This document shows positions 1 through 64,000 of a DNA stretch of 64,000 nucleotides, one piece after another. The DNA is from an uncultured Gammaproteobacteria bacterium. GTDB taxonomy: Bacteria > Patescibacteriota > Patescibacteriia > Buchananbacterales > UBA6539. The notes beneath the pieces are model-generated. The model searched no databases, had not been told where the DNA came from, and saw only the letters and a list, made by a program, of their open reading frames with translations. Within the stretch, counting starts at the first letter, position 1; the number at the start of each line of letters is the position of its first letter. The stretch lies in the NCBI GenBank assembly GCA_964540635.1, contig CAZINP010000005.1:24890-88889 (forward strand), written 5' to 3'. The position numbers were made by a program, and so were the translations under genes.

Positions 1-474
1 TATTGTCTCTATAAAATCAACGGCTGTTACATTGTCTATCCCCGCTCTGATTTTAACTGAAACCGGCAACTTGGTGTTTTGCAAGACTTCAATTATCAAT
101 TTACGGCAATGGCCCAAATCACGCATCAAAGTAACACCGCCGCCGTGAGCCACCACTTTTTTGGCCGGACAACCAAAATTTAAATCAATGCCGGAATATC
201 CCGCCTTTTCTACAATTTGGCTAGCCTTGGCAAATACCTCAATCCTTTTGCCAAAAAGTTGACAGACAACCGGTTTTTCTGACTTTGAAAACGGCAACAT
301 GGCCAAAGTTTTTTTTGAACCATAATGCAGGGCATCAGCCGAAACCATTTCGGTATATAAAACATCCGCTCCAAACGACTTACACAGCTGACGAAACGGC
401 GAATCCGAATAGCCGGCCATGGGCGCCAAGGCCAGAATTGGCTTATCTAATTTATTCCAGAAATTTTTTTTCAT
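1..474 (-). CDS. dus: tRNA-dihydrouridine synthase, N-terminal part (partial, continues beyond window start)
   Basis: Reverse-strand translation from ATG at 474..472 gives MKKNFWNKLDKPILALAPMAGYSDSPFRQLCKSFGADVLYTEMVSADAL..GIDLNFGCPAKKVV; typical Dus FMN-binding TIM-barrel N-terminus; not in ORF track because it runs off the window. Confidence 0.8.
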   Translation of the reverse strand, partial: MKKNFWNKLDKPILALAPMAGYSDSPFRQLCKSFGADVLYTEMVSADALHYGSKKTLAMLPFSKSEKPVVCQLFGKRIEVFAKASQIVEKAGYSGIDLNFGCPAKKVVAHGGGVTLMRDLGHCRKLIIEVLQNTKLPVSVKIRAGIDNVTAVDFIETI

Positions 475-480
475 TTAGCC

Positions 481-1605
481 CTATTTAATTTTATCCACCA
501 CAAAATCCGCCAGACTTTCGGCCGACGACGGTTTACCGATTTTTTGGCAAGCCTGTTTCATTAAAGAAAGCTTTTGCGGGTTTGAAGCCAAATCGTTCAA
601 AGCCTTTATAATTCCGACCGTACCATCAACTTTAATTGCCGCATTATTCTCAACTAAATAATTAACATTGTCTTCCTCTTGGCCCGGGATGACCTTGTTT
701 ATTACCATAGGCAAACCCTTGGCCATACACTCAGAAACAGTTAAGCCGCCGGCTTTCGAAAAAATGATGTCAGAGACCGTCATCAATTCTTCCATATTAT
801 CAACAAAACCAAACGCCTTAACATTGCTATAGCGTTTATTTAAATCTGATTTTTCAATTGATTCCTTTAAACTATTATCCCTGCCGGCTACAACCAAAAA
901 TTGAACATTACCATCATTTTTTTCCAATACGCCTGAAATCACGTTTTTAAGTGTGGCAAAATCAAATTGGCCGCCCACAATTAAAATCGTAAATAAGCCC
1001 TCTCTAATGCCCAATTTTTTACAAATTTCAGTGCGCTCAAGTTGGCTGGCAAACTTTTCTTCAATCGGAATACCGGTAACGGCCACTTTATCCGGCGCAA
1101 CACCAAAATCTTGAAGACATTTTTTAACCCCGTCAGTCGCGCCAAAATAATAGTTCACTTCCGGATCAACCCAAAAACTATGGCAACCAAAATCAGTACA
1201 AATCATGGAAGACAAAACATCAATTATTTTCTTGTCCTTAGAGCGTGAAATAATAATCATCGGCAATGGATGGGCCGAGATTATAAAATCTGGATTAAAA
1301 TCTTTTATAAAGGGAATAAACCGACCCTTAATCGCCCAATAAGACAATAAACTTGGCAAACCTTGGCGCGACTTCTTGTTAAAAGTCCGATAAAGCCAAG
1401 CCCAAACTCCCGGCATTTTAGCTGAGACATAATTGTAACCATCCACAAAAAAAAGCCGGTATATGCGACTTGAAAAATCAATCACATTAACATTTTTAAC
1501 TTCAATTTCCGGGTATTTTCTGGCAAATGCCTGCTGCACGGCTTTAGCTGCCATAACGTGGCCCATACCGCCGGAAGCGTAAACAATTAATACTTTTTTT
1601 GACAT
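481..1605 (-). CDS. MGDG-synthase-like diacylglycerol glycosyltransferase (GT28 / UgtP-like)
   Basis: 374 aa; N-terminus VLIVYASGGMGH and C-terminal GT-B fold motifs (GGLTVSE, GLPMV) resemble processive diacylglycerol glycosyltransferases. Confidence 0.7.
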   Translation of the reverse strand: MSKKVLIVYASGGMGHVMAAKAVQQAFARKYPEIEVKNVNVIDFSSRIYRLFFVDGYNYVSAKMPGVWAWLYRTFNKKSRQGLPSLLSYWAIKGRFIPFIKDFNPDFIISAHPLPMIIISRSKDKKIIDVLSSMICTDFGCHSFWVDPEVNYYFGATDGVKKCLQDFGVAPDKVAVTGIPIEEKFASQLERTEICKKLGIREGLFTILIVGGQFDFATLKNVISGVLEKNDGNVQFLVVAGRDNSLKESIEKSDLNKRYSNVKAFGFVDNMEELMTVSDIIFSKAGGLTVSECMAKGLPMVINKVIPGQEEDNVNYLVENNAAIKVDGTVGIIKALNDLASNPQKLSLMKQACQKIGKPSSAESLADFVVDKIK

Positions 1606-1709
1606 AAATATTTATATAATTAATTTTTTATTTGCTTTTTTTAATTTTTAGAAAAAATTTCTTGACAGACTTTAAATTTAAACTTTTATTATTTCTTATC
1701 ACACTTGAT

Positions 1710-1718
1710 TGTGGATAA
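1710..1718. promoter_or_regulatory. Perfect DnaA-box 9-mer TGTGGATAA (TTATCCACA on the other strand) upstream of the glycosyltransferase gene
   Basis: Exact consensus 9-mer in the intergenic region; a second exact copy at 6959..6967. Confidence 0.3.
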
Positions 1719-1801
1719 CTATTTAGAGATCACGAGATAAATTGGTCATAATCATAAACATTCTATCAAAAAAATAACCAAAACTCAAGGAAAAAATAAA
1801 A

Positions 1802-1830
1802 AAATAACGGGAAATCTTCCCGTTATTTAT
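1802..1830 (-). terminator. Rho-independent terminator downstream of murF
   Basis: Hairpin AACGGGA-aatc-TTCCCGTT flanked by A-run on plus strand (T-run on minus strand) about 10 nt after the murF stop. Confidence 0.6.
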
Positions 1831-1840
1831 TGATCTTAAA

Positions 1841-3145
1841 TTAATTCCATTCTTTCTCTTGCCTGACTAGCAAATCTTTTGCTCTATTAGGCTCAGCCAT
1901 TATTTCCTTAACAATTTTTTCCATTCTCATCCCTTGCGATCCTTTTACCAGAACCAAATCCCCTTCACTAAGCTTATCTTGGAGAAAACGTCCGGCTGAA
2001 GCCGAATCAGAAAAACTAAAACACCTGTCTTTTGGCATTCCCTTTAAAATGGCCGCTCTAATCGTATCCCGGGATAATTCACCCACCGTAAATAAGTAAT
2101 CAATTTTATTGTCAAACACGGCTCGGCCGATTTCACGATGCGCCGAAGTACTAATTTTTCCCAATTCAAGCATATCACCCAAAACCGCGAACTTTTTATG
2201 ACCGGCTGCAAGATTAATGCTTTCTACTTGTTCAAGCGCCTTTTTAACCGCCAAGGGTGAAGAATTATATGTATCATCAATAATTAATGTGTTTTTTATC
2301 CCGGGTATTATATGCATCCTCCCTTTGGGCGGTTCATATTTTTTGAGCGCTTCGGTTATTTCGTGCAGATTTAAATCGTAAATCAAACCAACAGCAATAG
2401 CCGCCAAAGCCGAATAAGCCAAATGTTTGCCTAAAACCCTTGGCAATAAAACCGGCACCGTGCTTCCTTGATATTGCAGTTTAAAGCTTATGCCTTGAAT
2501 GGTTGAATAATCTTTATAATCAATTTCGTGACTAACGGCAATTTCAGTTGCCTTCACGTCCGCACCGGTATCAAGGCCGTAAGTAACAATTTTAGCATTT
2601 GTTTTTTCTGCCATTGCCGCCACCAACGCATCATCAAGGTTCAAAACCGCATAACCATTTTTAGACAAAGCCCTTACCAAATTTGTTTTTTCCTTGGCCA
2701 CCATATCAATAGTTTCAAAAAATTCCAAGTGAACTGGCGCCACTGCGGTGACAACCGCAACATTGATTGGCACTAAAGAAGTAAGATATTTAATATCTCC
2801 GGGGTGATCAGCACCCATTTCCAAAACCAAAATATTTGGATATTTTTTATCTCGAATGACAATTAAACGAAGGGCATTTAAAAAAACAACCAGCCAACGC
2901 CACAACGACCGCCCGCCGGCAGCCGAGCCGATAATTGTTAAGGGTATGCCAAGCTCGTTATTATAATTTTTATAATTGGTCCTGACATTATAGGTTGAGG
3001 CTAAAACTGAATAAATCGCTTCTTTAGTCGAAGTCTTTCCAACACTGCCGGTTATGGCAATTACCTCCGGTTTGTATTTGTTTAATATTTTTTTACTTAA
3101 AAATGCCAGGATTTTCTGTAAAGTAACTAATAACCTTTCTTTCAT
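1841..3145 (-). CDS. murF: UDP-N-acetylmuramoyl-tripeptide--D-alanyl-D-alanine ligase MurF
   Basis: 434 aa; ITGSVGKTSTKE P-loop and NYNNELGIPLT MurF signature; Mur ligase C-terminal domain. Confidence 0.9.
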   Translation of the reverse strand: MKERLLVTLQKILAFLSKKILNKYKPEVIAITGSVGKTSTKEAIYSVLASTYNVRTNYKNYNNELGIPLTIIGSAAGGRSLWRWLVVFLNALRLIVIRDKKYPNILVLEMGADHPGDIKYLTSLVPINVAVVTAVAPVHLEFFETIDMVAKEKTNLVRALSKNGYAVLNLDDALVAAMAEKTNAKIVTYGLDTGADVKATEIAVSHEIDYKDYSTIQGISFKLQYQGSTVPVLLPRVLGKHLAYSALAAIAVGLIYDLNLHEITEALKKYEPPKGRMHIIPGIKNTLIIDDTYNSSPLAVKKALEQVESINLAAGHKKFAVLGDMLELGKISTSAHREIGRAVFDNKIDYLFTVGELSRDTIRAAILKGMPKDRCFSFSDSASAGRFLQDKLSEGDLVLVKGSQGMRMEKIVKEIMAEPNRAKDLLVRQEKEWN

Positions 3146-3153
3146 AATATATT

Positions 3154-4890
3154 TTAGTAATCAGGTGAAATTTTATAATAATTTATCATAAATTCGGCCA
3201 AATCATGAAATAACGGCGTAATGGAATCTTCGGCAAATTTGGGTCCTTGAGGTTTGGCCAGCTTTACTAACATCACAAATTTTGGTTTAGATACCGGCCC
3301 ATATCCGATAAACGTATGATTTGTTTGCGCGCCATAGCCGCCACTGGGCGAAGCGATTTGGGCGGTTCCGGTTTTACCCGCGAAAAAATATCCGCTCACT
3401 CCCGCCTTTTTACCATAACCTTGTTCAACCACTGAGGTTAACATTCCGGAAAGAGTAGAAGCCGTCGACGGTGAAATAACTTGTCTTACCGTTTGCGGCT
3501 CAAAGGTCTGAATTTCCCCGTCCGGTTTTCTAATCTCGGAAACAATATATGGCCTTGGCAGCTTACCCTGGTTTGCCAGAGCCGCAAAAGCGGTCACCAG
3601 TTGAATTGGCGTAGCCATAATGCCTTGCCCAAAGGAAGCGGTCATGCCATAAATTTCTCCGGACTTATTTAACGAAGATATGTCACCAGGCATCTCTTTA
3701 TCCAAAGTAATGCCCGTATCTTTGCCAAAACCTAAATTTTCAACATATTTTTTAAACTTATCCTTTCCTACCTTTTGCTCAACATAAATTGCACCCGTGT
3801 TCAATGAGAGTTTTAGAATATCAGTCATGGAAACCGAACCATGCGCCTTTAAATCAGAATTCCTAATTGTGAAACTGCTGATTTTAATTTCACCTTTATC
3901 ATCATATTTATCTTCCGGCTTTACAGCTCCAGAGTCTATACCGGCAGCCATGGTAAAAGCCTTAAACACTGAGCCTGGCTCGTAGGCGGTAAAAATTGCG
4001 GGATTATTAAAAACATTTATATCTTCAACGTCTTTATAATTTTCAGGATCAAAATCCGGAAAATTGCACATGGCAATTATTGCGCCGGTCGGCTCCATAA
4101 TTATCACCGTCCCACTTTCAGCCTTAAACTTCTCATAATAACCCTTCAGCATTCTGCAGGCGTTGTATTGAATTTCTCTGTTTATTGTCAAAACAATATC
4201 CGAACCGTTTTCCGGCTCTTCCACCAATCGCGGCCCAATGGCTATAAGCGAACCGAGTGCGTCTTTAAATGACTTGATTATTCCGGGACGACCGGACAAT
4301 TCTTTGTCAAAATAACCCTCAATACCATACTGGCCTTTCAATTCATTATCAATTACTTTGCTAAAACCTAAAATATGCCCACCCAACGATTTTTCCGTAT
4401 AAAACCGGTAAGATTCCGAGGAAAAACCCAAACCATCAATTTCCAGCGCTTTTATCTTCTCGCTTTGTTCCTTTGTGACCTTGTGCCACAAAGGCTCATA
4501 GGGGTCTGATTTTTTACTTAAGCGCGGCAGAATATCTTGCCATTCATCCTCCTCTAGGCCCAAAATTGGCGTAATTTTATCAATAACCTCACCGGGTGAA
4601 CTTATTTTATAAGGCTCGGCAAACAATAAATAATATTCACGATTTGCCACCAAGGGATAATATCCGTCTTTTTCCTTGACTGAAATCGAGCCCCTTGTTG
4701 CCGAGACTGATTCGGATATCTCTTGGCGCTTTGAGGCCAATTGGGTGTAATGGTCGTGTTTTAAAATTTGAAGAAAAAACAATCGGCCGATAATAAACAG
4801 TCCCATTATCGTCATTACCGCCGCAAGAACCAAAATTCTTTTTTCGGAAAAAAAACTATTGTTTTTATTTTTTCTTAAATTCATGTTCAA
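3154..4890 (-). CDS. ftsI: Peptidoglycan D,D-transpeptidase (FtsI / class B PBP)
   Basis: 578 aa; N-terminal TM, dimerisation domain, transpeptidase motifs SVFK, SxN and KTGTA; sits between ftsL and murF. Confidence 0.9.
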   Translation of the reverse strand: MNMNLRKNKNNSFFSEKRILVLAAVMTIMGLFIIGRLFFLQILKHDHYTQLASKRQEISESVSATRGSISVKEKDGYYPLVANREYYLLFAEPYKISSPGEVIDKITPILGLEEDEWQDILPRLSKKSDPYEPLWHKVTKEQSEKIKALEIDGLGFSSESYRFYTEKSLGGHILGFSKVIDNELKGQYGIEGYFDKELSGRPGIIKSFKDALGSLIAIGPRLVEEPENGSDIVLTINREIQYNACRMLKGYYEKFKAESGTVIIMEPTGAIIAMCNFPDFDPENYKDVEDINVFNNPAIFTAYEPGSVFKAFTMAAGIDSGAVKPEDKYDDKGEIKISSFTIRNSDLKAHGSVSMTDILKLSLNTGAIYVEQKVGKDKFKKYVENLGFGKDTGITLDKEMPGDISSLNKSGEIYGMTASFGQGIMATPIQLVTAFAALANQGKLPRPYIVSEIRKPDGEIQTFEPQTVRQVISPSTASTLSGMLTSVVEQGYGKKAGVSGYFFAGKTGTAQIASPSGGYGAQTNHTFIGYGPVSKPKFVMLVKLAKPQGPKFAEDSITPLFHDLAEFMINYYKISPDY

Positions 4891-4907
4891 AACTCAGATA
4901 AAATCAA

Positions 4908-4937
4908 TAATGTATAATAACAAAGTATTATACATTA
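4908..4937. repeat. Perfect 12-bp inverted repeat (TAATGTATAATA-acaaag-TATTATACATTA) in the ftsL-ftsI spacer
   Basis: Read directly; contains TGTATAAT (extended -10-like) in both orientations, about 37 nt upstream of the ftsI start. Confidence 0.6.
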
Positions 4938-4958
4938 TCCAAATTTCAAAATTTTAAA

Positions 4959-5321
4959 TTACCTATTAACGGCAACCGGCTTGGCATTGATAAATTCTTC
5001 GCCATTTAGTGAAACCATGCCCAATTCATTCATTTTTTCCTGGATTTTGGCAACTGACTGCAAATCAAGAGCGGCCAGCTCCAATTCCGACTTTGAAGTT
5101 TTCAATTCAGCCACGGTTTTTTCCAAATCTTTTATCTTATAGCCTTGAGTTGAGATATTATTAACCTGAATCAAATAGGCCAGACTGAAAACAACGATTA
5201 AACCGGCGATTAAATAATTAAAATTTAAGAAACCGGTAAAATTAGATTTAGCCGTCTTTTTCTTAGATAAATTGCTGAACCTAAGCTTCTTTTTTGAACT
5301 GGTTGAAATGTAGCGTTTCAT
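4959..5321 (-). CDS. ftsL: Cell division protein FtsL-like (small bitopic coiled-coil protein)
   Basis: 120 aa, single TM then coiled coil; conserved position between rsmH and ftsI. Confidence 0.6.
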   Translation of the reverse strand: MKRYISTSSKKKLRFSNLSKKKTAKSNFTGFLNFNYLIAGLIVVFSLAYLIQVNNISTQGYKIKDLEKTVAELKTSKSELELAALDLQSVAKIQEKMNELGMVSLNGEEFINAKPVAVNR

Positions 5322-5333
5322 GATATTTTTATT

Positions 5334-6281
5334 TTAATTTTTATTTATTTTTTCAGCGACTCGCATTTTGGCGCTTCTTGAGCGAGGGTTTTCTCTAATT
5401 TCATTTTCGGTCGGTTCAAGTGGTTTTAAAGTTAAAAGCTTGACGGTTTTTTTGTGACCACACTGGCAAAGGGGCATTTGAGGTGGGCAGATGCAGTCTC
5501 GTGATTCTTGCCTTAAAAAATCTTTCACTATCTTATCTTCCAGAGAATGATAACTTATAACTACCAATCTGCCACCCGGCTTAAGGATTGAAATAGCGGC
5601 CGGTAAAACTTTTTCCAAATTTTTTAGTTCATCATTAACTGCAATTCTTAAAGCTTGAAATATTTTGGTCGCCGGATTCGTTCTTGATTTTTCTCGAAAA
5701 TATTTTTTATATATATCTGAAATAATTTCTACAAGTTGTTCGGGATGAGTTATTGCCTTTACCCTTCTTTGCTCAACAATCGCTTTGGCGATTGGTCGGG
5801 ATAAGCGCTCTTGGCCAAATTCCTGAAAAATTTCCACCAATTCATTTTCTCTGGCCGTATTCAATATCCTTTCAGCTGTTAAATCGGTTTGTTCGCCAAA
5901 ACGCATATCCAATTTACCTTCGGATAAAAAACTAAATCCCCTTTTCTTGTCTCGCAGTTGTCCCGAAGACAAGCCCAAGTCAAGCAAAATTCCATCAACC
6001 TTTGGTATCTTGTATTTTTTTATAATATTTTTAAGGTTGGCAAAATTGTCTTTTACAATCAGCGCTCTGTCGCCGTATTCCTTCAGGGCCTTTTTTGCCG
6101 TATCAATAGCCAGTTGATCCAAATCAATGCCGATTACTTTTCCGTTCGGGCTGGTGATTTTCAACAATTCTTCGGTATGACCGGCACCGCCAAGTGTACA
6201 ATCAATGAATATCTTTCCCGGAGCGGGCAATAAATACTCAATTGACTCTTTGGGCATTACGGATAGATGAAACTCCTTCAT
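5334..6281 (-). CDS. rsmH: 16S rRNA (cytosine1402-N4)-methyltransferase RsmH (MraW)
   Basis: 315 aa; FIDCTLGGAGH SAM-binding motif; follows mraZ. Confidence 0.9.
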   Translation of the reverse strand: MKEFHLSVMPKESIEYLLPAPGKIFIDCTLGGAGHTEELLKITSPNGKVIGIDLDQLAIDTAKKALKEYGDRALIVKDNFANLKNIIKKYKIPKVDGILLDLGLSSGQLRDKKRGFSFLSEGKLDMRFGEQTDLTAERILNTARENELVEIFQEFGQERLSRPIAKAIVEQRRVKAITHPEQLVEIISDIYKKYFREKSRTNPATKIFQALRIAVNDELKNLEKVLPAAISILKPGGRLVVISYHSLEDKIVKDFLRQESRDCICPPQMPLCQCGHKKTVKLLTLKPLEPTENEIRENPRSRSAKMRVAEKINKN

Positions 6282-6283
6282 AA

Positions 6284-6715
6284 CTACACTCCCATTTCAC
6301 CAAGCGCCTCGGCAATATTGCCGCTATTAGAAACGGTCTTATCTTTATATTCTTGCCATTTTTCTTCACTCCAAATTTCAAGGCGATTATACAAGCCTAT
6401 AATCACCACTTTTTTTGTTAAACCGGCATCACGCCTAAGATATTCGGGAATAAGCATTCTTCCTTGACTGTCAATCTCCAAATCCATTGCGCTGCCAAGC
6501 TTTAACCTGGCAAAAGCCCTTGCGTCTGCCTTTGAGGTTGGTAGAGATGAAATTTTATCGGCGTATTTTTTCCACTCCGCTTTTGGATACAAAGAAAGAC
6601 AATCGTCCACCTCTCTGGTGACCACTGTTCCCTTTTTGAGATCTGGCCTAAATTTTGCCGGAACGGCAATTCGGCCTTTCTCATCCAAGCTGTGCTGGTA
6701 TTCGCCGATAAACAT
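6284..6715 (-). CDS. mraZ: Transcriptional regulator MraZ
   Basis: 143 aa; MFIGEYQHSLDEKGRIAVPAKFR duplicated MraZ fold signature. Confidence 0.9.
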   Translation of the reverse strand: MFIGEYQHSLDEKGRIAVPAKFRPDLKKGTVVTREVDDCLSLYPKAEWKKYADKISSLPTSKADARAFARLKLGSAMDLEIDSQGRMLIPEYLRRDAGLTKKVVIIGLYNRLEIWSEEKWQEYKDKTVSNSGNIAEALGEMGV

Positions 6716-6856
6716 GGCTAAATATTAATTATTTTCTTATTTTTTCTTTTGATTTTAGTTTTTTATTTCTTCTTTTTGTTTTTGATATTTGCCTACCTTT
6801 TCCACAGAGATTAACCCTTATCCCCACTTTCATCCACTCAAGATCACCTACATACC

Positions 6857-6885
6857 ATTTTACTCCACTTTTTTACCACTGTCAA
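6857..6885 (-). promoter_or_regulatory. Near-consensus sigma70-type promoter for the mraZ-rsmH-ftsL-ftsI-murF operon
   Basis: Minus strand reads TTGACA-17 nt-TAAAAT; about 140 nt 5'UTR before mraZ ATG. Confidence 0.55.
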
Positions 6886-6892
6886 ACATCAA

Positions 6893-6922
6893 AAAAAATG
6901 GCAGTTTTCGCCATTTTTTCAC
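6893..6922 (-). terminator. Hairpin plus T-run terminator between the upstream receiver gene and the dcw promoter (usable on both strands)
   Basis: AATGGC-gaaaact-GCCATT followed by T8 on minus strand; A8 precedes on plus strand. Confidence 0.55.
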
Positions 6923-6958
6923 TATTTTTCCGCTATTTTGTCAAATATTTTATTCGCT

Positions 6959-6967
6959 TGTGGATAA
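6959..6967. promoter_or_regulatory. Perfect DnaA-box 9-mer TGTGGATAA upstream of the dcw promoter
   Basis: Exact consensus 9-mer; same flanking ttg context as the copy at 1710. Confidence 0.3.
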
Positions 6968-6974
6968 TTTAAGG

Positions 6975-7355
6975 CTAAATGCCAAGCGTCATCTTTATTT
7001 TTTTAACCAATTCATTAAGGTCTGTCTTTGATTTAACCAAATATTCATACTGTCCTATTGCCGAGGCCTGATCAAAAGAACCCTGATCGGCAATATTGCT
7101 TAAAATAATCACGGGCAAACTTTTTGTCTCTTCGTGTGTGGCAATCTCATTTAAAACTGTTAAGCCGTCGATGTCGGGTAACATAATATCAAGCAAAACC
7201 AAATCAGGTAAAACTTCCTTGAGCAAATCCATAGCCATCTGACCGGTTTCTGCTTTAAGTGTTTCAAACCCCTCTTGCTGCAACTTAAGACAAACCAACT
7301 CCAATAAATCAGGATCATCCTCAACTATTAAAATTTTTTTATTAAGTCCGTCCAT
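6975..7355 (-). CDS. Single-domain response regulator receiver (CheY-like)
   Basis: Start moved to MDGLNKKILIVEDD; acidic pocket, phospho-Asp in LLDIMLP, Ser in ILSN, Lys in YLVKS. Confidence 0.75.
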   Translation of the reverse strand: MDGLNKKILIVEDDPDLLELVCLKLQQEGFETLKAETGQMAMDLLKEVLPDLVLLDIMLPDIDGLTVLNEIATHEETKSLPVIILSNIADQGSFDQASAIGQYEYLVKSKTDLNELVKKIKMTLGI

Positions 7356-7356
7356 A

Positions 7357-7773
7357 CTAAAGTTCTTTCTTTTTAAGGGTAATATTGGGCTTGGCGCCAT
7401 AGAACGGCCTTACAATATAATTTCGCTTCGCTTTTTTTGCGCTATTAGAAATTAAGACGCCCAGATCCTTGGTTTTGCTAATCTCTGCTTGCTTGAGTCC
7501 AACAATCGGTAAGTCAAGCGAATAAGTCAAAGCATTCGCGGTTGCGATCCCAATTCTCAATGCCGAAAAAGGTCCGGGGCCAGAAACCACAACAATCGCT
7601 TTTAAGTTATTTGGCTTCTTTTTTAGAGATAAAATAATCTTTTTTATCTCTGCCAGAAGCAACTCTGATTGTCGATATTTAGCCGCAACCCTTTTTTTCA
7701 CCAAGATTTTATTGCCAGAAACGATGGCTAAATTTATCTCGGTGCCATCCGCGGTGTTTATGAATAGAATCAT
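7357..7773 (-). CDS. tsaB: tRNA threonylcarbamoyladenosine biosynthesis protein TsaB (YeaZ)
   Basis: 138 aa; SGPGPFSALRIGIATANAL motif of inactive Kae1/TsaD paralogs. Confidence 0.75.
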   Translation of the reverse strand: MILFINTADGTEINLAIVSGNKILVKKRVAAKYRQSELLLAEIKKIILSLKKKPNNLKAIVVVSGPGPFSALRIGIATANALTYSLDLPIVGLKQAEISKTKDLGVLISNSAKKAKRNYIVRPFYGAKPNITLKKKEL

Positions 7774-8540
7774 AGATATTTTTTAAACCAATCAACGACC
7801 AATGGATTAATTATTTTGTAATCCCTTGGCTTACGCCAAGTGTGAACAACGCCCGGAATCAACGCTAACTTTTTGGGACCAGAAAGTAATTTATAAGCAA
7901 ATCGGGAATGTTTAATTGGCACACTCTCGTCAATTTTACCATGAACTATAAGCGTGGGGATTTTTATTTTTTTGATTTGACTTGGCGTATCATGTTTCAT
8001 CAAATCTTCCAAATACTTAACTCTTATCTTAAATGATCTACGCTTACTCCTACTGCGCACTAAATAGTACCCAAGTTTTTTGGCCTGTTGATAACGCCAG
8101 ATGCGCGAAAAATCAGCCTTCCTGTTTATCACTCCAGCCAAATCAGCCAACACCTTAATTCTTTTGTCATTGGGCGCATAATGCATAACCAACTGCCCAC
8201 CAAGACTATGTCCGGCCAAACCTATTCTTTTTTTATCAACAATTTTCAGTTTGCATACATAATCAACAGCCGCTTTCAAATCATCAAGATATTGTTTAAA
8301 GTTAATATCTTCCATTTTGCCGTAGCTTTTACCTACACCATTACCAAAATCAAACCGGAAAGCAATGATTCCATTCTTAGCCAAAACTCGAGCCAGGCTG
8401 AGTAAATGCATTTGTTCTTTATAACCCTTAAAGCCGTGGCAGAGAATTACCGCCGGAAAAGGACCACTGCCCTTTGGTTTATCGATTATGGCAGCAATTT
8501 TTTGATTTTTTGAATTTTTAAAAAATAACTTTTGACCCAT
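7770..8540 (-). CDS. Alpha/beta hydrolase family protein
   Basis: 256 aa; nucleophile elbow GHSLGG; ATGA start/stop overlap with tsaB. Confidence 0.65.
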   Translation of the reverse strand: MGQKLFFKNSKNQKIAAIIDKPKGSGPFPAVILCHGFKGYKEQMHLLSLARVLAKNGIIAFRFDFGNGVGKSYGKMEDINFKQYLDDLKAAVDYVCKLKIVDKKRIGLAGHSLGGQLVMHYAPNDKRIKVLADLAGVINRKADFSRIWRYQQAKKLGYYLVRSRSKRRSFKIRVKYLEDLMKHDTPSQIKKIKIPTLIVHGKIDESVPIKHSRFAYKLLSGPKKLALIPGVVHTWRKPRDYKIINPLVVDWFKKYL

Positions 8541-8546
8541 AATAAA

Positions 8547-9137
8547 TTAAGTCGCGCTGATCTCATCAACAATTACCATCTTTTCGCCTTCCAAAATATC
8601 ATACAAAAATTTATCGGTTATTTCTTTGCGATACTTAAACTCCTGGGGTGTTAAAACCGTAAAATTAATATTTTGGCCAAAATCACGTTCAAAAGCTTTA
8701 ATGACTTGCGCCAGCTTTTCTCGGCTTATATTGCCCACCAAAAGCATATCCGTTGGCATATTTTTCTGTCCAATAAATATGCCGGTTAGAATAAAAAGCT
8801 GAACCTTGTTCAAACCTTTTATTTTGCTAACAAAATTTTTCTCCAACAAAAGCTGAGACTTTAAAAACAAGGCCTTCAATTCCGGAAAAAGAATATAATC
8901 AGTATTAGTCACAAAAAATTTCTTCATCCCGCCCTTTTCCTTTACCTGATCATCTTGAGGCATCAAAGAAGTTACAATCCCGATTTTCTCAAGATTTTCC
9001 ATCTCTCGACGAACCGAATTGAGCTGGGTTTTTAGCCGTCTGGCCAATTCTCGCAAATAAAATTGCTGGCCCGGGTTATTTAAAAATAACCTTAATAATT
9101 TGACTCTGGTTTTTGAACCAATTATTTGTTCAAGCAT
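8547..9137 (-). CDS. Winged-helix (ArsR/MarR-like) transcriptional regulator with uncharacterised C-terminal domain
   Basis: 196 aa; N-terminal wHTH (TRVKLLRLFLNNPGQQFYLRELARRL); divergent from the 9261 gene. Confidence 0.5.
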   Translation of the reverse strand: MLEQIIGSKTRVKLLRLFLNNPGQQFYLRELARRLKTQLNSVRREMENLEKIGIVTSLMPQDDQVKEKGGMKKFFVTNTDYILFPELKALFLKSQLLLEKNFVSKIKGLNKVQLFILTGIFIGQKNMPTDMLLVGNISREKLAQVIKAFERDFGQNINFTVLTPQEFKYRKEITDKFLYDILEGEKMVIVDEISAT

Positions 9138-9204
9138 AAAATGATAAAAAAATAACAGTTATTAATAATGTTATCATTAACCCTGAAAACATAAATCGCC
9201 AGGG

Positions 9205-9233
9205 TTTACGTATATATATAATTATAGTATAAT
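9205..9233 (+). promoter_or_regulatory. Sigma70-type promoter for the 9261..11549 gene
   Basis: TTTACG-17 nt-TATAAT; upstream AATAAC-a-GTTATT inverted repeat (about 9156..9168) is a candidate operator. Confidence 0.45.
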
Positions 9234-9260
9234 ATAAACAATAAATCAAGACAAATTTTT

Positions 9261-11549
9261 TTGTTAATGGAGCATTTTTTGGTTAAAATTAACCAGCTGA
9301 TTGTAAAAACAAACAGCAAGCAAAAGACCTTCGTCAGAAGCTTTGTTACAAAGCCGGCCACACCGGTTCAAATTAAGTTTGGGAAAATTTTTGGCTTAAT
9401 TGAAATTGAATCAAACTTGCCTAAAATTTCCAACCTTATTGATGTAATTATTGATGAAATTAAAAACTCTTATTATGACAGCGAGGAAATTAACGACGGG
9501 ATTAATCTGACAGATAAATTTGAAAAGTCTCTAAAAAAGACCAACATCGCCATCGCCTCTTTTCTTGAGGCCGAACAGGTTGTTTTAGATCTTGATAAAA
9601 TTAATATTATAATCGGTTTGGTTCACGGCCAAGATCTATTTTTGGCTCAAGTGGGAAAAATTAATTGTTTGCTGCTTTATCGCCTGCCGAATAAAAATTA
9701 TCGACTGATTAACATTATTGAAACCACAAAATCAAGTTTTTCCGTTCCTGATCCAATTAAACTTTTTTCGCAGGTTATTTCCGGTAGGATCAGGCCACAC
9801 GATGTAATCTTTATCAGTACCAACAATCTTCTTGATTATTTCTCGCAGGACAAATTAATAAACATAATTTGTTCAGATACCCTTGCTCAGACAACAATCC
9901 AACTAAAAACGTTGATTGAAAAGATTAACAGCAAAGAAAATTTTGGGGCAATGACTTTTGAAATTGAAAAAGAAAAAATTGATGATATTAAGGAAGTAAA
10001 ACCTCAAAAAACCGAGTTAAGCTTTACGGCCAGCTCCCCTTTTAAAGAGTCAATGGCCGGATTAATCAGAACCGAAAAAGAAACTGAAAAATTTTTAACG
10101 CCGACACTTCTACCTGAAATTAAAAAAATATTTATTAATCTTAAAGATTTGGGAGGCGGTTTATTTTCCAGCGTCAGCCAATCAACTGCCGAATTAATTA
10201 AAAATCAAAATTCTCAGATTAAAGAAAAAATTTTGGATAATCACAATCTATCGTTATTTAATAAATTTACATCAAAAACACTTGCCTTTCTCGTGCCGTT
10301 TAGGGCCATATTTAATATTGCTTTTGGCTTTTTAAAATATAAAATATTTTACCCTTTTGTTAAAATTGGTTCAGCGATTAAAAAAACCAAAGTTGGCGCT
10401 CTGATTGAGCGCTATAAAGCAATGCCCAAATCAAGTCAGGTTCTCTTTTTAGTTAGCTTGATTTTAGCGGTTTCTTTTATTTTTTCCCTTGGATTTTTAT
10501 TAAGAAACAATAAAATATTAAAAGCAACGGATGAATTTAACCAGATAATCTTGGAAGTGGAAAGCAAGAAAAACAATGCAGAATCAAGCTTGATTTATCG
10601 CGACGAAAATCTGGCGCGAAAACTTCTTTTAGAAGCAAAGACTACGGCGGCAAATATTAAACCGACCACTTCTTCGCAAAAAAAGTATTTGGATAATCTT
10701 AATTCCGAAATCGAAGAACAGCTCAAAAATCTAAGGCATATGGTTGAAATTGCCGAACCGGTTCAACTGGCTAATTTTGCCAATTTAGACAACCAAGTTC
10801 AGCTGGCAAATTTTGCCGCTCTCTATAAACGTCTCATTTTTACCCAAAATTTAAACAATAAAAATATTTTTAAAGTTAATTTGGATACGTGGGTAATGAA
10901 TGCCATTGCCATGGACAATCAAAACCTTGGCAACATTAAGTTTGGATTGACAAGCGAAAATGAGATTGTATTAATCAATGAAGAAAAAAAATTGTTCCGC
11001 CTAAGAACGGATAACGACAGCATTTCATCGGCAAATTTTGACATACCCCAAAATGGCGGCATTGCAGACGTTGGTGCGTTTAAAAATTATTTATATGTAT
11101 TGGATAATGCCAATAATCAAGTTTATCGACTGACAAAAAATGCAAACGGTTTTGAGGGCAAAACCGACTGGATTAAAGCCGTTGGTCTTGATTTAAAAGA
11201 CGCCTCAGCCATTGCCATAGACGGCTCGGTTTATATCCTAAAAAATAACGGGGAAATTGTTAAGCTTTCAAATGGTAAACCTGATACTTTTGAAGTCAAC
11301 AGCGTTGAGCCGCAACTAAATATGCCAACGAAAATCAAAACAACTGACGTTTCAAAGTATCTGTATGTTCTTGATCCAAACAACAAACGCATCGTAGTAA
11401 TTAACAAAGAAACCGGTAACCTGGTTATTCAATACACCTCCCCCGCCTTTGACGATTTAAAAGATATCAGCATTGATGAAGCGGATAAAAAAATATTTGT
11501 CTTGAATAAAACCACGGTTCTGGGGATACCAACCGAACACATTAAATAA
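9261..11549 (+). CDS. Large membrane protein: N-terminal cytoplasmic domain, 2 TM helices, coiled coil, C-terminal beta-propeller-like repeats
   Basis: 762 aa; hydrophobic segments around aa 330-400; repeated YLYVLDxxNxxVxxL motifs (YVTN/NHL-like blades) in the last about 230 aa. Confidence 0.5.
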   Translation: MLMEHFLVKINQLIVKTNSKQKTFVRSFVTKPATPVQIKFGKIFGLIEIESNLPKISNLIDVIIDEIKNSYYDSEEINDGINLTDKFEKSLKKTNIAIASFLEAEQVVLDLDKINIIIGLVHGQDLFLAQVGKINCLLLYRLPNKNYRLINIIETTKSSFSVPDPIKLFSQVISGRIRPHDVIFISTNNLLDYFSQDKLINIICSDTLAQTTIQLKTLIEKINSKENFGAMTFEIEKEKIDDIKEVKPQKTELSFTASSPFKESMAGLIRTEKETEKFLTPTLLPEIKKIFINLKDLGGGLFSSVSQSTAELIKNQNSQIKEKILDNHNLSLFNKFTSKTLAFLVPFRAIFNIAFGFLKYKIFYPFVKIGSAIKKTKVGALIERYKAMPKSSQVLFLVSLILAVSFIFSLGFLLRNNKILKATDEFNQIILEVESKKNNAESSLIYRDENLARKLLLEAKTTAANIKPTTSSQKKYLDNLNSEIEEQLKNLRHMVEIAEPVQLANFANLDNQVQLANFAALYKRLIFTQNLNNKNIFKVNLDTWVMNAIAMDNQNLGNIKFGLTSENEIVLINEEKKLFRLRTDNDSISSANFDIPQNGGIADVGAFKNYLYVLDNANNQVYRLTKNANGFEGKTDWIKAVGLDLKDASAIAIDGSVYILKNNGEIVKLSNGKPDTFEVNSVEPQLNMPTKIKTTDVSKYLYVLDPNNKRIVVINKETGNLVIQYTSPAFDDLKDISIDEADKKIFVLNKTTVLGIPTEHIK

Positions 11550-11552
11550 ATA

Positions 11553-11587
11553 AAAAAACATCCCCGTCTGGCGGGGATGTTTTTTTA
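11553..11587. terminator. Bidirectional rho-independent terminator
   Basis: A7-CATCCCCG-tctgg-CGGGGATG-T7 between convergent genes (9261 gene and rplL). Confidence 0.8.
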
Positions 11588-11594
11588 TTGGAAT

Positions 11595-11999
11595 TTATTT
11601 CAAGGTAACCTTGGCGCCAGCTTCTTCTAAGCTCTTTTTGATCTTTTCAGCGTCTTCTTTCTTAACGCCTTCTTTGATAACCTTAGGAGCGCCATCAACT
11701 AAATCTTTGGCTTCTTTTAAGCCCAATTCAGTTACGGCTCTAACGGCCTTGATGACATTGATTTTATTGGCACCGGCATCGGTCAATTCAATGTCAAATT
11801 CTGTTTTTTCTTCAGCGGCAGCACCAGCGGCAGCACCGGGCATAGCGGCCACGGCCATCGGGGCGGCAGCGGAAACGCCAAATTTTTCTTCCAAAACTTT
11901 GACTAATTCCGCCAAGTCCAAAACGGACATTTTTTCGATCTCCTGAACAATTGATTTGAATTTTTCAGGGATGATCACTTCTTTTTTTTCGTCTGACAT
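11595..11999 (-). CDS. rplL: 50S ribosomal protein L7/L12
   Basis: 134 aa; Ala-rich hinge and conserved C-terminal domain [21 protein letters not shown]. Confidence 0.95.
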
Positions 12000-12026
12000 A
12001 ATTTTATTCTTAGATTATTTTATTAA

Positions 12027-12551
12027 TTAATTTTTAGAATCTTTAACGGCATTAAGCACGTAAACTAAATTGCGCAAATTTCCCGCCAAGACATTGACAA
12101 ATCCGGAGACCGGCGCATTGATTTGACCAAGGAGCTGGCCCAAAAGCTGCTGCTTGGAAGGCAATTTGGAAAGTTCAATTACTTTTTCTTTGCCTACGAA
12201 CCTCTTTTCCAAAATACCGCCAACGGCAACCATGGCCGGATATTGTTTAGAAAAATCGGCCACAATTCTGGCCGGAGCGACCTCATCGCTTAAACCCAAA
12301 AGAGTACCAATACTGTTTTCAAAACTCTTGGGATCTGCATCTTCAAAACCGGCCTCTTTAAAAGCCAATTTCATAAGTGTTTTTTTGGCAACCGAATAAC
12401 CGACGTTTTCCGCTCGACATTTCTTTCTGAATTCTTCAATCTCCTTAACTTTCAAATTGTCGAAATTGACAAAAACAACGGATTTGGCGTCCTTGAGTTT
12501 TTGAGTAAACTCATTTAACTCTTTTTCTTTTTGTAATCTTGTTTTAGCCAT
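12027..12551 (-). CDS. rplJ: 50S ribosomal protein L10
   Basis: 174 aa; L10 family, upstream of rplL. Confidence 0.9.
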   Translation of the reverse strand: MAKTRLQKEKELNEFTQKLKDAKSVVFVNFDNLKVKEIEEFRKKCRAENVGYSVAKKTLMKLAFKEAGFEDADPKSFENSIGTLLGLSDEVAPARIVADFSKQYPAMVAVGGILEKRFVGKEKVIELSKLPSKQQLLGQLLGQINAPVSGFVNVLAGNLRNLVYVLNAVKDSKN

Positions 12552-12587
12552 ATATTACTTAATTCTTAATATTTTATAATAAAAAAA

Positions 12588-12612
12588 TGTGGCAAAAACC
12601 ACAGACTTTAAG
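12588..12612 (-). promoter_or_regulatory. Hairpin plus T-run in the rplJ 5' leader (possible L10-leader attenuator)
   Basis: Minus strand CTGTGG-tttttg-CCACA followed by T7, about 40 nt upstream of rplJ ATG. Confidence 0.3.
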
Positions 12613-12731
12613 CAAAACGATTTGCTTTTTACCTACATCGGGCGGCTTTTTGGCCTATTTAAGCGATAATCGCCCCAATGGTCTGAGGTTTAAATTTTAT
12701 AAATAAATTTTATCTTAAAATATCAATAATG

Positions 12732-13412
12732 TCAAGAAACAACCGTTCCTTTAAAATCCTTGCCGGCTAAAAATCTCTCTAAATTTGCGATATCGCTGCC
12801 TTTCATAACTACCAAGTCAATGCCCGAATTGCTGGCTAAATGGCTGGCAATGGGATCAAACGGAACGTGAGCGCCGGGAACCCATTTACGGCCGACTAAT
12901 TTCAGAAAATCAGGCCACCTCATATTCTTTTGAGCAACGGCATCTTTAAACTTTTTGGGGTCCTTGTCGTAAACAAAAGCAATATTGGAAAGATTAATAA
13001 CGGTTTTAGCCTTGTAAGCCTTAGCGATTAAAACCGCGTCTTTGTCCGAAGAAGATCCGGGCAAATAGCCGGCACCGACGATAATTTTTTTGCTTGTTTT
13101 AATCGCCTTGCTCGGGTTATCAATTACTCCCTCCAAAGCCGCCTGACCAAAAATTCCGCTCACCAGCTCGGCATTAAGCTTTGTCGTGGCAATGCCAATC
13201 CAATCCAAATCCCGATGAGTAATTTTTGGATTAACCTCTCGGGCGGCTTGATGATACTTTCTGCAAGTTCGGCCGCCGCCGCATATCAAAATAACACGAT
13301 TGTTTTTTTTAGTATAATTTAAAATTACTTTTTTGAATTTTTTCAAAAAATTAATATCAAGCTCTTCCGGGGCAATCAAAGAACCGCCCAAAGACATTAC
13401 AATTGTTTTCAT
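12732..13412 (-). CDS. pyrH: UMP kinase, archaeal-type (amino-acid kinase family)
   Basis: 226 aa; MKTIVMSLGGSLI...ILICGGGRTCRKY matches the short archaeal-type uridylate kinase pattern, not the about 240-aa bacterial PyrH. Confidence 0.7.
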   Translation of the reverse strand: MKTIVMSLGGSLIAPEELDINFLKKFKKVILNYTKKNNRVILICGGGRTCRKYHQAAREVNPKITHRDLDWIGIATTKLNAELVSGIFGQAALEGVIDNPSKAIKTSKKIIVGAGYLPGSSSDKDAVLIAKAYKAKTVINLSNIAFVYDKDPKKFKDAVAQKNMRWPDFLKLVGRKWVPGAHVPFDPIASHLASNSGIDLVVMKGSDIANLERFLAGKDFKGTVVS

Positions 13413-13432
13413 AAAATAAAATTTAATTACTA

Positions 13433-14452
13433 TTAATAATATTTGGCCTTGGCCGCCAGATGCTGTTCGTAAGTTTTACTATAAATTACTTTTCCTTCCG
13501 GAGTTGTTAAGAAATAATAATATTCGTTTGATTTTGGATAAATTGCAGCCATTATTGCCGAAAGGCTTGGATTTGATATCGGCCCGGGCGGCAAACCACG
13601 ATACTTATAGGTATTATAAGGATTGTCCAAACGAGTGTCGTTAAGGCTTGGTCTTGTTGTCCCCTTGTCGGTGATATAGTTCACTGTCGCGTCTGATTGC
13701 AGGCCGATATTATTTTTTAATCTTTTGTAAAAAATATCAGCCACCATCTTTCTGTCAGCATCACCCGGCACTTCTTTTTCAATAATAGAGGCTAGGGTTA
13801 AAATCTCATGAACAGTTTTGCCCTGGCTTTTTATTTCAGCCAAAAGCTCAGGGGTTATTTTTTTCCCAAAATTATCAAGTATTTTTTTGACAATATCCTG
13901 AATTGATGCGGTTTTATAAACACGGTAAGTATCGGGAAACAAATATCCTTCTAAATCAAGATTTTTAGGCCGACTGGATAGAAAATCATAATCATCCCAC
14001 CAAGACTGCTTTTTTTGCACAATTTCAAAAAAATCAGACTCAGAACCAAAGCCCTGCTCAGCCAAATACTTGGCATAATCTCTATTATTCCACCCCTCAA
14101 TAAAAGTAAGGGTTACTTCTTCAAAATTTTCATTTTTTATCTTTTGGGTCAAAATTTTTACAATCTCTTTTATGCTAAGATTTGAATCTAAAACGTATTG
14201 ACCCGGCTGCAAAGAACTTGCTTTCCCCTGCTGCCAAATATAAAGCTCAAAGACAACCCAATCACGAATAAAGCCTTGCTTTTTTAATTCTTTGCTGACA
14301 ATAACACTGCCCCACTTCGGTTCAACGCTAAAGGCTCTTTCTGCAGACTGGCTGCTCAAAGGAGCGTTTATGGTGTAAACGAAATAAGCGCTGTAGATTA
14401 CAGCGGCGAATATCAAACTTATAGTAAAAATTTTTATCAATTTTAACTTCAT
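13433..14452 (-). CDS. mltG: Endolytic murein transglycosylase MltG (YceG family)
   Basis: 339 aa; N-terminal TM; GLQSDATVNY and YNTYKYRGLPPGPISNP motifs. Confidence 0.85.
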   Translation of the reverse strand: MKLKLIKIFTISLIFAAVIYSAYFVYTINAPLSSQSAERAFSVEPKWGSVIVSKELKKQGFIRDWVVFELYIWQQGKASSLQPGQYVLDSNLSIKEIVKILTQKIKNENFEEVTLTFIEGWNNRDYAKYLAEQGFGSESDFFEIVQKKQSWWDDYDFLSSRPKNLDLEGYLFPDTYRVYKTASIQDIVKKILDNFGKKITPELLAEIKSQGKTVHEILTLASIIEKEVPGDADRKMVADIFYKRLKNNIGLQSDATVNYITDKGTTRPSLNDTRLDNPYNTYKYRGLPPGPISNPSLSAIMAAIYPKSNEYYYFLTTPEGKVIYSKTYEQHLAAKAKYY

Positions 14453-14467
14453 TTATATTTAATGACT

Positions 14468-15184
14468 TTAATATTTAAACGGTCCGGCCCACTCTTTTTT
14501 AACTCTTTCATATCTTTCCGGCGTGCCCGTATCAAACCACTGGGCGTTTGATTTATAGCCAAAGAGTTTCCCCGAATCAGCCACGGCCGGGAAAATGTCC
14601 TTTTCCATCATGACAAAATCTTTTTTGGGCAAATAGTCAAAAATTTCCGGTGAAATAATATAGTAACCCGAATTGGCGTATTTTGAAGGCGCCGATTCTC
14701 TGGTTGGCTTTTCAACAAATTCAATTATCTTGTCTTTATCAAGACGAGCGATACCAACTGGCGTCGGATCCTCAACTTCAACCAGGGCAATGGTGGCCAC
14801 GGCCTTATTCTTCTTGTGCTCTTCCAGCATGGCTTTAAAGTCACAAGCAAAAAGATTATCGCCATTGCACATAAAAAAATCTTCTTGTAAAATTTTGCCG
14901 GACTGCTTAAGCAGTAATAACGGACCGGCCGTTCCCAATCTATCTTTTTCGTGTAAATATTCAATCTTTGACTGAAAATTTTCCCCGCTGCCAAAATACT
15001 CTCTCATCTGATCGGCCAAATAACTAATTGATAAGTAAAAATCATTAACCCCGATATTTTTAAAAATATCCATTGTGTGCTCGGTCAAAGTCTTTCCCTG
15101 AACAGGGATTAAAGCCTTGGGCATTTGATATGTCAGAGGCCTCAAGCGCGTCCCTTCACCACCGGCCAATATAATTGAAATCAT
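14468..15184 (-). CDS. Sugar-phosphate nucleotidyltransferase (NTP_transferase family)
   Basis: 238 aa; ILAGGEGTRLRPLT signature. Confidence 0.8.
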   Translation of the reverse strand: MISIILAGGEGTRLRPLTYQMPKALIPVQGKTLTEHTMDIFKNIGVNDFYLSISYLADQMREYFGSGENFQSKIEYLHEKDRLGTAGPLLLLKQSGKILQEDFFMCNGDNLFACDFKAMLEEHKKNKAVATIALVEVEDPTPVGIARLDKDKIIEFVEKPTRESAPSKYANSGYYIISPEIFDYLPKKDFVMMEKDIFPAVADSGKLFGYKSNAQWFDTGTPERYERVKKEWAGPFKY

Positions 15185-15271
15185 ATATTTAGAATATTTA
15201 AGATATAAAAAATCTTACCAAATAAACCTTTTTTAAGCAAGACTAATTTGAATAAAAAATATGCAAAAATA

Positions 15272-16090
15272 CTACTTCAGAAGGAATAAATACGAAAGAA
15301 GAACAATGCCCAAAACAATACGGTAATAGGCAAATATTTTTAAAGAATTTCTCTCTAAAAATTTTAAAAAATATTTAATACATAAATAACCGGTGATGGC
15401 TGAGACAAAAAAACCAATCAACAAAGAATAAACATCGGCATAGGCTAGATCCATTTGAATCAAATCAATAAATTTTTTGAGGCCGGCTCCCAAAATTAAC
15501 GGCGTGGAAACCAAAAAAGAAAAATAAGCCGCGTCTTTACGGTTCAGTTTCTGACTTAAACCTGCTATAATGGTTATGCCGGAACGTGAAACTCCCGGGA
15601 TTAATGAAAGAATTTGCGCCAAGCCGATAACCAAAGAATCTTTGACATTCAATTTATTTAAGGGTTTTAAGAGCGAGGCAAACTTATCGGCAAAAAATAA
15701 TACCACACCAACCAAAATTAGCATGATTCCAACAACCACCGGACTTCTAAAAAAATTTTCAATCTCTTTTTCGGCCAACAGACCGACTAACCCAGCCGGG
15801 ATTGCGGCCAAAAAAACCAGCCACGCCAACCGTTGAGTATCGTTATTCTTCAAGTCCGGCGCGATCAAGCTTTGCAACCAGGCTTTAAGGTATTTTAAAA
15901 GATCAAAAAAGAAAAAAGCGATTAAGGCCACCATGGTGCCTAGGTGTAAAATAACATCAAAGGCAATATCGTCGGCAAAATTAAAACCGAAAATTTCATG
16001 CAAAATTACAAGATGCCCAGAACTTGAAACCGGCAAAAACTCAGTTAAGCCCTGAATAATACCCGCCAAAAAAGAAAAAAAATAATTCAT
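15272..16090 (-). CDS. uppP: Undecaprenyl-diphosphatase UppP (BacA)
   Basis: 272 aa; GLTEFLPVSSSGHL motif, 8 TM. Confidence 0.9.
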   Translation of the reverse strand: MNYFFSFLAGIIQGLTEFLPVSSSGHLVILHEIFGFNFADDIAFDVILHLGTMVALIAFFFFDLLKYLKAWLQSLIAPDLKNNDTQRLAWLVFLAAIPAGLVGLLAEKEIENFFRSPVVVGIMLILVGVVLFFADKFASLLKPLNKLNVKDSLVIGLAQILSLIPGVSRSGITIIAGLSQKLNRKDAAYFSFLVSTPLILGAGLKKFIDLIQMDLAYADVYSLLIGFFVSAITGYLCIKYFLKFLERNSLKIFAYYRIVLGIVLLSYLFLLK

Positions 16091-16109
16091 AAAATAAAAT
16101 TTTAAAATT

Positions 16110-16538
16110 ATGGATTTATCCTACATTATTATACCATTATTGGTATTAATTTCCAGCCAGGCAATTAAACTGGCCACCGACGGTATCAAAGGAAATTTTG
16201 ATTTTAAAAACTTTTTAATCAGCTACGGCGGCATGCCGTCTTCGCACACTTCATTCTCTACCTCAATTACAACCTTAATCGGATTAAGGCAGGGGTTTGA
16301 TTCGCCACTCTTTGCCGCCTGTTTGGTTTTTACGCTTTTGGTGATAAGAGACGCGACATCATTTAGAAATCTGCTTGGCAAACAAGCCCAAGTTTTTAAT
16401 AAATATATTGACAAGCTGCCCGGAAAAGAAAAAGTCGGCCTGAAGAAATTTAGAGAGAGGTTTGGTCACACCTATTTGGAAGTAATTGGCGGTTTAATCT
16501 GGGGAATAGCCCTAACTTTTTATTTAAATTTAGTATAA
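16110..16538 (+). CDS. Divergent PAP2-family membrane protein (DUF212 type)
   Basis: 142 aa; GGMPSSHTSFSTS motif characteristic of the divergent PAP2 family. Confidence 0.65.
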   Translation: MDLSYIIIPLLVLISSQAIKLATDGIKGNFDFKNFLISYGGMPSSHTSFSTSITTLIGLRQGFDSPLFAACLVFTLLVIRDATSFRNLLGKQAQVFNKYIDKLPGKEKVGLKKFRERFGHTYLEVIGGLIWGIALTFYLNLV

Positions 16539-16609
16539 TTTTTAGATTTTTCTTGACACGGTTTATGAAAAGTGTTAAACTTAAAACCTAAGTCATAACA
16601 GAAAAAATC

Positions 16610-16714
16610 ATGTTTTTTGACGACGAAATGACCACCCCGGCTGCTGATGATACCGCGGCCGAACCTTCAACCGACGAAACTCCGGCTGAAGAATCAACCG
16701 AAGAAGCTGCTTAA
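16610..16714 (+). CDS. Small highly acidic peptide (34 aa: MFFDDEMTTPAADDTAAEPSTDETPAEESTEEAA)
   Basis: Not in ORF track (too short); possible promoter TTGACA-17-TAAACT at about 16552..16580 and own terminator immediately downstream. Confidence 0.35.
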   Translation: MFFDDEMTTPAADDTAAEPSTDETPAEESTEEAA

Positions 16715-16730
16715 AGCTTAGATAAAAAAG

Positions 16731-16756
16731 ATCCGCCTTTTGGCGGATTTTTTTTG
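16731..16756. terminator. Bidirectional rho-independent terminator (small ORF / fpg)
   Basis: A-run, ATCCGCC-tttt-GGCGGAT, then T8. Confidence 0.75.
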
Positions 16757-16759
16757 TTC

Positions 16760-17626
16760 TCATTTTTGACATTCCGAACAGTAATGCGTTCCCCTGCCAT
16801 TTAATTTTATTCGCCTAATTTCCCCACCGCAACGCTTACATTTCTTCCCTTTTCGTCCATAAACCTTTAAAAATGGAACCATGCCGCCCGGCTTACCGGT
16901 TAAAGTTACATAAGTATCAGCAGAAGTTCCTTTTTTTGAAATTGCCAAATCAATTATTTTATTAATACACTCATACAGCTTTTTTATCTCAATGGGTTCA
17001 AGTGATGCAGCCAGCCTCATTGGCAAAATGCCGGCACAAAAACATGATTCATCGCAATAAATATTGCCGATACCGCCGATTAATTTTTGATCCAAAAGAA
17101 TTAATTTAATAAAACGATTTGGATATTTCTTAACGATTGATTGGAAATAATTAAGATTAAATTCCTTGCTTAAAGGCTCGGGTCCATGCTCCATCACAAT
17201 TTGAGCTACTCCCTGATCATCAATTAATCGCGCCCAGCCAAACTTGCGTAAATCATTAAAATATAAAATTGAGCCATCACTAAAATTTAGAATCAAATGA
17301 GTAAATTTATTTGGCAAATCCTCAAGTCCGCCTTTTTGAGGGTGTCCACCAAAAACCGCTTTGCCTTTTTGGGGACGAAAAATCAACTGACCGGTGAGTT
17401 TCAGATGGATTGCCAAAGAAAGAGGCCCTTCTAAATCTAAAACCAAAACCTTAGAAAGACGAGAAATACTTTTAATCTTCTTATTTTTAATCAATTTTTG
17501 AAATTCTAAAACACTGTATGGTTTTACCATCTTAGACCAATTACATTCACTAGATTTAACAACTTTTCCCTTTACGACTTTTTGCAATTGGCGTTTTAGG
17601 GTTTCAACTTCTGGTAGTTCCGGCAT
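16760..17626 (-). CDS. mutM: Formamidopyrimidine-DNA glycosylase (Fpg/Nei family)
   Basis: 288 aa; N-terminal MPELPEVE catalytic Pro, C-terminal C4 zinc finger. Confidence 0.9.
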   Translation of the reverse strand: MPELPEVETLKRQLQKVVKGKVVKSSECNWSKMVKPYSVLEFQKLIKNKKIKSISRLSKVLVLDLEGPLSLAIHLKLTGQLIFRPQKGKAVFGGHPQKGGLEDLPNKFTHLILNFSDGSILYFNDLRKFGWARLIDDQGVAQIVMEHGPEPLSKEFNLNYFQSIVKKYPNRFIKLILLDQKLIGGIGNIYCDESCFCAGILPMRLAASLEPIEIKKLYECINKIIDLAISKKGTSADTYVTLTGKPGGMVPFLKVYGRKGKKCKRCGGEIRRIKLNGRGTHYCSECQK

Positions 17627-17835
17627 AAAAAAATTACTCTTAACCTTTAAATCTTAACACTTTTTTGAACATAAAAAAAGCCTAAAAAAGGTTTATGTAT
17701 TAAAGCAAAAAAATCCAATTTAAAGCTAAAAAATTTTTTAATTTTTTACTATTGTTTCTTTGATTGACTTTGGCTATCTTTTTTGTTAAGGTTGGCAAAG
17801 AATAGTTCGGGAATTAGAACAACGGGAGAATAAGA

Positions 17836-18039
17836 ATGACATCGATTACCGATAGTTGGCAGTCGGTGTTAAACCGACTAAAAAACGTTTTGGAAGAACT
17901 TGACATGAAAAGTTGGATTTACCCTCTCAATCTCCACTCCTACCAAAACGGGGTGCTGAGTGTAGAGGTTCCAACCGATTTCTTTCGCGGCTGGATAAAT
18001 GAAAATTATCTGGCGCTGATAGAACAAGCCTGTCACTAA
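17836..18039 (+). CDS. dnaA: DnaA-like N-terminal domain I, ending at an in-frame TAA
   Basis: WQSVLNRLKNVLEEL..WIYPL..L.V.VP..F...WINENYLALIEQ matches DnaA domain I; same reading frame as the next ORF. Confidence 0.6.
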   Translation: MTSITDSWQSVLNRLKNVLEELDMKSWIYPLNLHSYQNGVLSVEVPTDFFRGWINENYLALIEQACH

Positions 18040-18042
18040 ACG

Positions 18043-19176
18043 TTGCCCGATTTCAAGGGCATTCAAATTCTTGTCAACGAGCATTCCGCTCAGCTTGACG
18101 AGGAGACAGAGCTTGCCAAGGGCAAGCAAGCACAACCGGCATCTGCCGAAAAAGACAAAGCGACAGCCAAACAACGAACTTGGCTGATTGAACGCTTTGT
18201 GGTTGGCCCTGAAAACCGAGTGGCCCACGCGGTTGCCACCAGCGTTACCGAAAAAATAGAGGGGTGGCCGGAATGGCCGATTGTTTACCTCTATGGCCCG
18301 TGTGGGGTTGGCAAAACGCACTTGTTAAAAGGCATTGCCGAAATTGCTTATGCCAAGCAATGCCGGCAAAAATTGATAAGTGCCGAAGCCCTACTTAACG
18401 AATTTTCGGCCTCTATCTCCGAGAAGACCAGTGAGTCGTTTCGCAGGAAGTATCGCTCTTTAAGATTGCTCTTGATAGACGACGCAGATTTCCTACTTAA
18501 TGGGAATAAAATAAAATTCCGCGAGGAATTAGTCTTTCTCATTGAAGCGATCATTGGCAATCACGGTTGCGTGGTGTTTTGTGCCAACAACACGCCTCAA
18601 AAAACGCCAAGCACCAATGTTAAGCTTAACTCATTGCTGGTCTCAGGCCTGACAATTGAGATTAAAGCTCTTGGGAAAAAAACGCTCGAAGAAATTATTG
18701 AATATCGAGCGAAAAGAAAAAAAATCAGCCTCAAAAAAGAGGAAATAGAGGCAATTGCGGCAAGATGCTCAGACGTTCGAGAAGCGCTCGGCATCCTGAG
18801 TGGCATTAGGCTGCTCTCAAGCTCTTACGACCGTCCGGTTGATAGCGAGATCTTGGGCGAAGCCTGGGGGCACCTTAGCCCCAAGCAGGATTCACCACTA
18901 ACCATTCGTCGCATCCAAGAAGTAGTTGCCAAGTATTTCAGGATAAGACCGGAACTGCTAAACGGAAAGTCTCGAACTCACACTGTGAGCTATCCGAGAC
19001 AAATCGCCATGTACCTTTGCCGGAAATTTTTCCCGGATAAACCGATCAAGGAGATCGCCATAGCCTTTGGCAGGGATTACAGCACCGTGATCTATGCCTG
19101 CAAACAAATAGAGGAGGGCGACCTTGCCTCCCCTACAGACCTAAAAGCAATTGAAGAATTGCTCATCAAGGCCTGA
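18043..19176 (+). CDS. dnaA: DnaA-like domains II-IV (AAA+ ATPase plus C-terminal DnaA-box-binding domain)
   Basis: GPCGVGKTHL Walker A, LLIDDADFL Walker B, C-terminal RPELLNGKSRTHTVSYPRQIAMYLCRKF; ORF begins at TTG one codon after the TAA; GC about 50% against about 38% background. Confidence 0.7.
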   Translation: MPDFKGIQILVNEHSAQLDEETELAKGKQAQPASAEKDKATAKQRTWLIERFVVGPENRVAHAVATSVTEKIEGWPEWPIVYLYGPCGVGKTHLLKGIAEIAYAKQCRQKLISAEALLNEFSASISEKTSESFRRKYRSLRLLLIDDADFLLNGNKIKFREELVFLIEAIIGNHGCVVFCANNTPQKTPSTNVKLNSLLVSGLTIEIKALGKKTLEEIIEYRAKRKKISLKKEEIEAIAARCSDVREALGILSGIRLLSSSYDRPVDSEILGEAWGHLSPKQDSPLTIRRIQEVVAKYFRIRPELLNGKSRTHTVSYPRQIAMYLCRKFFPDKPIKEIAIAFGRDYSTVIYACKQIEEGDLASPTDLKAIEELLIKA

Positions 19177-19177
19177 A

Positions 19178-19212
19178 TTGCCGCTTAAGTCCAAAACTTG
19201 CGGCTTTTTTAT
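19178..19212 (+). terminator. Rho-independent terminator after the dnaA-like gene
   Basis: GCCGC-ttaagtccaaaactt-GCGGC-T6. Confidence 0.6.
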
Positions 19213-19261
19213 ATAATAAAAAGCCCGGAGTAAACCGGACTAAAGCGACAAGGCCAAACTG

Positions 19262-19669
19262 TCAGCTTGTCGGAATCTGAATTCTTTTGCCACATCCCGG
19301 GCATTGAAAATTCTTTGTGACTGCGTCATCACTTGAGATGTAGCCAAACCAAGCCTCGAGTGCCTGACTTGCCACTTGACCTAAACTGCAACCGCGACGT
19401 TGCGCCTCAGCCGAAAGCCAATTTAGGGTTTCTTGGTTGATTTTTGACAAATCAACCTGAACCAGCAAAGGATTTTCGGGAGCATCTCCCATTTTATCCG
19501 AATTGGGTTCAAGAATTTTTGCCCCCTTTTTTCGAAAAAGAGCCAGCGTTGAATTGATGGCAAAAATTGCCAAATCAATTGGGCTGAGGCCGCAAGCGGC
19601 GGCCGCATTTTTCAGCGCCAAGAATAAATCTGGCGTAACTTTCAAAACCCGATACTTTCTTACTTCCAT
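19262..19669 (-). CDS. Hypothetical protein with ribbon-helix-helix-like segment and C-terminal CPxCG zinc ribbon
   Basis: 135 aa; LSAEAQRRGCSLGQVASQALEAWF (RHH-like), FQCPGCGKRIQIP; GGAGG SD 5 nt before ATG; GC-elevated. Confidence 0.45.
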   Translation of the reverse strand: MEVRKYRVLKVTPDLFLALKNAAAACGLSPIDLAIFAINSTLALFRKKGAKILEPNSDKMGDAPENPLLVQVDLSKINQETLNWLSAEAQRRGCSLGQVASQALEAWFGYISSDDAVTKNFQCPGCGKRIQIPTS

Positions 19670-19748
19670 TTGGTCCTCCGTTTCGGTCGGTTTTGTGAAT
19701 ATTTAATCTAAATTAAAACGACAAAAATGTCAAATTATTCAAATAATT

Positions 19749-20117
19749 TTATTTACTTTTTTCGATCATAATACAGGCATTGGCAATACATTCCAAATTA
19801 TTTTCTTGACAATATTTAATGCTATTCTGACTTTCACTGCCGGGCTGAAACCAAACCCTTTTAATGCCTTTGACTATCACCTGCGGTAAAATTGATTCGG
19901 CAATTTCCGGCGGAACAATAAAAACTGCCACATCGATTTTTTCAGCATACTCTTGCAAATTTTTATACACTTTTAGATTGGCAATTTCGCCGCCTTTTGG
20001 GTTAATCGGGACAACTTTATAGCCGGCGCCATATAAATCCATTAAAACCTTATAGCCGTATTTCTCCGGATTATTACTGGCGCCAACAATGGCGTAAGTG
20101 AAATTTTTATCAATCAT
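19749..20117 (-). CDS. CoA-binding domain protein (YccU-like)
   Basis: 122 aa; AIVGASNNPEKYGYKV Rossmann-like CoA-binding signature. Confidence 0.75.
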   Translation of the reverse strand: MIDKNFTYAIVGASNNPEKYGYKVLMDLYGAGYKVVPINPKGGEIANLKVYKNLQEYAEKIDVAVFIVPPEIAESILPQVIVKGIKRVWFQPGSESQNSIKYCQENNLECIANACIMIEKSK

Positions 20118-20118
20118 A

Positions 20119-20661
20119 TTATTTTACTTTAATTAATGGATAAACCCATCCGGGCTGCCAGCTCCATGGCGCGGTTACTGCCTGCAAAAGAGGCACGCCG
20201 ATGATTAAATTTTCCAAAGCATATTGGGTGGCGCGATGCCCGATAATTAAAACCTGGGTGCCATCATAATTTTTCAATAAATTATTTAAAAAATCTTTCA
20301 TTAAAGCCGTTGTTTGTTCGTAGCTTTGTCCGCCGGGAAACGGCTCAGAAATATGTTTGGGTTTTAATTCATCAACAATATTACTTGGCTTTCTTTCGAA
20401 TTCACCATAATCACATTCTCTTAATCTTTTATCCTTAATAATTTTAATTTGTTTTTTGCCGAAAGCAATCTCGGCGGTCATATATGAACGTTTTAGATCA
20501 GAACAAAAGACGGCGGCAAAATCTTCATCAGCGTTTCTCTCCCCCATTTCTTTTGCCTGTTTTACGCCAAGGTCTGAGAGCTCCACATCATAGTGGCCGG
20601 ACGCCAAATGGTTTTCATTATCAAAAGTAGTTGCGTGAGATTCAAAAAAAATAGTAACCAT
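20119..20661 (-). CDS. Histidine phosphatase family protein (phosphoglycerate mutase-like)
   Basis: 180 aa; N-terminal FESHATT catalytic His region, ...LIIGHRATQ. Confidence 0.65.
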   Translation of the reverse strand: MVTIFFESHATTFDNENHLASGHYDVELSDLGVKQAKEMGERNADEDFAAVFCSDLKRSYMTAEIAFGKKQIKIIKDKRLRECDYGEFERKPSNIVDELKPKHISEPFPGGQSYEQTTALMKDFLNNLLKNYDGTQVLIIGHRATQYALENLIIGVPLLQAVTAPWSWQPGWVYPLIKVK

Positions 20662-20741
20662 ATATATAAATTAACTTGACTTTTTATTAAATAATGCTAA
20701 TATTTAACTTCGTTTAAACCGTACAACAGAGGAGATTAGCA

Positions 20742-20957
20742 ATGGAAAACGAAAGGAAATTTTGGGCTGAAATGTTTATCAGCCAAGCGCTGGCGGCTCA
20801 TTTTTCAGCCGCCGAAGTCTTTACCAGATTTGGCCTGGCCTGCTGCACTGATTGCATGGCAGCAAAATCAGAAACTGTTCGCATGGCCTGCGAGGCCTAC
20901 AATATTGACCTTGAAGCACTCTTGTTGGCACTCAACAGCTTGGAAATACCAAGTTAA
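20742..20957 (+). CDS. DUF1858 (hybrid-cluster-protein-associated redox disulfide) domain protein
   Basis: 71 aa; conserved GLACCTDC cysteine motif. Confidence 0.55.
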   Translation: MENERKFWAEMFISQALAAHFSAAEVFTRFGLACCTDCMAAKSETVRMACEAYNIDLEALLLALNSLEIPS

Positions 20958-20979
20958 AAAAACGCAATCTTTGCTCTTT

Positions 20980-21003
20980 ACACGCCACTTGGCGTGTTTT
21001 TTT
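20980..21003. terminator. Rho-independent terminator
   Basis: ACACGCC-actt-GGCGTGT-T6 after the DUF1858 gene; also at the 3' end of the convergent csaA-like gene. Confidence 0.7.
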
Positions 21004-21337
21004 AAAACATCTTATTACCCAAGGCAACATCTTTATCGGGCGAAATCAAAACCACACCATCGTTATCATCAGCAAGTCCAAGGGTTAAAACCTCGGAAAC
21101 AAAAGGGCCGATTTGTTTTGGAGAAAAATTAACAACACCCAAAACCTCCTTGTGCAAAAGATCTTCTTTGGTGTAATTTTTTGTAATTTGAGCTGAAGAC
21201 TTTTTGACACCGATTTCCGGGCCAAAATCAATCAATAATTTGTACGCCGGCTTTCTTGCTTCCAAAAAATCTTCCACTTTGATAATTCTACCAACCCTAA
21301 TGTCAACCTCCTCAAAATTTTTATACGAGATAACCAC
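21002..21337 (-). CDS. tRNA-binding domain protein (CsaA / EMAP-like OB fold)
   Basis: 111 aa; DIRVGRIIKVE...KLLIDFG tRNA-binding arm signature. Confidence 0.75.
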   Translation of the reverse strand: MVISYKNFEEVDIRVGRIIKVEDFLEARKPAYKLLIDFGPEIGVKKSSAQITKNYTKEDLLHKEVLGVVNFSPKQIGPFVSEVLTLGLADDNDGVVLISPDKDVALGNKMF

Positions 21338-21341
21338 AATT

Positions 21342-21764
21342 TTATTTTAAAGTTATAAATACCGCACCAATCACAATAAGCAATATTCCAATTATTGTTT
21401 TATAGTTTAAAGCTTCGCCCAAAAAGAAAGCAGCCAAAACCAAAACAAAAACCACGCTTAATCTATCAAGTGCGGCTACACCCGTTGCCGGGCCATTTTT
21501 TAAAGCAACAAAATAAAAAAGCCAAGACAAAGCGCCGGCTAAACCCGAAAAAACAATAAAAGCAAAAGCTTTAGTGTCAATGGTAGAAATCAATTTATGC
21601 TTGCCTAATAAAAAGGCAGTCCCGACCAAAAAGCCGGCCATAATAACCGAACGAACAGCAGTAGCTAAAGTTGCGTCAATATTCTTTACACCAATTTTTC
21701 CAAGAATTGCCACGAGCGCGGCAAAAATTGCCGAAAGTAAGGCAAAAATGATCCAAGTTGACAT
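21342..21764 (-). CDS. Small DMT/EamA-family transporter (4 TM)
   Basis: 140 aa; four hydrophobic helices, EamA half-domain. Confidence 0.6.
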   Translation of the reverse strand: MSTWIIFALLSAIFAALVAILGKIGVKNIDATLATAVRSVIMAGFLVGTAFLLGKHKLISTIDTKAFAFIVFSGLAGALSWLFYFVALKNGPATGVAALDRLSVVFVLVLAAFFLGEALNYKTIIGILLIVIGAVFITLK

Positions 21765-21768
21765 AAGA

Positions 21769-22128
21769 TTATTCTCTTATAATAACATGTTTAAAAAATT
21801 TTTCTTGAAAAAAAACTTTTTGCTCAATTTCTTGGTCAGTCAGATTAATACCACCAGGCAAAACCACCAATTTATCGTCATCATCTTCCAGACGATGAAT
21901 TATGGCCAAACACTTGCCTTTGGCCTTATCTAACGGTTTATCATTAATATAGTAAGCGTCCAACTCTTCACCGTCAGGGGCCATAACACCCGGCAAATAT
22001 CCGTAATTGCATTGATAAATTATGTCGTGTTTCGGATGCTTACTGCCCATTTTTCTATCAATAATAATCTCAACCTCTTTGCCCAAAAAACTCTTAGCCA
22101 GTAAAAAAGATTTTGATTCTTGACTCAT
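21769..22128 (-). CDS. Inorganic-pyrophosphatase-family protein, unusually short
   Basis: 119 aa; YQCNYGYLPGVMAPDGEELDAY matches the PPase active-site motif CNYGYI..DGDPLDV, but the protein lacks about 50 N-terminal residues of canonical family I PPases. Confidence 0.5.
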   Translation of the reverse strand: MSQESKSFLLAKSFLGKEVEIIIDRKMGSKHPKHDIIYQCNYGYLPGVMAPDGEELDAYYINDKPLDKAKGKCLAIIHRLEDDDDKLVVLPGGINLTDQEIEQKVFFQEKFFKHVIIRE

Positions 22129-22134
22129 AAAAAA

Positions 22135-22608
22135 TTATAAATCATTAACTTCGGTTAATTCATATTCCAAAATTACATCATCTTGGCCAAAAAGAAATTT
22201 TCCTTTGAATTTCCTATCATCCAAAAACAAAGGCAGCCAATAAACATCATCCGGCCACATTTCTTGAAAAGGAATTTTATCTATATCAAACCATTGAGGC
22301 CTCATTTCTTCGCTCTCGCTTGGTTCGCCTAAAAAATTATGCGCCTTAAAAATATGAACTTGTAAAATTTCTTGGTTACCTTGAAACTCAAAATCAATAA
22401 TTCCAAACTTCTCTAAATTGTTTGCCTTAATCCCGGCTTCTTCTTCAAGTTCTCTGACAGCTGCCAAATCAATGGTTTCGCCAGCTTCAACCTTACCGCC
22501 AAAACCATTCCACCTTCCATTACCAAAGCCGCGCTTTTTAAAGCCCAATAAAATTCTTTGATTTTGATGAATTATGCAGAGAGTTAAATTTCTTTTGAAA
22601 TTATTTTC
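22135..22608 (-). CDS. NUDIX hydrolase
   Basis: Start moved to MENNFKRN (ATG overlaps secA stop); Nudix box GGKVEAGETIDLAAVRELEEEAGI. Confidence 0.8.
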   Translation of the reverse strand, partial: ENNFKRNLTLCIIHQNQRILLGFKKRGFGNGRWNGFGGKVEAGETIDLAAVRELEEEAGIKANNLEKFGIIDFEFQGNQEILQVHIFKAHNFLGEPSESEEMRPQWFDIDKIPFQEMWPDDVYWLPLFLDDRKFKGKFLFGQDDVILEYELTEVNDL

Positions 22609-25330
22609 CATGGCACTGCTTAAACTTTTTGCCCGAACCGCATGGACACAAATCATTTCGCCCCACTTTAACGCCGTTATAGTGCGTTTGGGCTTGATCA
22701 ATGGAATCCTGTCCGGCCCTCTCTTTTGCTTGTTTGTCCTGAGGAGTTTGATCGGCAATTTGAGCAATTGAGGATTTTAACCCCGAACCGGCAGACGGTG
22801 CGTTAAAAACTAAATTCTTTGGCTGAGTGGATGGCGTCGGAACAAAATTTGCCGCAAAGCCCGCCTTGAAAATGGCATAAACAATTTGTTTTCTAATCAT
22901 CACCAATAGTTCTTTAAACATGCCAAAACTCTCGCGCTTATATTCAATTAACGGATCACGTTGACCATAACCGCGCAAACCAATGCCGGTTCTTAAATGA
23001 TCAATTGCATCCAAATGTTCAATCCAAAGAGTGTCAATGCTTCTTAAGGCAATTCCTTTTTCAATTTGGCGCATTGCATCATCTTTGCCAACAACTTTTA
23101 CAACCTTCTCTTCCATGTCATTGTAGGTCTCTACGGCCAAACGATAAATATAGCCAATTAATTTTCCACGAGAACTGTTATCCTCAATGTCATTACCCGC
23201 TTCAGAAGCAATTTCATTCAATTTTAAACGCAAGTTTGGATTTACAATAAAAATTGTTGAAATAACCTCGTAAATCTCATTCAAGTCCCAAGTATTTTCA
23301 TCGGCTGACGCAGTATGAAAATTAACCACTTCGGTAATTTCTTCCAAAACCAAATCCAAAACAATTGCCTTCAAATCTTGCATATCAAGAACTTGACGCC
23401 TCTTTTTATAAATTGTTTCTCTGTGTTTGTTTAAAACGTCATCATATTCAACCAAATTTTTTCTGGTGTCAAAATGATAACCTTCCACTTTTTTTTGCGC
23501 CGATTCCAATGATTTGGAAATTAACCTGTTTTCAATCGGCATATCATCCGGCACTTTTAGCGTCTCCATCATTTTCTTTATTCTTTGCCCGCCAAATATT
23601 CTCATCAAATCATCATCAACTGAAACGTAAAATTGGGTAAGCCCCGGATCGCCTTGACGTCCGCCACGACCACGAAGCTGATTATCAATTCTTCTTGATT
23701 CATGTCGTTCAGTGCCAATAATGCATAAACCGCCCAAATCCCTGACTCTAATTTCCTCTTCTTTATTGCCGTCTTCACCGCCGAGCTTAATATCCACACC
23801 GCGGCCGGCCATGTTTGTAGCCACCGTGACAGCGCCCAACTTACCGGCGTTAGCAATAATATGAGCTTCTTTCTCGTGAAATTTTGCATTTAAAATTTGA
23901 ACTTCAATGCCTTCACGGCGTAAAAGTTCGCCAAGTAACTCGTTCTTTTCAATTGAGATTGTACCGATCAAAACCGGTTGGCCCAATTCGTGACGATGCT
24001 TAACTTCCTGAATAACCGCCTTAAATTTACCTTCTTCATTTTTAAAAATTTTGTCCGGCAAATCTTTTCTGGCCATGCCCTTGTTTGTCGGAATTACGGT
24101 TACGTCAAGTTTATAAATTTTAGAAAACTCTTCGGCTTCAGTTGCGGCCGTACCGGTCATACCGGCCAATTTATTGTATAAACGAAATAAATTCTGGAAA
24201 GTAACGGTGGCCAGGGTTCGACTTTCTTTTTGAACAGCAACTCCTTCCTTGGCTTCAATTGCTTGATGCAAGCCCTCGGAATAACGACGGCCATACATCA
24301 TACGGCCCGTAAATTCATCAACAATTATCACTTCCCCATCTTTGACAACATAGTCACGATCGCGCTTAAACAAAGCATGGGCGCGCAAAGCCTGCTCAAT
24401 GTGGTGAACTTCAGAAATGCCGGCATCGGTATAAATATTTCCCAACCCAAGCCACTTTTCAATTTTGTTAATTCCTTCGTCGGTCAAAGTGGCCGCGCGC
24501 ATTTTCTCATCAATGTTATAATCCTCGTCTTCTTTTAACTGAACCACCAATTTGGCGAATTTGTAATATTTATCGGTTGAATCCGCATCAGGCGAAGAAA
24601 TAATCAACGGTGTTCTGGCTTCATCAATTAAAATGCTGTCAACTTCGTCAACAATGGCATAGTTTAATTCACGCTGGACCATCATCTCAATATCACCGAC
24701 CATATTATCGCGCAGATAATCAAAACCGAACTCATTATTGGTACCATAAGTTATATCGGCTCTATAAGCATCTTTTCTGGGAACTTGTTTTAGATGAACC
24801 AATTTTTCGTCTTTGGCGTTTTCATTTGTATAATCCGGATCATAAACAAAAGCACCTTCGTGAATAACAACACCGACACTCACGCCCAGAGCATGATAAA
24901 TCGGGCCCATCCAACCGCAGTCGCGTCTGGACAAATAATCATTAACCGTTACCAAATGGCAACCATTGCCGGTCAATGAATTCAAATATAAGGCTGTTGT
25001 GGCTGAAAGAGTTTTACCTTCACCGGTTTTTTGTTCGGCAATTTGACCTCGATGCAAACAAACACCAGCCATAAGCTGAACGTCATAATGTCTGATGCCA
25101 AGGGTTCTTTTTGCCGCTTCGCGCACAGTGGCAAAAGCCTCGGGTAAAATATCATCCAAACCCTTGCCTTGACTGAGTAAATCTTTAAACTTTTGCGTTT
25201 GAGCCTTAAGTTCGTCATCTGATAATTGGCTAATTTTTTTCTCAAATTCATTAATCTGCTCAACTAACGGGGTTAAGCTTTTTATATATTTTTCATTGGC
25301 ATCGCCGATTATTTTAGAAAAAATTCCCAT
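22601..25330 (-). CDS. secA: Preprotein translocase ATPase SecA
   Basis: 909 aa; DEAD-motor domains, C-terminal zinc finger CPCGSGKKFKQCHG. Confidence 0.95.
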   Translation of the reverse strand: MGIFSKIIGDANEKYIKSLTPLVEQINEFEKKISQLSDDELKAQTQKFKDLLSQGKGLDDILPEAFATVREAAKRTLGIRHYDVQLMAGVCLHRGQIAEQKTGEGKTLSATTALYLNSLTGNGCHLVTVNDYLSRRDCGWMGPIYHALGVSVGVVIHEGAFVYDPDYTNENAKDEKLVHLKQVPRKDAYRADITYGTNNEFGFDYLRDNMVGDIEMMVQRELNYAIVDEVDSILIDEARTPLIISSPDADSTDKYYKFAKLVVQLKEDEDYNIDEKMRAATLTDEGINKIEKWLGLGNIYTDAGISEVHHIEQALRAHALFKRDRDYVVKDGEVIIVDEFTGRMMYGRRYSEGLHQAIEAKEGVAVQKESRTLATVTFQNLFRLYNKLAGMTGTAATEAEEFSKIYKLDVTVIPTNKGMARKDLPDKIFKNEEGKFKAVIQEVKHRHELGQPVLIGTISIEKNELLGELLRREGIEVQILNAKFHEKEAHIIANAGKLGAVTVATNMAGRGVDIKLGGEDGNKEEEIRVRDLGGLCIIGTERHESRRIDNQLRGRGGRQGDPGLTQFYVSVDDDLMRIFGGQRIKKMMETLKVPDDMPIENRLISKSLESAQKKVEGYHFDTRKNLVEYDDVLNKHRETIYKKRRQVLDMQDLKAIVLDLVLEEITEVVNFHTASADENTWDLNEIYEVISTIFIVNPNLRLKLNEIASEAGNDIEDNSSRGKLIGYIYRLAVETYNDMEEKVVKVVGKDDAMRQIEKGIALRSIDTLWIEHLDAIDHLRTGIGLRGYGQRDPLIEYKRESFGMFKELLVMIRKQIVYAIFKAGFAANFVPTPSTQPKNLVFNAPSAGSGLKSSIAQIADQTPQDKQAKERAGQDSIDQAQTHYNGVKVGRNDLCPCGSGKKFKQCHGK

Positions 25331-25452
25331 ATATATTAGTTAAATTTAATTACAATATTTTACAATAATTTATGATAATTGACAAGGGTTAATTTTTATG
25401 GTAATTTTGGGTGTGGCTTATTGGCAGAGGCACAAACTAGAGGAGGTGCAAG

Positions 25453-25833
25453 ATGCCTAAAAAGGTTTTGTACGTTGACGATGACAAAGACCTGGTCAAC
25501 CTGATCAGGTTGTTCATCGAACAAATGGGCCACAGTTTTATTACGGCCCAAAATCCGACCCAGGCCATTGGGATCCTCCACGAAGGTGGGGTTGACCTGG
25601 TCATTACGGACTTTGACCTCAACTGTCGGGTCTTTGGTACGGATCTTTTCTACATGATCCGCGAACTTGGTTATGACATACCGGTCATTCTTGTTTCCGG
25701 CACGCTTAACCTCCGAAAAGACCCGAGAATCGACCCCGAAATTTGGGGTCTGCTCTCCAAATTTCTGGAGAAGCCTTTTACAAAATCTGATTTTCAGGCT
25801 GCAATTGCGGCTGCCTTGAAATCAACGGAGTGA
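25453..25833 (+). CDS. Single-domain response regulator receiver (CheY-like), compositionally atypical
   Basis: 126 aa; VDDD, ITDFDL (phospho-Asp), VSG, EKPF Lys; AGGAGGTG SD 5 nt upstream; about 50% GC. Confidence 0.75.
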   Translation: MPKKVLYVDDDKDLVNLIRLFIEQMGHSFITAQNPTQAIGILHEGGVDLVITDFDLNCRVFGTDLFYMIRELGYDIPVILVSGTLNLRKDPRIDPEIWGLLSKFLEKPFTKSDFQAAIAAALKSTE

Positions 25834-25853
25834 CTACGGTCACTCTTTTTTTA
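25829..25853 (+). terminator. Rho-independent terminator overlapping the REC stop codon
   Basis: GTGAC-tacg-GTCAC followed by T7. Confidence 0.65.
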
Positions 25854-26819
25854 TTAAAAACCCAAATAACGAATCTCTTCTTGCAACTGTAAACCAAGTT
25901 GATTTCTTACCCTCATTTTAGCATCAGAAATTAACATCATTACATGCTCAGCCTTACAATTGCCAATATTTACAAAAAAAGCACTGTGTTTGGGCGAAAT
26001 CTGACAACCACCAATTATCTTTCCTTTCAAACCTAGCTTGTCAAAAACATAACCAACAGCCAACTTCCCGTGCGATGTTGCCTTATCATATTCTTCGGCA
26101 GTGATATCCAATTCTTTAATTATTCTTTCTCGGTCAACCTCAACCTCGGATAAATCAAAATTTTTAAATACGCACCCGGCGCTTGGTTCAAAAGGTACGC
26201 GATCTTTTCTTCCCTTTAATATCTCAACAATTTTAGATTGAACAATTTTGTTATCCACCTTATCAAGCAAAATATTTGCCGATAAAATAATCCCTCCACT
26301 ATCTTTTAAATTGCTTTGGCGATAAGAAAATCCTAATTCACTCGGAGATAAATCAAACACTTTTTTATCACGATAAATTTTTACCGATTTAACCACTTCG
26401 CCAAAACCTTTGCCATAAGCGCCGGCATTGCCAAAAATCGCTCCGCCAACTGTTCCGGGAATTCCGGCGGCAAACTCAAGGCCAGATAACCCGGCCTTGG
26501 TAGCTTCCCCCACCAACCGACTGATATTAACGCCGCTATCAGCAATAATTTCATTACCGTTAACCGTTATATTCTCGGAAGAATTTTTAATTAATAAACC
26601 ATCAAAACCATTATCTGAAACCAGCATATTGCTGGCCCAGCCAATTATAAAATAAGGCAAACCGAGCTCTTCGGCAACCTTGACTGATTGCAAAAGCTGA
26701 TCGGCAGTTTTGGCATTATAAAAATATTTGGCCGGGCCGCCAAGTTTAAAAGTTGTATATGGACCGATTGGCTCGTTTTCTTTAACGTCTATTAAAACTT
26801 CTTTTAATTTTTCGAACAT
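25854..26819 (-). CDS. murB: UDP-N-acetylenolpyruvoylglucosamine reductase MurB
   Basis: 321 aa; FAD-binding N-terminus FKLGGPAKYF, C-terminal MurB domain. Confidence 0.9.
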   Translation of the reverse strand: MFEKLKEVLIDVKENEPIGPYTTFKLGGPAKYFYNAKTADQLLQSVKVAEELGLPYFIIGWASNMLVSDNGFDGLLIKNSSENITVNGNEIIADSGVNISRLVGEATKAGLSGLEFAAGIPGTVGGAIFGNAGAYGKGFGEVVKSVKIYRDKKVFDLSPSELGFSYRQSNLKDSGGIILSANILLDKVDNKIVQSKIVEILKGRKDRVPFEPSAGCVFKNFDLSEVEVDRERIIKELDITAEEYDKATSHGKLAVGYVFDKLGLKGKIIGGCQISPKHSAFFVNIGNCKAEHVMMLISDAKMRVRNQLGLQLQEEIRYLGF

Positions 26820-26824
26820 ATATT

Positions 26825-28219
26825 TTATAAATCTTTAATCAATTCATCGCGTACGCGATAAACATCACCAGCACCCATGGTCACTAAAACATCTTCGCGA
26901 CCAAGCCTGCCTTTCAGAGAATCAATGACTTCATCTATGCTGCCAGCATATTTCGAATTAGGGTGATTTTTCGCGGTTTGCTCAGCCAAATTTTTTGAAG
27001 TAAAGTCAGAAGATTGCTCTCTGGCAGAGGCAAATATATCAACCAAAAAAACCTGGTTAGCATCAATAAAACTTCTCGTAAAATCATTAAGCAGTGCCAC
27101 TGTTCGCGAAACCGTGTGGGGCTGAAAAACACAAATAATATTTTTGCCAGGATAGCGTGATTTTATCGCCTTGAGAGTGGCCATAATTTCCGTGGGATGA
27201 TGGGCATAATCATCAACAAAAGTAATGCCATTCTTTTCTTGAACCTCAAACCGACGTTGGGTGCCTGAAAATTTTGGTAAAATCTCTTTAATTTTCCCTA
27301 AGGCAATACCCTGATTAAGACCGACAATAATAGCAACCAAGGAATTCAAAACATTATGTTCGCCAAAGAGTTTAATGCTGAATTCGCCCAACTCAACTTC
27401 TCCTTGTCTAACTTTAAACAAAGTTTGTTCCGGCTGCGGCCTGATGTCATAAGCCTGATAATCATTATCTATGCTCAGACCATAAGTTAAAGTTTTTTCC
27501 CGACCGTATGAAATTACCTTTTTCACGCTTGGCCAATCACCGCAAGCCACGACCAAATCTTTAGTCTTTTCCACCAGCTCGGTAAAATATTTTTCCATGA
27601 TTTCCAGGTCGCGAAAAACATCAACATGCTCCCACTCCAAGCTTGTAATTACTGAAATTGCTGAATTTAAATCCAAAAATTTTGGCGTCTTGTCAGTCTT
27701 GCTCTTGGCGTATTCGTCACCCTCAACAATGAAATGCTTACCTTCAAACCAGCCGGCATTGGCGCCTAAATCAGGCACTGTGCCGGTACCAACCAAAAAG
27801 CTTGGCTTTAATCCGGCTTGAAAAAACAAAAAAGAAATCAAAGCCGAAGTCGTAGTCTTGCCGTGAACACCGGTAACGGCAATTGTTTTTTTGGTCAAAG
27901 AAAGCAGCCCTCTCATTTCCGAATCGGCAATCATTAATAATCCTCGTTCTCTGGCCCAAGCCACTTCTGGATTCTCTTGTCCCCAAGAAGTGCCGACAAC
28001 TACCAAGTCGGGCTGACAATCCAAATTTTCGCTTTTGAATCCCTCAAAAACGTCTATTCCATTTTCGGCTAAAGTTTTATCAGTTATAAAATGTTCGGAC
28101 ACATCCGAACCAAAAACCTCCTTGCCCATTTGCTTGCAAATAACCGCTAAACCGGACATGGCCACGCCCTTAATGCCGATAAAATATATTCTATTTATTT
28201 TATTAAGATTAACGGGCAT
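26825..28219 (-). CDS. murC: UDP-N-acetylmuramate--L-alanine ligase MurC
   Basis: 464 aa; IYFIGIKGVAMSGLA N-terminal MurC signature, GTHGKTTT P-loop. Confidence 0.9.
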   Translation of the reverse strand: MPVNLNKINRIYFIGIKGVAMSGLAVICKQMGKEVFGSDVSEHFITDKTLAENGIDVFEGFKSENLDCQPDLVVVGTSWGQENPEVAWARERGLLMIADSEMRGLLSLTKKTIAVTGVHGKTTTSALISFLFFQAGLKPSFLVGTGTVPDLGANAGWFEGKHFIVEGDEYAKSKTDKTPKFLDLNSAISVITSLEWEHVDVFRDLEIMEKYFTELVEKTKDLVVACGDWPSVKKVISYGREKTLTYGLSIDNDYQAYDIRPQPEQTLFKVRQGEVELGEFSIKLFGEHNVLNSLVAIIVGLNQGIALGKIKEILPKFSGTQRRFEVQEKNGITFVDDYAHHPTEIMATLKAIKSRYPGKNIICVFQPHTVSRTVALLNDFTRSFIDANQVFLVDIFASAREQSSDFTSKNLAEQTAKNHPNSKYAGSIDEVIDSLKGRLGREDVLVTMGAGDVYRVRDELIKDL

Positions 28220-28222
28220 AAA

Positions 28223-29281
28223 TTAAGGTTGATATTTTTCATAAATCAGTTTGGCTATTCTCTCGGCCGCATCAGTCTTTAAAACCTTGGGAATATTTCT
28301 CTTGTAATTTTCCAGCAAAGATTCATCTTTTAACATGGCTTTAATTTTTAAAACCAATTTCTCCGGGGTTAACTCCGATTCATTGACCAGGGCCGCGGCG
28401 TTGTTTTTATAGAATTCCAAAGCGTTGGCTTCCTGATGCGATTTTGGCATAGGAATAATTAAAGCCGGTTTTTTCAGTGCCGCCAACTCCGTTAAAAATC
28501 CCATGCCGGCACGAGTAATTACCAAATCAGCCGAAGCCAAAGCATCTTTTAGCTGATGGGTTAAAAAATCAAATTGTTTGTATCGGCCATCCTGAAATTC
28601 TTGATTGACCTTACCGCCCGTTACATGAATTATCTGACAAAATTTAACAAGCTCGGGTGCTGCCAACAAAATCAATTTATTTAAATTTGCCGCACCGGTT
28701 CCACCGCCAACTACCAAGATCGTCTTAATTCCATCTTCCAGATCAAAAAGTTTTTTTGAGGCAACCAAATCGGCGCTAAAAATATCAGCCCTCACCGGAT
28801 TGCCAACCAATCTCGTCTTCTCCAAATCAAAATCATTAAGCGATTTCTCCATGGCAACCGTGATTATATCAGCCTTTTTTGCCATTAATTTGTTGGCCAA
28901 GCCGGCAATCACATCTTGCTGGTGAATTAAAACCTTTGCCTTGCCGGCGTTTGCATAAACCAACGGCACAGAAACAAAGCTGCCGGCACTGATTATCCAG
29001 TCTGGATTAAATTTTTTTAAAATCGACATTGACTCCAAGTAACCCAAAAAAATAAAAAACGGATCAATAAAATTTCTTAAAGAAAAATAACGTCTTAATT
29101 TTCCCGAGTAAATATTTATTATTTTTAGGTCTGGCGAGGCCAATAGTTCGGCAACCGGGTCATTTTTGGGACAAACCCAAAGAAATTGAGCCTGAGGGTC
29201 AATTTTTTTTATTGCCTGATAAATTGAAATCAACGGGGTAACAGAACCGCCGGTTCCACCGCCCGAAAGCAAAATTTTCAT
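28223..29281 (-). CDS. murG: Undecaprenyldiphospho-muramoylpentapeptide beta-N-acetylglucosaminyltransferase MurG
   Basis: 352 aa; ILLSGGGTGG N-terminal G-loop, GT28 C-terminal domain. Confidence 0.9.
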   Translation of the reverse strand: MKILLSGGGTGGSVTPLISIYQAIKKIDPQAQFLWVCPKNDPVAELLASPDLKIINIYSGKLRRYFSLRNFIDPFFIFLGYLESMSILKKFNPDWIISAGSFVSVPLVYANAGKAKVLIHQQDVIAGLANKLMAKKADIITVAMEKSLNDFDLEKTRLVGNPVRADIFSADLVASKKLFDLEDGIKTILVVGGGTGAANLNKLILLAAPELVKFCQIIHVTGGKVNQEFQDGRYKQFDFLTHQLKDALASADLVITRAGMGFLTELAALKKPALIIPMPKSHQEANALEFYKNNAAALVNESELTPEKLVLKIKAMLKDESLLENYKRNIPKVLKTDAAERIAKLIYEKYQP

Positions 29282-29376
29282 ACAAATCAGTCCTTATTTT
29301 AACATAAATCTTTTTAAAAATCAATCAAAAAACCGAATTATTTTCGGCTTCTTGATGATATTAAATTTTATCAATT

Positions 29377-30558
29377 TTATTGATCTTCTTTGCGAAAACG
29401 AGAAACGCCGACTAAAATACCGGCCGCGGCCATAGTCGCAGCCAATGACGTACCACCATAACTGATAAACGGCAAAGGAATACCAGTCAGCGGCATTAAA
29501 CTGATGATGGCAGCAATATTAAAAAATGCCTGAAAAACAAACCAAGCCACTATCCCAACCACAATAAAACGTCCATAATCATCGTCAATTGTTTTATAAA
29601 TCTTTAAGCCTCGCCAGGCCAAAAATAAAAAAGCGACTATCACGAATGAAGCAAAAATAAAACCGATTTCTTCTGAAATAATTGCAAAAATTGAATCACC
29701 AATCACTTCTGGCAGATAAGCGAATTTTTGTCTTGATTGGCCAAAACCTAAGCCTAGCCAACCACCGGAACCAACGGCAATAAGCGCTTGATTTATCTGA
29801 TAGCCACTCCCTTGCGGATCCAAAGAGGGGTCAAGAAAGGTCATTAATCTGGCAATTCGATATGGTGCGGATAAAAGCAGTGCGCCCAAACCGACCAAGC
29901 CGCCAAAGGCAAGTAAGGCCAAATGAAGCAAATTTGCGCCGGCCACAAAATAAACCGAAACAGCAATTGCCGTAAGGGCCATTAACGTACCAATATCAGG
30001 CTGGAGAATAATAAGCAATGATATGGCGCCAAAAATTATGGCGAATGGCACAAAACCATTCCAAAAATCTCGGTTCCTCTCTTTGCCCCGATAAGAGAAC
30101 CAGCCAGCCAAAGACATGATTAGTAAAAGCTTAACCACTTCCGCCGGCTGAAGAGAAATACCAAAAATATTCACCCAGCTGTGCGACCCCTTACCATAAG
30201 TCGAACCGATGCCTGGAATAAAAACCAAAAGCAACAAAAAAAGAGAGGCAATAAAAAAAGCAACCGTATGTTTTTCCCATTTTTTATAATCGGCTCTTGC
30301 TAAAAAAATAAATAAAAGCACACCCGGAATAAAGCCGCGCGAAAATTGGCGCCACAAAACCACATACGTCCCACCGTATCGCCTAAAAGATTCAACGGCC
30401 GAAGCCGAAGAAAGCATAATCAACCCAAAAGCAATTATGCCAAAAATCAAACTTATTAAAAACCAATCCGCGCCCGGGATTAAATCTTTGATTCCGGAAA
30501 ATTTATTTTTTTTTGCAGGAGAAATTCTATTTTTTTTTGCCGAATGAAGATACTTCAT
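29377..30558 (-). CDS. ftsW: SEDS-family peptidoglycan glycosyltransferase FtsW/RodA
   Basis: 393 aa; 10 TM, conserved SEDS loops; between murD and murG. Confidence 0.85.
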   Translation of the reverse strand: MKYLHSAKKNRISPAKKNKFSGIKDLIPGADWFLISLIFGIIAFGLIMLSSASAVESFRRYGGTYVVLWRQFSRGFIPGVLLFIFLARADYKKWEKHTVAFFIASLFLLLLVFIPGIGSTYGKGSHSWVNIFGISLQPAEVVKLLLIMSLAGWFSYRGKERNRDFWNGFVPFAIIFGAISLLIILQPDIGTLMALTAIAVSVYFVAGANLLHLALLAFGGLVGLGALLLSAPYRIARLMTFLDPSLDPQGSGYQINQALIAVGSGGWLGLGFGQSRQKFAYLPEVIGDSIFAIISEEIGFIFASFVIVAFLFLAWRGLKIYKTIDDDYGRFIVVGIVAWFVFQAFFNIAAIISLMPLTGIPLPFISYGGTSLAATMAAAGILVGVSRFRKEDQ

Positions 30559-31946
30559 TTTTTGTTTTTTTTAATTATTTGATTGAATTGAATGCCGCGA
30601 TCATACTCATTGATAAATAAATTAAAACTGGCACAAGCCGGCGATAGCAAAATAATATCTCCTTTCTTGGCAAAACTTTGAGCAACCGAAACTGCATCAA
30701 TCATCTTATCAAAACCGACGGCAATTTTCTTTATTTTTAAAAATTTTAAAAGCTGATCTGTCCCCTTCCCTTTGAATAAAACAACTGCCTTGCAGGTTTT
30801 AGCAACAATTCCGGCCAATTCTTTATATTTTTGATCGGGAATATTTTTGGTATCCCCGCCGGCAATCAGAATTATATTTTTTTTCAAAGACTTTAGTGCA
30901 GCCATTGTTCCGTCCGGTGTGGTGGCGGTTGTGTCATTGATATATTTTATTCCATCAAAATTTGCAATCAGCTCCATTCTAAACGGCAAGCCTAAAAAGG
31001 TCCTGAGCACTTTTTTAATTTTAGAAGCGGCAACATTGAAAATTCCAGCCACCGCCAATGCGGCTAAGACATTCTCCAAATTGTGCTGACCCAAAAGTTT
31101 AATTTCACTGACCTTGGCCAGCTTTTCTTCTTGACCAAACAACCTGAAATAAATATTATCGTTTCTGACAAACACGCCATTTTGTTCCTTAAAATAATTC
31201 TTGGAAAACCATAACCGATGACCATTAGCCAAAGCCGCCATCTTTTTAGTTTCTTGATTATCAAGATTAAAAACTGCCAAATCATTGGACTTCTGTGAAG
31301 AAAAAATCATTTCCTTGGCGGCAATATAATCTTTCATGCCCCCATATCGATTTAAATGATCGGGATATACATTAGTAATTACCGCAACCTGTGGGCTAAT
31401 TTTTTGCTCACCTAAAATTTCCAATTGCCAGGAGGAAAGCTCCAAAACCGTCAAATCGTTGGGTTTTATTTTATCCAAAATTGCCATCATTGGATTCTGG
31501 GGCTGACCCGCCAACCTAACCGTTGAATATTTTTCTTTCAAAAAACTATAAATCAAATTACTGGTTGTTGACTTTCCCCTGGTACCGGTTACGCCAATAA
31601 TGGCGCTTGGACAATTTTTAAAAAATAAACTCGCCTCATTTTCAATCAAAACACCCGCCTTTCTGGCGGTTTTAATATATTCTGAATTCGCCGGCATGCC
31701 GGGATTTTGGATAACAATATCGGCTGTCTTAAAATCAACTAAACGATGGCGACCCAAAACCAATTTAGCCTTACCTTTTATTTTTTTTACCGAATCAGCA
31801 AGCTCTTTGGCACTTTTAAGGTCGGTTACTGTAACTTTAGCCCCATGCTTAATCAGCCAATTGGCCGCCGCTAACCCCCCGCCATGCAAACCCAAACCGG
31901 CAACTGTTACTTTTTTATTTTTATAATCCTGACACATAAGGTGCAA
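30555..31946 (-). CDS. murD: UDP-N-acetylmuramoylalanine--D-glutamate ligase MurD
   Basis: 463 aa; N-terminal VAGLGLHGGG, GTRGKSTT P-loop. Confidence 0.9.
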   Translation of the reverse strand: MHLMCQDYKNKKVTVAGLGLHGGGLAAANWLIKHGAKVTVTDLKSAKELADSVKKIKGKAKLVLGRHRLVDFKTADIVIQNPGMPANSEYIKTARKAGVLIENEASLFFKNCPSAIIGVTGTRGKSTTSNLIYSFLKEKYSTVRLAGQPQNPMMAILDKIKPNDLTVLELSSWQLEILGEQKISPQVAVITNVYPDHLNRYGGMKDYIAAKEMIFSSQKSNDLAVFNLDNQETKKMAALANGHRLWFSKNYFKEQNGVFVRNDNIYFRLFGQEEKLAKVSEIKLLGQHNLENVLAALAVAGIFNVAASKIKKVLRTFLGLPFRMELIANFDGIKYINDTTATTPDGTMAALKSLKKNIILIAGGDTKNIPDQKYKELAGIVAKTCKAVVLFKGKGTDQLLKFLKIKKIAVGFDKMIDAVSVAQSFAKKGDIILLSPACASFNLFINEYDRGIQFNQIIKKNKK

Positions 31947-31958
31947 AATTTTTTAAAA

Positions 31959-32999
31959 TTAAATCTTGTCTCCCAAAAATAAAATCAAGCCGATTACCGC
32001 ACTGACGGCCGCTATTACCCAAAAACGCATAACAATTTTCGGCTCGGGCCAGCCAATAGCCTCTAGGTGATGATGTAGGGGCGAAGAAATAAAAAACTTT
32101 CTGCCCAAGAATTTTTTAAAAAACATTTGGATAATAACCGAAAGCGTTTCAATTACAAAAATCAAACCAATTACCGGCAAAAGCAAGGCTGAATTCGTAA
32201 GCATCGCAATTACGCCCAAGGTAACCCCCAAAGACATTGAACCGGTATCGCCCATAAAAAAGCGCGCCGGATTAATGTTGTACCACAAAAAAGCCAAAAG
32301 AGCGCCGGAAATAACGCCGCAAAAAGTGGCTAAATCGTAATGTCCTCTGGCAAAAGCAATAGCGCCATAAGAAGTAAAAGCCGCCAAAAGAGTTCCGCCA
32401 GCCAAACCATCCAGGCCATCAGTCAAATTAACTGAATGAGCCGTAGCGGTAATAATAAAAATAAAAAATGGTACATACCACCAACCGATATCAATATTTC
32501 CATAAAAGGGCACGTGCAAAACCGTCCAGCTTAATTTGTAATAAAACCAGTACGCGCCGAAAATGGCAATCAAACCATAAATAATGAACCGATGACGCAT
32601 TCTTAATCCGCCGCCATTCAACCCCATCCTTTTAACATCAATCAAATCATCAATCAGACCGACAATTGCCGAGGCAACTAGGGCGCCAAGGGGCAAAAGC
32701 GTTTCAGAACGAGAAAAAAAGTTCAGTTTCGACCAGACTCCGCCAAAAATTTCTGACAAAATAAAAAATAATATGATTAAAAATAAAGTCGTAACCCAAA
32801 CCAAAATTCCGCCCATAACCGGCGTCCCTGCTTTTTTTTGATGCATTGAAGCAAAAACCGGCGCCTGTTTTGAATCCCTAATACCTTTTCCTAGATTGTA
32901 TTTATATAAAAAATGAGTTAAAAACGGCGTCCAAGCAAAAGCAATTACAAACGATATCGTGCTTAACAGAAATATTTTTGTAACAATAAAACTGGTCAT
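31959..32999 (-). CDS. mraY: Phospho-N-acetylmuramoyl-pentapeptide-transferase MraY
   Basis: 346 aa; polytopic membrane protein with NLTDGLDGLA motif. Confidence 0.9.
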   Translation of the reverse strand: MTSFIVTKIFLLSTISFVIAFAWTPFLTHFLYKYNLGKGIRDSKQAPVFASMHQKKAGTPVMGGILVWVTTLFLIILFFILSEIFGGVWSKLNFFSRSETLLPLGALVASAIVGLIDDLIDVKRMGLNGGGLRMRHRFIIYGLIAIFGAYWFYYKLSWTVLHVPFYGNIDIGWWYVPFFIFIITATAHSVNLTDGLDGLAGGTLLAAFTSYGAIAFARGHYDLATFCGVISGALLAFLWYNINPARFFMGDTGSMSLGVTLGVIAMLTNSALLLPVIGLIFVIETLSVIIQMFFKKFLGRKFFISSPLHHHLEAIGWPEPKIVMRFWVIAAVSAVIGLILFLGDKI

Positions 33000-33002
33000 A
33001 AA

Positions 33003-33377
33003 TTAATAATTTAAATAAATGATAAAAACCGACGCAAAAAATAATATAAGTTGAACCAAAAAACCCACCCCGATTAAAAAATAAACCAGCAACGAATTAT
33101 TCTTATAAAAATAGAGGCTTAAAAATAAATTGACAATTAAAAAAGCTAGACCAAGCCCGGGAATAAAAAGGATCTGGTACCATGGCCCAAATAAATCCGG
33201 CCCAAAGTAAATATTATAGTGAAGCGGCATTAACCCCGGGAAAAATCTAACTCCCCAGGCCATAATCGACCACGTCAAGAAATTAAAGAATATGGCCAAA
33301 ACCAAAAGAGAGAGAATAGACTTGTCTTTAAGAAAAGATTTTATGGCAAGGGTTGTGTAGGTTTGATAGTTAAACAT
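33003..33377 (-). CDS. Small 4-TM membrane protein of unknown function at the 5' end of the mraY operon
   Basis: 124 aa, hydrophobic throughout. Confidence 0.35.
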   Translation of the reverse strand: MFNYQTYTTLAIKSFLKDKSILSLLVLAIFFNFLTWSIMAWGVRFFPGLMPLHYNIYFGPDLFGPWYQILFIPGLGLAFLIVNLFLSLYFYKNNSLLVYFLIGVGFLVQLILFFASVFIIYLNY

Positions 33378-33447
33378 AAAAAATAAATCAATTTAGATAC
33401 TTCTATATTTTAATAATAAATTGATATTTTGTCCACTTCCAAAAACT

Positions 33448-33476
33448 TTGTCCAATATTTGTTTTTGTGTTATAAT
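33448..33476 (+). promoter_or_regulatory. Promoter with extended -10 for the pilus operon
   Basis: TTGTCC-17 nt-TATAAT with TGT immediately upstream of the -10; about 85 nt 5'UTR before pilB. Confidence 0.5.
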
Positions 33477-33561
33477 AATTAAGCGTTTACACGAAACATT
33501 TGAAGAATCATCACGCAATCGGCTAAAACAAAAATATTATTCAAAAATATAAATAAATATT

Positions 33562-35304
33562 ATGTTTTCTGACGAACAATTGAAGTTAATCCTAGAAGAG
33601 ACAAACACACTCAAAGAATCAGATATCAGCGCCTACTTAAATGAAGCCAGCAAACGCAACCAAACCCTTGAAGAGCATTTGGTTGGTCAAAAGGTTTTAA
33701 ACGAAGAAAATATTTATCAGATTGCGGCTCAGTATTTTGACTTGCCGTTTATTAATCTTGACAGCAAGAATATTCGCAAAGATATTCTTTTTTTAATTCC
33801 CGAACCAATTGCCACAACACACAAAATAATTGCTTTTGAAAAAAATGAGACAGAACTAAAAATCGCCTCTATTAACCCACAGGATTTGCAGATCTTTGAA
33901 TTTTTAAGAAAAAAAACCGGCCTTGATACTAAAATTTATTTAGCCACTCCAACCGGAATCGGCGAGGCGCTTAAAAATTATCACAAAGGCCTTCAGGCGG
34001 AATTTAAGGAATTAACAAAAAATACAGTCTCCGAAGAAGACGACGGGCCACAAGACGAGGGCAAGGCAAAACTCAAAGAATTAGCACAAGACCTGCCCGT
34101 AATCAGAATTGTTGACACTTTGCTTGAATACGCCATATTTGAAAGCGCTTCCGACATACACATCGAACCGACAGAAAAAGAAGTTGTGGTTCGCTATCGC
34201 ATTGACGGAGTTTTGCGAAACGTAATGACTTTGCCCAAAAGCGTTCATCCGGGCATTGTGGCCAGGATAAAAATCTTATCAAACCTTAAAATTGACGAAC
34301 ATCGTTTGCCTCAAGACAGCCGATTTAAAATTGCAACCAATGAATATCGAGTATCTTTTCGTGTTTCAATTATCCCAACTTACGACGGCGAAAAAATTGT
34401 CTTACGCGTCTTAAATGAAAAAAGCAGTTTGATCAGTTTGGAACAATTGGGTTTTCAAAAAAGACCGCTGGAAAAAATTCAAGCAAACATTAAAAAACCT
34501 CACGGCATGATTCTCGTAACCGGACCTACCGGCTCCGGCAAAACCACCACGCTTTACTCAATCCTAAACATTCTCAATCGTCCGGAAGTAAACATCGTAA
34601 CAATTGAAGACCCGATTGAATACCGAATCCCCGGCTTAAACCAAAGCCAAGTAAACCCAAAGATTGGCTACACTTTCGCGGCCGGGCTGCGTTCATTTCT
34701 AAGACAAGACCCCAATATTATTATGGTTGGCGAAATCCGCGACCAAGAAACAGCCGAAATCGCCGTTAATGCCGCCTTAACCGGCCACTTGGTTCTTTCG
34801 ACTTTGCATACTAACGATGCGCCGACTACCCTGCCACGTTTAACGGAAATGGGAATACCGTCTTTTATGGTCTCCTCTACCACCAATGTAATTATTGCCC
34901 AAAGGCTTGTAAGAAAAATATGTCAGGATTGCATCGAAAGCTACAACCTAACAAAAGAAGATATTGCCAATTTAGAGAAACAAATCAATCTCGATCCGCT
35001 TATTTCAATGCTGGAAAAAGAAGGCTTGATTTCACCGAAGCAAGCAAAAACATCACTTCTGTTTTATCGCGGCAAAGGTTGTAAAAAATGCGGTAACTCC
35101 GGCTACAAGGGCCGAATGGGTATTTATGAGGTTCTGGAAGTAACTCCAAAAATTCAAGAAGCAATTTTGCGTTCAGCCAACGCCAACCAAATTTATGAGG
35201 TCGCCAAAAGCGAGGGCATGCTCACGATTATGGAAGATGGATTTATAAAAGCCAAAAGCGGAATAACCACCATAGAAGAAATCCTAAGAGTGACAAAAGA
35301 ATAA
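33562..35304 (+). CDS. pilB: Type IV pilus assembly ATPase PilB (GspE family)
   Basis: 580 aa; GSPII_E N-domain, Walker A GPTGSGKTTT, Asp/His boxes, C-terminal CxxC zinc motif. Confidence 0.9.
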   Translation: MFSDEQLKLILEETNTLKESDISAYLNEASKRNQTLEEHLVGQKVLNEENIYQIAAQYFDLPFINLDSKNIRKDILFLIPEPIATTHKIIAFEKNETELKIASINPQDLQIFEFLRKKTGLDTKIYLATPTGIGEALKNYHKGLQAEFKELTKNTVSEEDDGPQDEGKAKLKELAQDLPVIRIVDTLLEYAIFESASDIHIEPTEKEVVVRYRIDGVLRNVMTLPKSVHPGIVARIKILSNLKIDEHRLPQDSRFKIATNEYRVSFRVSIIPTYDGEKIVLRVLNEKSSLISLEQLGFQKRPLEKIQANIKKPHGMILVTGPTGSGKTTTLYSILNILNRPEVNIVTIEDPIEYRIPGLNQSQVNPKIGYTFAAGLRSFLRQDPNIIMVGEIRDQETAEIAVNAALTGHLVLSTLHTNDAPTTLPRLTEMGIPSFMVSSTTNVIIAQRLVRKICQDCIESYNLTKEDIANLEKQINLDPLISMLEKEGLISPKQAKTSLLFYRGKGCKKCGNSGYKGRMGIYEVLEVTPKIQEAILRSANANQIYEVAKSEGMLTIMEDGFIKAKSGITTIEEILRVTKE

Positions 35305-35306
35305 TT

Positions 35307-36401
35307 ATGCCAAAAGATCAAACAAAAAAACCCGGAAAATTAATGGCCTGGTTAAATAAACCAACTAAACTGCCAATCAATCAAAAAATATTTTTTATTC
35401 AGCAGCTGACTGTTATGCTTCAGGCTGGCATTTCCCTTTCAATTGCCCTAAAGACCCTGGCTCAGCAATCAGAATCAAAAGCCTTAAAAAATATTGTCCA
35501 GGGCCTTCAACAAACGGTTGAAAAAGGTAATACCCTATCAAAAGGTCTTGAGGCTTACCCAAAAATTTTTAATGATCTTTTTGTAAATATGATTAGGGCC
35601 GGTGAAAGCAGTGGCAAGCTCGAGGATGTCCTTAGAGAGTTATATATACAGATGAAAAAAGATCACGAAATTGTCAGCAAAGTAAAGGGGGCAATGACTT
35701 ATCCGGCCATTGTAGTAAGCATGATGGGAGTAATCGGAATAATAATGATGGTTTATGTCATCCCGTCAATGACCAGCGTTTTTAAAGAAATGAATGTTCC
35801 ATTGCCGTTGCCAACAAAAATTTTAATTTTTATCAGTGACTTTTTGGTAACTCAAGGCATTTGGGTTCTATTGGTGGTTATTATTTTCGTTGTTATTTTT
35901 TTGCGAGTTTTAAGAACCCCTCAAGGCAAATACGTTTTCCATAAAACTCTTTTAAAAACTCCCATCGTTGGAACGATAATCAAAAAAATTAACCTGGCAA
36001 GATTCTCTCGCACGCTAAGCTCTTTATTAAAAACAGACATACCAATCGTCCAATCATTTGAAATTACATCCAAAGTTCTGGGAAATGTAATCTACAAAAA
36101 AGCCCTCATTGAATCAATTGAGAAGGTTAAAAAGGGCGTTAGAATCAGCGAATCTCTCAACCCATACTCAAATATTTTTCCGCCGGTTGTTTTGCAGATG
36201 ATCTCGGTTGGCGAAGAAACCGGCGAGCTGGATAATATCTTAATTGAATCGGCGGTATTTTATGAAGAAGAGGTTAATCAAACCATGAGCAACTTGCCAT
36301 CAATAATAGAGCCGGTACTTATGGTAATTCTAGGCATTGCCGTTGGCGCAATGGCTATTTCTGTAATTTTACCAATGTATACCTTAGGTCAATCAATATA
36401 A
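35307..36401 (+). CDS. pilC: Type IV pilus inner-membrane platform protein PilC (GspF family)
   Basis: 364 aa; duplicated T2SSF domains, 3 TM. Confidence 0.85.
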   Translation: MPKDQTKKPGKLMAWLNKPTKLPINQKIFFIQQLTVMLQAGISLSIALKTLAQQSESKALKNIVQGLQQTVEKGNTLSKGLEAYPKIFNDLFVNMIRAGESSGKLEDVLRELYIQMKKDHEIVSKVKGAMTYPAIVVSMMGVIGIIMMVYVIPSMTSVFKEMNVPLPLPTKILIFISDFLVTQGIWVLLVVIIFVVIFLRVLRTPQGKYVFHKTLLKTPIVGTIIKKINLARFSRTLSSLLKTDIPIVQSFEITSKVLGNVIYKKALIESIEKVKKGVRISESLNPYSNIFPPVVLQMISVGEETGELDNILIESAVFYEEEVNQTMSNLPSIIEPVLMVILGIAVGAMAISVILPMYTLGQSI

Positions 36402-36853
36402 TGAACAAAAAAGATAAAAACCTGGGCATATCCCTGATTGAAATTTTAGCCATTGCCGGTGTAACGGTCCTGATAAGCTTAATCTCAATCCCCGCTTTTA
36501 TTGGTTATCAAAAAAATTCAAAACTGAAAAATGAAGCCAGGCAGTTGGCAACAAACATCCGCCTTGCTCAGCAACTAGCTATTACCACCCAAAACGTCTA
36601 CCAAATAAAAATTTTTTCTGAAAATGAAAAAAGATACCAAATACGAGATGAAAATAACGACACTACCATTAAGGACGTGCACTTTGACCCTGAGGTAAGA
36701 ATAAGTCAGATAGATAATTTTACCGACCAAATAATACGTTTTACTGCAACCGGCGGGGTCATCGAATCAGGAAATTTATATTTAGTCAATACCAATAATC
36801 AGACATCAACCTTACAAATTAAACCCTCTGGATATGTGCAAATTATCGACTAG
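36401..36853 (+). CDS. Prepilin-type pseudopilin, GspH/FimT-like
   Basis: 150 aa; class III signal ...NLG|ISLIEILAIAG with Glu5. Confidence 0.65.
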   Translation: MNKKDKNLGISLIEILAIAGVTVLISLISIPAFIGYQKNSKLKNEARQLATNIRLAQQLAITTQNVYQIKIFSENEKRYQIRDENNDTTIKDVHFDPEVRISQIDNFTDQIIRFTATGGVIESGNLYLVNTNNQTSTLQIKPSGYVQIID

Positions 36854-37256
36854 GGGGTTTAGCATCATTGAAGCTATGGTTGCCATAACGGTTTTGCTGG
36901 TTGGCATTGTTGCTATTACCGCTTTCTTTCCGACGAGCCTTAAAATCATTGGTGACTCCGAAGCGACAACAACAGCCACCAATTTGATAATGGCAAAAAT
37001 TGAAGAAGTCCAAGCCTTGCCCTATCAAAGCATTGTTGTTGGAGAATTTGAAAGCAAACACCGCCTCTCAAGCAATGGCGAGGACTATCTTTACTACTTT
37101 CAAAGATCAACAACCATAACTTATCTTGATCAAAATTTAAACGAAAGCGTCAGTGACGTTGGCTTTAAAAAAATTAGCGTCACCGTTTACTGGATTTCGG
37201 CTTTGGGCGGTAAAGAGAAGTCAATTACCATTAATACCATCAGGTCAATTTATTAA
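36834..37256 (+). CDS. Prepilin-type pseudopilin, GspI/PilV-like
   Basis: 140 aa; ...RG|FSIIEAMVAITVL prepilin signal. Confidence 0.65.
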   Translation: MCKLSTRGFSIIEAMVAITVLLVGIVAITAFFPTSLKIIGDSEATTTATNLIMAKIEEVQALPYQSIVVGEFESKHRLSSNGEDYLYYFQRSTTITYLDQNLNESVSDVGFKKISVTVYWISALGGKEKSITINTIRSIY

Positions 37257-37813
37257 TGACTAAACTTAAAAAAAATCTTGGTTTCACCCTCGCAGAGATG
37301 CTTATTTCTATTGTAATCATCTTGCTGGTTGTTTTAATGATTACGTCTATTTTCACACTGAGCCAGAGGTCTATGAGGCAGGCAAATAATAAAGCTGAAT
37401 TGATCCAAAACTCTCGCGTCGCCCTAGATTTAATGTCGCGCGAAATTAGGCAAGCCAAAAAGATTATTAGCGAACTCCCAACTTCAAATATCAACGCTTT
37501 GCATGAAATAACTTTTGAAGACGGCCACGATATTTCTGAAATTCATTATATAAATTACAGCCTGCAAGGCAACGAGGTTTACCGCCGAGTCTACATTTAC
37601 TTTTTTGATACAAATCCAGATATTTATGTCCACTATAACGATGTTGACGCCTTTGGTCCCCCCGAAAGCATGGTTATCGACGAAAAAGTAGTAGGCGAAT
37701 ATTTTGATGATTTAATTTTTTACGGCAACGGAAATATTAATATTGAAATGATCATGAAAAAAGACAATACTGAAATCTTTCTCAAATCGGTAATTAACCC
37801 AAGAAACACATGA
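37256..37813 (+). CDS. Prepilin-type pseudopilin, GspJ/PilW-like
   Basis: 185 aa; ...NLG|FTLAEMLISIVII prepilin signal. Confidence 0.65.
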   Translation: MTKLKKNLGFTLAEMLISIVIILLVVLMITSIFTLSQRSMRQANNKAELIQNSRVALDLMSREIRQAKKIISELPTSNINALHEITFEDGHDISEIHYINYSLQGNEVYRRVYIYFFDTNPDIYVHYNDVDAFGPPESMVIDEKVVGEYFDDLIFYGNGNINIEMIMKKDNTEIFLKSVINPRNT

Positions 37814-39018
37814 CCACTATTAACAATAAACAAGAAGGATTTGTCCTGATAACTTCCGTCATGATCTTAATGGCGATGCTTTTGGTTGGCTCATATTTAA
37901 TTTCCAGCTCAGACTCGGAAAATAAAATTTCCCAGGCTCAAACCGTAGCAACCAGGGATTATTACCTGGCCGAAACCGGCATTAATGAAATGCTCTGGAA
38001 AATTCAAAACAATCCCACCACAAAAAATAATTTCCTAGCCGGCACCTTAAGCGAAAGCGATAGCATAACCAGAAATAATGTTTTGGGTGACAGCCGAGCC
38101 TCATATAATGTGGCGGCTATCAATACCACCAGCTCAGAGGCCTGGATTATTGCCACGGCAACTTACCAACTAGCCGATCATGTTTCACAAAGAGTGGTAA
38201 AATCTTATATCTCAAAAGCAACAAATAATTACACTAATCCTTGGCCATTTTCTACATTTTCCGGCGGGCGAGGCGGGCAACAGAATGGAAATTTTAATTT
38301 TACCGGATCAGGAGTAGTTTTGATTTTAAACGGCGGGAGACTTCACGCCAATCAAGTTTTAAAAGTTCAAAAAGCAGAAATACAAATTAACGATGGCGTT
38401 GTTTCTTCCAGTAACGTCATTAATGAAACGGCTGGCGGTAAAATTACGCTAAATAACAGCTACAGGAGTGTGCCTACCAGCACCGTTGATATGCTTCAGA
38501 TTGATTTTGATAGCAGTGACCCAAATTCATGGAAGAGCCGCGCCACGGCAGTATATAGCACCAGCCAATTTAATTCCCTACCAAACAACACCACGCTTAA
38601 TGGCATCATCTTTGTAAATGGAAACGCCAGTGTTGTAGGGAAAAATATGACCATAAATGGCGTTTTGGTGACAAGCGGCAGTTTTTCACTCACAGAAGCG
38701 GGGCAAAATTTTACAGTTAATTTTGATCCGGCCTATGGCGGTGGTATTTTATCAAAAGGCAATTTATTTGTTACAACTTCCGGCGGTACGATTCTACTTA
38801 ACGGCCTAATATATTCCGGCAATAATCTTAACTTTACCAGCTCTGGTACAAATTTTATTATAAATGGAGCCATTGCCGGTTTTGATTCAAACATAACCGC
38901 TTCGGGAGGTGCTATCACCCTAAACTATACTCCAGCAAACATTGCCCCGGTTACCGATCCAACATATAATCCAAACGCACCATTAATAGTAATAACCCAC
39001 TGGGAAGAAGAATATTAA
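37810..39018 (+). CDS. GspK/PilX-like minor pilin with sequon-rich beta-helix-like C-terminal domain
   Basis: 402 aa; PilX_N-like QEGFVLITSVMILMAMLL; C-terminal half full of N-x-S/T repeats (NFNFTGSG, NMTINGV, NLNFTSSGTNF, NITASGG). Confidence 0.55.
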   Translation: MTTINNKQEGFVLITSVMILMAMLLVGSYLISSSDSENKISQAQTVATRDYYLAETGINEMLWKIQNNPTTKNNFLAGTLSESDSITRNNVLGDSRASYNVAAINTTSSEAWIIATATYQLADHVSQRVVKSYISKATNNYTNPWPFSTFSGGRGGQQNGNFNFTGSGVVLILNGGRLHANQVLKVQKAEIQINDGVVSSSNVINETAGGKITLNNSYRSVPTSTVDMLQIDFDSSDPNSWKSRATAVYSTSQFNSLPNNTTLNGIIFVNGNASVVGKNMTINGVLVTSGSFSLTEAGQNFTVNFDPAYGGGILSKGNLFVTTSGGTILLNGLIYSGNNLNFTSSGTNFIINGAIAGFDSNITASGGAITLNYTPANIAPVTDPTYNPNAPLIVITHWEEEY

Positions 39019-39019
39019 T

Positions 39020-40066
39020 ATGGCCTTAACCACAAATACAAATTTATTTGGACTAGATTTAAGCGATAGCGCGATTCGCCTGGTTCAATTAAAAAAAAGA
39101 GGAAAAAAAATATCAATTATTTCCTATGCTGAAATTGACTTGCCCGAAGGCATCATAACCAACGGAGAAATTACCAACGAGGACAAATTGGCTGAATCAA
39201 TAAAAAAATTAATTAAAAACGCCAAAGGGAAAAAAATATATAACAAAGATTGCATCGCCGTTTTACCGGAAACGAAAACTTTTATTCAGGTTATTACAGT
39301 TGCCTTCAGCAAAGATCCGGATAAAATTCTGGAAAACATTAAAGAAGAAATAAAAAATCACATTCCATTGTCTTACGAAGAAATATACCTAGATTGGCAA
39401 ATTTTAAAACAGGTCAATGATCACGCCAGAGTCCTTATTGGCGCAGCGCCAAGGGAAATTGTTGACTCTTATTACGGTGCGATTGAGAAAGCGGGATTGA
39501 CACCAAATGTTTTAGAAATTGAAGCGGCGGCAATCATCAGATCGTTAATTGAGCCAAAAGACAACGGCGCAAAAATAATAATAGATTTTGGAGCGAACAG
39601 AACAAGTTTAATTGTTTTCGATGAAAGTGTACCCCAATTTACAGTGAGCCTGCCCATATCCGGCAAGAATATAACCAACACAATCGCCAAAACCTTGCAA
39701 ATTGACTTAAAGAAAGCGGAAAAGGCTAAAATTATCTGCGGTCTTGATCCCCAAAAGTGCGATGGCGCTTTGATTAAAATTTTAAACTCCACAACCACCG
39801 CCTTGGCAAAACAAGTCCAAAAAACTATGTTTTTCTACAAAAGCTTAAACCCAAATGGTGGCAATATATCTGAAATAATTCTTTGCGGGGGTGGCGCAAA
39901 TTTTGTTGGTTTAGATAAAATTCTAGCCGAAAAACTTAAAATTCCAGTTAGGGTTGGCAGACCAAGTCAATTTATTGCAACAAATAAAAAACTGATTTTA
40001 CCCCCGGATAAAATCCTATCATTTGCAACCGCCATTGGCCTTAATTTAAGAAGCTTTAACAAATAA
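39020..40066 (+). CDS. pilM: Type IV pilus assembly protein PilM (actin-like ATPase fold)
   Basis: 348 aa; FGLDLSDSAIRLV N-terminus, PilM family. Confidence 0.8.
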   Translation: MALTTNTNLFGLDLSDSAIRLVQLKKRGKKISIISYAEIDLPEGIITNGEITNEDKLAESIKKLIKNAKGKKIYNKDCIAVLPETKTFIQVITVAFSKDPDKILENIKEEIKNHIPLSYEEIYLDWQILKQVNDHARVLIGAAPREIVDSYYGAIEKAGLTPNVLEIEAAAIIRSLIEPKDNGAKIIIDFGANRTSLIVFDESVPQFTVSLPISGKNITNTIAKTLQIDLKKAEKAKIICGLDPQKCDGALIKILNSTTTALAKQVQKTMFFYKSLNPNGGNISEIILCGGGANFVGLDKILAEKLKIPVRVGRPSQFIATNKKLILPPDKILSFATAIGLNLRSFNK

Positions 40067-40067
40067 A

Positions 40068-40607
40068 ATGATTACCTTAAATTTAGTTCCACCGGAAAAG
40101 AAAAAAAACCTACGCTTGATAAATAGCTTACTGATAATCAAGAATAATTTATTCTTACTCTTTTTTGTTATTGTTATCGCCACAATCATTTTACTAATCG
40201 GTAAGGCGGCAATAGATGAATATTTTGCCGAGGTTGTCTCCCAGTCAACCCTCATAACCAAATACGCCAGAATCTTTAATTATGAAATAAAAGATTTTAA
40301 TCAAAAAGTAATTGCCGCCAACGAAATTCAAGAAAAAAGTATCCCCTGGATTTACTTTCTGTCCGATTTATCGGAACAAATACCGGCCGGCGTAACAATT
40401 GATTATCTTGAAATCAAAGACGGCAAAATTGTAATTAACGGCAATGCCAACACCAGAAACGACCTGCTGCAATTAAAAAATAATCTTGAAAATTTTTCAA
40501 TTTTAAGCAATATTAATATTCCGATTGAGAGCCTGCTTAAAAAAGAAAATATTGATTTCAATTTAAAAGCCGCCTACGACAGCGTAAAACTTAAAAACTA
40601 TGAATAA
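40068..40607 (+). CDS. pilN: PilN-like bitopic protein
   Basis: 179 aa; single TM then coiled coil; position after pilM. Confidence 0.6.
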   Translation: MITLNLVPPEKKKNLRLINSLLIIKNNLFLLFFVIVIATIILLIGKAAIDEYFAEVVSQSTLITKYARIFNYEIKDFNQKVIAANEIQEKSIPWIYFLSDLSEQIPAGVTIDYLEIKDGKIVINGNANTRNDLLQLKNNLENFSILSNINIPIESLLKKENIDFNLKAAYDSVKLKNYE

Positions 40608-41124
40608 TAAAAAAAAGACAACCATAGTAATATTTGGCATTTTAATTTCAATTTTTCTATTAATTGGCCTAATAAATATCCCAACTGTAAGCGATATTTT
40701 AAAACTAAAAAAGATGATTTATCTGGAGAGGGTCGATTTAGAAAAAAAATATCTACGCAGTCAAGTTTTAAAAAATATATTGAAAGACTTTGAAGAGCTA
40801 AAACCGCAAAGTGAAAAATTTGACAGCCTTTTTGTGCCGCTAGGAAAAGAGTTGGAATTTATTACCGCCATTGAAGAATTTGCAACAATACACAAAATTG
40901 AACAAGAAGTATCAATTGGAAAGACGGTTGATAAAAATGGCATTTATACAATTGCGCCACTAACGATTAAACTTAAAGGAAGTTTCAATGACACCTTAAA
41001 ATATATCAACGAACTCAATCAAATAACTTATTACTATAATATTTTATCCCTAGCAATGAACAGTGCGGATCAGAATATGGTTCAAACAACTCTTAATGGC
41101 GAAATATACGTTTTAAAAAAATAA
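40600..41124 (+). CDS. pilO: PilO-like bitopic protein
   Basis: 174 aa; single TM then coiled coil; position after pilN. Confidence 0.55.
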   Translation: MNNKKKTTIVIFGILISIFLLIGLINIPTVSDILKLKKMIYLERVDLEKKYLRSQVLKNILKDFEELKPQSEKFDSLFVPLGKELEFITAIEEFATIHKIEQEVSIGKTVDKNGIYTIAPLTIKLKGSFNDTLKYINELNQITYYYNILSLAMNSADQNMVQTTLNGEIYVLKK

Positions 41125-41125
41125 T

Positions 41126-41470
41126 ATGGATATAAAACTTCCAAAAATTAATTTCTCTAGATTCAATTATCTCAAATACATAAACTACCTCACCATCGTT
41201 TTGGTTTTGGGAATTTTTGGCTATTTGGGGTATTTCATGTATTTTAATTTATACGAAACTATTGCTGAAGCTCAACAAGTCGTATTACTAAAACAGGAAG
41301 TCGCTCCCGAATCACTTGATGTTGATAAAATAGAAAAGGTCTTGGCTCGTTTAGAAAAAAGAGCAACCAGCACCCAGGCAGTCAATGTTGCAAATATAAA
41401 AAATTTTTTTACCGCTACAAAAAAACAAGAGAGTCTTACAGTACCGACACAAGCAACCTCAACTAACTAA
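41126..41470 (+). CDS. Small bitopic membrane protein, last gene of the pilus operon (function unknown)
   Basis: 114 aa; one TM helix, Thr/Ser-rich tail. Confidence 0.35.
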   Translation: MDIKLPKINFSRFNYLKYINYLTIVLVLGIFGYLGYFMYFNLYETIAEAQQVVLLKQEVAPESLDVDKIEKVLARLEKRATSTQAVNVANIKNFFTATKKQESLTVPTQATSTN

Positions 41471-41473
41471 ATT

Positions 41474-41507
41474 AAAAAAACAGCCCCGGGCTCGGGGCTG
41501 TTTTTTT
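41474..41507. terminator. Bidirectional rho-independent terminator (pilus operon / iscS)
   Basis: A7-CAGCCCCG-ggct-CGGGGCTG-T7. Confidence 0.85.
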
Positions 41508-41509
41508 AA

Positions 41510-42673
41510 TTATTTTATTGGTGACATTTTTCTAAGCTTTTCAATAATACCGGGCAAGACCTCAATTAACTTATCAATTTCCTTTTCTGTATTATACTTG
41601 CCCAAAGTAATCCTTAGACTACCGTGAGCCAAAAGCACATCAATCCCTAACGCCAAAAGAACATGCGAGGGCGACAATGAGCCGGAAGAGCAAGCCGAAC
41701 CGGTGGAAACCGCAATACCTTCTTGGTCTAAAAGTAAAAGCATACTTTCACCTTCCACGCCATAAAAACTAAAGTGGGCATTTGAAGGCACACGACTATC
41801 AATACTGCCATTAAGCTGTGACTTGGGGATTTTCTTTAAAATTTGGGAAACCAGTTTGTCGCGTAAAATCTTTATCTTTTCGTTATTTTTTTTATCCTGA
41901 GCAATCAATTCAATGGCCTTTGATATACCAACTATTCCTGGAACATTAAGGGTGCCGGGACGAACGCCACTTTCTTGATGGCCACCAAAAATTATCGGCT
42001 TTAGTGGTGTGCCAATTCTTTTGTATAAAATACCAATGCCTTTTGGACCATAAATTTTATGCCCCGAAATTGAAACAAGATCAACACCTAAATTATCAAC
42101 CTTCATTTCACAATAATTTACTGCCTGGACAGCATCTGTGTGAAAATAAATCCGCTCTTTACGACTCTTGTTAAAATCGCTTAACCATTCACCTATTTGA
42201 ACAATCGGCTGAATTGAGCCAATCTCATTATTCACATACATTATTGATATTAACTTCGTATTTTCTTTTATAGCTTCCTTAACAAACTCAAGTGTAACCA
42301 AACCATCATTATTTACAGGCAAATAGGTTACCTGAATGCCGCGATTTTCTGCTTCTTTTGCCGCTTCCAAAATTGCCGGATGTTCAATTTGAGTCGTAAT
42401 TATATGATCACCTTTTTGGGGCAAACCAAAAATTACCAAATTATCACTTTCTGTTGCGCCTGATGTAAAAAAAACCTCTTTTGTTTTACACCCTAAAAAA
42501 TCAGCAACTTTTTCTCTGGCCTCATCCACTGCCGCGATTGCCGCTTGACCATAGCCGTGGATTGAGGAAGCATTACCAAAATTATCCGAAAAAAATGGTT
42601 CCATCGCTTTTAGAACATTTTTATCTACAGGCGTGGTGGCAGAGTTATCAAAATAAATTTTGGTTTTAAACAT
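41510..42673 (-). CDS. iscS: Cysteine desulfurase (IscS/NifS family)
   Basis: 387 aa; PLP Lys in SGHKIYGPKG, C-terminal SGSACSSGS active-site Cys loop. Confidence 0.9.
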   Translation of the reverse strand: MFKTKIYFDNSATTPVDKNVLKAMEPFFSDNFGNASSIHGYGQAAIAAVDEAREKVADFLGCKTKEVFFTSGATESDNLVIFGLPQKGDHIITTQIEHPAILEAAKEAENRGIQVTYLPVNNDGLVTLEFVKEAIKENTKLISIMYVNNEIGSIQPIVQIGEWLSDFNKSRKERIYFHTDAVQAVNYCEMKVDNLGVDLVSISGHKIYGPKGIGILYKRIGTPLKPIIFGGHQESGVRPGTLNVPGIVGISKAIELIAQDKKNNEKIKILRDKLVSQILKKIPKSQLNGSIDSRVPSNAHFSFYGVEGESMLLLLDQEGIAVSTGSACSSGSLSPSHVLLALGIDVLLAHGSLRITLGKYNTEKEIDKLIEVLPGIIEKLRKMSPIK

Positions 42674-42690
42674 AATTTTTTCTTTAAAAA

Positions 42691-42918
42691 TTATACCGCT
42701 TCAATATCTTTGAAACCTTCAACCTTCGCTTTTAAAACTCGGCCGATTCCTTCTTTAAGGGTAAGCGAAGACATCGGGCAATGAGAGCACGCTCCTTGAA
42801 GTTTAACTTTAACGATACCGCTTTTTTCGTCAACATCAACCAAATCAACATCACCGCCATCAGCTTGCAGGCTTGGCCTGATTTGATCTAAAATTTTTTT
42901 TACTTCTTCTTTTTTCAT
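42691..42918 (-). CDS. NifU C-terminal domain protein (Nfu-type Fe-S carrier)
   Basis: 75 aa; LQGACSHCPMS CxxC motif. Confidence 0.8.
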   Translation of the reverse strand: MKKEEVKKILDQIRPSLQADGGDVDLVDVDEKSGIVKVKLQGACSHCPMSSLTLKEGIGRVLKAKVEGFKDIEAV

Positions 42919-42934
42919 AAATTAAATTTAATTA

Positions 42935-43387
42935 TTATTCATGAAAACATTCAACAATTTTCGTATTTTTAATTTCCGGATAATTATCGATTACCCCCTG
43001 GTTTTCTAAAAAATTTTTTATCGCCACTTTCAACCCGTCGGAAGCCAAAACCGAGCAATGAATCTTTACCGGCGGCAATTCACCAAGCTGACTGACTATG
43101 TCCTTTTTCTCCAAATTAAAAGCTTCAGAAAGGGTCTTGCCCTTAACCATTTCGGTTGATGCCGAAGAACAAGCAATGGCAGCCGCGCAACCAAGTGTTT
43201 CAAATTTTATGTCTTCAATAATATCATTTAAACGATTATCACCATCACTCTTCTTTATTTTAAGATATATTTTCATGACGTCACCGCACAACGGATTTCC
43301 AACTTCCCCAATTGCATCAGCACCAAGTATCTGGCCCTGATTTCTTGGGTTGGAAAAATGATCCATTACTTCTTTTGAATATGCCAT
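42935..43387 (-). CDS. iscU: Fe-S cluster scaffold IscU/NifU N-terminal-type
   Basis: 150 aa; three conserved Cys (PLCGD, GCAAAIA, HCSVLA). Confidence 0.85.
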   Translation of the reverse strand: MAYSKEVMDHFSNPRNQGQILGADAIGEVGNPLCGDVMKIYLKIKKSDGDNRLNDIIEDIKFETLGCAAAIACSSASTEMVKGKTLSEAFNLEKKDIVSQLGELPPVKIHCSVLASDGLKVAIKNFLENQGVIDNYPEIKNTKIVECFHE

Positions 43388-43393
43388 ACAAAT

Positions 43394-43804
43394 TTAAATT
43401 AAATCAATTAGATTCATTGATTTTAAGCTATCAAGAATTGCTGCCTGAACTTTTTGATAAACCTGACCGGACGGACAGTCTTTTTTATTACAAATTAAGC
43501 CTCCTCCGTCGTTTAAGCAGTGAAAGACTGATACTGACCCCTCAAGCGCCTCTATAACGTTCAAAATTGAGATTTTTGAGGGCTCTTCGGCTAAAATATA
43601 CCCACCAGCCACACCCTTGGAACTAAGCAAAATACCGGCCTTTTTTAGTCTGGAAAAAATCCTCTCCAAATAAGGCTGGGAAATATTTTCCTCGGCCGCC
43701 AGCTTAGTAAGGGAATAAGGCTCTTGGCCATAGCGCCTGGCCAAATTGGCCAAAGCCCTTAAGCCGTAAGAAGATCTGGTTGAAAATTTCATAATACCTA
43801 CCAA
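43394..43804 (-). CDS. iscR: Rrf2-family transcriptional regulator (IscR-like)
   Basis: 136 aa; Rrf2 wHTH N-terminus, three C-terminal Cys (C..x..C..x..C) for Fe-S ligation. Confidence 0.8.
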   Translation of the reverse strand: MVGIMKFSTRSSYGLRALANLARRYGQEPYSLTKLAAEENISQPYLERIFSRLKKAGILLSSKGVAGGYILAEEPSKISILNVIEALEGSVSVFHCLNDGGGLICNKKDCPSGQVYQKVQAAILDSLKSMNLIDLI

Positions 43805-43822
43805 ATTAGTTGGTTATTATAA

Positions 43823-43850
43823 ATAATAACACATCTAGCCGATGTGTCAA
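43823..43850 (-). promoter_or_regulatory. isc operon promoter with embedded 7-bp inverted repeat (candidate IscR operator)
   Basis: Minus strand TTGACA-16 nt-TATTAT; spacer holds ACACATC-ggcta-GATGTGT perfect IR at 43829..43847. Confidence 0.5.
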
Positions 43851-43869
43851 GTTTTATTATGACTTTATT

Positions 43870-44742
43870 TTATCTTCCAACAACAATAATAACCTTTTGG
43901 GTTGAAGTAATTTCTTCGTCAGTCATGCCATCAACAGACAGTTTATGACTCCAATCGTGTATGGCATTTAATAAAACATCATACTTATACCTATAACCAT
44001 CCCCTTTTCTGGTGCCTGGTTCATTTGTAATAAACTCCCCTTTAGTGTCATCAAACCCTCTTATTACCAGCATGTGATAAATTGGTCCCTGCCCGGTAAA
44101 ATTTGGATTTCCAAGTAGCCTGCCCGCAACCGGAACAATCACTAATTTGCCGCCCAAAAGGTATTCTTTTATTTTTTCAATACTGACGTCAAAAGAAGTT
44201 TCGGCGTTTAATTTAAAATAATTATCTAAAATATAAACCGACTCCGAAGCGGTTAAATCAACCAAATACCCATTTTCTTCTTCCCAACTTATTAAATTTA
44301 ATATTCCCTGCTCCATAATATGCGGCGAAAGAGTTTCTTTCTTAAAATATTTATCAACCATAATCATACTGGCTTCCTCGCAAGCTTCTTCGTGTAGGTC
44401 ATCCCAATTGGCAAACGGCGCCTGGCTAGCAAATAGTACTGGTAAATCAAAAAAAGTTGGCATCTCATCTTTAGCGGTGGTTGTTGGGCTTTCGTTAGAA
44501 ATTATAACCTCCTCTTTCGATTCTTTAATCTTTGTGTCTACGGCCGCTCTTTCCTCTTCCGCTATCCTTTGTTTTAAAACTTCCTGATCAACCGCCTTAG
44601 GTACACTGCTTGTAGTGCTAGCCTGATTAATTTGATCGGCCGAAGGCGAAATATCATCAGTATTTAATATTAAATCTTTGGCGTTTTGGCAGCCAAAAAG
44701 CAGTAAAAATGGCAAAATTAAGTGAAAAAATTTTATTTTCAT
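43870..44742 (-). CDS. Lipoprotein with C39-like (peptidase_C39_2) C-terminal domain
   Basis: 290 aa; lipobox LLLFGC; C-terminal region resembles C39-like papain-fold domain. Confidence 0.45.
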   Translation of the reverse strand: MKIKFFHLILPFLLLFGCQNAKDLILNTDDISPSADQINQASTTSSVPKAVDQEVLKQRIAEEERAAVDTKIKESKEEVIISNESPTTTAKDEMPTFFDLPVLFASQAPFANWDDLHEEACEEASMIMVDKYFKKETLSPHIMEQGILNLISWEEENGYLVDLTASESVYILDNYFKLNAETSFDVSIEKIKEYLLGGKLVIVPVAGRLLGNPNFTGQGPIYHMLVIRGFDDTKGEFITNEPGTRKGDGYRYKYDVLLNAIHDWSHKLSVDGMTDEEITSTQKVIIVVGR

Positions 44743-44792
44743 ATAACTAATTATAATATTTTGTTAAATAATAAGCAATAATTGGGTAAATA

Positions 44793-44821
44793 TTGACAAT
44801 AACCAGCTAATAGTTTATACT
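44793..44821 (+). promoter_or_regulatory. Near-consensus sigma70 promoter for rpmA, followed by a 5'UTR hairpin
   Basis: TTGACA-17 nt-TATACT; 7-bp stem TTCCGCA-gata-TGCGGAA at 44834..44851, 21 nt before the ATG. Confidence 0.55.
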
Positions 44822-44872
44822 ATATTTATCTAAATTTCCGCAGATATGCGGAACTATTAATTAATCAGTCTT

Positions 44873-45157
44873 ATGGCTCATAAGAAAGCGGGCGGCAGTA
44901 CTAGTTTAGGCCGCGATTCGCAATCCAAACGGCTTGGTACCAAACTGTATGCCGGTGAATTCGCGAAAGTCGGCAGCATCATTGTCCGCCAACGTGGTTC
45001 AAAAATCAGACCTGGCATTAATGTCAAAAAAGGTAAAGATGATACTCTTTTTGCTTTGGCCGCCGGTTTGGTTAAGTTTACCAGAAAAAAGATCAAAAAA
45101 TTCAACGGCGAGTTGGAATGGGCGAAATACGCCAACGTAGTTCCGGCTAAAAAATAA
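44873..45157 (+). CDS. rpmA: 50S ribosomal protein L27
   Basis: 94 aa; [11 protein letters not shown]-terminus. Confidence 0.95.
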
Positions 45158-45212
45158 AAAATCAGGCATTTGATTAAAAACCAATACCTGGTTTTTTATT
45201 TTAATCAATTTT

Positions 45213-45246
45213 AAAGAACCTGCCGTTTGGCAGGTTCTTTAAAATT
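45213..45246. terminator. Bidirectional terminator with 12-bp stem (rpmA / pyrG), preceded by a second imperfect hairpin at about 45169..45208
   Basis: AAAGAACCTGCC-gttt-GGCAGGTTCTTT then AAAATT. Confidence 0.75.
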
Positions 45247-45260
45247 GATTTTTCAATTAT

Positions 45261-46886
45261 TTATTTTTTGTTCTTAACGGCCGCGGCCACAAGTCCAACA
45301 AAAAGCGGATGCGGATGCAATGGCCTTGATTTTAATTCCGGATGAAACTGCGTACCGACAAAAAACGAATGTTTTGGAACCTCAATAATCTCGACCAACT
45401 TCTTGTCTGGCGAAAGGCCGGCCAACAACAAACCTTTTTTAATCAGCTTTGATCGGAAATCATTATTAAATTCATAGCGATGACGATGTCTTTCGCTTAT
45501 GCGACCATTTCCATAAAGCTTAAAGCTGTTAGAATTCTTGTCCAAGATACAAGGGTAAGCGCCTAGTCTCATAGTGTTTCCATACTGATTGTGTGCCAAC
45601 TTTTCAGCCTGGTCGGGCATAATATGTATTACCGGAAATTTTGTCTTCGGATCAATTTCGGTAGTGTTGGCGCCTGTCATGCCGCAAACGTTTCTGGCAA
45701 ATTCAATGGTGGCAAGCTGCATTCCATAGCATAACCCTAAAAATGGAATATTATTTTCACGAGCAAATTTAATGGCCTTGATTTTCCCTTCAATACCTCT
45801 TTTGCCAAAACCGCCAGGCACAACAATGCCGTCGTAGCCTTTTAGCTCTTTAACTAAATTCGGCTGAGATTCGTAGGCATCGGAATTAATCCAATCAATC
45901 TTAACCTTAACCTTATTTGCCCAAGCAGCGTGCTTTAATGATTCAATAACCGAAATGTAAGCATCGGGCAAAATAAAATCTCCGGTCGCAAAATATTTAC
46001 CAACAATACCAATCTTAATCTCTTTTGTAACCGTCTTAATGCTTCTGACCATGTTCTGCCACTCTTTCAGATCACATTTTTTTGATTTTAAATTAAGTTT
46101 CTTTAAAATCCTATCTCCAAATTTTTCTTTTTCTAAAATCAACGGTACCTCATAAATCGAAGAGGCGTCAGGAGCAGATATAATGTCTTCCTTGGAAACA
46201 TTGCAAAAAGTGGCAATCTTTTTTTTGCGCGGCTCGTCAACAACCTGGCTGGCGCGACAAACAATAAAATCCGGCTGTATACCGGTAGCATTGACCTGGG
46301 AAACGGCATACTGGGTCGGCTTGGTTTTCATTTCGCCTAAAGTTGAAGGAATTGGCAAGTAGCTTACCAAAATAAATAACACATCTTCCGGATTATTATA
46401 ATGCATCATTCTGCCAGCCTCCAAATATAAAATATTCTGATACTCACCAACGGTTCCGCCAATTTCAACAATGGTAATGTCAGCCTTACTTTTTTTGGCC
46501 GCATTTTTTATTCGTCTGATAACTTCCTCTGGAATATGAGGAACCGCTTCAACACATTTGCCGCCATATTCCAGGTTTCTCTCTCGATTAATAACTGACT
46601 GGTAAACTCTGCCGGAAGTCATATAATTATCACGGCCAATGTCAATATTTAAGAATCTTTCATAATTACCAATATCTTGATCGGTTTCATCGCCATCGTC
46701 AGTCACAAAAACCTCACCATGTTCAACCGGGTTCATGGTGCCGGCATCAACGTTAATGTAAGGATCAATCTTCATGGCCGTAACCTTGTATCCCCTGGCC
46801 TGCAAGATCTTTCCGATTGAGGCAGAAGTAACGCCCTTGCCAACGCCGGACATCACCCCACCCATCACAAAAATAAATTTTGACAT
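45261..46886 (-). CDS. pyrG: CTP synthase
   Basis: 541 aa; N-terminal synthetase P-loop GGVMSGVGKG, C-terminal GATase (GLCYGMQ, HPE). Confidence 0.95.
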   Translation of the reverse strand: MSKFIFVMGGVMSGVGKGVTSASIGKILQARGYKVTAMKIDPYINVDAGTMNPVEHGEVFVTDDGDETDQDIGNYERFLNIDIGRDNYMTSGRVYQSVINRERNLEYGGKCVEAVPHIPEEVIRRIKNAAKKSKADITIVEIGGTVGEYQNILYLEAGRMMHYNNPEDVLFILVSYLPIPSTLGEMKTKPTQYAVSQVNATGIQPDFIVCRASQVVDEPRKKKIATFCNVSKEDIISAPDASSIYEVPLILEKEKFGDRILKKLNLKSKKCDLKEWQNMVRSIKTVTKEIKIGIVGKYFATGDFILPDAYISVIESLKHAAWANKVKVKIDWINSDAYESQPNLVKELKGYDGIVVPGGFGKRGIEGKIKAIKFARENNIPFLGLCYGMQLATIEFARNVCGMTGANTTEIDPKTKFPVIHIMPDQAEKLAHNQYGNTMRLGAYPCILDKNSNSFKLYGNGRISERHRHRYEFNNDFRSKLIKKGLLLAGLSPDKKLVEIIEVPKHSFFVGTQFHPELKSRPLHPHPLFVGLVAAAVKNKK

Positions 46887-46998
46887 AATTGCTATTTTTA
46901 TTAATATTTAACAAAATTAATTAACATCCCAATAAAGCGACAGACCCACCGGTGCTCGGTGGGCCTTGGGTCAAGAGTATTTGATTTTCTTGGTATGA

Positions 46999-47451
46999 TT
47001 ATTCACTTTTTCCTTCTCGAGTAATTATTAAAACAATATTGGCTTCTAAGCCGTGGTCAAGATCAACTTTAACCTCAAATTCGCCCAATTCTTTAATATG
47101 ACTAGCTTTAATATTTTCTTTTTTAACCTCAAAGCCTTTGGATTTTAGAACGGCCGCAATTTTAGCAGCCGACAAAGAAGCGTAAAGAGTGCCTTCTTCT
47201 GAAGCTCGGGCCGGAATTTCAAATGATTGGCCTTCCAATTTTGCCGCCAGGGCTTGATATTTCTCCAATTCAGCCTTGGCGTTTTCAGCTTTTTTAGCCA
47301 TTTTTTCCTCGGCTAACTTAATTTTTTCGGCCGTGGCTTCATCAGCTAATTTCTGAGGAAATAAATAATTTCTGGCATAACCAATAGCTACTTCCTTAAT
47401 ATCACCCTCATTGCCTAAACCCTTGATATTTTTCAATAAAATGACTTTCAT
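46999..47451 (-). CDS. rplI: 50S ribosomal protein L9
   Basis: 150 aa; [22 protein letters not shown]-domain. Confidence 0.9.
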
Positions 47452-47457
47452 AGGAAT

Positions 47458-47733
47458 CTAATATTTAATCGTAAAATCAGAAAACTCGCCGGTCGGCTTT
47501 GACCAGCTTTGGTCAATTTTCTGTACCCTCGCAAAACTTATACCATTATAGCAGAAGTCGATAAAATCTTTCAAGTCCCCCTCATCCCCTTCGGCTAAAA
47601 CAAAAACCTTACTATTTGGGTCATTCTTAACCCAGCCGGTCAGATTTAATCTTTTTGCCTTGCTTAAAGCTGAATAGCGAAAACCAACCCCCTGGACAAC
47701 CCCCGATATACCCAGCTCAACTCTTTTTAACAT
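47458..47733 (-). CDS. acyP: Acylphosphatase
   Basis: 91 aa; VQGVGFR and GWVKN motifs. Confidence 0.85.
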
Positions 47734-49174
47734 ATAACTTATTTACAAAACCATTAACTGCATCAACCTCAATAATTTCACCATCAGAAATAATTTTTGT
47801 TGCATTTTTTGTACCAATAATACATGGGATTTTTAATTCACGGGCGACAATTGCCGCATGACAAGTTAATCCGCCTTCGTCCGTTACGATTGCTTTGGCT
47901 TTTTTCATTATTGGCAACATTTCCGGTCTGGTCATACCGGTTACCAATATGTCGCCATTTTTCATTTTAGAAAAACCGCTAACCCCAAAAATAATCCTGG
48001 CACGGCCTATAGCTTTACCACTACTGGCCACCATTCCAAATATTTTATTTTGTTTTTTATGAGTAAATATGAATTCCTTAGGTATTTTTTTAATATTATT
48101 TTTTCCTTTTAAAATCCTAGGCTTTTTGTTTTTAAAATTAAAATCAAAATAAATAAATTCTTTGCGTTTTTTGATTTCTAATGGAGTAATTTTTTTATTT
48201 TTAATAAGCTTTATAATTTCAGCCGCGGTAAAAAATTGTAAATCATTTAAAGAATAACCAAAACGTTTTCCTAACTCCTGACGAATATCATCAGAATAAT
48301 AAATTGTCTTTACGAATAATTCTTTTCTTATATCGTGCCACGGACCGACATCGTCAATTAAACGAATTATATTTACTGCCGATTTACTTAAATTATGATC
48401 TTTTATTATCTTCTCCTTCCTGGATTCAATTGCCTTAGAATAATTGTATAAGTGTTTAAATTCTTTTTTTAAATTATTTATATTAGAACCATATTGCCCA
48501 ATCCTTAGTTTAAAAAAATTTTTATTAATCACTTTTTTGCCGTCGTGGCCGGTCATTAACCATTCATATTTTTTACAATGTTTGTATAAATCAACTTTAA
48601 TATCTTTACCGGATATTTTTTTGATCGCAATTTTAATCAAATCTCTTGATTCAAGATTTAGATAACTTGGCTTAGAGATCGCGGCTAAATCAGCCAAATC
48701 ATTTTTAGACAGCTGCCAGGATTTAAAAGTTTTTTGAAAAATTTGAGGAAAAACGAAATCAAACGGTTCGGCAAAAAAACCAATAGAAAAATTTTCTTTA
48801 TAATTTTCAGTAAAAATTTCTAAATACTCAAAAAGTCGATCAACCGTCAAAGAACTAACATCGCTTGATTGATAATCTTTAATTGTCAAATCGATTTTTT
48901 CTTTCAGTGCTTGATATTGCTTTTCAATATTAAGACGAAATTTTTTGTTTTTGAATTTTTTAAAACATAAATAGCCAATTTTTTCCAATTCAGAAGCCAA
49001 TGTACACCACTTAAACGGTTCGTTGGCGCGAAAAATTACAACATTACGATTAAAACCGAAACCATAAACTTTTCGCATGCCATAGGTCATGGCAATAGCC
49101 GCCTCAGAACAAATCCAATAAATGGATTCAGCTTCATCAATATCCCATTTTTGCTTTTTAACTTCCATTGTCAT
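47717..49174 (-). CDS. PEP-utilizing-enzyme mobile (phospho-His swivel) domain protein, paralog A (rifampin-phosphotransferase-like, lacking ATP-grasp)
   Basis: Start set at MTMEV (ATG overlaps TGA of upstream ATP-grasp ORF: ATGA); C-terminus [21 protein letters not shown] = PEP-utilizers His motif; about 400-aa N-terminal region of unknown function. Confidence 0.7.
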
Positions 49175-50115
49175 AGGGTGGTTATCGGGCGCGATTGAGT
49201 TATATAAAACTTTCCTCCTGCCATTGCCCACTCAATATCTTGGGGTTTTTTATAATGTTTTTCAATAACCAAACAAATCTTGGAAAACTCAATAATCTGT
49301 TTAGTGTTGAGTTTTTGATTTTCTCTTTCTGATAATAAAACTTTTTTCCAAACGTTACCGCCGGCCACTTTTTTAACAAGCATCTTTTCCTGAGATGAAA
49401 TATTTATATCCATTATGGAAAAATTTCTTTTATCAATCACATAACTGTCAGGCGTTATCTGCCCGGAAACAATTGCTTCACCTAAACCAAAGCCGGCCTC
49501 AATTATCATTTGATTTTTATCCTTGGTAACCGGATGAACGGTAAATGATATGCCGGAAATTTCTGAATCAATCATTTTCTGCACCACCACCGCAACGGAC
49601 ACTTTTGAATTTCTTAAACCTTTTTCAAAACGATAAAATATTGCCCGTGGCGTAAACAAAGAAGACCAACAATTCTTAACTCTACCCAATAGATTTTTTT
49701 CCGTGGTATTAAGATACGTTTCCAACTCCCCCGCCCAACTTGCCTGAGAAGAATCCTCGGCCGTTGCCGAAGAGCGTACAGCCACAAATTTTGACTTCAT
49801 TTTTTTAAATTCTGAAATAATTTCCATTCCAAGATCTTTTGGTATTCTGGCATCATGAATCAAGTCACGAATAGTTTCAGAAGCTTTTTCAACAGAGTTA
49901 ATATTTTTATAATTAATTTTATTCAATTGCGATTCGATTTCTATATTCAAATCGGTTTCGGCTAAAAATTGGTCAAAAGTCTGAGCCAAAATCACAAAAC
50001 CGCCTGGAACCGGGATTTTTGCTTGGGTCATTTCACCCAAAGACGCGCCCTTGCCACCGGCCAATTTTACATCTTTTTTTGAGATTTTTCCAAATGACAA
50101 AATATTTTTTGACAT
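49171..50115 (-). CDS. Stand-alone PPDK_N-type ATP-grasp (nucleotide-binding) domain protein
   Basis: Start set at [29 protein letters not shown] (PEP synthase/PPDK N-terminus); ends ...[10 protein letters not shown] at the canonical domain boundary; no His or TIM-barrel domain. Confidence 0.7.
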
Positions 50116-50119
50116 AATA

Positions 50120-51559
50120 TTAATACCCTTGAGGCTCCCCATCTTTAATTAAATTAAAATTACTACCATCATCTCGGCGGCAATCAACGTTAATTGAATC
50201 CATTACAATAAAATCACAATGAACCTTGGCTTGATTAAAACTTGGATGATTTTTTGGTACCCCAAGCGATCCATTACTGCCAACAGCCACATGAATAGTG
50301 CCATAAATTTTTTCACCTTCACTTGAGCCAATGTCGTTATCTGCTTTATTACGACACGCCATTGTATTCGTGCCAATACCCAATTCGGCCAAACGATAAG
50401 CTTGATTTGATTCATTGTTCCCGCCGTTTAGATATCTTTTTATTGATTCAACAAGCGGGTTACCGGAATCTTGATTGATGGGTGAATTATTTATTTCCAC
50501 AACTTCGCCCTCTTTAATTTTTAAAACAACAGGACCATATTGCTTAACTTGATCTAACATATGTTCACCTCCAATTGGTCCGTTTACAACCAACACCCCA
50601 TTGCTACCGGCCCAATCGGGCGAACAGGCCCATTCGCCAATCGGATAATTTCCCATTGCGCCTGGCTGCGAAAAATCCTCGCCTGAACCGCTCTTGGTTT
50701 CATCTATCAATTCCAACCAAAGATCTGTCCCTTCCGGCGAAGTAAGATGAACGCTTCTAACGTCTTTCATTAATTTATCAATCTTTTCATTTCTTTCCAA
50801 TATAGCCTCCACCGACTCCTCCACGGCCCCCTTTGTCAGAATCTCATGCGGATTTTTACCTTTAGTGATAGATATTAATCGGCAACTATTTTTTTTGACA
50901 TAATTTTTTAGCTTTTCCCACTGTTCATCAGTTAACTCGTCCCCTAAATTTTCTAAATTACCTTTCGCCTTCGCTCCGGCCAAGGTCTGGTTTATTTTTT
51001 CGCGCTCAGGCAATCCGCCGCGAATAGCTGCCCCGGTCTCACGCGAATGAGAACGCGACATCGAGGTTAAAATCAGAATGGGTGAATTATTTTGATTTTC
51101 CATTTCCGATAATAAATAATCGCCCATATCTTCAGCCGAACGCTGAGTTTCGGGCAAAACTCTTATTCTAAAATTTCCCTTTGTTTTTTGAGACAAATCC
51201 GTTCTGAAGATTAACTCATTTTGGATAGCACTAATGAGTTCAGGCTGAGACTCAATCACCCCGATATCGGTTACAACCATCATACTTTCTTTTTTTGGAT
51301 TGAACCCAAAGGAATTAATAATGTTTCTAGCAACCACCGTCATTCTTCTTTTTATCTCCCGCTGTTCCCCAGTCATTTCTTTTGGCTCATCAACCAAAAC
51401 CTCGTGAGTAAAATCCGAACGACCATCTTGACGATTTTTCAACCCTAAAAGCTTCTGATGCAATTGTCGAGTTTGCGCGCTTGTTTCTTGATCTGGATTA
51501 TATCCAGCTTGCTGCAACTCCTCTGGGGAATTTTGATAAAAGAAATCTTTTAATCTCAT
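50120..51559 (-). CDS. Aminopeptidase, peptidase M29-like (AmpS/aminopeptidase T family)
   Basis: Start set at MRLKDFF; C-terminal LAELGIGTN...GEKIYGTIHVAVG...HCDFIV resembles the M29 LGEVAL...DENASCHLAIG metal-site region; my recollection of the family motif is approximate. Confidence 0.45.
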   Translation of the reverse strand: MRLKDFFYQNSPEELQQAGYNPDQETSAQTRQLHQKLLGLKNRQDGRSDFTHEVLVDEPKEMTGEQREIKRRMTVVARNIINSFGFNPKKESMMVVTDIGVIESQPELISAIQNELIFRTDLSQKTKGNFRIRVLPETQRSAEDMGDYLLSEMENQNNSPILILTSMSRSHSRETGAAIRGGLPEREKINQTLAGAKAKGNLENLGDELTDEQWEKLKNYVKKNSCRLISITKGKNPHEILTKGAVEESVEAILERNEKIDKLMKDVRSVHLTSPEGTDLWLELIDETKSGSGEDFSQPGAMGNYPIGEWACSPDWAGSNGVLVVNGPIGGEHMLDQVKQYGPVVLKIKEGEVVEINNSPINQDSGNPLVESIKRYLNGGNNESNQAYRLAELGIGTNTMACRNKADNDIGSSEGEKIYGTIHVAVGSNGSLGVPKNHPSFNQAKVHCDFIVMDSINVDCRRDDGSNFNLIKDGEPQGY

Positions 51560-51566
51560 AAATTTA

Positions 51567-52388
51567 TTACTTCGTATTGCATAATGCCACGGCGTGAACA
51601 ATATGCCAAAAATAATCTTTTTCATTTCTCGTTCCGTCTTCGTAGACCACACCCATATCCAAATAGTTTGCCGAAAGAAACATCCAACCACCCAAATAAA
51701 TTAACGATTTAGCCCAAGAGTTGCCGACAATGCCGGTAGAGGGAACAATTAAATTGCAACCTTCCCAAACAGCTGTTTCGTATTCCATATAATACTCTTT
51801 CGTTTCATAGCCCTTTTTTAGCAAATACTCATTAAACTGTCTGCATTGTTCCGAAATCTCATCTAACATAGGAAATTTTCCGTGTTTACTGGAAGGCCTT
51901 AAAATCCCCATTACGGCAATTTTAGGTGTAATATTAAAATCTTCTTTCATGTGTTTAATAATCCTTTCAACCTCAAATATCTTATCTTCCAGCGTTAAGC
52001 CTTGATAAACTGAACATGTGGTAACAAAAAAATTAAAATCATCCTTGTTTAGAATAGCTGAAAAAACCTTACGATTGCTCGGTATCGGCTCCATTTCAAA
52101 TTGTTTGAAAAACACATCAAGCGTTGTAGAGTCCTTAGCCTGACCGCGCACAATACCGTCTATCTTTTTTTCTCTCAGAAGACTGATTAAAATTTCACTG
52201 GCCTTATCCTGATCAGGTTCAATAATATTTTCAAACCCGTCCACCTTTTGACCAATAGCTACCAGGTCGGCATATTCAGAGGCTTTTTTTAAACTTTCTA
52301 TGGTTTCCGGAATTGGTCTCATAATTACAATTCCAATTTTTCTTTTTTGTTTTTTAGCTTGTTCTAAAAATAATTCTTTAAAATTCAT
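51567..52388 (-). CDS. Phosphate acetyl/butyryl-transferase family-like protein (PTA_PTB fold, short)
   Basis: 273 aa; KIGIV...ADLVAIG...IDGIVRG and C-terminal NLIVPSTGIVGNSWAKSL resemble Pta/Ptb segments. Confidence 0.4.
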   Translation of the reverse strand: MNFKELFLEQAKKQKRKIGIVIMRPIPETIESLKKASEYADLVAIGQKVDGFENIIEPDQDKASEILISLLREKKIDGIVRGQAKDSTTLDVFFKQFEMEPIPSNRKVFSAILNKDDFNFFVTTCSVYQGLTLEDKIFEVERIIKHMKEDFNITPKIAVMGILRPSSKHGKFPMLDEISEQCRQFNEYLLKKGYETKEYYMEYETAVWEGCNLIVPSTGIVGNSWAKSLIYLGGWMFLSANYLDMGVVYEDGTRNEKDYFWHIVHAVALCNTK

Positions 52389-52399
52389 ATTTGAATTTA

Positions 52400-53833
52400 T
52401 TATTTAATAATCTTTACTGTTCCGTTATTGGCATTTACTTCAACCAAATCACCGTCTGATAAGACTTTAGTGGCAATTTTGGTGCCAATTACGCAAGGGA
52501 TGCCAAGCTCTCGCGCCACGATTGCGGCATGGCAAGTTATCCCTCCGTCATCAGTAATAATCGCAACGGCTTTTTTCATGGCAATAAGGTGCTCCGGTCT
52601 GGTCATGGGAGAAACGAGTATGTCACCAGACTTAACCTTTTTAACATCATCAATACTTCTAACAATCTTAACTGTTCCCTTGGTCATCCCGATATTAGCC
52701 ACAAAACCCTTTAGCAATTTGATGTCCTTAGTCTTAACCCTACTTATCGCCTCAAAGAATGATTCAGCCTTTTTACCAACAAAGATTTCTTGGATTTTAC
52801 CTTTTTTATATACAAATATGCAACCTTTCATTCGCTCTTTCAAACGCAAAAGTGGAAACTTACCCGCTAAAATCTTGGGCAATTCATCTGACTTGCAATA
52901 ATCCAACAAATCTCGACTAATGCCTCTTCTTCTTGAAATTTCACTTAAAATCTTATCTAGCAAAGTAACAAATGTTAAAGTATATTCTTTGCGCAAATCC
53001 TGCCATTTTGTAAAAGTCTCTGCTAATTCCGAAAAAGAAATAATTTCAGGTGTAAATTTGTATTTTTTTATTAAAGCATTTTTTTGCGCTTTAATTTTTT
53101 TAAAATCAATTTTTTTAAAACCATCATTTAACATTTTTATTTCTTCCAAGGCCATTTTTTTGGTATAAGGAATGTAACCAACGTAACTGCTTTTTAGCCA
53201 GGCGTAATTTAAAAGATGGCGACTCAAAGCTTTATTGAATTTTTCTTTATCTTTGATTAATGAAATTTTTTTCAATTCAATCCTCTCTCTGGCAATAAAA
53301 GATAATTCGGTAGGCGCTGATAAAAGAGAATATATTTTTTGATATTCTTTAATGCCCTTTTTATTGCAAAAATTTTTTAATATATAATCTAAACGACTAT
53401 CAGCGTAAAACATAAACCCATCAAGAAATCCCGGCATTGAAATCTCATAACGATAAAAATTATAAATTCCTTGAGTCCATTCCAACAACTCATCATTTGA
53501 TAAGTCACTGAGATTAACGGAAAAAGATTTTTGAAAATTTTCCATCAATTTTGGGTATTTCTCAACCCAAGTTCCATACAGCTTCAATATTTCATTTTTA
53601 TTTTTCATGTATCGAGTAACAATAAAAGAACCAATTTCTTTGTGCTGCCTTGAAGTTGTCAGCCAGTCACCTTGTCCGTTTTTATAATAAGAGATACAAA
53701 ATGAATAAGCCAAAAAACTTGAATCATAAAGCTTGCTCGTGAAACCGGCCCCGGTCATCTCAGTTAAAGCGGGAACACCGTTGAAATGTTCAATATAAAA
53801 TTTTATTTTTTTTAATCTGTTTAAATTAACCAT
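52400..53833 (-). CDS. PEP-utilizing-enzyme mobile domain protein, paralog B
   Basis: Start set at MVNLNRLKK; C-terminus [21 protein letters not shown]. Confidence 0.65.
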   Translation of the reverse strand: MVNLNRLKKIKFYIEHFNGVPALTEMTGAGFTSKLYDSSFLAYSFCISYYKNGQGDWLTTSRQHKEIGSFIVTRYMKNKNEILKLYGTWVEKYPKLMENFQKSFSVNLSDLSNDELLEWTQGIYNFYRYEISMPGFLDGFMFYADSRLDYILKNFCNKKGIKEYQKIYSLLSAPTELSFIARERIELKKISLIKDKEKFNKALSRHLLNYAWLKSSYVGYIPYTKKMALEEIKMLNDGFKKIDFKKIKAQKNALIKKYKFTPEIISFSELAETFTKWQDLRKEYTLTFVTLLDKILSEISRRRGISRDLLDYCKSDELPKILAGKFPLLRLKERMKGCIFVYKKGKIQEIFVGKKAESFFEAISRVKTKDIKLLKGFVANIGMTKGTVKIVRSIDDVKKVKSGDILVSPMTRPEHLIAMKKAVAIITDDGGITCHAAIVARELGIPCVIGTKIATKVLSDGDLVEVNANNGTVKIIK

Positions 53834-53837
53834 ATTA

Positions 53838-55292
53838 TTAATTAAGTTTGACAACAAATCCGCGGTCACAATCGACTTTTACCCGATCGCCACTTTTGAG
53901 TAGCTGTGTCGCAACCTTTGCACCAACAATGCAAGGAATATTTAATTCACGCGAAACAATAGCTGCGTGGCAAGTCATTCCGCCTTCATCGGTAATTAAG
54001 GCCTTAGCCTTTTTAATTCCAACGATAAACTCGGGCGAAGTCATTGAAGTGACCAAAATATTGCCTTTTCTCATCTTACCCACCTCTCTGGCGGTCTTAA
54101 CAACACTAACCCGACCGATTAAATTCTTACCGCCGCTCACCACCACCCCTGTAATTTTTTCTTGTTTCTTGTTAACAGTGATATTTTGATATTTTTTAAA
54201 GATAGCTTTGGCCTTATTCCCCGAGATATAAACTGATTTATTCAAATTCTCGGAATATAAACTCATGAAAAAATTTGACCGTTTTAAAATCTCTGAGTCC
54301 GAAATTTTTTTACCACCTTTAAGCAACAAGTCTAAATCGTTTATTGTATAAAAAGGCAAATCTCTAGGACTGACGCTAAATCTTTCTGCGCTTTCATATA
54401 AAAACAAATCAATATAATGATTTGCCAAAAATATATAATATTTTCGTAGATCTTGCCACCAGACACAAAAAGCAAGGCGGTTAGAAATTTTCACAATCTC
54501 TTTGGAAATTTTGTATTTATTGATTAAAAAATTTTTTTCTTTTTTCACTTTATTCCCATAGTTCTCTAATTCAATAATTTTTGATTTAACGCTTTTGGAA
54601 GGAATGTCTTTAAGCTCGGCTAAAAAATATTTTTCATCCAAAATTTGAGTGTGATGATAGCTATTTAATATCCAAAAATATTTATCCAAATATTTTTTTA
54701 TTTTAGAAGCAAATTCTTTCTTGCCCAGGTAAGGATAAATTTTTAGCAAATCAAGGTTGGCCTTTTGGTAAAAAGAAAGTTTATCGGGCGCGGAAAGCCT
54801 TTCATACAAAAATGTAAAATTTTTTGACGTGGCAACTTCCTCTAATTTTTCTCGCAAGATTACTTCCCCGCCCCAATTTGAAATCTCCGGCAAAAACCCG
54901 ACTCGCCAAAACTCCAAATAATATTTTTCCCATTTTTTATAGACAAGATAAAAATCTCTTTGACTTAAAGACTTTAAACTCCTGGGAGTAATTTTTTTTT
55001 GGAAAGCTAGATATTGCTTAAGCTGATTTTGCCATTGACGATAATATCTCTTAAATTTTTTATCGTTTAAAACGAATCGATTAAAATTTTTTTTGCCGCT
55101 TTCAATCAGCGCCTCTTGGTCAAGAGTATAAATTGATTTCTCGCGAAAATAAAAACCGAGGCAATCCGGCCAAGAAACAAATTCTGGCGAATATAAAGCA
55201 AACGCCTCGGTAAAAAAATTAAGATATAAAATTTTTGCGTCTATTGGGCCCCACCTAAACAAGTCGTTTTTGGGGTTTATATTTATTTTCAT
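53838..55292 (-). CDS. PEP-utilizing-enzyme mobile domain protein, paralog C
   Basis: 484 aa; C-terminus GGMTCHAAIVSRELNIPCIVG. Confidence 0.7.
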   Translation of the reverse strand: MKININPKNDLFRWGPIDAKILYLNFFTEAFALYSPEFVSWPDCLGFYFREKSIYTLDQEALIESGKKNFNRFVLNDKKFKRYYRQWQNQLKQYLAFQKKITPRSLKSLSQRDFYLVYKKWEKYYLEFWRVGFLPEISNWGGEVILREKLEEVATSKNFTFLYERLSAPDKLSFYQKANLDLLKIYPYLGKKEFASKIKKYLDKYFWILNSYHHTQILDEKYFLAELKDIPSKSVKSKIIELENYGNKVKKEKNFLINKYKISKEIVKISNRLAFCVWWQDLRKYYIFLANHYIDLFLYESAERFSVSPRDLPFYTINDLDLLLKGGKKISDSEILKRSNFFMSLYSENLNKSVYISGNKAKAIFKKYQNITVNKKQEKITGVVVSGGKNLIGRVSVVKTAREVGKMRKGNILVTSMTSPEFIVGIKKAKALITDEGGMTCHAAIVSRELNIPCIVGAKVATQLLKSGDRVKVDCDRGFVVKLN

Positions 55293-55320
55293 AATAAAAA
55301 TAAACTGCGCCCGATTACTT

Positions 55321-56643
55321 TTATTTTTTCTTCAATATCTCAAGCGCCTTATCTAGTTGCGGATCCTTGCTTGCATCCACATCTTCGCTGGTTAATTTCA
55401 CTTCAACATCGGGCTTTATGCCTTCATTATTTATGTTCTTTCCGCTGGGGGTAAGCCATTCGGCAATGGTTAATTTAACCGAACTGCCGTCGGGAAAGGT
55501 GCGCAAATCTTGAACCGACCCTTTGCCAAAGGATGTTTCACCGACAATTGTTGCCACACCGTAATCTTGCAAAGCCCCGGCCACAATTTCTGAGCCGGAA
55601 GCGCTGCCGCCGTTAATCAAAACAACGGTTGGAATGCCGGCCAAACGAGCCTGCCTTTCGGAATTATGGCCAATAACCTGCCCACTTCTTAACCTCTCGG
55701 AAACAACTGTTTTACCATTAACCCAATCACCGGCAATCTCAATCGCGGTCGTTAGAAAACCGCCCGGATTATTTCTTAGGTCTAAAATGATGCCATCGGG
55801 CTTTTTCTCAATTACGCTCAAAATTGTCTTATTCCAATCACCTAAAGTATTCTCATTAAAATAAAGAAGTTCGACATAAGCAATATTGCCATCCAGCATT
55901 AACCCGTCTTTATCTGGACCTTCATTGTTTACATTTTTAAGCGACTCAACCTTTGTTTCCCCGGAAAACTTAACACTATCAATTTCAATTTTTGATCTGA
56001 CAATTTCAATATCTTTTGTTTTTTCATCATTTGCCGGCAAGATCGTCAATTTAACTTTTGTACCCTTCGTCCCACGAATTATACTGACGGCGTAATCCAA
56101 GGCCATATTGGAAGAATCCTGGCCGTCAATGGCAAGTATTTTATCCCCCGCCCTTAGTCCGGCTTTTTCGGCCGGTGTATTTGGCAAAGGTGAAATTATG
56201 GTAATAACATTATCTTTCATACCAATTTCAGCACCAATCCCTTCAAAACTGCCGGACAAATCATCATCAAATTTCTTGGAAATTTCCGGATTAAAAAATA
56301 CAGAATATGGATCGCCCAAAGAACTAACCATTCCTTCCAGCGCACCATAAAACAATTTAGTGTCAGAAACGTCTGATTTGACATAATTCTCTTTGACATA
56401 TTTCCAAACCTGCCAAAACTCCTGAAAATCAACATCTTCCGATAAATAATCCGGATTTTTTGTTTGCTGATTTAAAACCGCTCCGCCGGTTTGGTTTTTT
56501 TGCAACTGATGTTGAGATTGCAAATTACCAAGTACCAAACCAAAAATAAAAACCAAAACAATCAAGGCGGAAAGCAAATATCCGCTGATAATTTTTTTAG
56601 ACGGTTGCGTTTTAATTTCTTTTATTTTATGGAAAATTTTCAT
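55321..56643 (-). CDS. ctpA: Carboxyl-terminal processing protease (S41 family, with PDZ domain)
   Basis: 440 aa; N-terminal TM, PDZ (GLRAGDKILAIDG), S41 catalytic region GIILDLRNNPGG...SASGSE. Confidence 0.85.
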   Translation of the reverse strand: MKIFHKIKEIKTQPSKKIISGYLLSALIVLVFIFGLVLGNLQSQHQLQKNQTGGAVLNQQTKNPDYLSEDVDFQEFWQVWKYVKENYVKSDVSDTKLFYGALEGMVSSLGDPYSVFFNPEISKKFDDDLSGSFEGIGAEIGMKDNVITIISPLPNTPAEKAGLRAGDKILAIDGQDSSNMALDYAVSIIRGTKGTKVKLTILPANDEKTKDIEIVRSKIEIDSVKFSGETKVESLKNVNNEGPDKDGLMLDGNIAYVELLYFNENTLGDWNKTILSVIEKKPDGIILDLRNNPGGFLTTAIEIAGDWVNGKTVVSERLRSGQVIGHNSERQARLAGIPTVVLINGGSASGSEIVAGALQDYGVATIVGETSFGKGSVQDLRTFPDGSSVKLTIAEWLTPSGKNINNEGIKPDVEVKLTSEDVDASKDPQLDKALEILKKK

Positions 56644-56647
56644 AAAA

Positions 56648-57952
56648 TTAATCTATTTTTTCAATCCCCGCGCCAACCTTAGAAAGACGACGACAAAGAT
56701 CTTCGTAACCTCGTTCAATTGAATAAACACTATGCAAAGTTGATTTTCCCTTTGCCGCCAACATTCCCACTAAAATTGTGGTTGAAGGTCGAAGCGCCGG
56801 CGGGCAAATTACATCGGCTGCCTTGAGTTTTGTCGGACCGGAAATATAAACACGATGAGGATCAGCCAGATCAATCTTAGCACCCAATCGATTTAACTCC
56901 GTATAATAAATAGCACGATTTTCGTAAACCCAATCAAAAATCATAGTTCGCCCTTTTGCCTGAGTGGCAATGGGAACAAAAAACGGCAAATTATCAATAT
57001 TTAAACCCGGGTATGGTCTGGCATAAATCTTTTCCTCCAAGGCAACCAATTTACTGGGAAAAGTTTTAATATCAACCAGCTTAGTCTTACCATTTCTGGC
57101 CAAATAGCGTTTCAAAATTTTATAGCGCCAACCCATCTTTTCCAATTTAAGCAACTCCAGATCCAAAAAATCAATTGGGCAGCGCTTAATCTCCAAAGAT
57201 GAATTGGTGGTAGCGGCGATACTGATAAAAAGCATCGACTCAATGGGATCCTCGGAAATGTAATAGACAATATCTTTCTTTAAAGATTTCTTTCCGTGTA
57301 TCTCCAAGGTGGTAGAGCCAATGCCGTCTATTTTAACGCCCAGTTCTTGCAGAAAAAAACACAACTCCTGGACTTGATAATTAGCCGAAGCCATCTTTAT
57401 AATGGTTCTGCCGGAGGCTTGAGCAGCCGCCATTAGAGCATTTTCGGTCGTGGTATCACCCGACTCATACATTACAAATTCTTTGCCGGCGCGAAATCCG
57501 GAAGCGTCAACTTGATAATATTTTGATAATGTTTTAATTTTGATGCCAAAATTCTCTAAGGCAAAAAGGTGTGGCGCCACCGTTCTTTTTCCCAAGCGAC
57601 ATCCACCGGGTTGCGGCACCAAAAATTTCTTCTGCCAAGAAATCATTGTGGCCAAAAGAAATAAAACACTTCTTGTTCTTATGGCTGATTCATAATTTAA
57701 TTTTTGTAAATTTATTTTTTTGGGTGGCTTAATTAGGATATCGACTTTATTAACCCATTTGACATCTACCCCCAAACTCTGTAAAACTTCAATAATACGA
57801 TAAACCTCTTCAATTCTGGCTACATTTTTTAACAAAGTTTTTCCTCTATTTAACAAAGCGGCATTTAATAAAACAACAGCCGCGTTCTTTGAAGTATTGG
57901 TTGTAAGGGTACCGGCAAGTTTCTTTTGGCCGGTAATCACGTATTTACTCAT
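56648..57952 (-). CDS. murA: UDP-N-acetylglucosamine 1-carboxyvinyltransferase MurA
   Basis: 434 aa; EPSP-synthase fold, conserved active-site loop region (KNAAV..LL, CRLGKR). Confidence 0.9.
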   Translation of the reverse strand: MSKYVITGQKKLAGTLTTNTSKNAAVVLLNAALLNRGKTLLKNVARIEEVYRIIEVLQSLGVDVKWVNKVDILIKPPKKINLQKLNYESAIRTRSVLFLLATMISWQKKFLVPQPGGCRLGKRTVAPHLFALENFGIKIKTLSKYYQVDASGFRAGKEFVMYESGDTTTENALMAAAQASGRTIIKMASANYQVQELCFFLQELGVKIDGIGSTTLEIHGKKSLKKDIVYYISEDPIESMLFISIAATTNSSLEIKRCPIDFLDLELLKLEKMGWRYKILKRYLARNGKTKLVDIKTFPSKLVALEEKIYARPYPGLNIDNLPFFVPIATQAKGRTMIFDWVYENRAIYYTELNRLGAKIDLADPHRVYISGPTKLKAADVICPPALRPSTTILVGMLAAKGKSTLHSVYSIERGYEDLCRRLSKVGAGIEKID

Positions 57953-58051
57953 AATGGAAATTTTATTATATATTTGGTAAAATTAATACAATTGAAATCA
58001 ATTGCATTATTCCTAATTCTACAATAAAATGCCTCTTAAGGCAAGTTTAAT

Positions 58052-59434
58052 ATGAAACTAAAATACCGCCGAATTTTATACTTATCTTTTATTACCGCTT
58101 TTATAATTATCACTCCCTTGGTTATACTTTACACGGCCGGATATGGGTACAATTTCAAGAAAGGACGGATTGAAAAAACGGGAATTTTATACGTGGACTC
58201 AAAACCAAAAGAAGCTGATATTTACATTAACGGTCAATTTTCCGGAAAGACCGACAAAAGGTTCCCGGCCATGCTGCCGGATAAATATCAGCTTGAAGTT
58301 AAAAAAAACGGTTATCATTCCTGGCAAAAAGAAATTGAAATAAAAAGTAACTTAACTGAATTTGCCGAAGATATAGTTTTATTTAAAGATGCCCTGCCTA
58401 TTAATTTGGTTGAGGGGCAAATCAAACTTTTTGTCGCCTCGCCCGATCAACGAAAGATTATTTATTCTTCGATTTCCAGTACAACCGAAGATCTTATAAT
58501 TATGGATCTTAAAAATAAATCAACTGAAAAATTAAAATCTTATAACCTTAAGAATAAACCCGAAATAGAATTTTTAAACTGCTCAACTGAAAAAAATCTA
58601 ATGGCTTTTAAAGTTATTTCTAATGATCCTGAATCTTATTTAATAGTCAACACCCAAACCAATATTACCAGCACTCTTTCAAACCCACCCAAGGATACAT
58701 TCTTGAATTTGGATTGGGGCCTGGACAAAGATGTTTTTCTTTATGGCCTAGGGCAAAAAGGATTGTACCGAATCGACCAATCCTCTCAAAAAACTGAATT
58801 GATCTTATCCGGCAATATTTTGAGTTTTACTTTTGATAAAAACACGCTCTTTTATATAACTCAAGAAAATGGCAATAATTATTTAAACAAAAAAGTTTTT
58901 GGAGTTAATGAATCCGAAAAATTAAATGATATAAAGAAAATAAAATTACCAATAAATTCAAATTTTTCTTTACGCAAATCTCCAAGTGGTTACATTACCC
59001 TCTTGGACAGACTCAGCCATGATCTTTTTATCATAAGTGATAAATCTTTTGAAAGCGAAGATATCGAAAATAATATAATATTACAAGACAAGGCCAATGA
59101 TTTAACTTGGTCTAAAGGTGGCGGACAAGTATTGTTCTATAATGATTTTGAGATTTGGACATATGATTTTTTATCTCAGCAAAAAAATTTATTAACCCGA
59201 TATGGTCAAATAATAAAAAAAGCAAGGTGGTATCCGGACAATAAATACGTTATATATCTTGTAAACAACAAGATTGGTACAATTGAAGCGAATTCTTCCA
59301 AAATTAAAAATGATACAATATTAGCCGAGATCTCGGAAATAAATGACTACGTTCTTGAAGACCGCGGTCAAGATTTATTTATACTTGGTCGAGCTGGAAA
59401 TAAAATTGGCACATACCAATTACAATTACAATAA
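58052..59434 (+). CDS. Membrane-anchored PEGA-domain protein with C-terminal beta-propeller-like region
   Basis: 460 aa; N-terminal TM, PEGA-type motif (SKPKEADIYINGQ), WD/TolB-like repeats downstream. Confidence 0.5.
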   Translation: MKLKYRRILYLSFITAFIIITPLVILYTAGYGYNFKKGRIEKTGILYVDSKPKEADIYINGQFSGKTDKRFPAMLPDKYQLEVKKNGYHSWQKEIEIKSNLTEFAEDIVLFKDALPINLVEGQIKLFVASPDQRKIIYSSISSTTEDLIIMDLKNKSTEKLKSYNLKNKPEIEFLNCSTEKNLMAFKVISNDPESYLIVNTQTNITSTLSNPPKDTFLNLDWGLDKDVFLYGLGQKGLYRIDQSSQKTELILSGNILSFTFDKNTLFYITQENGNNYLNKKVFGVNESEKLNDIKKIKLPINSNFSLRKSPSGYITLLDRLSHDLFIISDKSFESEDIENNIILQDKANDLTWSKGGGQVLFYNDFEIWTYDFLSQQKNLLTRYGQIIKKARWYPDNKYVIYLVNNKIGTIEANSSKIKNDTILAEISEINDYVLEDRGQDLFILGRAGNKIGTYQLQLQ

Positions 59435-59448
59435 AAAAAGCCACCTTC

Positions 59449-59886
59449 TCAGAGGCAGCAAATGATTTGAGCAAGATCATAGTCACAATTGAACGAAGAG
59501 GTATATGTTGGAACCAAACAAGTTCCACAACCGGCCTTTCCTGCCAACTCAAGATCAATCTCATGATTATTTCCGATAACGAAAGTCTGATTCGGGCAAA
59601 GACCCAAACTCTTACAAGGATCAACAAAATCCTTTTTTATTTTTGGAAAAAACTTGAAAAAACCATCGAAAACCCCACTGCTTAAATCAGCTCTGGCCAG
59701 CGTTTGATCCAAATCAAGTCGCAAAAGCTCTAAATCGGCGTCTGATGCCGAATAAAGAGCAATTTTTTTTGATCGGCAATATCTGACCAGAACAACAAAA
59801 CCCGACCTAACCGGCATGGCGTTTTCCGGATCATCTTCGCACAAAATTGTGCCATAAATATCAAGGAACACGGCTCTGATTACCAT
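59449..59886 (-). CDS. HAD-like small protein with degenerate motif I (DxYGT) and Cys-rich C-terminus
   Basis: Start set at MVIRAVFLDIYGTIL (GGAGG SD 8 nt upstream); second Asp of the DxDx(T/V) motif replaced by Tyr; GC about 45%. Confidence 0.35.
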   Translation of the reverse strand: MVIRAVFLDIYGTILCEDDPENAMPVRSGFVVLVRYCRSKKIALYSASDADLELLRLDLDQTLARADLSSGVFDGFFKFFPKIKKDFVDPCKSLGLCPNQTFVIGNNHEIDLELAGKAGCGTCLVPTYTSSFNCDYDLAQIICCL

Positions 59887-59977
59887 TGTAAATTCCTCCA
59901 TTTTTTTCAGCATAACACTAAATATTTTTTTGTCAAATAAAAAAGCGCCAAAAAAGGCACTTTCTTATTTTATAAAA

Positions 59978-60706
59978 TTAATTCTTATTTTTTTCTTTTT
60001 CGGCAACCAACCGAGCGGCTTTCAATAAACTATCAAACGATTCTCCCCCATCGCCCCACCAGCCCTTTAGAATTTCAAAAGTCATGGTCTGCTGCTGACA
60101 ATAAAAATTATTCACATCTGTAATTTCTAGTTCACCGCGGCCGGAAGGCTTTAAGGTTTTAATCACATTCCAAACTTGCTTGTCATACATATAAACACCA
60201 ACAACCGCCAAATCACTCTTTGGCTCCTGAGGTTTTTCTATAATATTTATTATCTTATCTCCCTTAACTTCAGCTACACCAAAAGACTTGGGATTATCAA
60301 CCGATTTAAGAAATATCTTGGCACCAATTTCCTGGGAGGAAAAATCACTAACGGCTTTGGCGATGCTATCTTCCAAAATATTATCGCCCAATATCACACA
60401 AATCTTTTCATGGTCAGAAAAATCCTCACATAAACTTAAAGCCTGGGCAATACCTCCGGCTTCTTCTTGAACGCCAAAAGAAAATTTCGCTCCAAAATCC
60501 TTGCCCGAGCGCAGAAGCTCCAGAAATTGACCGGCATGACCCTTACCGGAAACAATCATTATGTCCTTAACACCGGCTTCAACTAAAGTTTGGATTGGAT
60601 AATAAATCATTGGTTTATTGTAAACCGGCAATAAATGCTTGTTGGTTACCCTGGTTAGTGGATCTAAACGCGAGCCGGTTCCGCCCGCCAAAATAATACC
60701 CTTCAT
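59978..60706 (-). CDS. rmlA: Glucose-1-phosphate thymidylyltransferase-like nucleotidyltransferase (short RmlA-type)
   Basis: 242 aa; MKGIILAGGTGSRLDPLT signature. Confidence 0.75.
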   Translation of the reverse strand: MKGIILAGGTGSRLDPLTRVTNKHLLPVYNKPMIYYPIQTLVEAGVKDIMIVSGKGHAGQFLELLRSGKDFGAKFSFGVQEEAGGIAQALSLCEDFSDHEKICVILGDNILEDSIAKAVSDFSSQEIGAKIFLKSVDNPKSFGVAEVKGDKIINIIEKPQEPKSDLAVVGVYMYDKQVWNVIKTLKPSGRGELEITDVNNFYCQQQTMTFEILKGWWGDGGESFDSLLKAARLVAEKEKNKN

Positions 60707-60778
60707 AAATTAAAATTTTAATGTTTTAGCCCTTAATCTAAATAAATACTATAATATAATTAAATTTTTTACAAGTAA

Positions 60779-60815
60779 AAAAGCTCCGGACAAAAGTCGC
60801 CGGAGCCGGATTTTT
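60779..60815 (-). terminator. Rho-independent terminator downstream of the GC-rich Zn-ribbon gene
   Basis: Plus strand A6-GCTCCGG-acaaaagtcg-CCGGAGC; on minus strand hairpin followed by T6. Confidence 0.65.
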
Positions 60816-60833
60816 AGCCGTTAATATCGGCTG

Positions 60834-61223
60834 TCAGCCGGGCAGACCGCAGGTGCAGTGAGCACCGCACTGGCTGCACATGGGCGCGCCACCTTCGGCC
60901 AGAACAACCTGGACCGGGAAATTCTCAATTTCCACGAGCAACGCGGCATGCTCAGCCTTGAGCTCATCCAGGCGCTGAGCAATCTCAGCTCGACGGGACT
61001 CCAGCCCCGAAATCTGGCCATGGAGATACTGCCAGGGATGACAGACGGGCATTGTGCCCTCGGCATGGAAAAGCTTAATCTGCTCCGCTTCATCCGGAGC
61101 AGTCTCGGCTTCAGTCTTCAGGCGGGCAATTGCCCCGTCAATCTGATCAAGGCGAGACTGAAGCTCGCCGATGCGATCAAAAACTGCTGCGGCCTGGCCG
61201 GCCAAAAACTCTTTTGTTCTCAC
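60834..61223 (-). CDS. Coiled-coil protein with C-terminal Cys cluster (CxxCx3CxC), strongly GC-atypical
   Basis: Start set at GTG (MRTKEFL...) 9 nt after AAGGAG; about 58% GC against about 38% background. Confidence 0.5.
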   Translation of the reverse strand: MRTKEFLAGQAAAVFDRIGELQSRLDQIDGAIARLKTEAETAPDEAEQIKLFHAEGTMPVCHPWQYLHGQISGLESRRAEIAQRLDELKAEHAALLVEIENFPVQVVLAEGGAPMCSQCGAHCTCGLPG

Positions 61224-61312
61224 GGTCAAGTACTCCTTGGGTTTGGGTTGAAAACAAAACACAAAAAACTGTGTTCTACACAGTTTAATGAAAAATTAGA
61301 AAATGTCAAGAG

Positions 61313-62167
61313 TTAAGACAGGTAATCAGACAAAGCCTCAGACCAATCCCTGAGCAATTCAGTCTTGCTATTAATTAAAACCGAATTTTTCGGTCGAGGT
61401 GTTTTGAAAGTATACTCCGAAGAAGAAATCGGCAGAAGATTGATTTTAACCCCTTTTAATTCAAATATTTTTTTAGCAAAATCAAACCACGAAGCAGCCG
61501 GCTCATTGGCTAAGTGATAAATGCCGCAAGGTTTTGATTTTTCGATCAGATTTTTTGTGGCAGCGGCCAAATCTTTTGTATAGGTCGGCTTACCAAATTG
61601 ATCGTTGACCACTTTTAATTCAGATTTTTCGGAAGACAACTTAAGCATTGTTTCAACAAAATTCATCCCCCTTGGCTTGCCAATTTGTGGCGCTTTACCG
61701 TAAAGCCAGGAAGAGCGAATTAAATAAAACATCTCGCAATTTTCCTGCAACAACTTTTCGCCTAAAGCCTTTGACTGGCCATAAGCATTAATCGGATCCG
61801 GCGCATCAGACTCAATGTAACCACCAGCCTTATTTCCCGAAAAAACATACTCGGTACTAAAATGAACAAAAACTGCGTTAATCCCCCTGCAGGCTGAGGC
61901 CAAATATCCAACCGCAAAACCATTTATTTTGTTAGCCAAATCAATATTATCTTGCGCGCCATCAACATCGGTGTAGGCAGCCGCATTAATAACAATATCG
62001 GGATGGAGTTCCCTAATTTTTACTTCAACTGCGCTCTGATCGGTAATATCAAGATTATTTATATCCCAAAGGACGGTTTCTTCACCCAAAAAAATATCCG
62101 CTAAATCGTGTCCGAGCATGCCATTGGCACCTAAGATTAAAATCTTTTTTTTCATATTTATTTCCAA
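61313..62167 (-). CDS. rmlD: dTDP-4-dehydrorhamnose reductase RmlD
   Basis: 284 aa; ILILGANGMLG Rossmann N-terminus, YGQSK catalytic motif. Confidence 0.85.
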   Translation of the reverse strand: MEINMKKKILILGANGMLGHDLADIFLGEETVLWDINNLDITDQSAVEVKIRELHPDIVINAAAYTDVDGAQDNIDLANKINGFAVGYLASACRGINAVFVHFSTEYVFSGNKAGGYIESDAPDPINAYGQSKALGEKLLQENCEMFYLIRSSWLYGKAPQIGKPRGMNFVETMLKLSSEKSELKVVNDQFGKPTYTKDLAAATKNLIEKSKPCGIYHLANEPAASWFDFAKKIFELKGVKINLLPISSSEYTFKTPRPKNSVLINSKTELLRDWSEALSDYLS

Positions 62168-62841
62168 TTTTTTGCCAATAATTTGGCAATGTATTCCTTA
62201 ATTTCCAGCTGCCGTTTAATCGGATTAGTCAATTCAATATTTAAATATTCAGAAAAATATTTTTGATTTAACTCTGCCAAATAGTCAACTTCCGAAAGTT
62301 GATCTAATACATGAGTACAATGGCCGTTTTTCTTGACGGCACTAATGTGATTGCATCCGACCCTGTACTTCTCAACTGCGTAAACAGTCGTTGGCAAATT
62401 GCCCGGCTTGCAATCTTTCCAAATCATCAAGTGAGACAGATCAATGCATAAACCGCCAAAATCTTTAATTTTACTAAAATTTTTTTCAGAATAAGTTTGC
62501 CAATTATTTTCTATAAACAATTTTTTTCTGTACTTTGATTTTGAAAATCTATTTAAACTGGGATAATGAATGGTAAAAACTCGACTCTTATAGCGACGGG
62601 CAAGGTAATCAAGCTCTTCTTCCGCAAAATCGTGCCTGATATGAACGTGAGGGATTTCATCAACCTCAATCTTTGAGAGTTCATTATAAAATTTTTTTCT
62701 TTGGCCAAAATCTATTCCGGTTAAGAAAATAGAAAAAGTTCTGACCTTTAGGCGTTTAAGTTCTTTAATTCTGGAAAGCCACGGCGTATAGTAAGTAGTG
62801 ACTGATGGGTAAATATTTTTATAAATTTTGTTTTTATCCAT
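62158..62841 (-). CDS. Hypothetical protein, possible TIM-barrel sugar isomerase/epimerase-like fold, in the position usually occupied by rmlC
   Basis: 227 aa; alternating hydrophobic beta-strand segments ending in His/Asp/Glu (VHIRHDF, TIHYP, LFIENNW, CIDLSHL); no cupin RmlC motifs. Confidence 0.3.
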   Translation of the reverse strand: MDKNKIYKNIYPSVTTYYTPWLSRIKELKRLKVRTFSIFLTGIDFGQRKKFYNELSKIEVDEIPHVHIRHDFAEEELDYLARRYKSRVFTIHYPSLNRFSKSKYRKKLFIENNWQTYSEKNFSKIKDFGGLCIDLSHLMIWKDCKPGNLPTTVYAVEKYRVGCNHISAVKKNGHCTHVLDQLSEVDYLAELNQKYFSEYLNIELTNPIKRQLEIKEYIAKLLAKNWK

Positions 62842-62894
62842 TTTTCATTTATTTTTAAATAATAAAATTGGATATATTAAATATCCAATTTATC

Positions 62895-63905
62895 TTACCT
62901 ATTCTTGTATTGCTTCTTGTAGTAGTCCAGATATTCTCCCGATTTAATTTTTTTCCACCAGTCGGGATTATTAATATACCAATCAACGGTTAACTTTAAA
63001 TACGTGTCAAAGCTGTATTCCGGCTCATAGCCAAGCTCGGCCCTGGCTTTTTCCCAATTAACCGCATATCGTCTGTCATGACCGGGACGATCCTTAACAT
63101 ATTCAATTTGCGATTCATCTTTACCTAAAATTGACAATAACTTTTTGACAATTTCCAAATTGCTTACATCTTCTGTACTGCCGCCGATACAATAGGTTTG
63201 ACCAATTCTACCTTTATGAACAATCAAGTCAATTGCTCGACAATGATCATCGACATAAAGCCAGTCTCGCACATACAAGCCATCACCATAAATCGGGACC
63301 TTTCTACCTTCTATAAGATTTGTGATAGCCAAAGGCAAAAGTTTTTCCGGAAATTGATTTGGACCAAAATTATTTGAACAGTTACTAATGGTCGCCTCCA
63401 AGCCATGGGTTTTAAAATATGATCTAACCAAATGATCGGCGGCGGCTTTGGTGGCCGCATATGGATTGTGCGGATTGTAAGGCGTACCTTCATGAAATCT
63501 ATTTTGGCTTTCCAAAGTAAGAGGGCCAAAAACTTCGTCGGTTGAAATTTGATGAAATCTTTTTTTATACTCCCTGGCGGCAGCTAATAAAATTTTTGTG
63601 CCTAAAATATTAGTCCTAATAAATTCAAAGGCGTCATGGATTGACCGGTCAACATGGGATTCAGCCGCAAAATGAATGACGATATCACAATCCTTAACCA
63701 GATCTGAAACAATTTGCGGATCACAAATATCACCCTTTACAAATTTATAATTAGGATGATCTTTTACGGTGACTAAATTTTCTAAATTGCCAGCGTAGGT
63801 TAATTTGTCCAAATTAACTATAAAATCATTTGGATATTTTTTTAACCAATATTTTATAAAATTCGAACCAATAAACCCCGCCCCTCCCGTAACCAAAATT
63901 TTCAT
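62895..63905 (-). CDS. rmlB: dTDP-glucose 4,6-dehydratase RmlB
   Basis: 336 aa; ILVTGGAGFIGSNF, YxxxK (YAATKAAAD). Confidence 0.9.
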   Translation of the reverse strand: MKILVTGGAGFIGSNFIKYWLKKYPNDFIVNLDKLTYAGNLENLVTVKDHPNYKFVKGDICDPQIVSDLVKDCDIVIHFAAESHVDRSIHDAFEFIRTNILGTKILLAAAREYKKRFHQISTDEVFGPLTLESQNRFHEGTPYNPHNPYAATKAAADHLVRSYFKTHGLEATISNCSNNFGPNQFPEKLLPLAITNLIEGRKVPIYGDGLYVRDWLYVDDHCRAIDLIVHKGRIGQTYCIGGSTEDVSNLEIVKKLLSILGKDESQIEYVKDRPGHDRRYAVNWEKARAELGYEPEYSFDTYLKLTVDWYINNPDWWKKIKSGEYLDYYKKQYKNR

Positions 63906-64000
63906 AACTTCTTATCTAATTTTAATCTAAAATAATAAAATGAAACAATTGTTGGTGCATCTTTAATGACGCCAGTTTCAATCATTTTAACGATTCTTTT

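Follow-up and report, generated by a model that had tools for sequence, protein, structure and literature searches.

The interrupted dnaA gene

The window, by which we mean the whole 64-kb stretch of DNA analysed, carries a dnaA gene in two pieces, lying between mutM and a convergent gene for a 135-aa protein. The features of the locus are listed below, with the promoter, the terminators and the junctions as predicted from the sequence.

16760..17626, minus strand: mutM (Fpg), native left flank, with Pfam Fapy_DNA_glyco, H2TH and zf-FPG; syntenic in L086-L089 and in L170/L171
17671..17681, no strand: left junction ATAAAAAAAGC, the last part that aligns to the 88-bp spacer of L170 (manual and pairwise comparison)
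17764..17792, plus strand: dnaA promoter within the insert, TTGACT at 17764-17769, a 17-nt spacer and an extended -10 TGtTAAGGT at 17784-17792
17824..17830, plus strand: Shine-Dalgarno (SD) sequence GGGAGAA, 5 nt upstream of the ATG
17836..18039, plus strand: dnaA fragment 1, 67 codons and TAA; domain I helices 1-3 and strands 1-2, without strand 3 (from DnaA_N, the P0002 model and 4TPS)
18037..18039, plus strand: in-frame TAA (codon alignment; present in both assemblies)
18043..19176, plus strand: dnaA fragment 2, TTG-initiated, 377 codons; domain I strand 3, linker, AAA+ domain and domain IV
19180..19210, plus strand: dnaA terminator, a GCCGC..GCGGC hairpin followed by TTTTTT, read from the sequence and unreported by the terminator scan
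19215..19225, no strand: right junction AATAAAAAGCC, an imperfect direct repeat of 17671-17681, where the alignment to the L170 spacer resumes
19222..19241, minus strand: terminator of the native 135-aa gene (terminator scan), homologous to a hairpin in the L170 spacer
19262..19669, minus strand: 135-aa gene, native neighbour outside the insert; orthologues of 53-65% identity, directly upstream of mutM in L170/L171

An initial annotation had recognized DnaA domain I in the first ORF and the AAA+ and DnaA-box-binding domains in the second, and Pfam bears this out: the 67-aa product matches DnaA_N (E=4.7e-17), although it lacks strand 3, and the 377-aa product matches Bac_DnaA (8.8e-30) and Bac_DnaA_C (1.8e-24). 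The two ORFs do share one frame, as was also claimed, with the lone TAA at 18037-18039 between them and a read-through sequence of ...EQACH*TLPDFKG. The break had, however, been placed between domains I and II, and it actually falls inside domain I. In the structure modelled for P0002 (pLDDT 84.5), an intact relative, the third beta-strand of this domain comprises residues 75-80; the TAA takes the position of residue 68, where helix 3 ends and strand 3 is still to come, and the alignment to the solved domain I of Bacillus subtilis (4TPS) reaches query residue 77. Fragment 2 contains Walker A (GPCGVGKT), Walker B (LLLIDD), box VII (KLNSLL), the sensor II arginine and the motifs PRQIAMYLCR and DYSTV. 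Its TTG start lies 3 nt past the stop and has no SD sequence upstream. Apart from the break, this downstream ORF is intact and keeps all motifs of its clade.

The stop codon is real. The same TAA, at a site outside any homopolymer, again separates ORFs of 67 and 377 aa in L001, an independent Logan assembly (SRR8925758) that is 99.0% identical to the window and differs from it by 103 SNPs over 10.9 kb. A stop due to an error of sequencing or consensus, or present as a minority allele through strain mixture, with an intact 446-aa gene in the cells, would fit a codon one base away from sense in a metagenome assembly of a region with strain mosaicism. Agreement on the TAA and on both ORF calls between two assemblies with 103 nearby differences, at a non-homopolymer site, makes this very improbable. 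Genuine breaks are moreover known from this gene family: in a second clade member, a 13-bp deletion is unambiguous in two samples. Reassignment of TAA was ruled out, TAA being the usual stop in the window, where it ends 51 of the 69 ORFs listed. Signs of programmed read-through or recoding were lacking, homologues having GAG, GAA or AAA at the stop site. In the codon alignment the codon at 18037 is GAG/GAA (Glu) in L002, L004 and L005 and AAA (Lys) in L173; since intact relatives encode Glu or Lys here, a single base change (GAA or AAA to TAA) created the stop. It is the only lesion in the gene, whose dN/dS against relatives is 0.16, and both observations speak for a recent break. To this extent the description of the gene as decaying holds: it carries an inactivating lesion and, with a genuine stop in its frame, most probably represents a recent pseudogene and not the working origin gene of the cell.

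The view that this locus is not the chromosomal origin is supported as well. Cumulative GC skew, strong and uniform, falls over the whole 64 kb with no turning point. DnaA boxes with two mismatches or fewer are absent from both intergenic regions flanking dnaA, as the initial annotation had noted for box clusters, and the nearest one-mismatch boxes are at 13533 and 23178. It had also noted that dnaN is not adjacent, and we found none in the gene calls of near-identical L001 up to ~6 kb from dnaA or among the ~15 window ORFs scanned against Pfam. The missing dnaN has no diagnostic value, since the native dnaA loci of relatives in this lineage likewise have no adjacent dnaN, and no box clusters. 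Within the window, tblastn with intact P0002 matched only 17836-19170, with no second DnaA homologue. Replication is presumably driven by an origin and an initiator outside the window, and a second, working dnaA probably exists elsewhere in the genome. As a warning for annotation, the window dnaA is unsuitable for placing oriC or for rotating the genome.

A derived DnaA clade and its native locus

In a protein search the window DnaA is 53-55% identical to the intact P0002-4, and identity then drops to 32%. A profile of this clade, searched against 1.84 billion representatives in a library that collapses everything above 50% identity, gave 908 bits and 273 bits for the next match, and a neighbour-joining tree supports the clade with a bootstrap of 100%. 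This small clade is highly derived: 30-32 of the 69 near-universal DnaA positions are altered in its members, compared with a mean of 0.71 in 116 other DnaAs. All stay below the TIGR00362 cut-off of 343.9 bits (289.6 for the window read-through protein, 243.7 for ORF2 alone and 300-313 for intact clade members), whereas P0244 and P0016 reach 379 and 576. PF11638, PF00308 and PF08299 nevertheless exceed their gathering scores; domain I, an AAA+ domain with Walker A/B and the helix-turn-helix of domain IV are thus present. The reading frame of the window copy is interrupted, with TAA at codon 68 in two assemblies.

The arginine finger is considered essential to the way in which DnaA opens the origin with ATP. 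In box VII, the RLxSRF of the 116 DnaAs and of 8BTG and 1L8Q has become KLNSLL in the window and K(L/I)(N/D)SL(L/M) in the clade, so that the arginine finger (Escherichia coli R285) and R281 are lost (numbering as in PMC6727663). Further changes in the clade convert NPLF to WPIVY and FFHTFNAL to F(L/V)F(I/L)I(D/E)AI. The DNA-contact motif is DHTTV in the clade and DYSTV in the window copy alone (H415Y, T416S).

This pattern could also be read as that of a DnaA-box-binding regulator that is no longer an initiator, a role the truncated window product would keep. The clade keeps the domain IV signature, Walker A/B and sensor II but has lost the finger and the FFHTFNAL region throughout, and omega values of 0.13-0.35 indicate constraint, if weaker than in neighbouring genes. 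We consider such a role improbable: it is conjecture in itself, it presupposes an expression of ORF2 that is purely hypothetical, the DHTTV to DYSTV changes unique to the window copy speak against it, and no DnaA boxes for autoregulation lie near the gene.

The window DnaA has its nearest relatives in other Patescibacteria, whose chromosomal dnaA genes lie in a conserved order, tmk-thy-dnaA-gatB, or more fully dCMP deaminase-kinase-tmk-thyX/thyA-dnaA-gatB. P0244, from a Patescibacteria MAG, is the best match to the clade profile outside the clade; it has the same synteny and passes TIGR00362. Our earlier idea of a rare alien paralogue was dropped on the strength of the synteny with P0244 and L176, which shows that, in a related lineage, the clade supplies the native dnaA of the chromosome. 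Since the clade holds the native dnaA locus in other genomes, its lineage is chromosomal rather than alien, and the shared gene order makes it an orthologue of chromosomal dnaA instead of an ancient paralogue. It evolves several-fold faster than the neighbouring genes: at equal dS, identity is 53% for DnaA and 90% for GatB, and omega is 0.35 for dnaA compared with 0.02-0.19 for its neighbours. At the syntenic locus of L173/L174, dnaA has suffered an independent 13-bp frameshift deletion, found in two samples. The clade dnaA would accordingly seem dispensable, bacteria evidently surviving without an intact copy.

As for its distribution, the genomes to which we assign the clade have SecA proteins ~61-62% identical to that of the window, and a non-exhaustive protein search found no closer DnaA from dozens of genomes with 70-75% SecA identity. 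The DnaA of L176 (49% identical) was missed by the word-indexed protein search that gave the 53-55% relatives, so clade members may have gone undetected in closer relatives of the window, a situation that would speak for vertical descent. For the same reason, and because the profile library collapses everything above 50% identity, the apparent rarity of the clade is tentative. A GTDB genome scan with the 377-aa protein, whose exact-peptide patterns are too specific for 50% relatives and whose species representatives exclude the window's own genome, returned only DnaAs of 29-34% identity (Nitrospirota, Clostridia), and a metagenome scan with two N-terminal patterns of the clade alignment gave matches of 21-30%. 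L092, from the metagenome scan, proved to be an unrelated ParAB-linked dnaA.

The clade can be described as a natural finger-less DnaA lineage at the native locus of some CPR bacteria, fast-evolving and repeatedly disrupted. The wider interest lies in this gene family more than in the window copy, and the questions it raises can be tested with existing metagenomes and a simple biochemical comparison.

Probable insertion beside mutM and probable loss of function

In L170/L171 the gene order is HisPhos, CoA_binding, 135-aa gene, 88 bp of spacer and mutM, with dnaA absent, and four more distant relatives (L086-L089) have no dnaA between secA and mutM. The acquisition proposed in the initial annotation is upheld in the sense that dnaA is inserted relative to these relatives. 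Both ends of the insert carry the A-rich, imperfect junction repeat of 9-11 nt; a repeat search around dnaA found no IS-like or att-like repeats. The predicted promoter is recognizable in clade members too: a TTGACT-17-TGnTAAGGTTGGC architecture is kept upstream of dnaA in L002, L004 and L005, and L176 has TTGACT-17-TAGAGT. A consensus promoter scan did not flag this conserved promoter. The SD sequence is conserved as AGGAGAA(T/C)(A/G)(G/T)C(C)-ATG in L002, L004, L005, L175 and L176. On these sequence comparisons, the window dnaA is a single-gene insertion of ~1.5 kb with its own predicted promoter, SD sequence and terminator. The interval between secA and mutM is a variable region.

The empty sites point to a gain of dnaA at the mutM site rather than a loss. 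The L170/L171 contigs are short (1.2-2 kb) and related to the window by only 60-80% identity at the protein level, and dnaA may instead have been lost from the site in these two. No donor closer than 55% identity is found among the nearest relatives of the window DnaA. Between the window and L001, dnaA has no SNPs, compared with 9-27 per kb in adjacent genes, and the sole difference within 16877-19286 is a 1-nt indel at 19211. The SNP-free tract (16877-19211) is weak evidence for a recent arrival, because it is only one of four long identical tracts between the two assemblies; its use as proof of a very recent arrival was dropped on that account.

The 135-aa gene had been paired with dnaA in the initial annotation as the second half of an initiator-plus-regulator module. 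Relatives, however, join this gene to mutM without dnaA, which makes it a native neighbour and not a partner; in L170/L171 it again has the HisPhos and CoA_binding genes as neighbours, and shares the SD sequence and an elevated GC content. Its assignment as a ribbon-helix-helix/zinc-ribbon protein is likewise unproven. Pfam and NCBIfam give no hit below E=0.02, the only invariant cysteines are C94, C123 and C126 (one CxxC and one further Cys), and the AlphaFold model, of low confidence (pLDDT 55), has two helix-helix pairs and a C-terminal hairpin. The product may consist of helix-helix units in tandem (RHH-like) and carry a C-terminal CPxC.

Base composition had been taken as a further sign of foreign origin. 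The underlying observations are correct: the dnaA pieces have GC contents of 0.43 and 0.48, compared with 0.379 +/- 0.029 in 57 window ORFs without an SD sequence, and SD motifs precede dnaA (GGGAGAA, 17824-17830) and the 135-aa gene (GGAGG). The argument built on them fails. The same combination occurs in a response regulator conserved in synteny (25453-25833), the 135-aa gene, a DUF1858 gene and their orthologues, and dnaA at the native locus of relatives is likewise GC-rich with an SD sequence. Because conserved native genes share the pattern, high GC and an SD sequence are no evidence of foreign origin here; in these genomes they mark a stable class of native genes and not recent transfer, a result that matters for island prediction in CPR genomes.

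That a decaying initiator and small-regulator module came from a plasmid, phage or integrative element is largely refuted, and we regard it as extremely improbable. The insertion of dnaA relative to relatives, the variable region between secA and mutM and a convergent small gene whose modelled product may bind DNA would all suit such a module. The native status of the 135-aa gene, found without dnaA, does not, and neither does the result of the searches: IMG/VR yielded no relative of the window DnaA, and tblastn against phage and plasmid collections gave only hits of at most 30% identity, annotated as or resembling chromosomal dnaA. Integrase, relaxase, partition and IS genes are absent, no tRNA was found in the window, and Rfam reported nothing there at gathering thresholds, with chance-level matches only in the GC-rich 60.5-61.6 kb stretch. 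The nearest DnaAs are chromosomal ones of other Patescibacteria in the conserved tmk-thy-dnaA-gatB housekeeping context.

The reading we favour, with moderate confidence, is that of a laterally inserted and recently inactivated extra dnaA, a young and dispensable pseudogene of an accessory copy; both the lateral source and the loss of function are deduced from the comparisons given above. A complete dnaA transcription unit of ~1.54 kb (roughly 17682-19214) would have entered the 88-bp spacer between the 135-aa gene and mutM in a Candidatus Buchananbacteria (CPR) chromosome. Most likely it came from a related lineage of Patescibacteria, was taken up as DNA and was then integrated at an A-rich terminator sequence by microhomology or illegitimate recombination. 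A later single-base change at codon 68 (GAA or AAA to TAA) would then have broken domain I. At most two products could now be made, namely a 67-residue domain I fragment without strand 3 and possibly an ORF2 protein, a DnaA without a working domain I that would appear only upon re-initiation at the TTG without SD sequence.

Could this instead be the sole dnaA of the organism, relocated to mutM and either working as two polypeptides or tolerated as a loss through DnaA-independent initiation? The stop and the next start are 3 nt apart, the downstream ORF is intact with the motifs of its clade, and a dN/dS of 0.16 records historic purifying selection. The clade moreover holds the native dnaA locus in other genomes and is broken there too in L173/L174. 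Initiators without an arginine finger are not impossible either, since DnaA(R285A) can support growth of E. coli with a re-engineered oriC (PMC6727663). Against this stand a cut within the fold of domain I, before strand 3; a TTG without SD sequence in a gene class that otherwise relies on one; relatives with no dnaA at the mutM site; and a strong, uniform GC skew that argues for a normal, fixed origin elsewhere. We therefore regard a sole copy as unlikely, and prefer the inactivated accessory copy.

A broader proposition is that a Buchananbacteria-like sub-lineage of Patescibacteria is freeing chromosome replication from canonical DnaA, which we put forward as doubtful but worth stating. Several observations point in this direction: the loss of the finger and ~30 other residues, an omega of ~0.35 compared with 0.02-0.19, at least two independent breaks and apparent mobility as a bare cassette. 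If it were true, and no second dnaA existed, these bacteria, free-living or episymbiotic, would initiate replication either independently of DnaA or with a radically altered DnaA.

Comparison with known systems

Canonical DnaA, as defined by TIGR00362 and the structures 8BTG (B. subtilis) and 1L8Q/2HCB (Aquifex aeolicus), shares with the window protein the four-part layout, including sensor II and the helix-turn-helix of domain IV; the full-length alignment to 8BTG has E=7.7e-50. Clade members in relatives also hold the same chromosomal locus as a DnaA that passes TIGR00362. The clade differs from canonical DnaA in its scores of 290-313 bits (cut-off 343.9), its 30-32 deviations at 69 positions and the missing finger, and the window copy differs further in being interrupted and away from the origin.

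Known DnaA paralogues include Hda/HdaA and second DnaA copies such as those encoded by the two chlamydial dnaA genes. Like these, the window protein is a DnaA-related AAA+ protein other than the origin-linked initiator. Hda lacks domains I and IV, whereas the window DnaA keeps both, and it scores 52 bits with TIGR03420, for which the cut-off is 195.

In E. coli DnaA the arginine finger is R285 in box VII, and the R285A mutant is viable only with an origin of high-affinity boxes (PMC6727663). The R281A and R285A mutants lack the same residues as those replaced in the clade, and by analogy the R285A precedent suggests a way in which a natural finger-less DnaA could still initiate. In contrast to these laboratory point mutants, the change in the clade is natural, fixed and accompanied by ~30 other substitutions.

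Cyanobacteria in which dnaA is lost or dispensable have been reviewed (PMC7198777). With such dnaA-losing lineages, among them some cyanobacteria and insect endosymbionts, the clade has in common relaxed constraint and disruption of dnaA. In those cyanobacteria the loss of dnaA goes along with an irregular GC skew, whereas the skew here is strong and regular.

Finally, the window dnaA resembles nonsense pseudogenes of recent transfers in its single inactivating substitution, its position in a variable region and its absence from relatives. It differs from ordinary transferred pseudogenes in that the gene is normally essential and single-copy, and in that it would have arrived as a bare transcription unit without mobility genes.

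The interrupted reading frame

The dnaA-like gene consists of two ORFs in the same frame, separated by a TAA at 18037-18039 and one ACG codon, exactly as the initial annotation had described, and dnaA homology in the window is limited to 17836-19170.

Features of the dnaA segment (window coordinates)
17671-17681: left junction, ATAAAAAAAGC, on the mutM side; last alignment with the spacer of contig L170
17764-17769, + strand: TTGACT of the dnaA promoter, followed by a 17-nt spacer and TGtTAAGGT
17824-17830, + strand: dnaA Shine-Dalgarno sequence (SD), GGGAGAA
17836..18039, + strand: dnaA ORF1, ATG start, 67 codons; PF11638 (DnaA N-terminal domain), E=4.7e-17
18043..19176, + strand: dnaA ORF2, TTG start, 377 codons; PF00308 ATPase, 8.8e-30; PF08299 helix-turn-helix, 1.8e-24
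19180-19210, + strand: dnaA terminator, GCCGC..GCGGC-T6
19215-19225: right junction, AATAAAAAGCC and the terminator hairpin of the 135-aa gene; alignment with the L170 spacer resumes

The 67-aa and 377-aa ORFs are likewise present in L001, a 12.6-kb Logan contig of a near-identical strain (SRR8925758, an anaerobic-digester metagenome; PMC7842101) that matched window 11688-22619 at 99.0% identity with 103 mismatches; the stop is thus common to two assemblies. Since TAA is an ordinary stop here, ending 51 of the 69 ORFs listed in the window, its reassignment was excluded. The closest intact homologues carry GAG or GAA (Glu) at the stop site and the related contig L173 carries AAA (Lys), so that a single base change made the TAA.

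The cut had been placed between domains I and II. As predicted by AlphaFold for the intact relative P0002 (mean pLDDT 84.5), domain I comprises helices at 8-18 and 21-28, strands at 32-37 and 40-45, helices at 48-57/59-69 and a strand at 75-80, followed by a disordered linker. As the window sequence aligns to P0002 without gaps across this stretch, the stop (residue 68) comes where helix 3 ends and ahead of the third strand, and the alignment to the solved B. subtilis domain I (4TPS) reaches query residue 77. The cut therefore lies inside domain I; on this model the 67-aa product would be one sheet strand short, and the strand (GIQILV) would fall to ORF2.

Chromosomal setting and insertion site

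The window is ordinary chromosome. Its SecA (22601-25330) showed 70-75% identity to dozens of Candidatus Buchananbacteria/Patescibacteria proteins, dcw/mur genes, secA, a gene for type IV pilus assembly (PilM) and CTP synthase are among the ORFs that were scanned or aligned, and gene order agrees well with that of relatives (mraY-murD-ftsW-murG-murC-murB, response regulator, secA, a variable stretch, mutM, DUF212, bacA). GC skew was below zero in almost every 1-kb bin and its cumulative curve ran from −0.23 to −8.60 with no turning point, so the window holds neither origin nor terminus. Neither the genes called around dnaA nor the scanned ORFs yielded a dnaN, DnaA boxes with ≤1 mismatch are missing between 13533 and 23178, and there are none with ≤2 mismatches in either spacer flanking dnaA. 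The earlier view that this is not the chromosomal origin stands. Over the whole window, boxes with ≤1 mismatch numbered 27 against 17.9 expected. DnaA-box-like 9-mers cluster at 6798-6967 (intergenic 6716-6974), namely TTTTCCACA, TTATCCCCA and TCATCCACT together with a perfect box, TGTGGATAA, on the other strand, upstream of a 143-aa ORF heading the dcw cluster (mraZ position) and with no GC-skew turn there; a second perfect box lies at 1710-1718. A 762-aa ORF at 9261-11549 (+, the minority strand) had no Pfam match at E ≤0.001.

The 135-aa gene (19262-19669, −), which the initial annotation had paired with dnaA as an RHH/zinc-ribbon gene, has a product with four homologues at 53-65% identity. 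In L170 and L171, Logan contigs from other samples (39% GC), the gene order is DUF1858, His_Phos_1, CoA_binding, the 135-aa gene, an 88-bp spacer and mutM, the proteins being 58-80% identical to those of the window, and dnaA is absent between the 135-aa gene and mutM. The pairing is contradicted by this arrangement. The L170 spacer matches both flanks only up to the two junctions, and the window therefore holds ~1.54 kb extra, edged by an imperfect A-rich repeat of 9-11 nt. In four more distant relatives (L086-L089) dnaA is absent anywhere between secA and mutM. The claim that dnaA was inserted is borne out by these comparisons; on parsimony, taking L086-L089 as outgroups although the interval varies among them too, the difference is more probably a gain in the window than a loss in L170/L171. 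All parts of a complete transcription unit are present in the extra segment, and its promoter and SD architecture is kept upstream of homologues in the related contigs L002, L004, L005, L175 and L176.

Gene content of the whole secA-mutM interval varies among L086-L089. L001 is ~570 bp longer than the window between the NUDIX gene and secA (window ~22593-22619 vs L001 10930-11495), with a 192-aa ORF; the junction at which this segment is missing from the window is marked by a 27-bp overlap. Across 11688-22619 the two strains form a mosaic of tracts without differences (1.1-2.3 kb) and tracts diverged by 1-5%, a pattern that suggests that homologous recombination is frequent in the population. 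Between the strains, the 135-aa gene shows 6 nonsynonymous and 5 synonymous changes. The SNP-free tract that holds dnaA (16877-19211) ends at the right junction and supports a recent spread by recombination only weakly, because it is one of four such tracts and covers also 750 bp of mutM.

High GC and SD sequences had been read as marks of foreign origin. The window has 62 ATG ORFs: 57 with AT-rich leaders that lack GGAG/GAGG (GC 0.379 ± 0.029) and five with an SD, four of them with a GC of 0.46-0.48 (Mann-Whitney p=0.001). The GC-rich, SD-led minority includes the response regulator at 25453-25833, whose syntenic orthologues in L086-L088 are the same; the AP endonuclease beside mutM in L086-L088 is GC-rich and SD-led too, and the L170 orthologues of the 135-aa and DUF1858 genes retain both properties. 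At its native locus, dnaA is SD-led in L002, L175 and L176, with a GC of 0.55 vs 0.48 in the surroundings, 0.56 vs 0.46 and 0.54 vs 0.48, respectively. Because orthologues in relatives keep the property, it defines a gene class that is stable in the lineage and does not mark recent transfer, and this part of the earlier reasoning falls away. Class members in the window are 17836-19176, 19262-19669 (−), 20742-20957, 25453-25833 and 60834-61224 (−); majority genes have a GC of ~0.38 and no SD, minority genes 0.46-0.58 and a strong SD, several being opposed to their neighbours' direction. The ORF at 60834-61224 (~129 aa, GC 0.58, AAGGAGT 8 nt ahead of a GTG start) has a coiled-coil-like sequence, a Cys-rich C-terminus (CSQCGAHCTCG) and a terminator downstream; this region gave no Pfam match for the opposite-strand ORF and no Rfam match.

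A derived DnaA clade and the origin of the window copy

A word-indexed protein search returned three intact relatives (P0002-P0004, 448-451 aa) at 53-55% identity, the next match being at 32%, and a four-sequence profile run against 1.84 billion representatives gave a clade representative at 908 bits and the next at 273 bits; both searches can miss clade members, as L176 is not in the word-indexed result and representatives collapse >50% identity. At 69 near-universal columns (≥95% conserved among 116 other DnaAs) the window copy deviates 32 times and P0002-P0004 30-31 times, whereas the 116 average 0.71 deviations, with at most 5. Box VII changed from RLxSRF to KLNSLL, with loss of R281 and of the arginine finger R285 (E. 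coli numbering; PMC6727663). Further changes are YNPLF to WPIVY, FFHTFNAL to F(L/V)F(I/L)I(D/E)AI and SSDR to (G/C)AN(K/N), while Walker A, Walker B, the sensor II arginine and the domain IV signatures are retained. All clade members scored 290-313 bits with TIGR00362, below its cut-off of 343.9.

The best non-clade match to the profile, P0244 (MFA5029574.1), annotated as DnaA in a Patescibacteria MAG, passed TIGR00362 with 379 bits; its locus reads dCMP deaminase, kinase, tmk, tmk, thyA-like, dnaA, gatB, x, miaA. The clade contigs L002/L003, L173/L174 and L176 have this gene order and the same SD. L002 shares a 90% NusG cluster with a Candidatus Buchananbacteria MAG and with the contig of P0244. 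An alien paralogue was rejected on this synteny, which shows the clade to be the chromosomal dnaA of a related sub-lineage, evolving unusually fast. Between L175 and L002, identity is 70% for GatB, 78% for dCMP deaminase and 35% for DnaA; between L176 and L002 it is 90% for GatB, 87% for L1, 97.5% for dCMP deaminase and 53% for DnaA. For the latter pair omega is 0.35 in dnaA vs 0.02-0.19 in eleven neighbours, at similar dS (1.1 vs 0.5-2.0). Among the twelve genes compared, dnaA (L176 8473-9873, L002 10001-11356) evolves fastest. Within the clade dN/dS is 0.13-0.24, by which its DnaA is constrained, yet weakly for an initiator.

In L173/L174, from two samples (99.5% identity over 12.8 kb), the syntenic dnaA has a deletion of 13 bp between Walker A and Walker B that splits it into ORFs of 181 and 236 aa, a second, independent disruption of the clade gene. 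Relative to P0003, these copies (L173 9294-10612, L174 5711-7029) show 58% identity in the N-terminal and 85% in the C-terminal half. RVT_1 reverse-transcriptase genes occur a few kb downstream of the native dnaA (L002 17349-18644; L176 16634-17506), and a PIF1-family helicase and a Fic/RhuM gene lie near that of L176.

In a neighbour-joining tree the six clade sequences grouped with 100% bootstrap on a long stem, the window copy being basal. DnaA identity to P0002/L002 is 55% for the window and 53% for L176; SecA of the window and of the clade host genomes, as we infer the host match, is ~61-62% identical, and L176/L002 GatB 90%. Given the clade rate and a SecA identity of only ~61%, the window DnaA is more similar than vertical descent would predict. 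Many genomes are closer to the window by SecA, yet none gave a closer DnaA in searches that can hide clade members. This excess similarity and the empty site favour lateral acquisition from an unsampled member of the clade sub-lineage. For plausibility only, we note that CPR bacteria encode competence (ComEC-type) DNA-uptake systems (PMC12102498) and that type IV pilus assembly is represented in the window by at least one gene (PilM). The plasmid, phage or integrative element previously proposed as source found no support: no phage or plasmid link for dnaA emerged from the viral, phage and plasmid collections searched, and no mobility gene or tRNA was found near it.

Functional status of the split gene

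The window dnaA carries a single lesion, with no frameshift and no truncation, and its dN/dS against relatives is 0.16 (dS saturated); its inactivation would therefore be recent relative to the history of the gene. Four private changes fall at near-universal positions (F232L, P279L, E282K, H415Y) and the sister group shares three; these numbers show no clear acceleration. ORF2 is without an SD (upstream sequence AACAAGCCTGTCACTAAACG). Among the three stops, UAA is in general the one read through least efficiently. The large fragment could arise only through termination-reinitiation at the adjacent TTG and would have no folded domain I; that the split gene yields a two-part or regulatory product is a less probable reading. 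From the one recent lesion, the missing SD of ORF2 and a fragment lacking folded domain I, we call the window dnaA a probable young pseudogene, and we infer a second, working dnaA elsewhere in the genome. Of the initial interpretation, an inserted, off-origin and damaged gene stands; the reasons, the partner gene and the mobile-element source do not. The window feature itself is of modest interest. Worth following is the lineage to which it belongs, a fast-evolving and repeatedly broken dnaA without the arginine finger.

Follow-up and report, generated by a model that had tools for sequence, protein, structure and literature searches.

Why should a few small genes in an AT-rich chromosome carry strong Shine-Dalgarno (SD) sequences and a raised GC content, when the genes around them have neither? 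The first-pass annotation of this window (the whole stretch of 64,000 nucleotides that was analysed) listed five such genes and read them as recent piecemeal acquisitions from a higher-GC, SD-using donor. All five were found again at the same coordinates and with the same SDs, and the list proved incomplete, because a sixth SD-led gene (20742..20957) had been missed.

Shine-Dalgarno sequences and composition across the window

Among the 70 ORFs of the window, six small, stand-alone genes are SD-led, while the 64 native genes have AT-rich, SD-less leaders and a GC of 0.379 +/- 0.031 (mean 37.9%). The two groups differ in SD strength (Mann-Whitney p=3e-5) and in GC (p=5e-7), and the top five ORFs by GC (n=70) all fall among the seven strongest SDs. 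Predicted SD:anti-SD duplex energies, calculated with an assumed anti-SD, are -7.4 to -13.3 kcal/mol in the five genes first noted, compared with a native mean of -0.6. The contrast between these genes and their SD-poor surroundings is real and statistically strong. As the first-pass annotation held, the leaders of rplL, rplJ, secA, pyrG, mraZ, pilB, iscS, and murA are AT-rich and lack an SD; rplL, rplJ, pyrG, pilB, and iscS were identified by a Pfam scan, secA and murA by precomputed Pfam labels or homology, and the ORF named mraZ has rsmH as its downstream neighbour. One native exception is rsmH itself (5334..6281), which has a weak GGGAG within the end of the upstream mraZ-labelled ORF.

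GC is 0.474 in the dnaA-like gene, 0.458 in the ribbon-helix-helix (RHH)-like gene, 0.472 in the DUF1858 gene, 0.478 in the receiver (REC) gene, 0.411 in the HAD-like gene, and 0.590 in the coiled-coil/Cys gene. The claim that all five first-listed genes are GC-elevated is thus right for four and wrong for the HAD-like gene (z=1.0), whose GC3 of 0.370 is native. Codon usage, proposed earlier as a check, singled out the dnaA-like (z -7.9), receiver (-6.0), and coiled-coil (-4.5) genes as the three worst fits among the 70 ORFs (native minimum -3.3), and the coiled-coil gene is also a tetranucleotide outlier (z 6.0), which was another compositional check suggested. In the remaining three of the six (RHH-like, DUF1858, and HAD-like, the last with z -1.5), synonymous codon usage lies inside the native range, and the GC3 offsets of the RHH-like and HAD-like genes are within sampling error. 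GC1 and GC2 are raised in the SD-led genes; their products are enriched in Ala and Arg, depleted in Asn and Lys, and 3.8-fold enriched in Cys. Their start regions are more structured than native ones when -30..+30 is folded (p=0.011), a difference that is gone when -20..+20 is folded. Terminator-like hairpins followed by T-runs lie downstream of every SD-led gene, as had been claimed.

Anatomy of the six cassettes

The dnaA-like gene (17836..19176, forward strand) was described earlier as a pair; its coordinates and SD were right, and it is a single frame broken by a TAA at 18037-18039. The stop aligns with a Glu in two intact homologues (P0014 and P0015, 55% and 53% identical), while every other DnaA found is at most 35% identical. 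A promoter-like site (TTGACT, 17 nt, TAAGGT; 17764..17792) was read from the sequence; it has a weak -10 and is not among the sites from the consensus scan. The SD, GGGAGA (17824..17829, -7.4 kcal/mol), lies 6 nt before the ATG, and the intrinsic terminator (19180..19210) combines a hairpin (-11 kcal/mol, z -2.8) with a U6 tract. Like DnaA, the frame encodes domain I, an AAA+ domain with Walker A and B, and a domain IV helix-turn-helix (DnaA_N, AAA+, and DnaA_C; PF11638, PF00308, PF08299), making it a divergent full-length homologue. Unlike DnaA, it scores 243.7 bits against TIGR00362, under the cutoff of 343.9, is TAA-interrupted and missing from sister lineages, and in its family the canonical SDR after the Walker B strand is ANN or ANK. 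No DnaA-box cluster or GC-skew switch was found near the gene.

Immediately beyond lies the RHH-like gene (19262..19669, reverse strand), with a promoter-like site from the consensus scan (TTGACA, 17 nt, TAGATT; 19705..19733), an SD GGAGG (19675..19679, -9.5 kcal/mol), and a terminator with a 7-bp stem and TTTTT (19222..19241). Its 135-aa orphan product has no match in Pfam, PHROG, or NCBIfam, and only 3 matches in 1.84 billion representative proteins. The earlier RHH call thus lacks sequence-family support and finds moderate backing in the predicted fold: an AF2 model (pLDDT 64) shows beta-alpha-alpha twice, and its best Foldseek matches are F-plasmid relaxosome chains (prob 0.99, E 0.045), which we take to be TraY. 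A tandem RHH fold is thus moderately supported. Like the single-chain tandem RHH proteins TraY and VirC2, the protein is predicted to hold both repeats in one chain; unlike them, it has no sequence-family match, bears an extra C-terminal CPxC hairpin, and is encoded chromosomally beside fpg with no relaxase nearby.

The gene that had been overlooked (20742..20957, forward strand) is GC-elevated (GC3 0.50) and encodes a 71-aa DUF1858/redox-disulfide domain protein (TIGR03980 52.4 bits, cutoff 44.95; PF08984 32.5 bits, cutoff 32.2). The consensus scan placed a promoter-like site with a TG at 20676..20703 (TTGACT, 16 nt, TAATAT); the SD, AGGAG (20730..20734, -9.1 kcal/mol), lies 7 nt before the ATG, and a predicted intrinsic terminator lies at 20980..21004. 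The strongest SD in the window, AGGAGGT (25441..25447, -13.3 kcal/mol), leads a single-domain response-regulator receiver (25453..25833, forward strand), antisense between murB and secA. It matches PF00072 with 54.5 bits (cutoff 30.2), and its translation has the acidic pocket DDD, the acceptor Asp in VITDFD, and the Lys in EKPF. The GC3 of the gene is 0.567, its predicted terminator lies at 25827..25846, and its sole relative found is a 98% copy with the same junctions from a JGI sample. The small HAD-like protein (59449..59886, reverse strand; motif I DIYGT) matches Pfam HAD families only under cutoff (18.5 bits vs 26.4). Its gene is SD-led and native in composition, with a promoter-like site with a TG from the consensus scan (TTGACA, 16 nt, TATGCT; 59909..59936), an SD GGAGG (59895..59899, -9.3 kcal/mol), and a predicted terminator (59440..59459).

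The coiled-coil/Cys gene (60834..61223, reverse strand) has an SD AAGGAG (61233..61238) 9 nt before a GTG start. Its promoter-like site (TTGACA, 16 nt, TAAACT; 61266..61309) overlaps a hairpin and T-run that probably terminates rmlD, an arrangement conserved in the diverged relative L002. Its own terminator (60776..60807), also conserved there, is the second and larger hairpin, with U6 after it, in a 67-nt stretch that folds at -22.1 kcal/mol (z -3.1). The 129-aa orphan product is modelled by AF2 (pLDDT 85) as an antiparallel helical hairpin with a C-terminal CxxCxxxCxC tail; its weak Foldseek matches are coiled-coil/zinc-ribbon proteins (MSMEG_4306, CT398) and the Rad50 zinc hook. Among 5.8 billion proteins it has one homologue.

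Age and origin of the cassettes

The possibility of a chimeric assembly, raised in the first-pass annotation, is readily set aside: splicing of a higher-GC organism's fragments into the contig by assembly or binning has nothing in its favour except the compositional contrast itself, the inserts (0.2-1.6 kb) have native sequence on both sides, and the recurrence of the junctions excludes a mis-assembly. They are shared by independent assemblies of the same or other samples (L001 and L003 from Logan SRR8925758, 99% identity; L004 from ENA ERZ27286469; L113 from JGI 3300029799) and by diverged relatives from another three runs, which makes an artefact extremely improbable. The strain contig L003 also differs by a single-gene indel of 566 bp, an HD-domain gene bounded by a 27-bp direct repeat.

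Most of the six genes are old, conserved residents and not recent imports. The coiled-coil/Cys, RHH-like, and DUF1858 genes are found at matching positions in relatives whose DNA is about 23% diverged and whose synonymous sites are saturated (dS at least 1), yet dN/dS is 0.13-0.21 and both SD and GC excess are kept; these three are maintained by purifying selection. The orthologue of the coiled-coil gene in L002 (DNA identity 77% at this locus) is 70% identical in amino acids, has a GC of 0.52 and an SD GGAGG, and gives dS 1.19 and dN/dS 0.16. It too lies between rmlD and rmlA, and therefore, contrary to the earlier proposal, the rml locus was not recently split by this gene. RHH-like orthologues adjoin fpg in L110, L111, and L112. 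In L110 and L111 the gene has an SD, GC 0.45, and dN/dS 0.21, and the DUF1858 orthologue is likewise in place (SD, GC 0.49, dN/dS 0.13). The L112 homologue, 43% identical, is SD-led and higher in GC than its neighbours, and the RHH-like SD is conserved in both L110 and L112. By contrast, L110 and L111, which come from other samples, have about 105 bp in place of window positions ~17682..19334 and lack the dnaA-like gene, which is the only demonstrably variable cassette. Only a weak 21-nt direct repeat marks its edges, and no clear target-site duplication was found at the cassettes. Recent piecemeal acquisition thus holds only in part: the genes are stand-alone units of foreign-looking composition, and a recent date may suit the dnaA-like gene, but not the three old, syntenic ones.

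The search for donor taxa returned no donor: among billions of sequences, the proteins have three relatives at most, some of them being orphans, and all relatives whose contigs were read sit on similar SD-poor contigs, against the higher-GC, SD-using source that had been proposed. We think it somewhat probable that the six genes are autonomous accessory cassettes of different ages, each with its own promoter, SD, and terminator, most likely from outside the core genome. The window is part of an AT-rich Patescibacteria (CPR) chromosome whose housekeeping genes probably initiate without an SD from AT-rich leaders, with six small accessory genes in the intergenic spacers, each under a putative sigma-70-type promoter, a canonical SD, and a predicted intrinsic terminator. 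We infer that they entered at different times. The dnaA-like cassette would be the youngest, missing in sister lineages and seemingly already inactivated by a GAA-to-TAA-type nonsense change, and the coiled-coil/Cys, RHH-like, and DUF1858 cassettes would predate a species- or genus-level split. The SDs may have been kept because the host ribosome can presumably still use them, and the GC-richer, more structured cassette starts may be ill suited to its SD-independent initiation.

A rather unlikely alternative is a native gene class maintained by selection, in which a few lineage-specific genes depend on SD-led initiation in a putative separate translational regime (e.g., condition-dependent or low-level expression), with a gene-intrinsic GC excess and no horizontal transfer behind the signature. 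In its favour, the RHH-like and DUF1858 orthologues keep their SD and a GC excess of about +0.05 to +0.10 despite saturated synonymous divergence, and the coiled-coil gene and its SD-led orthologue keep +0.13 to +0.21. The dS of the coiled-coil gene is below that of its neighbour rmlA (1.72). Counting against the main reading, a rough calculation for the coiled-coil gene gives a donor GC3 near 0.9 if its composition had decayed neutrally at dS of at least 1.2. In addition, the GC excess of the DnaA-like (L107, L109) and RHH-like (L112) families follows each host's background GC (0.38 vs about 0.47), so that incomplete amelioration fits no better than a maintained, gene-intrinsic offset. The same two gene classes recur in L107 (5 SD-led genes, GC 0.571, vs 18 others, 0.475; p=1e-4), in keeping with either reading. 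GC-rich genes with SD-less leaders in L013, a point against the main reading, indicate that GC-rich coding sequence alone does not force an SD. However, the six proteins share no function, their families are tiny and patchy and do not form a conserved regulon, the dnaA-like gene is dispensable (absent in relatives and carrying a nonsense codon), and two of the GC3 offsets, as noted above, do not exceed sampling error.

It is unlikely that the cassettes are remnants of plasmids, phages, or integrative elements from a mobile gene pool specific to Patescibacteria, one that would be higher in GC, use SDs, and stay GC-rich through frequent recombination and possibly GC-biased gene conversion. The DnaA-like gene does occur in differing contexts: its nearest homologues lie in a thyX/dnaA/gatB arrangement, and in L107-L109 its neighbours are thyX, tmk, and small GC-rich orphans; such a combination of replication and nucleotide-metabolism genes is typical of mobile elements. 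The predicted TraY- or VirC2-like fold of the RHH-like protein is that of relaxosome accessory proteins, and the HD-domain indel of L003 shows that single-gene indels arise in the population. On the other hand, no mobility gene (integrase, transposase, or relaxase) or att-like repeat was found close to the cassettes, viral contigs gave no match in three scans, PHROG matches of the cassette proteins were limited to generic AAA+ or receiver families, and three cassettes are stably syntenic.

Comparison with known systems

Acquired genomic islets and ORFan insertions of atypical composition are commonly viewed within the Lawrence-Ochman amelioration framework. The cassettes resemble them in being short, single-gene, and intergenic, with deviant GC, codon, and tetranucleotide usage and a narrow phyletic distribution, one of them variably present and decaying. 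They differ in that three are syntenic at saturated dS with GC excess and SD kept, in that no donor or mobility signature was found, and in that the contrast extends to initiation mode, SD in the cassettes versus SD-less in the host. Phage morons are autonomous promoter-gene-terminator units of deviant composition in prophages, and the cassettes are likewise stand-alone transcription units, with their own promoter-like site and terminator and a composition unlike their neighbours. Unlike morons, they have core chromosomal genes (fpg, secA/murB, rmlA/rmlD) as neighbours and are not in a prophage, and the searches gave neither phage genes nor viral relatives for them. Finally, SD-poor Bacteroidota keep residual SD-led genes, for example in rpsU autoregulation. 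The window shares with them a largely SD-less genome in which a few genes have strong SDs, conserved across relatives; unlike the ribosomal protein gene rpsU, the SD-led genes here are lineage-specific accessory or orphan genes with a GC excess, from another phylum.

Shine-Dalgarno signals and composition

The window has a GC content of 37.8% and about 70 ORFs, and its core genes include a dcw/mur cluster (mraZ, as named in the first-pass annotation, rsmH, a PBP, mur ligases, mraY, ftsW, murG, and murB), together with rplJ, rplL, secA, pyrG, pilB, iscS, nifU, murA, an rmlA-like gene, rmlD, and a third dehydratase-like gene. Scans of the window for tRNAs and against Rfam gave no match. ORFs were taken as the longest non-overlapping set with candidate gene starts corrected, and GC was computed overall and per codon position. 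Shine-Dalgarno (SD) energy was that of the duplex of positions -22..-3 with an assumed anti-SD sequence, ACCUCCUUA. The 64 ordinary genes have a GC of 0.379 ± 0.031, a GC3 of 0.369 ± 0.043, a mean SD energy of -0.6 kcal/mol, and leaders made of A/T runs.

Against this background, the first-pass annotation had singled out five small genes with textbook SDs and elevated GC, an observation that is real, significant, and slightly under-reported. All five SDs are canonical, with a spacing of 5-9 nt and energies of -7.4 to -13.3 kcal/mol. Four of the five genes are the most GC-rich of the window, but the HAD-like gene is native in composition (GC 0.411, GC3 0.370). A sixth gene at 20742..20957(+), which had been overlooked and which we refer to as DUF1858, was found by scanning both strands for an SD plus start codon. 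The five ORFs of highest GC among 70 all fall within the seven strongest SDs, for which our own hypergeometric estimate gives a chance of ~2e-6. The six behave as cassettes, that is, small stand-alone genes with their own signals: as had been claimed for the first five, a hairpin and then a T-run stand at the end of every one, and promoter-like sites passing a consensus scan were found for four.

Codon usage conditional on amino acids bore out the contrast in part. The dnaA-like (z -7.9), REC (-6.0), and coiled-coil (-4.5) genes are the three worst fits, the native minimum being -3.3, whereas the RHH-like, DUF1858, and HAD-like genes lie inside the native range. Across GC, codon usage, and tetranucleotides, deviation from the host is strong in the dnaA-like, REC, and coiled-coil genes, weak in RHH-like and DUF1858, and absent in HAD-like. 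GC1 and GC2 are raised too in the cassette genes. Relative to native proteins, the six cassette products contain more Ala and Arg and less Asn and Lys, and show a 3.8-fold enrichment in Cys. These cysteines include those in the CxxCxxxCxC tail of the coiled-coil protein, in a CC..C motif of DUF1858, and in the CPGC of the RHH-like protein; several more occur in the HAD-like and DnaA-like proteins. Elsewhere in the window, paralogous PEP-utilizer/PPDK_N genes (47717-49231, 48001-49000, 49171-50142, 52400-53869, and 53838-55292) look like a split multi-copy pyruvate phosphate dikinase, and one of them lies in a very AT-rich stretch (GC 0.27-0.31, GC3 0.26), an outlier in the direction opposite to the cassettes.

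Contigs 98-99% identical to the window were found in Logan SRR8925758, ENA ERZ27286469, and JGI 3300029799. Mis-assembly, which the first-pass annotation had flagged for checking, is excluded because the same cassette junctions recur in these independent assemblies. Among strain contigs that are 99% identical, SNPs are spread too patchily to bear on selection. The nearest species-level genomes, searched among GTDB species genomes with the native His_Phos_1 phosphatase as query, are distant Patescibacteria MAGs of at most 65% identity, and with none of them carrying the atypical genes they are too remote for presence/absence tests. One Patescibacteria MAG of 38% GC (L010) uses SDs widely; at 1000-9284 and 11305-18000 it has a GC-rich (0.45-0.51) orphan run adjoining fpg and His_Phos_1, and an apparent rRNA region that is interrupted by ORFs resembling, by eye, LAGLIDADG homing endonucleases.

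The dnaA-like cassette

The "dnaA-like pair" at 17836..19176 is actually a single reading frame, interrupted by an in-frame TAA (18037-18039) at a position where two intact homologues (451 and 448 aa) have Glu. Its architecture is DnaA_N (domain I), AAA+, and DnaA_C (domain IV), with all domains above cutoff (PF11638 56.8 bits, PF00308 104 bits, PF08299 85.5 bits), and the 377-aa part scores 243.7 bits against TIGR00362, below the equivalog cutoff of 343.9. Four bases past the TAA is a TTG that opens this 377-aa remainder, and the same stop is kept in a 99%-identical strain contig (L003). The frame may represent a pseudogene or, alternatively, a split gene that relies on reinitiation for its expression, and the annotation should be changed from a dnaA pair to one interrupted dnaA-like pseudogene, or split gene.

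The protein is 53-55% identical to two proteins only and at most 35% identical to all other DnaA found; a JGI metagenome scan with it returned ordinary DnaAs only (≤35% identity). The genes for its two closest homologues have different surroundings (thyX / dnaA / gatB) and lie on other contigs that are likewise SD-poor. On such contigs (L107 5167-11356 and 15617-15928; L109 126-2668), the DnaA-like gene, tmk, a thyX or thymidylate-synthase-like gene, and small orphans again make up a GC-rich, SD-led minority among SD-less genes. The five SD-led genes of L107 have a mean GC of 0.571 vs 0.475 for 18 others (p=1e-4).

A role as the chromosomal origin gene was dropped, since a box search found no DnaA-box cluster near the gene. 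In addition, the cumulative GC skew runs monotonically through the window, with no switch near this gene, which is flanked by fpg and the RHH-like gene rather than by an origin neighbour such as dnaN. The cassette is absent from two diverged relatives of the window (L110 and L111), where the equivalent of ~17682..19334 is replaced by about 105 bp. A weak 21-nt direct repeat at its edges may be a target-site duplication or chance.

Conserved and orphan cassettes

For the RHH-like gene (19262..19669), Pfam, NCBIfam, and PHROG gave no RHH match, relaxed E-values included, and the protein has three matches only among 1.84 billion representatives. An AF2 model (pLDDT 64) contains two beta-alpha-alpha units (E4-8/H13-25/H30-48 and E68-72/H79-92/H96-113). 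Its best Foldseek matches are F-plasmid relaxosome chains (prob 0.99, E 0.045, TM 0.5-0.6), presumably those of TraY, which is a tandem RHH protein; lower in the ranking come single-chain Arc, CdbA, and VirC2. Because the matches are TraY-like structures and no sequence family matched, the original RHH call is plausible at the fold level only, on a model of moderate confidence. The DUF1858 gene encodes 71 aa at a GC of 0.472. AGGAG lies 7 nt upstream of its ATG, and the gene has a terminator of its own as well as a promoter-like site (TTGACT, 16 nt, TAATAT). It carries a DUF1858/TIGR03980 redox-disulfide domain (TIGR03980 52.4 bits, cutoff 44.95; PF08984 32.5 bits, marginal at a cutoff of 32.2).

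Both genes are in place in L110 and L111, which come from two further runs and share ~76% DNA identity with the window. The RHH-like orthologue is 66% identical, and the gene order is DUF1858 / His_Phos_1 / CoA-binding / RHH-like / fpg. There, RHH-like and DUF1858 retain their SDs at GC 0.45 and 0.49, and dN/dS is 0.21 and 0.13, respectively, similar to the 0.07-0.15 of native neighbours (dS ≥1). A more distant contig of 47% GC (L112) has a 43%-identical RHH-like homologue, also beside fpg and with an SD (GGAGG), whose GC of 0.54 is above that of its SD-less neighbours. On this contig, fpg (1329-2194) is annotated as a 74-aa and a 214-aa ORF that overlap, owing to either a frameshift or a sequencing error.

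The coiled-coil/Cys gene (60834..61223) encodes a confidently predicted helical hairpin followed by a CxxCxxxCxC tail, with weak structural resemblance to coiled-coil/zinc-ribbon proteins. Exactly one homologue exists among 5.8 billion proteins. It is encoded on contig L002, which comes from a different run, and there too the gene has the end of rmlD on one side and rmlA on the other. The two contigs are 77% identical in DNA, and the proteins are 93% (rmlA) and 70% (coiled-coil) identical. Substitutions in the coiled-coil gene number 29/18/57 by codon position, with a dN/dS of 0.16 and a dS of 1.2. The L002 copy has retained its SD (GGAGG), a GC of 52%, and a GC3 of 0.55, vs a GC3 of 0.36 in its neighbours. 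A structured RNA was considered, given long ORFs on both strands, and rejected on the same codon-position pattern and dN/dS. At 61266-61309(-), the promoter-like site of this gene overlaps a hairpin and T-run, probably the rmlD terminator, such that a transcript from this site would hold only part of the hairpin; the overlap is conserved in L002.

For the two remaining cassettes, only copies of at least 98% identity were found. The REC gene (25453..25833), antisense between murB and secA, encodes a bona fide single-domain receiver (PF00072 54.5 bits, cutoff 30.2) whose translation has the catalytic residues (DDD 9-11, the Asp in VITDFD, the Ser/Thr in VSGT, and the Lys in EKPF). Domains of a cognate kinase (HisKA/HATPase_c) were absent from the scanned ORFs of the window and from the Pfam labels precomputed for two near-identical contigs (L001 and L003). 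In two distant Patescibacteria (L012 6759-7100 and L014 6590-6901), a gene on the same strand occupies the murB-secA spacer and by eye resembles hpf/raiA, a ribosome hibernation factor; in the window, the antisense receiver gene takes this position. The HAD-like gene (59449..59886) is only weakly HAD, with PF00702 (18.5 bits, cutoff 26.4) and PF13242 (16.9 bits, cutoff 22) both below cutoff, and a dehalogenase-type motif I (DIYGT) visible in the sequence.

Another single-gene difference lies at the 3' end of secA, where the strain contig L003 (1115-1680; window equivalent 22593-22619) contains an additional segment of 566 bp that codes for a 192-aa protein. This protein has the look of an HD domain by eye (YIHDIGW), with no Pfam family on record, and the inserted gene shares a MENNFK start with the NUDIX gene downstream. 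The segment is bordered by a 27-bp direct repeat, GCAGTGCCATGGAAAATAATTTCAAAA, and represents an indel polymorphism of one gene that a short repeat has mediated.

Age, origin, and maintenance of the cassettes

The first-pass annotation read the set as a recent, piecemeal acquisition from a higher-GC, SD-using donor. "Recent" suits the dnaA-like gene, given its absence from L110 and L111, but not the coiled-coil, RHH-like, and DUF1858 genes, which are in place in relatives ~23% diverged. No such donor was found: each protein has 1-3 relatives among 5.8 billion / 1.84 billion sequences, and the contigs read for these relatives are all SD-poor and similar in kind. Taken together, that reading holds in spirit for one gene and lacks proof for two; for three, its timing is wrong. 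The best-supported reading is that the cassettes are autonomous accessory genes of different ages in core intergenic spacers, the dnaA-like gene being young and apparently already dead, and at least three others old and functional.

Signatures of mobility were not seen, with no tRNA in the window and no integrase or transposase domain in the scanned ORFs, and viral-contig scans with the RHH-like, DnaA-like, and REC proteins gave no match. Because neither a donor nor a mobility signature was found, a foreign origin is something that we infer, as the simplest explanation of the joint shift in codons, amino acids, and initiation signals. The SDs of the cassettes probably persist because the host can use them. 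Their persistence under selection suggests, at the level of sequence, that SD recognition by the ribosome still serves a few genes in an SD-poor CPR bacterium; a search of the literature on SD use in Patescibacteria found nothing relevant.

On the other hand, SD-dependent initiation might be maintained in SD-poor Patescibacteria for a small class of genes, conserved and lineage-specific, whose GC excess is gene-intrinsic, an explanation that we regard as rather unlikely. The GC excess of the cassettes does track the host background (0.47 vs 0.38 in the window, 0.55 vs 0.475 in L107, and 0.54 vs 0.44-0.50 in L112). In addition, for the coiled-coil gene, with a dS of at least 1.2, neutral amelioration to a GC3 of 0.55-0.62 would by our own estimate need a donor with a GC3 of ~0.9 and transfer shortly before the lineages split. 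Both points fit a maintained, gene-intrinsic offset. Start-region folding differs between cassette and native genes for -30..+30 (p=0.011) and not significantly for -20..+20, which lends weak support to GC-rich genes needing an SD owing to structured start regions; however, GC-rich genes with SD-less leaders on another contig (L013) contradict this link. If such a class were real, it would form a second, separately controllable translational regime within an otherwise SD-independent genome, and the SD/GC signature would be a selected feature, not a fading mark of horizontal transfer.

Under the preferred reading of accessory genes of different ages, the set as a whole is ordinary, consisting of compositionally atypical accessory genes, and the unusual twist is that a CPR genome poor in SDs has kept both these SDs and the GC excess over the long term. 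The common inference from atypical GC and foreign signals to recent transfer can fail, as the signature outlasts saturated synonymous divergence under purifying selection. Three conserved cassettes (coiled-coil/Cys, RHH-like, and DUF1858) and one decaying cassette (dnaA-like) provide test loci for the coexistence of SD-dependent and SD-independent initiation in CPR. Orphan families under purifying selection are also defined, namely an fpg-linked protein with a predicted tandem-RHH fold, a coiled-coil/Cys-cluster protein of the rml locus, and a divergent DnaA paralogue. Among known systems, the cassettes share with phage morons the organization into autonomous promoter-gene-terminator units. 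A moron sits inside a prophage, whereas the cassettes, which gave no phage signal in PHROG and viral-contig scans, are flanked by core genes.

Follow-up and report, generated by a model that had tools for sequence, protein, structure and literature searches.

A probable hub-and-spoke small-molecule dikinase locus with one ATP-grasp protein and three diverged His-subunits

The DNA analysed here is a stretch of 64 kb, referred to as the window, and the cluster of interest occupies its minus strand between positions 47458 and 55292. The cluster probably encodes a hub-and-spoke two-component small-molecule dikinase of the rifampin phosphotransferase (RPH)/phenylphosphate-synthase type, in which one stand-alone ATP-grasp protein would charge three His-subunits, termed A, B and C. 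The evidence comprises the domain content, fold and catalytic-residue conservation of the encoded proteins, their split into separate polypeptides, the recurrence of the many-to-one arrangement in relatives, and natural fusions. Split trans-acting dikinases are themselves an established kind (PpsAB, PasAB, AcvAB, CreHI and HpeHI). The hub-and-spoke layout, one conserved ATP-grasp protein accompanied by 1–8 deeply diverged His-subunits, looks new, and no earlier description of such an array was found in the literature.

Gene layout and the separate ATP-grasp protein

The host of the cluster is an ultra-small CPR bacterium. An ORF check of the window located A, B, C and the ATP-grasp ORF at the coordinates given in the first-pass annotation. 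Read along the minus strand, the seven genes of the cluster are His-subunit C (53838..55292, 484 aa), His-subunit B (52400..53833, 477 aa), which starts 4 nt past the stop of C, an MtxX/Mmp4-like protein (51567..52388, 273 aa), an M29/NicX-like metalloenzyme homologue (50120..51556, ~478 aa), the ATP-grasp subunit proposed as the shared phosphodonor (49171..50115, 314 aa), His-subunit A (47717..49174, 485 aa) and an acylphosphatase (47458..47733, 91 aa). Two unrelated genes lie between the ATP-grasp gene and B/C, and the three paralogs, previously described as tandem, are not strictly so, with three genes separating A from B and C. The entire window holds three swivel ORFs and one ATP-grasp ORF, and a Pfam search of its ORFs of at least 250 aa returned no match to the PEP-utilizers_C TIM barrel.

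As annotated, the ATP-grasp ORF consists of PPDK_N only, PF01326 being its sole Pfam domain (E 2e-96); a longer reading is possible, with the ATG at 50142 also open. The protein aligns end to end with residues 4–316 of RPH-Lm (E 2e-62) and keeps K22, R117 and T136, whose counterparts position ATP in RPH (PMC4844700). It closes with ...QSRPITTL, which corresponds to RPH-Lm residues 310–316, the end of the ATP-grasp domain, so the claim that the ORF stops at a domain boundary is borne out. The ATGA stop/start overlap with A can be read in the sequence.

Joined end to end, the ATP-grasp ORF and A would make a protein of about 800 aa that matches RPH in length and in the order of its domains, and a few relatives are fused in the same manner (P0022, 792 aa; L081, 677 aa; L092). 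The two could accordingly be read as one frameshifted RPH-like or PEP-synthase gene, with B and C as pseudogene fragments, a reading that we regard as almost certainly wrong. In a set of 80 closely related ATP-grasp proteins from metagenomes, 74 are encoded by a separate gene, two are fused and four are cut by contig ends, and the best 120 database matches are all 312–358 aa long with PF01326 only. Stand-alone homologues in CPR genomes share 59–81% identity with the protein. A Berkelbacteria genome (L005) has the two genes in the opposite order, the His-subunit coming first, and an independent Logan assembly has the identical ATP-grasp/A junction. Moreover, every ORF is intact, the catalytic residues are conserved, and full-length orthologues of B and C occur elsewhere. 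The split of ATP-grasp and His-subunits is genuine, and it recurs in other genomes.

Fold and conserved residues of the His-subunits

PF00391 (PEP-utilizers) is the only Pfam domain of each His-subunit and is located at the extreme C-terminus (residues 424–494 of the 504-aa ORF form of A, E 5e-27; residues 413–483 of B, E 2e-24; residues 408–478 of C, E 2e-27). The about 480-aa paralogs thus do carry the C-terminal motif first ascribed to them, GG(L/I/M)TCHAAIV(A/S)REL.IPC, and lack an ATP-grasp domain, as was also noted. The motif places the catalytic histidine at position 439 of A (47858-47860, minus strand), 435 of B (52529-52531, minus) and 442 of C (53967-53969, minus); the swivel domain of A spans about 47720-48037 (minus). 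The reported N-terminal divergence holds, with about 22–23% identity among A, B and C in this region versus 46–56% in the swivel domains, and C is homologous to A along its entire length.

The AF2 model of A (pLDDT 94.9, pTM 0.92) has RPH-Lm as its top structural match and the sole near-full-length one, at 15–18% sequence identity. A profile built from 107 members of the family aligns with RPH residues 455–866 (E 1e-34). The match comprises the rifampin-binding domain and the swivel of RPH, which excludes that the N-terminal regions hide an ATP-grasp domain or a TIM barrel. A conserved D-x-R-K motif occurs as WHDIRK in A (48323-48340, minus) and as WQDLRK in B (52988-53005, minus) and C (54441-54458, minus). 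In the profile alignment, family residues D281 and K284 coincide with RPH E667 and K670. The lysine and the catalytic histidine are present in all 107 members, R283 in 106 and D281 in 103. In RPH the second phosphotransfer is abolished by E667A and by R666A (PMC4844700). The counterpart of R666 is Q/H280, not an arginine, and the conserved R283 sits at another position; the phosphotransfer site is therefore similar but not identical to that of RPH. The swivel carries a PEP-synthase-type GGxTCH motif: 92/107 members have Thr at position –2, where RPH, HpeH, CreH and PpsA have Met, and so the family is no simple orthologue of the known two-component kinases.

Retention of this regulatory Thr would also suit a protein phosphorelay, PTS-like or PPDK-derived, whose swivel proteins would serve as phospho-carriers or regulators and act on proteins. 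His_Phos_1 proteins recur in the arrays, and their superfamily includes the phospho-His phosphatase SixA. In Mycobacterium tuberculosis, a PPDK-derived kinase is reported to regulate the methylcitrate cycle (PMC13400623). However, the counterpart of the large helical domain in RPH is the domain that binds a small molecule (rifampin), the D and K residues of the RPH phosphotransfer pocket are kept, and no HPr-like or other carrier gene was found among the cluster genes or the window ORFs of at least 250 aa. We therefore consider a phosphorelay very improbable.

Arrays and neighbouring genes in relatives

Array sizes were tallied in 23 well-flanked metagenomic loci. These contain 0 (4 loci), 1 (4), 2 (4), 3 (3), 4 (3), 5 (3), 6 (1) or 7 (1) His-units, such that 15 of the 23 have 2–7 units around a single ATP-grasp; arrays of relatives reach from 2 to 8 His-subunits with one ATP-grasp. 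Two ATP-grasp ORFs occur in just one of 95 loci. Two natural polyproteins, both free of stops, combine the ATP-grasp domain with three units (1836 aa) or enclose it between three units and one further unit (2309 aa). Because 15/23 loci hold 2–7 units and the polyproteins hold three or four, we infer that a single ATP-grasp serves several His modules. In 4/23 well-flanked loci no His-subunit lies within 10 kb of the ATP-grasp gene; the genes thus need not be linked, and partners may come from other loci. The units are highly diverse: 134 units from 51 loci form 93 clusters or subfamilies at an identity of at least 38%, every member of an array of at least three units belongs to a different cluster, and identity among units of one locus is 24% at the median and at most 32%. 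The ATP-grasp proteins of these loci, in contrast, keep 59–81% identity. The labelled loci belong to CPR bacteria and DPANN archaea.

Orthologues of A, 47–57% identical, are found in L001, L003 and L005. An orthologue of B occurs in L011 (50%) but in neither of the two closest relatives (L001 and L003). C has orthologues in L008 (52%, at the same position after an S41 peptidase) and in a DPANN contig (L010, 40%). A possible alternative, though an unlikely one, is that A alone pairs 1:1 with the ATP-grasp protein, as in HpeHI, and that B and C are independent enzymes with another donor or none; they might be charged by a donor encoded elsewhere or shuttle phosphate from one small molecule to another. 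Consistent with such pairing, the ATGA overlap couples the translation of the ATP-grasp ORF to that of A alone, an A-type subunit adjoins the ATP-grasp gene in L001, L003 and L005, B and C are followed by two unrelated genes, a swivel gene is absent within 300 nt of the ATP-grasp gene in 22/37 loci, and HpeH alone moves phosphate from 4-phosphoacetophenone to acetovanillone. Against it, no second ATP-grasp was found in the 64-kb window and no PEP-binding TIM barrel in its ORFs of at least 250 aa, single-ATP-grasp arrays of up to 7–8 units are the rule, the polyproteins contain three or four units for one ATP-grasp, and the three paralogs resemble each other much more closely in their swivels than in their binding domains, which fits a shared docking partner.

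The genes between and beside the dikinase subunits are lineage-specific neighbours, not core parts. The 51567..52388 ORF, which has no Pfam match, had been called a PTA_PTB-like acyltransferase. The protein, encoded inside the operon, has a PTA/PlsX/PdxA-type fold and is MtxX/Mmp4-like by its matches to TIGR03270 (E 4e-18, its 65 bits falling short of the cut-off of 190) and PDB 9nzy (MTH_231, E 1e-6). Its orthologues are 89% identical in L001, 77% in L003 and 72% in L008, and the gene occurs in nine array loci, but in only three of the 23 well-flanked loci. The M29-like aminopeptidase assignment applies to the C-terminal half only (PF02073, Peptidase_M29, 35 bits, residues 301–519), and orthologues of this protein match PF26233 NicX. 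The ORF is open to 51691, and its start is most likely the ATG at 51556; orthologues are found in L001 (76%) and L003 (68%), and the gene in six array loci. The overlap first described between the acylphosphatase gene (PF00708, E 1e-23) and the 3′ end of A measures 17 nt. The gene is present in L003, L018, L019, L021 and L034, and L001 has a VKOR gene in its place. Only some relatives conserve it beside their orthologue of A, and its product may be an accessory phosphatase. With the three neighbours present in only 2–3 of the 23 well-flanked loci, the phosphoryl-transfer theme once proposed for the whole cluster is weak.

Phosphatase genes (HAD_2, His_Phos_1, acylphosphatase) do recur across the arrays. 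They bear on a further, quite improbable explanation, namely that the His-subunits are PigC/RedH-like ligases of a biosynthetic cluster, in which phosphorylation of a carbonyl or hydroxyl merely activates the substrate for condensation or substitution. The NCBIfam PigC and RedH models match the ATP-grasp protein (E 4e-71 and 2.5e-71) and residues 148–480 of C (E 1e-17), and PigC-type enzymes share the ATP-grasp/binding-domain/swivel design of RPH (PMC13534948). However, the scores of 63–240 bits are far under the cut-offs of 1300–1350, no pyrrole, polyketide or other biosynthetic genes were found among the cluster genes and the window ORFs of at least 250 aa, and recurring phosphatases fit free phospho-products better.

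Proposed mechanism and related systems

In the hub-and-spoke dikinase, the 314-aa ATP-grasp protein would bind MgATP, and the swivel domain of A, B or C would dock on it transiently. The invariant histidine of the subunit would then attack the β-phosphate of ATP with release of AMP, and the γ-phosphate would be hydrolysed to Pi. The phospho-His swivel would return to its own helical RPH-like substrate-binding domain and, beside the invariant D-x-R-K, pass the phosphate to a hydroxyl or similar nucleophile of the bound small molecule. Transfer in trans, the docking of B and C, their sharing of the ATP-grasp protein and the small-molecule nature of the acceptors are inferred. Because the binding domains share about 22% identity, a different substrate is expected for each His-subunit, with the ATP-grasp partner in common. 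Most likely, the system lets a CPR bacterium with a reduced genome capture or modify, by phosphorylation, several compounds that stem from its host or environment.

The ATP-grasp protein matches the 387-aa chain of PDB 9goj, which we take to be HpeI, with E 3e-50. In the phenylphosphate synthase of Thauera aromatica, PpsAB(C), Protein 2 passes a phosphoryl group from ATP to His569 of Protein 1; in HpeHI from Rhodococcus rhodochrous, HpeI is the ATP-grasp protein and HpeH comprises an RPH-like binding domain and swivel, the complex is transient, the H581Q variant is dead, and HpeH by itself is able to pass phosphate from one small molecule to another (PMC12167813; PMC7500099; bioRxiv 10.1101/2022.04.28.489975). 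Given this solo shuttling, the His-subunits could also catalyse reactions independent of the ATP-grasp protein. PpsAB, CreHI, AcvAB, PasAB and HpeHI all keep the ATP-grasp subunit apart from a subunit with a binding domain and C-terminal swivel, and the ping-pong course through His-pyrophosphate and His-phosphate to AMP and Pi, like the transient complex of both subunits, is proposed here as well. However, the known systems are 1:1 pairs, whereas three diverged His-subunits per ATP-grasp occur here and up to eight elsewhere. The His-subunits are also shorter (about 480 aa versus roughly 600–640 aa; HpeH is 71 kDa), and the PRK08296-group NCBIfam models (about 570–630 aa, C-terminal swivel) match their swivel region only. 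Unlike the known systems, which belong to aromatic-degrading Proteobacteria and Actinobacteria, the present family is found in CPR bacteria and DPANN archaea, and carboxylase or aromatic-catabolism genes are not nearby.

RPH-Lm (PDB 5FBS/5FBT/5FBU/5HV1) has the same module order of ATP-grasp, helical substrate-binding domain and C-terminal swivel His in a single polypeptide, whereas the modules are here split over separate proteins. With the RPH model NF041857, whose cut-off is 999 bits, A reaches 87 and the ATP-grasp protein 278 bits, the RPH swivel motif is GGLMTHGAVIARE, unlike that of the His-subunits, and there is no indication in this locus of rifamycin as a substrate. Nearest in sequence to both the ATP-grasp and swivel domains are those of PEP synthases (ATP-grasp: NF005057, E 1e-101, and PDB 8a8e, E 1e-69; swivel: 8a8e, E 3e-28), and PEP synthase has the identical GGxTCHAAIV motif. 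Nonetheless, the PEP-synthase model scores of 341 and 136 bits are under the family cut-off of 598, the PEP synthase/PPDK TIM barrel is missing from the cluster as from the window ORFs of at least 250 aa, and the swivel, central in PEP synthase and PPDK, is here C-terminal after the helical domain.

One-to-many designs are known from FakA, which works with several FakB fatty-acid-binding proteins, and from PTS Enzyme I/HPr, which serve many sugar-specific Enzymes II. By analogy, the proposed system would share their logic of one energy-coupling component for several substrate-specific components. Apart from the swivel domain of Enzyme I, their folds are unrelated to those here, and the PTS uses PEP as donor where ATP is proposed here. 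In contrast to both designs, the phospho-His carrier and the substrate-binding domain are located on the same polypeptide.

Gene layout and domain composition of the cluster

Between 45.2 and 58.0 kb every gene lies on the minus strand in tight packing. In transcription order, MurA (56648-57952) is followed by an S41/PDZ C-terminal processing peptidase (55321-56643), the His-subunit paralogs C (53838-55292) and B (52400-53833, starting 4 nt past the stop of C), an MtxX/Mmp4-like ORF (51567-52388), an M29/NicX-like ORF (50120 to about 51556), the ATP-grasp ORF (49171-50115), paralog A (47717-49174), an acylphosphatase (47458-47733), and then the genes for ribosomal protein L9 and CTP synthase. 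The sequence reads an ATGA overlap between the ATP-grasp ORF and A, and a 17-nt overlap between A and the acylphosphatase. The sole Pfam match of A, B and C is PF00391 (phospho-His swivel), located at the very C-terminus, and that of the ATP-grasp ORF is PF01326 (PPDK_N). The three paralogs can be aligned over their full length, with 22-23% identity in the first ~375 residues versus 46-56% in the swivel. No further ATP-grasp or swivel ORF was found in the 64-kb window. The first-pass annotation had described three swivel paralogs accompanied by one stand-alone ATP-grasp ORF; the domain content, the overlaps and the ORF survey of the window bear this out, and the feature is thus real and was correctly read.

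The remainder of the window is an ordinary CPR chromosome, with a dcw (cell division/cell wall) cluster, SecA, DnaA, type IV pilus and ribosomal genes. None of the six cluster proteins matched the anti-phage defence models of PADLOC-DB, and Rfam searches at the gathering threshold yielded nothing across the 64 kb, with no tRNA, rRNA or riboswitch detected. The promoter and terminator scan gave nothing informative within the cluster; its one strong hairpin, a perfect 20-bp stem followed by a T-run, is located outside the cluster at 45203-45250, between the convergent L27 and CTP synthase genes, and is likely a bidirectional terminator. The G+C content rises to 0.45 at 18-20 kb, beside the DnaA gene (18043-19176). 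Two large plus-strand ORFs have no Pfam match at E up to 1e-5, one of 762 aa (9261-11549) and one of 402 aa (37810-39018), the latter flanked by the type IV pilus genes PilC and PilM.

Separate ATP-grasp and His-subunit genes, and their relation to known dikinases

An alternative is that the ATP-grasp ORF and A are one gene split by a frameshift error. The relatives rule this out. The N-domain of A, that is its binding region, has stand-alone homologues of ~480 aa in Buchananbacteria and Berkelbacteria MAGs, and at these loci the ATP-grasp is a separate gene adjoining the A orthologue. In the Berkelbacteria contig (L005) the His-subunit gene precedes the ATP-grasp gene, a reversed order that no frameshift could produce. 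Among 80 metagenome loci with 59-79% identity to the ATP-grasp ORF, 74 carry it as a stand-alone gene, 4 are cut by the contig end and 2 are fused to a swivel. The best 120 protein matches of the ATP-grasp are all 312-358 aa long, with PF01326 as their sole domain. Those that carry names belong to Buchanan-, Kerfeld-, Veblen-, Falkow-, Parcubacteria and 'Patescibacteria group' MAGs. The junction between the ATP-grasp ORF and A is identical in an independent Logan assembly. The split is therefore genuine, and the earlier reading of two polypeptides rather than one frameshifted gene holds.

Over its whole length the ATP-grasp ORF can be aligned with residues 4-316 of Listeria rifampin phosphotransferase (RPH) at an E value of 2e-62, and it ends in QSRPITTL at the same boundary as the RPH ATP-grasp domain. 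The RPH residues K22, R117 and T136, whose roles in ATP positioning have been described (PMC4844700), are conserved. The family profile of the His-subunits aligns with RPH residues 455-866 (E 1e-34), and the family motif W-Q-D-x-R-K falls on RPH Y665-R666-E667-Y668-P669-K670. Across 107 members the Lys and the catalytic His are invariant (107/107 each), and the Arg and Asp are retained in 106/107 and 103/107, respectively. The alignment pairs D281 with E667 and K284 with K670, both conserved, Q/H280 with R666, and R283 with P669. In RPH, E667 positions the phospho-His and shares a hydrogen-bond network with K670, and either E667A or R666A abolishes the second phosphotransfer (PMC4844700). It is thus plausible that each paralog keeps a second active site, albeit with the Arg at a different position. 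The AF2 model of A was taken from the run with the 107-sequence alignment; a 3-sequence alignment gave a pLDDT of 62.7.

Split dikinases of ATP-grasp plus His-subunit design have been known since phenylphosphate synthase, so the principle of a trans-acting ATP-grasp with a His-subunit is not new. As in PpsAB, CreHI and HpeHI, the ATP-grasp (PPDK_N) is a separate protein, of the about 35-40 kDa class in those systems and 314 aa here, and the second subunit combines an RPH-like binding domain with a C-terminal swivel carrying the catalytic His. Unlike in those systems, the His-subunits are shorter, catabolic partner genes are absent and the taxonomic home is another. PpsA, CreH and HpeH form a clade of about 40-45% mutual identity with Met at position -2 from the catalytic His. 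The present proteins have the GGxTCH motif of the PEP-synthase type, retaining the regulatory Thr where RPH, HpeH, CreH and PpsA have Met (Thr in 92/107 members). The NCBIfam models of the PRK08296 group (about 570-630 aa, C-terminal swivel) match only residues about 370-480, which correspond to the swivel, and no match of the N-domain to models of this type was detected. The system would work like the split dikinases, yet by the NCBIfam models and the swivel motif it lies outside the PpsA/CreH/HpeH clade.

Other assignments were weighed against the same data. Identity with RPH is ruled out by the two-gene arrangement, where RPH is a single polypeptide, and by NF041857 scores of 87 bits for A and 278 bits for the ATP-grasp ORF, far below the cut-off of 999. 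PEP synthases are the closest in sequence to both the ATP-grasp and the swivel, including the GGxTCH motif; the binding domain, unlike these two, is RPH-like. In PEP synthase and PPDK the swivel is central and precedes a C-terminal TIM barrel (PF02896), whereas here the swivel is C-terminal and PF02896 matches neither the three paralogs nor any other ORF of at least 250 aa in the window. This eliminates a split PEP synthase. Membership of the PigC/RedH ligases is likewise rejected, since the best scores of 240 bits (ATP-grasp) and 63-71 bits (His-subunits) are below cut-offs of 1300-1350 bits and the window contains no pigment or prodiginine genes.

His-subunit arrays in related loci

Word-indexed homologue searches with the N-domain returned 10 proteins for a single sequence and 14 for a 20-sequence profile; the family was revealed by an exhaustive profile search of representative clusters (50% identity), which gave 3,027 clusters at E ≤ 1e-3, of which 1,684 also pass E ≤ 1e-10. 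Of 159 N-domain proteins among the matches listed and the earlier homologue matches, 121 are stand-alone proteins of N-domain plus swivel, 21 are fragments, 10 are tandem multi-unit fusions without ATP-grasp and 7 contain an ATP-grasp, a unit being one binding domain with its swivel. Two polyproteins are open without stops in table 11: one of 1836 aa with an ATP-grasp followed by three units (L012:10001-15511, on a contig with archaeal-type genes), and one of 2309 aa with three units, an ATP-grasp and one further unit (L014:2012-8941).

Scanning of contigs with the N-domain alignment gave at least 6 loci. Related loci combine one ATP-grasp with 2-8 His-subunit genes, and two ATP-grasp ORFs occur in only 1 of 95 loci. 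ORFs of the relatives that match the swivel model only have the swivel at the C-terminus and no further Pfam domain. In the 23 well-flanked metagenomic loci (at least 5 kb on each side), zero, one and two units were each counted in 4 loci, three, four and five units each in 3 loci, and six and seven units in 1 locus each. The many-to-one arrangement is thus the rule in the family of His-subunits and ATP-grasp.

Clustering of 134 units from 51 loci at ≥38% identity resulted in 93 clusters. In arrays with at least three units every unit belongs to a different cluster, and identity within a locus does not exceed 32%, which excludes recent tandem duplication as the origin of the arrays. Repertoires also vary among close relatives. 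A has orthologues in L001, L003 and L005, and orthologues of B and C were found in none of these three; a B orthologue (50%) occurs in L011, and C orthologues occur in L008 (52%) and in a Micrarchaeia (DPANN) contig (40%). Identities to L001 are 79% for the ATP-grasp, 89% for the MtxX-like and 76% for the M29-like protein, a level of conservation similar to that of CTP synthase (83%). Loci L021 and L019 have the same MurA/S41...L9/CTP synthase synteny as the window; in L021 the ATP-grasp and acylphosphatase are left without His-subunits, and in L019 one unit is left. These two close relatives have thus lost all or most of their His-subunits, and turnover of the repertoire at one fixed site is rapid. 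A Y1_Tnp (IS200-like) transposase fragment is located within the array of the Buchananbacteria relative L003 (2366-2893).

No description of many-to-one arrays in CPR or DPANN was found in the literature; one CPR resistome survey counts rph-like hits, and one DPANN study notes orphan 'phenylphosphate synthase' genes without carboxylase. The hub-and-spoke expansion, the natural polyproteins and the apparent concentration in CPR and DPANN appear to be new. The CPR/DPANN distribution is provisional because taxon labels are available for only about two dozen sequences.

Accessory genes, proposed mechanism and possible role

The M29-like and MtxX-like genes are positioned between the His-subunit genes and the ATP-grasp in the window, L001, L003 and L018; L019 has the MtxX-like gene alone in that position, and L082 has the pair in a different order. 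Among the 23 well-flanked loci the MtxX-like gene occurs in 3, the M29-like gene in 2 and the acylphosphatase in 3. These low counts exclude the three as core parts, and we treat them as lineage-specific passengers or accessories. The MtxX-like protein is 89, 77 and 72% identical to its L001, L003 and L008 orthologues, and its gene is embedded in the dikinase arrays of 9 loci. MtxX is an uncharacterised methanogen marker with a PTA/PlsX-like fold, and its presence in CPR dikinase arrays is a possible lead to its function. Just upstream of the MtxX-like gene in the arrays of three relatives (L001:4922-5689, L003:6096-6869 and L008:18799-19572) lies a conserved family of 255-257 aa, 62-70% identical, with a motif, 'VLDGANRT', that by eye resembles ParB/sulfiredoxin; the family has no Pfam match, and the window lacks it.

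When the remaining in-array ORFs were clustered without bias, phosphatase-type genes recurred: 7 loci have a member of one HAD_2 family, and two His_Phos_1 families are represented at 5 and 3 loci, respectively (for example L029:2444-3052, L068:2064-2852 and L033:9234-9863). Further small families share an N-terminal 'RH' motif, and an APH-type kinase occurs once (L011:9072-10049). In the acetovanillone pathway, too, the gene cluster of the split kinase includes a HAD-superfamily phosphatase homologue. Given this precedent and the recurrence in arrays, kinase-plus-phosphatase pairing is the better-supported theme, and in the window the acylphosphatase may play the phosphatase part.

By homology with RPH and the split phenolic kinases, the ATP-grasp would present MgATP and the swivel His would attack the β-phosphate, upon which AMP would leave and the γ-phosphate would be hydrolyzed; the phospho-His domain would then swing onto its own binding domain and phosphorylate the bound acceptor. 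We consider this reading as a whole probable. The domains, the fold, the conserved residues, the gene arrangement and the fusions are observed directly; we infer that charging takes place in trans, that the three subunits have the ATP-grasp in common and that the acceptors are small molecules.

With their tiny genomes, CPR bacteria and DPANN archaea rely on hosts for most building blocks, and the routes of acquisition and processing are largely obscure. About 5.3 kb of the locus goes to a split dikinase with three predicted specificities, and relatives spend up to about 12 kb on as many as eight, so large an investment for so reduced a genome that the system is probably important. A wider reading, which we put forward tentatively, is a widespread system of ultra-small symbionts (CPR, DPANN) in which one slowly evolving ATP-grasp charges many substrate-specific phospho-His subunits in a PTS-like trapping role. 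The repertoire is large: 51 loci contain 93 subfamilies, and clustering at 50% identity gives at least 1,684 groups. In this reading the arrays would be an ATP-driven soluble counterpart of the PTS, trapping or modifying many different host-derived metabolites or neutralizing host antibiotics by phosphorylation, and HAD, His_Phos_1 and acylphosphatase proteins would release the products. In a bolder variant some subunits would make acyl-phosphates, which the MtxX-like protein of PTA/PlsX fold would pass on; this would connect it with the salvage of lipids or acids in organisms unable to make their own.

Two-component dikinases are recently recognized and so far come from aromatic catabolism. 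If one ATP-grasp charges many subunits, they extend to a modular many-to-one design. In that case the system would also offer a concrete, testable way into how episymbionts scavenge or detoxify metabolites. New small-molecule kinases for biocatalysis could be drawn from the diverse binding domains. Two cases carry labels from other phyla: six tandem His-subunit genes on a 12-kb contig binned as an Ignavibacterium sp. MAG (L009), and one Margulisiibacteriota-labelled sequence among the best 120 ATP-grasp matches. These are either true occurrences outside CPR and DPANN or binning errors.
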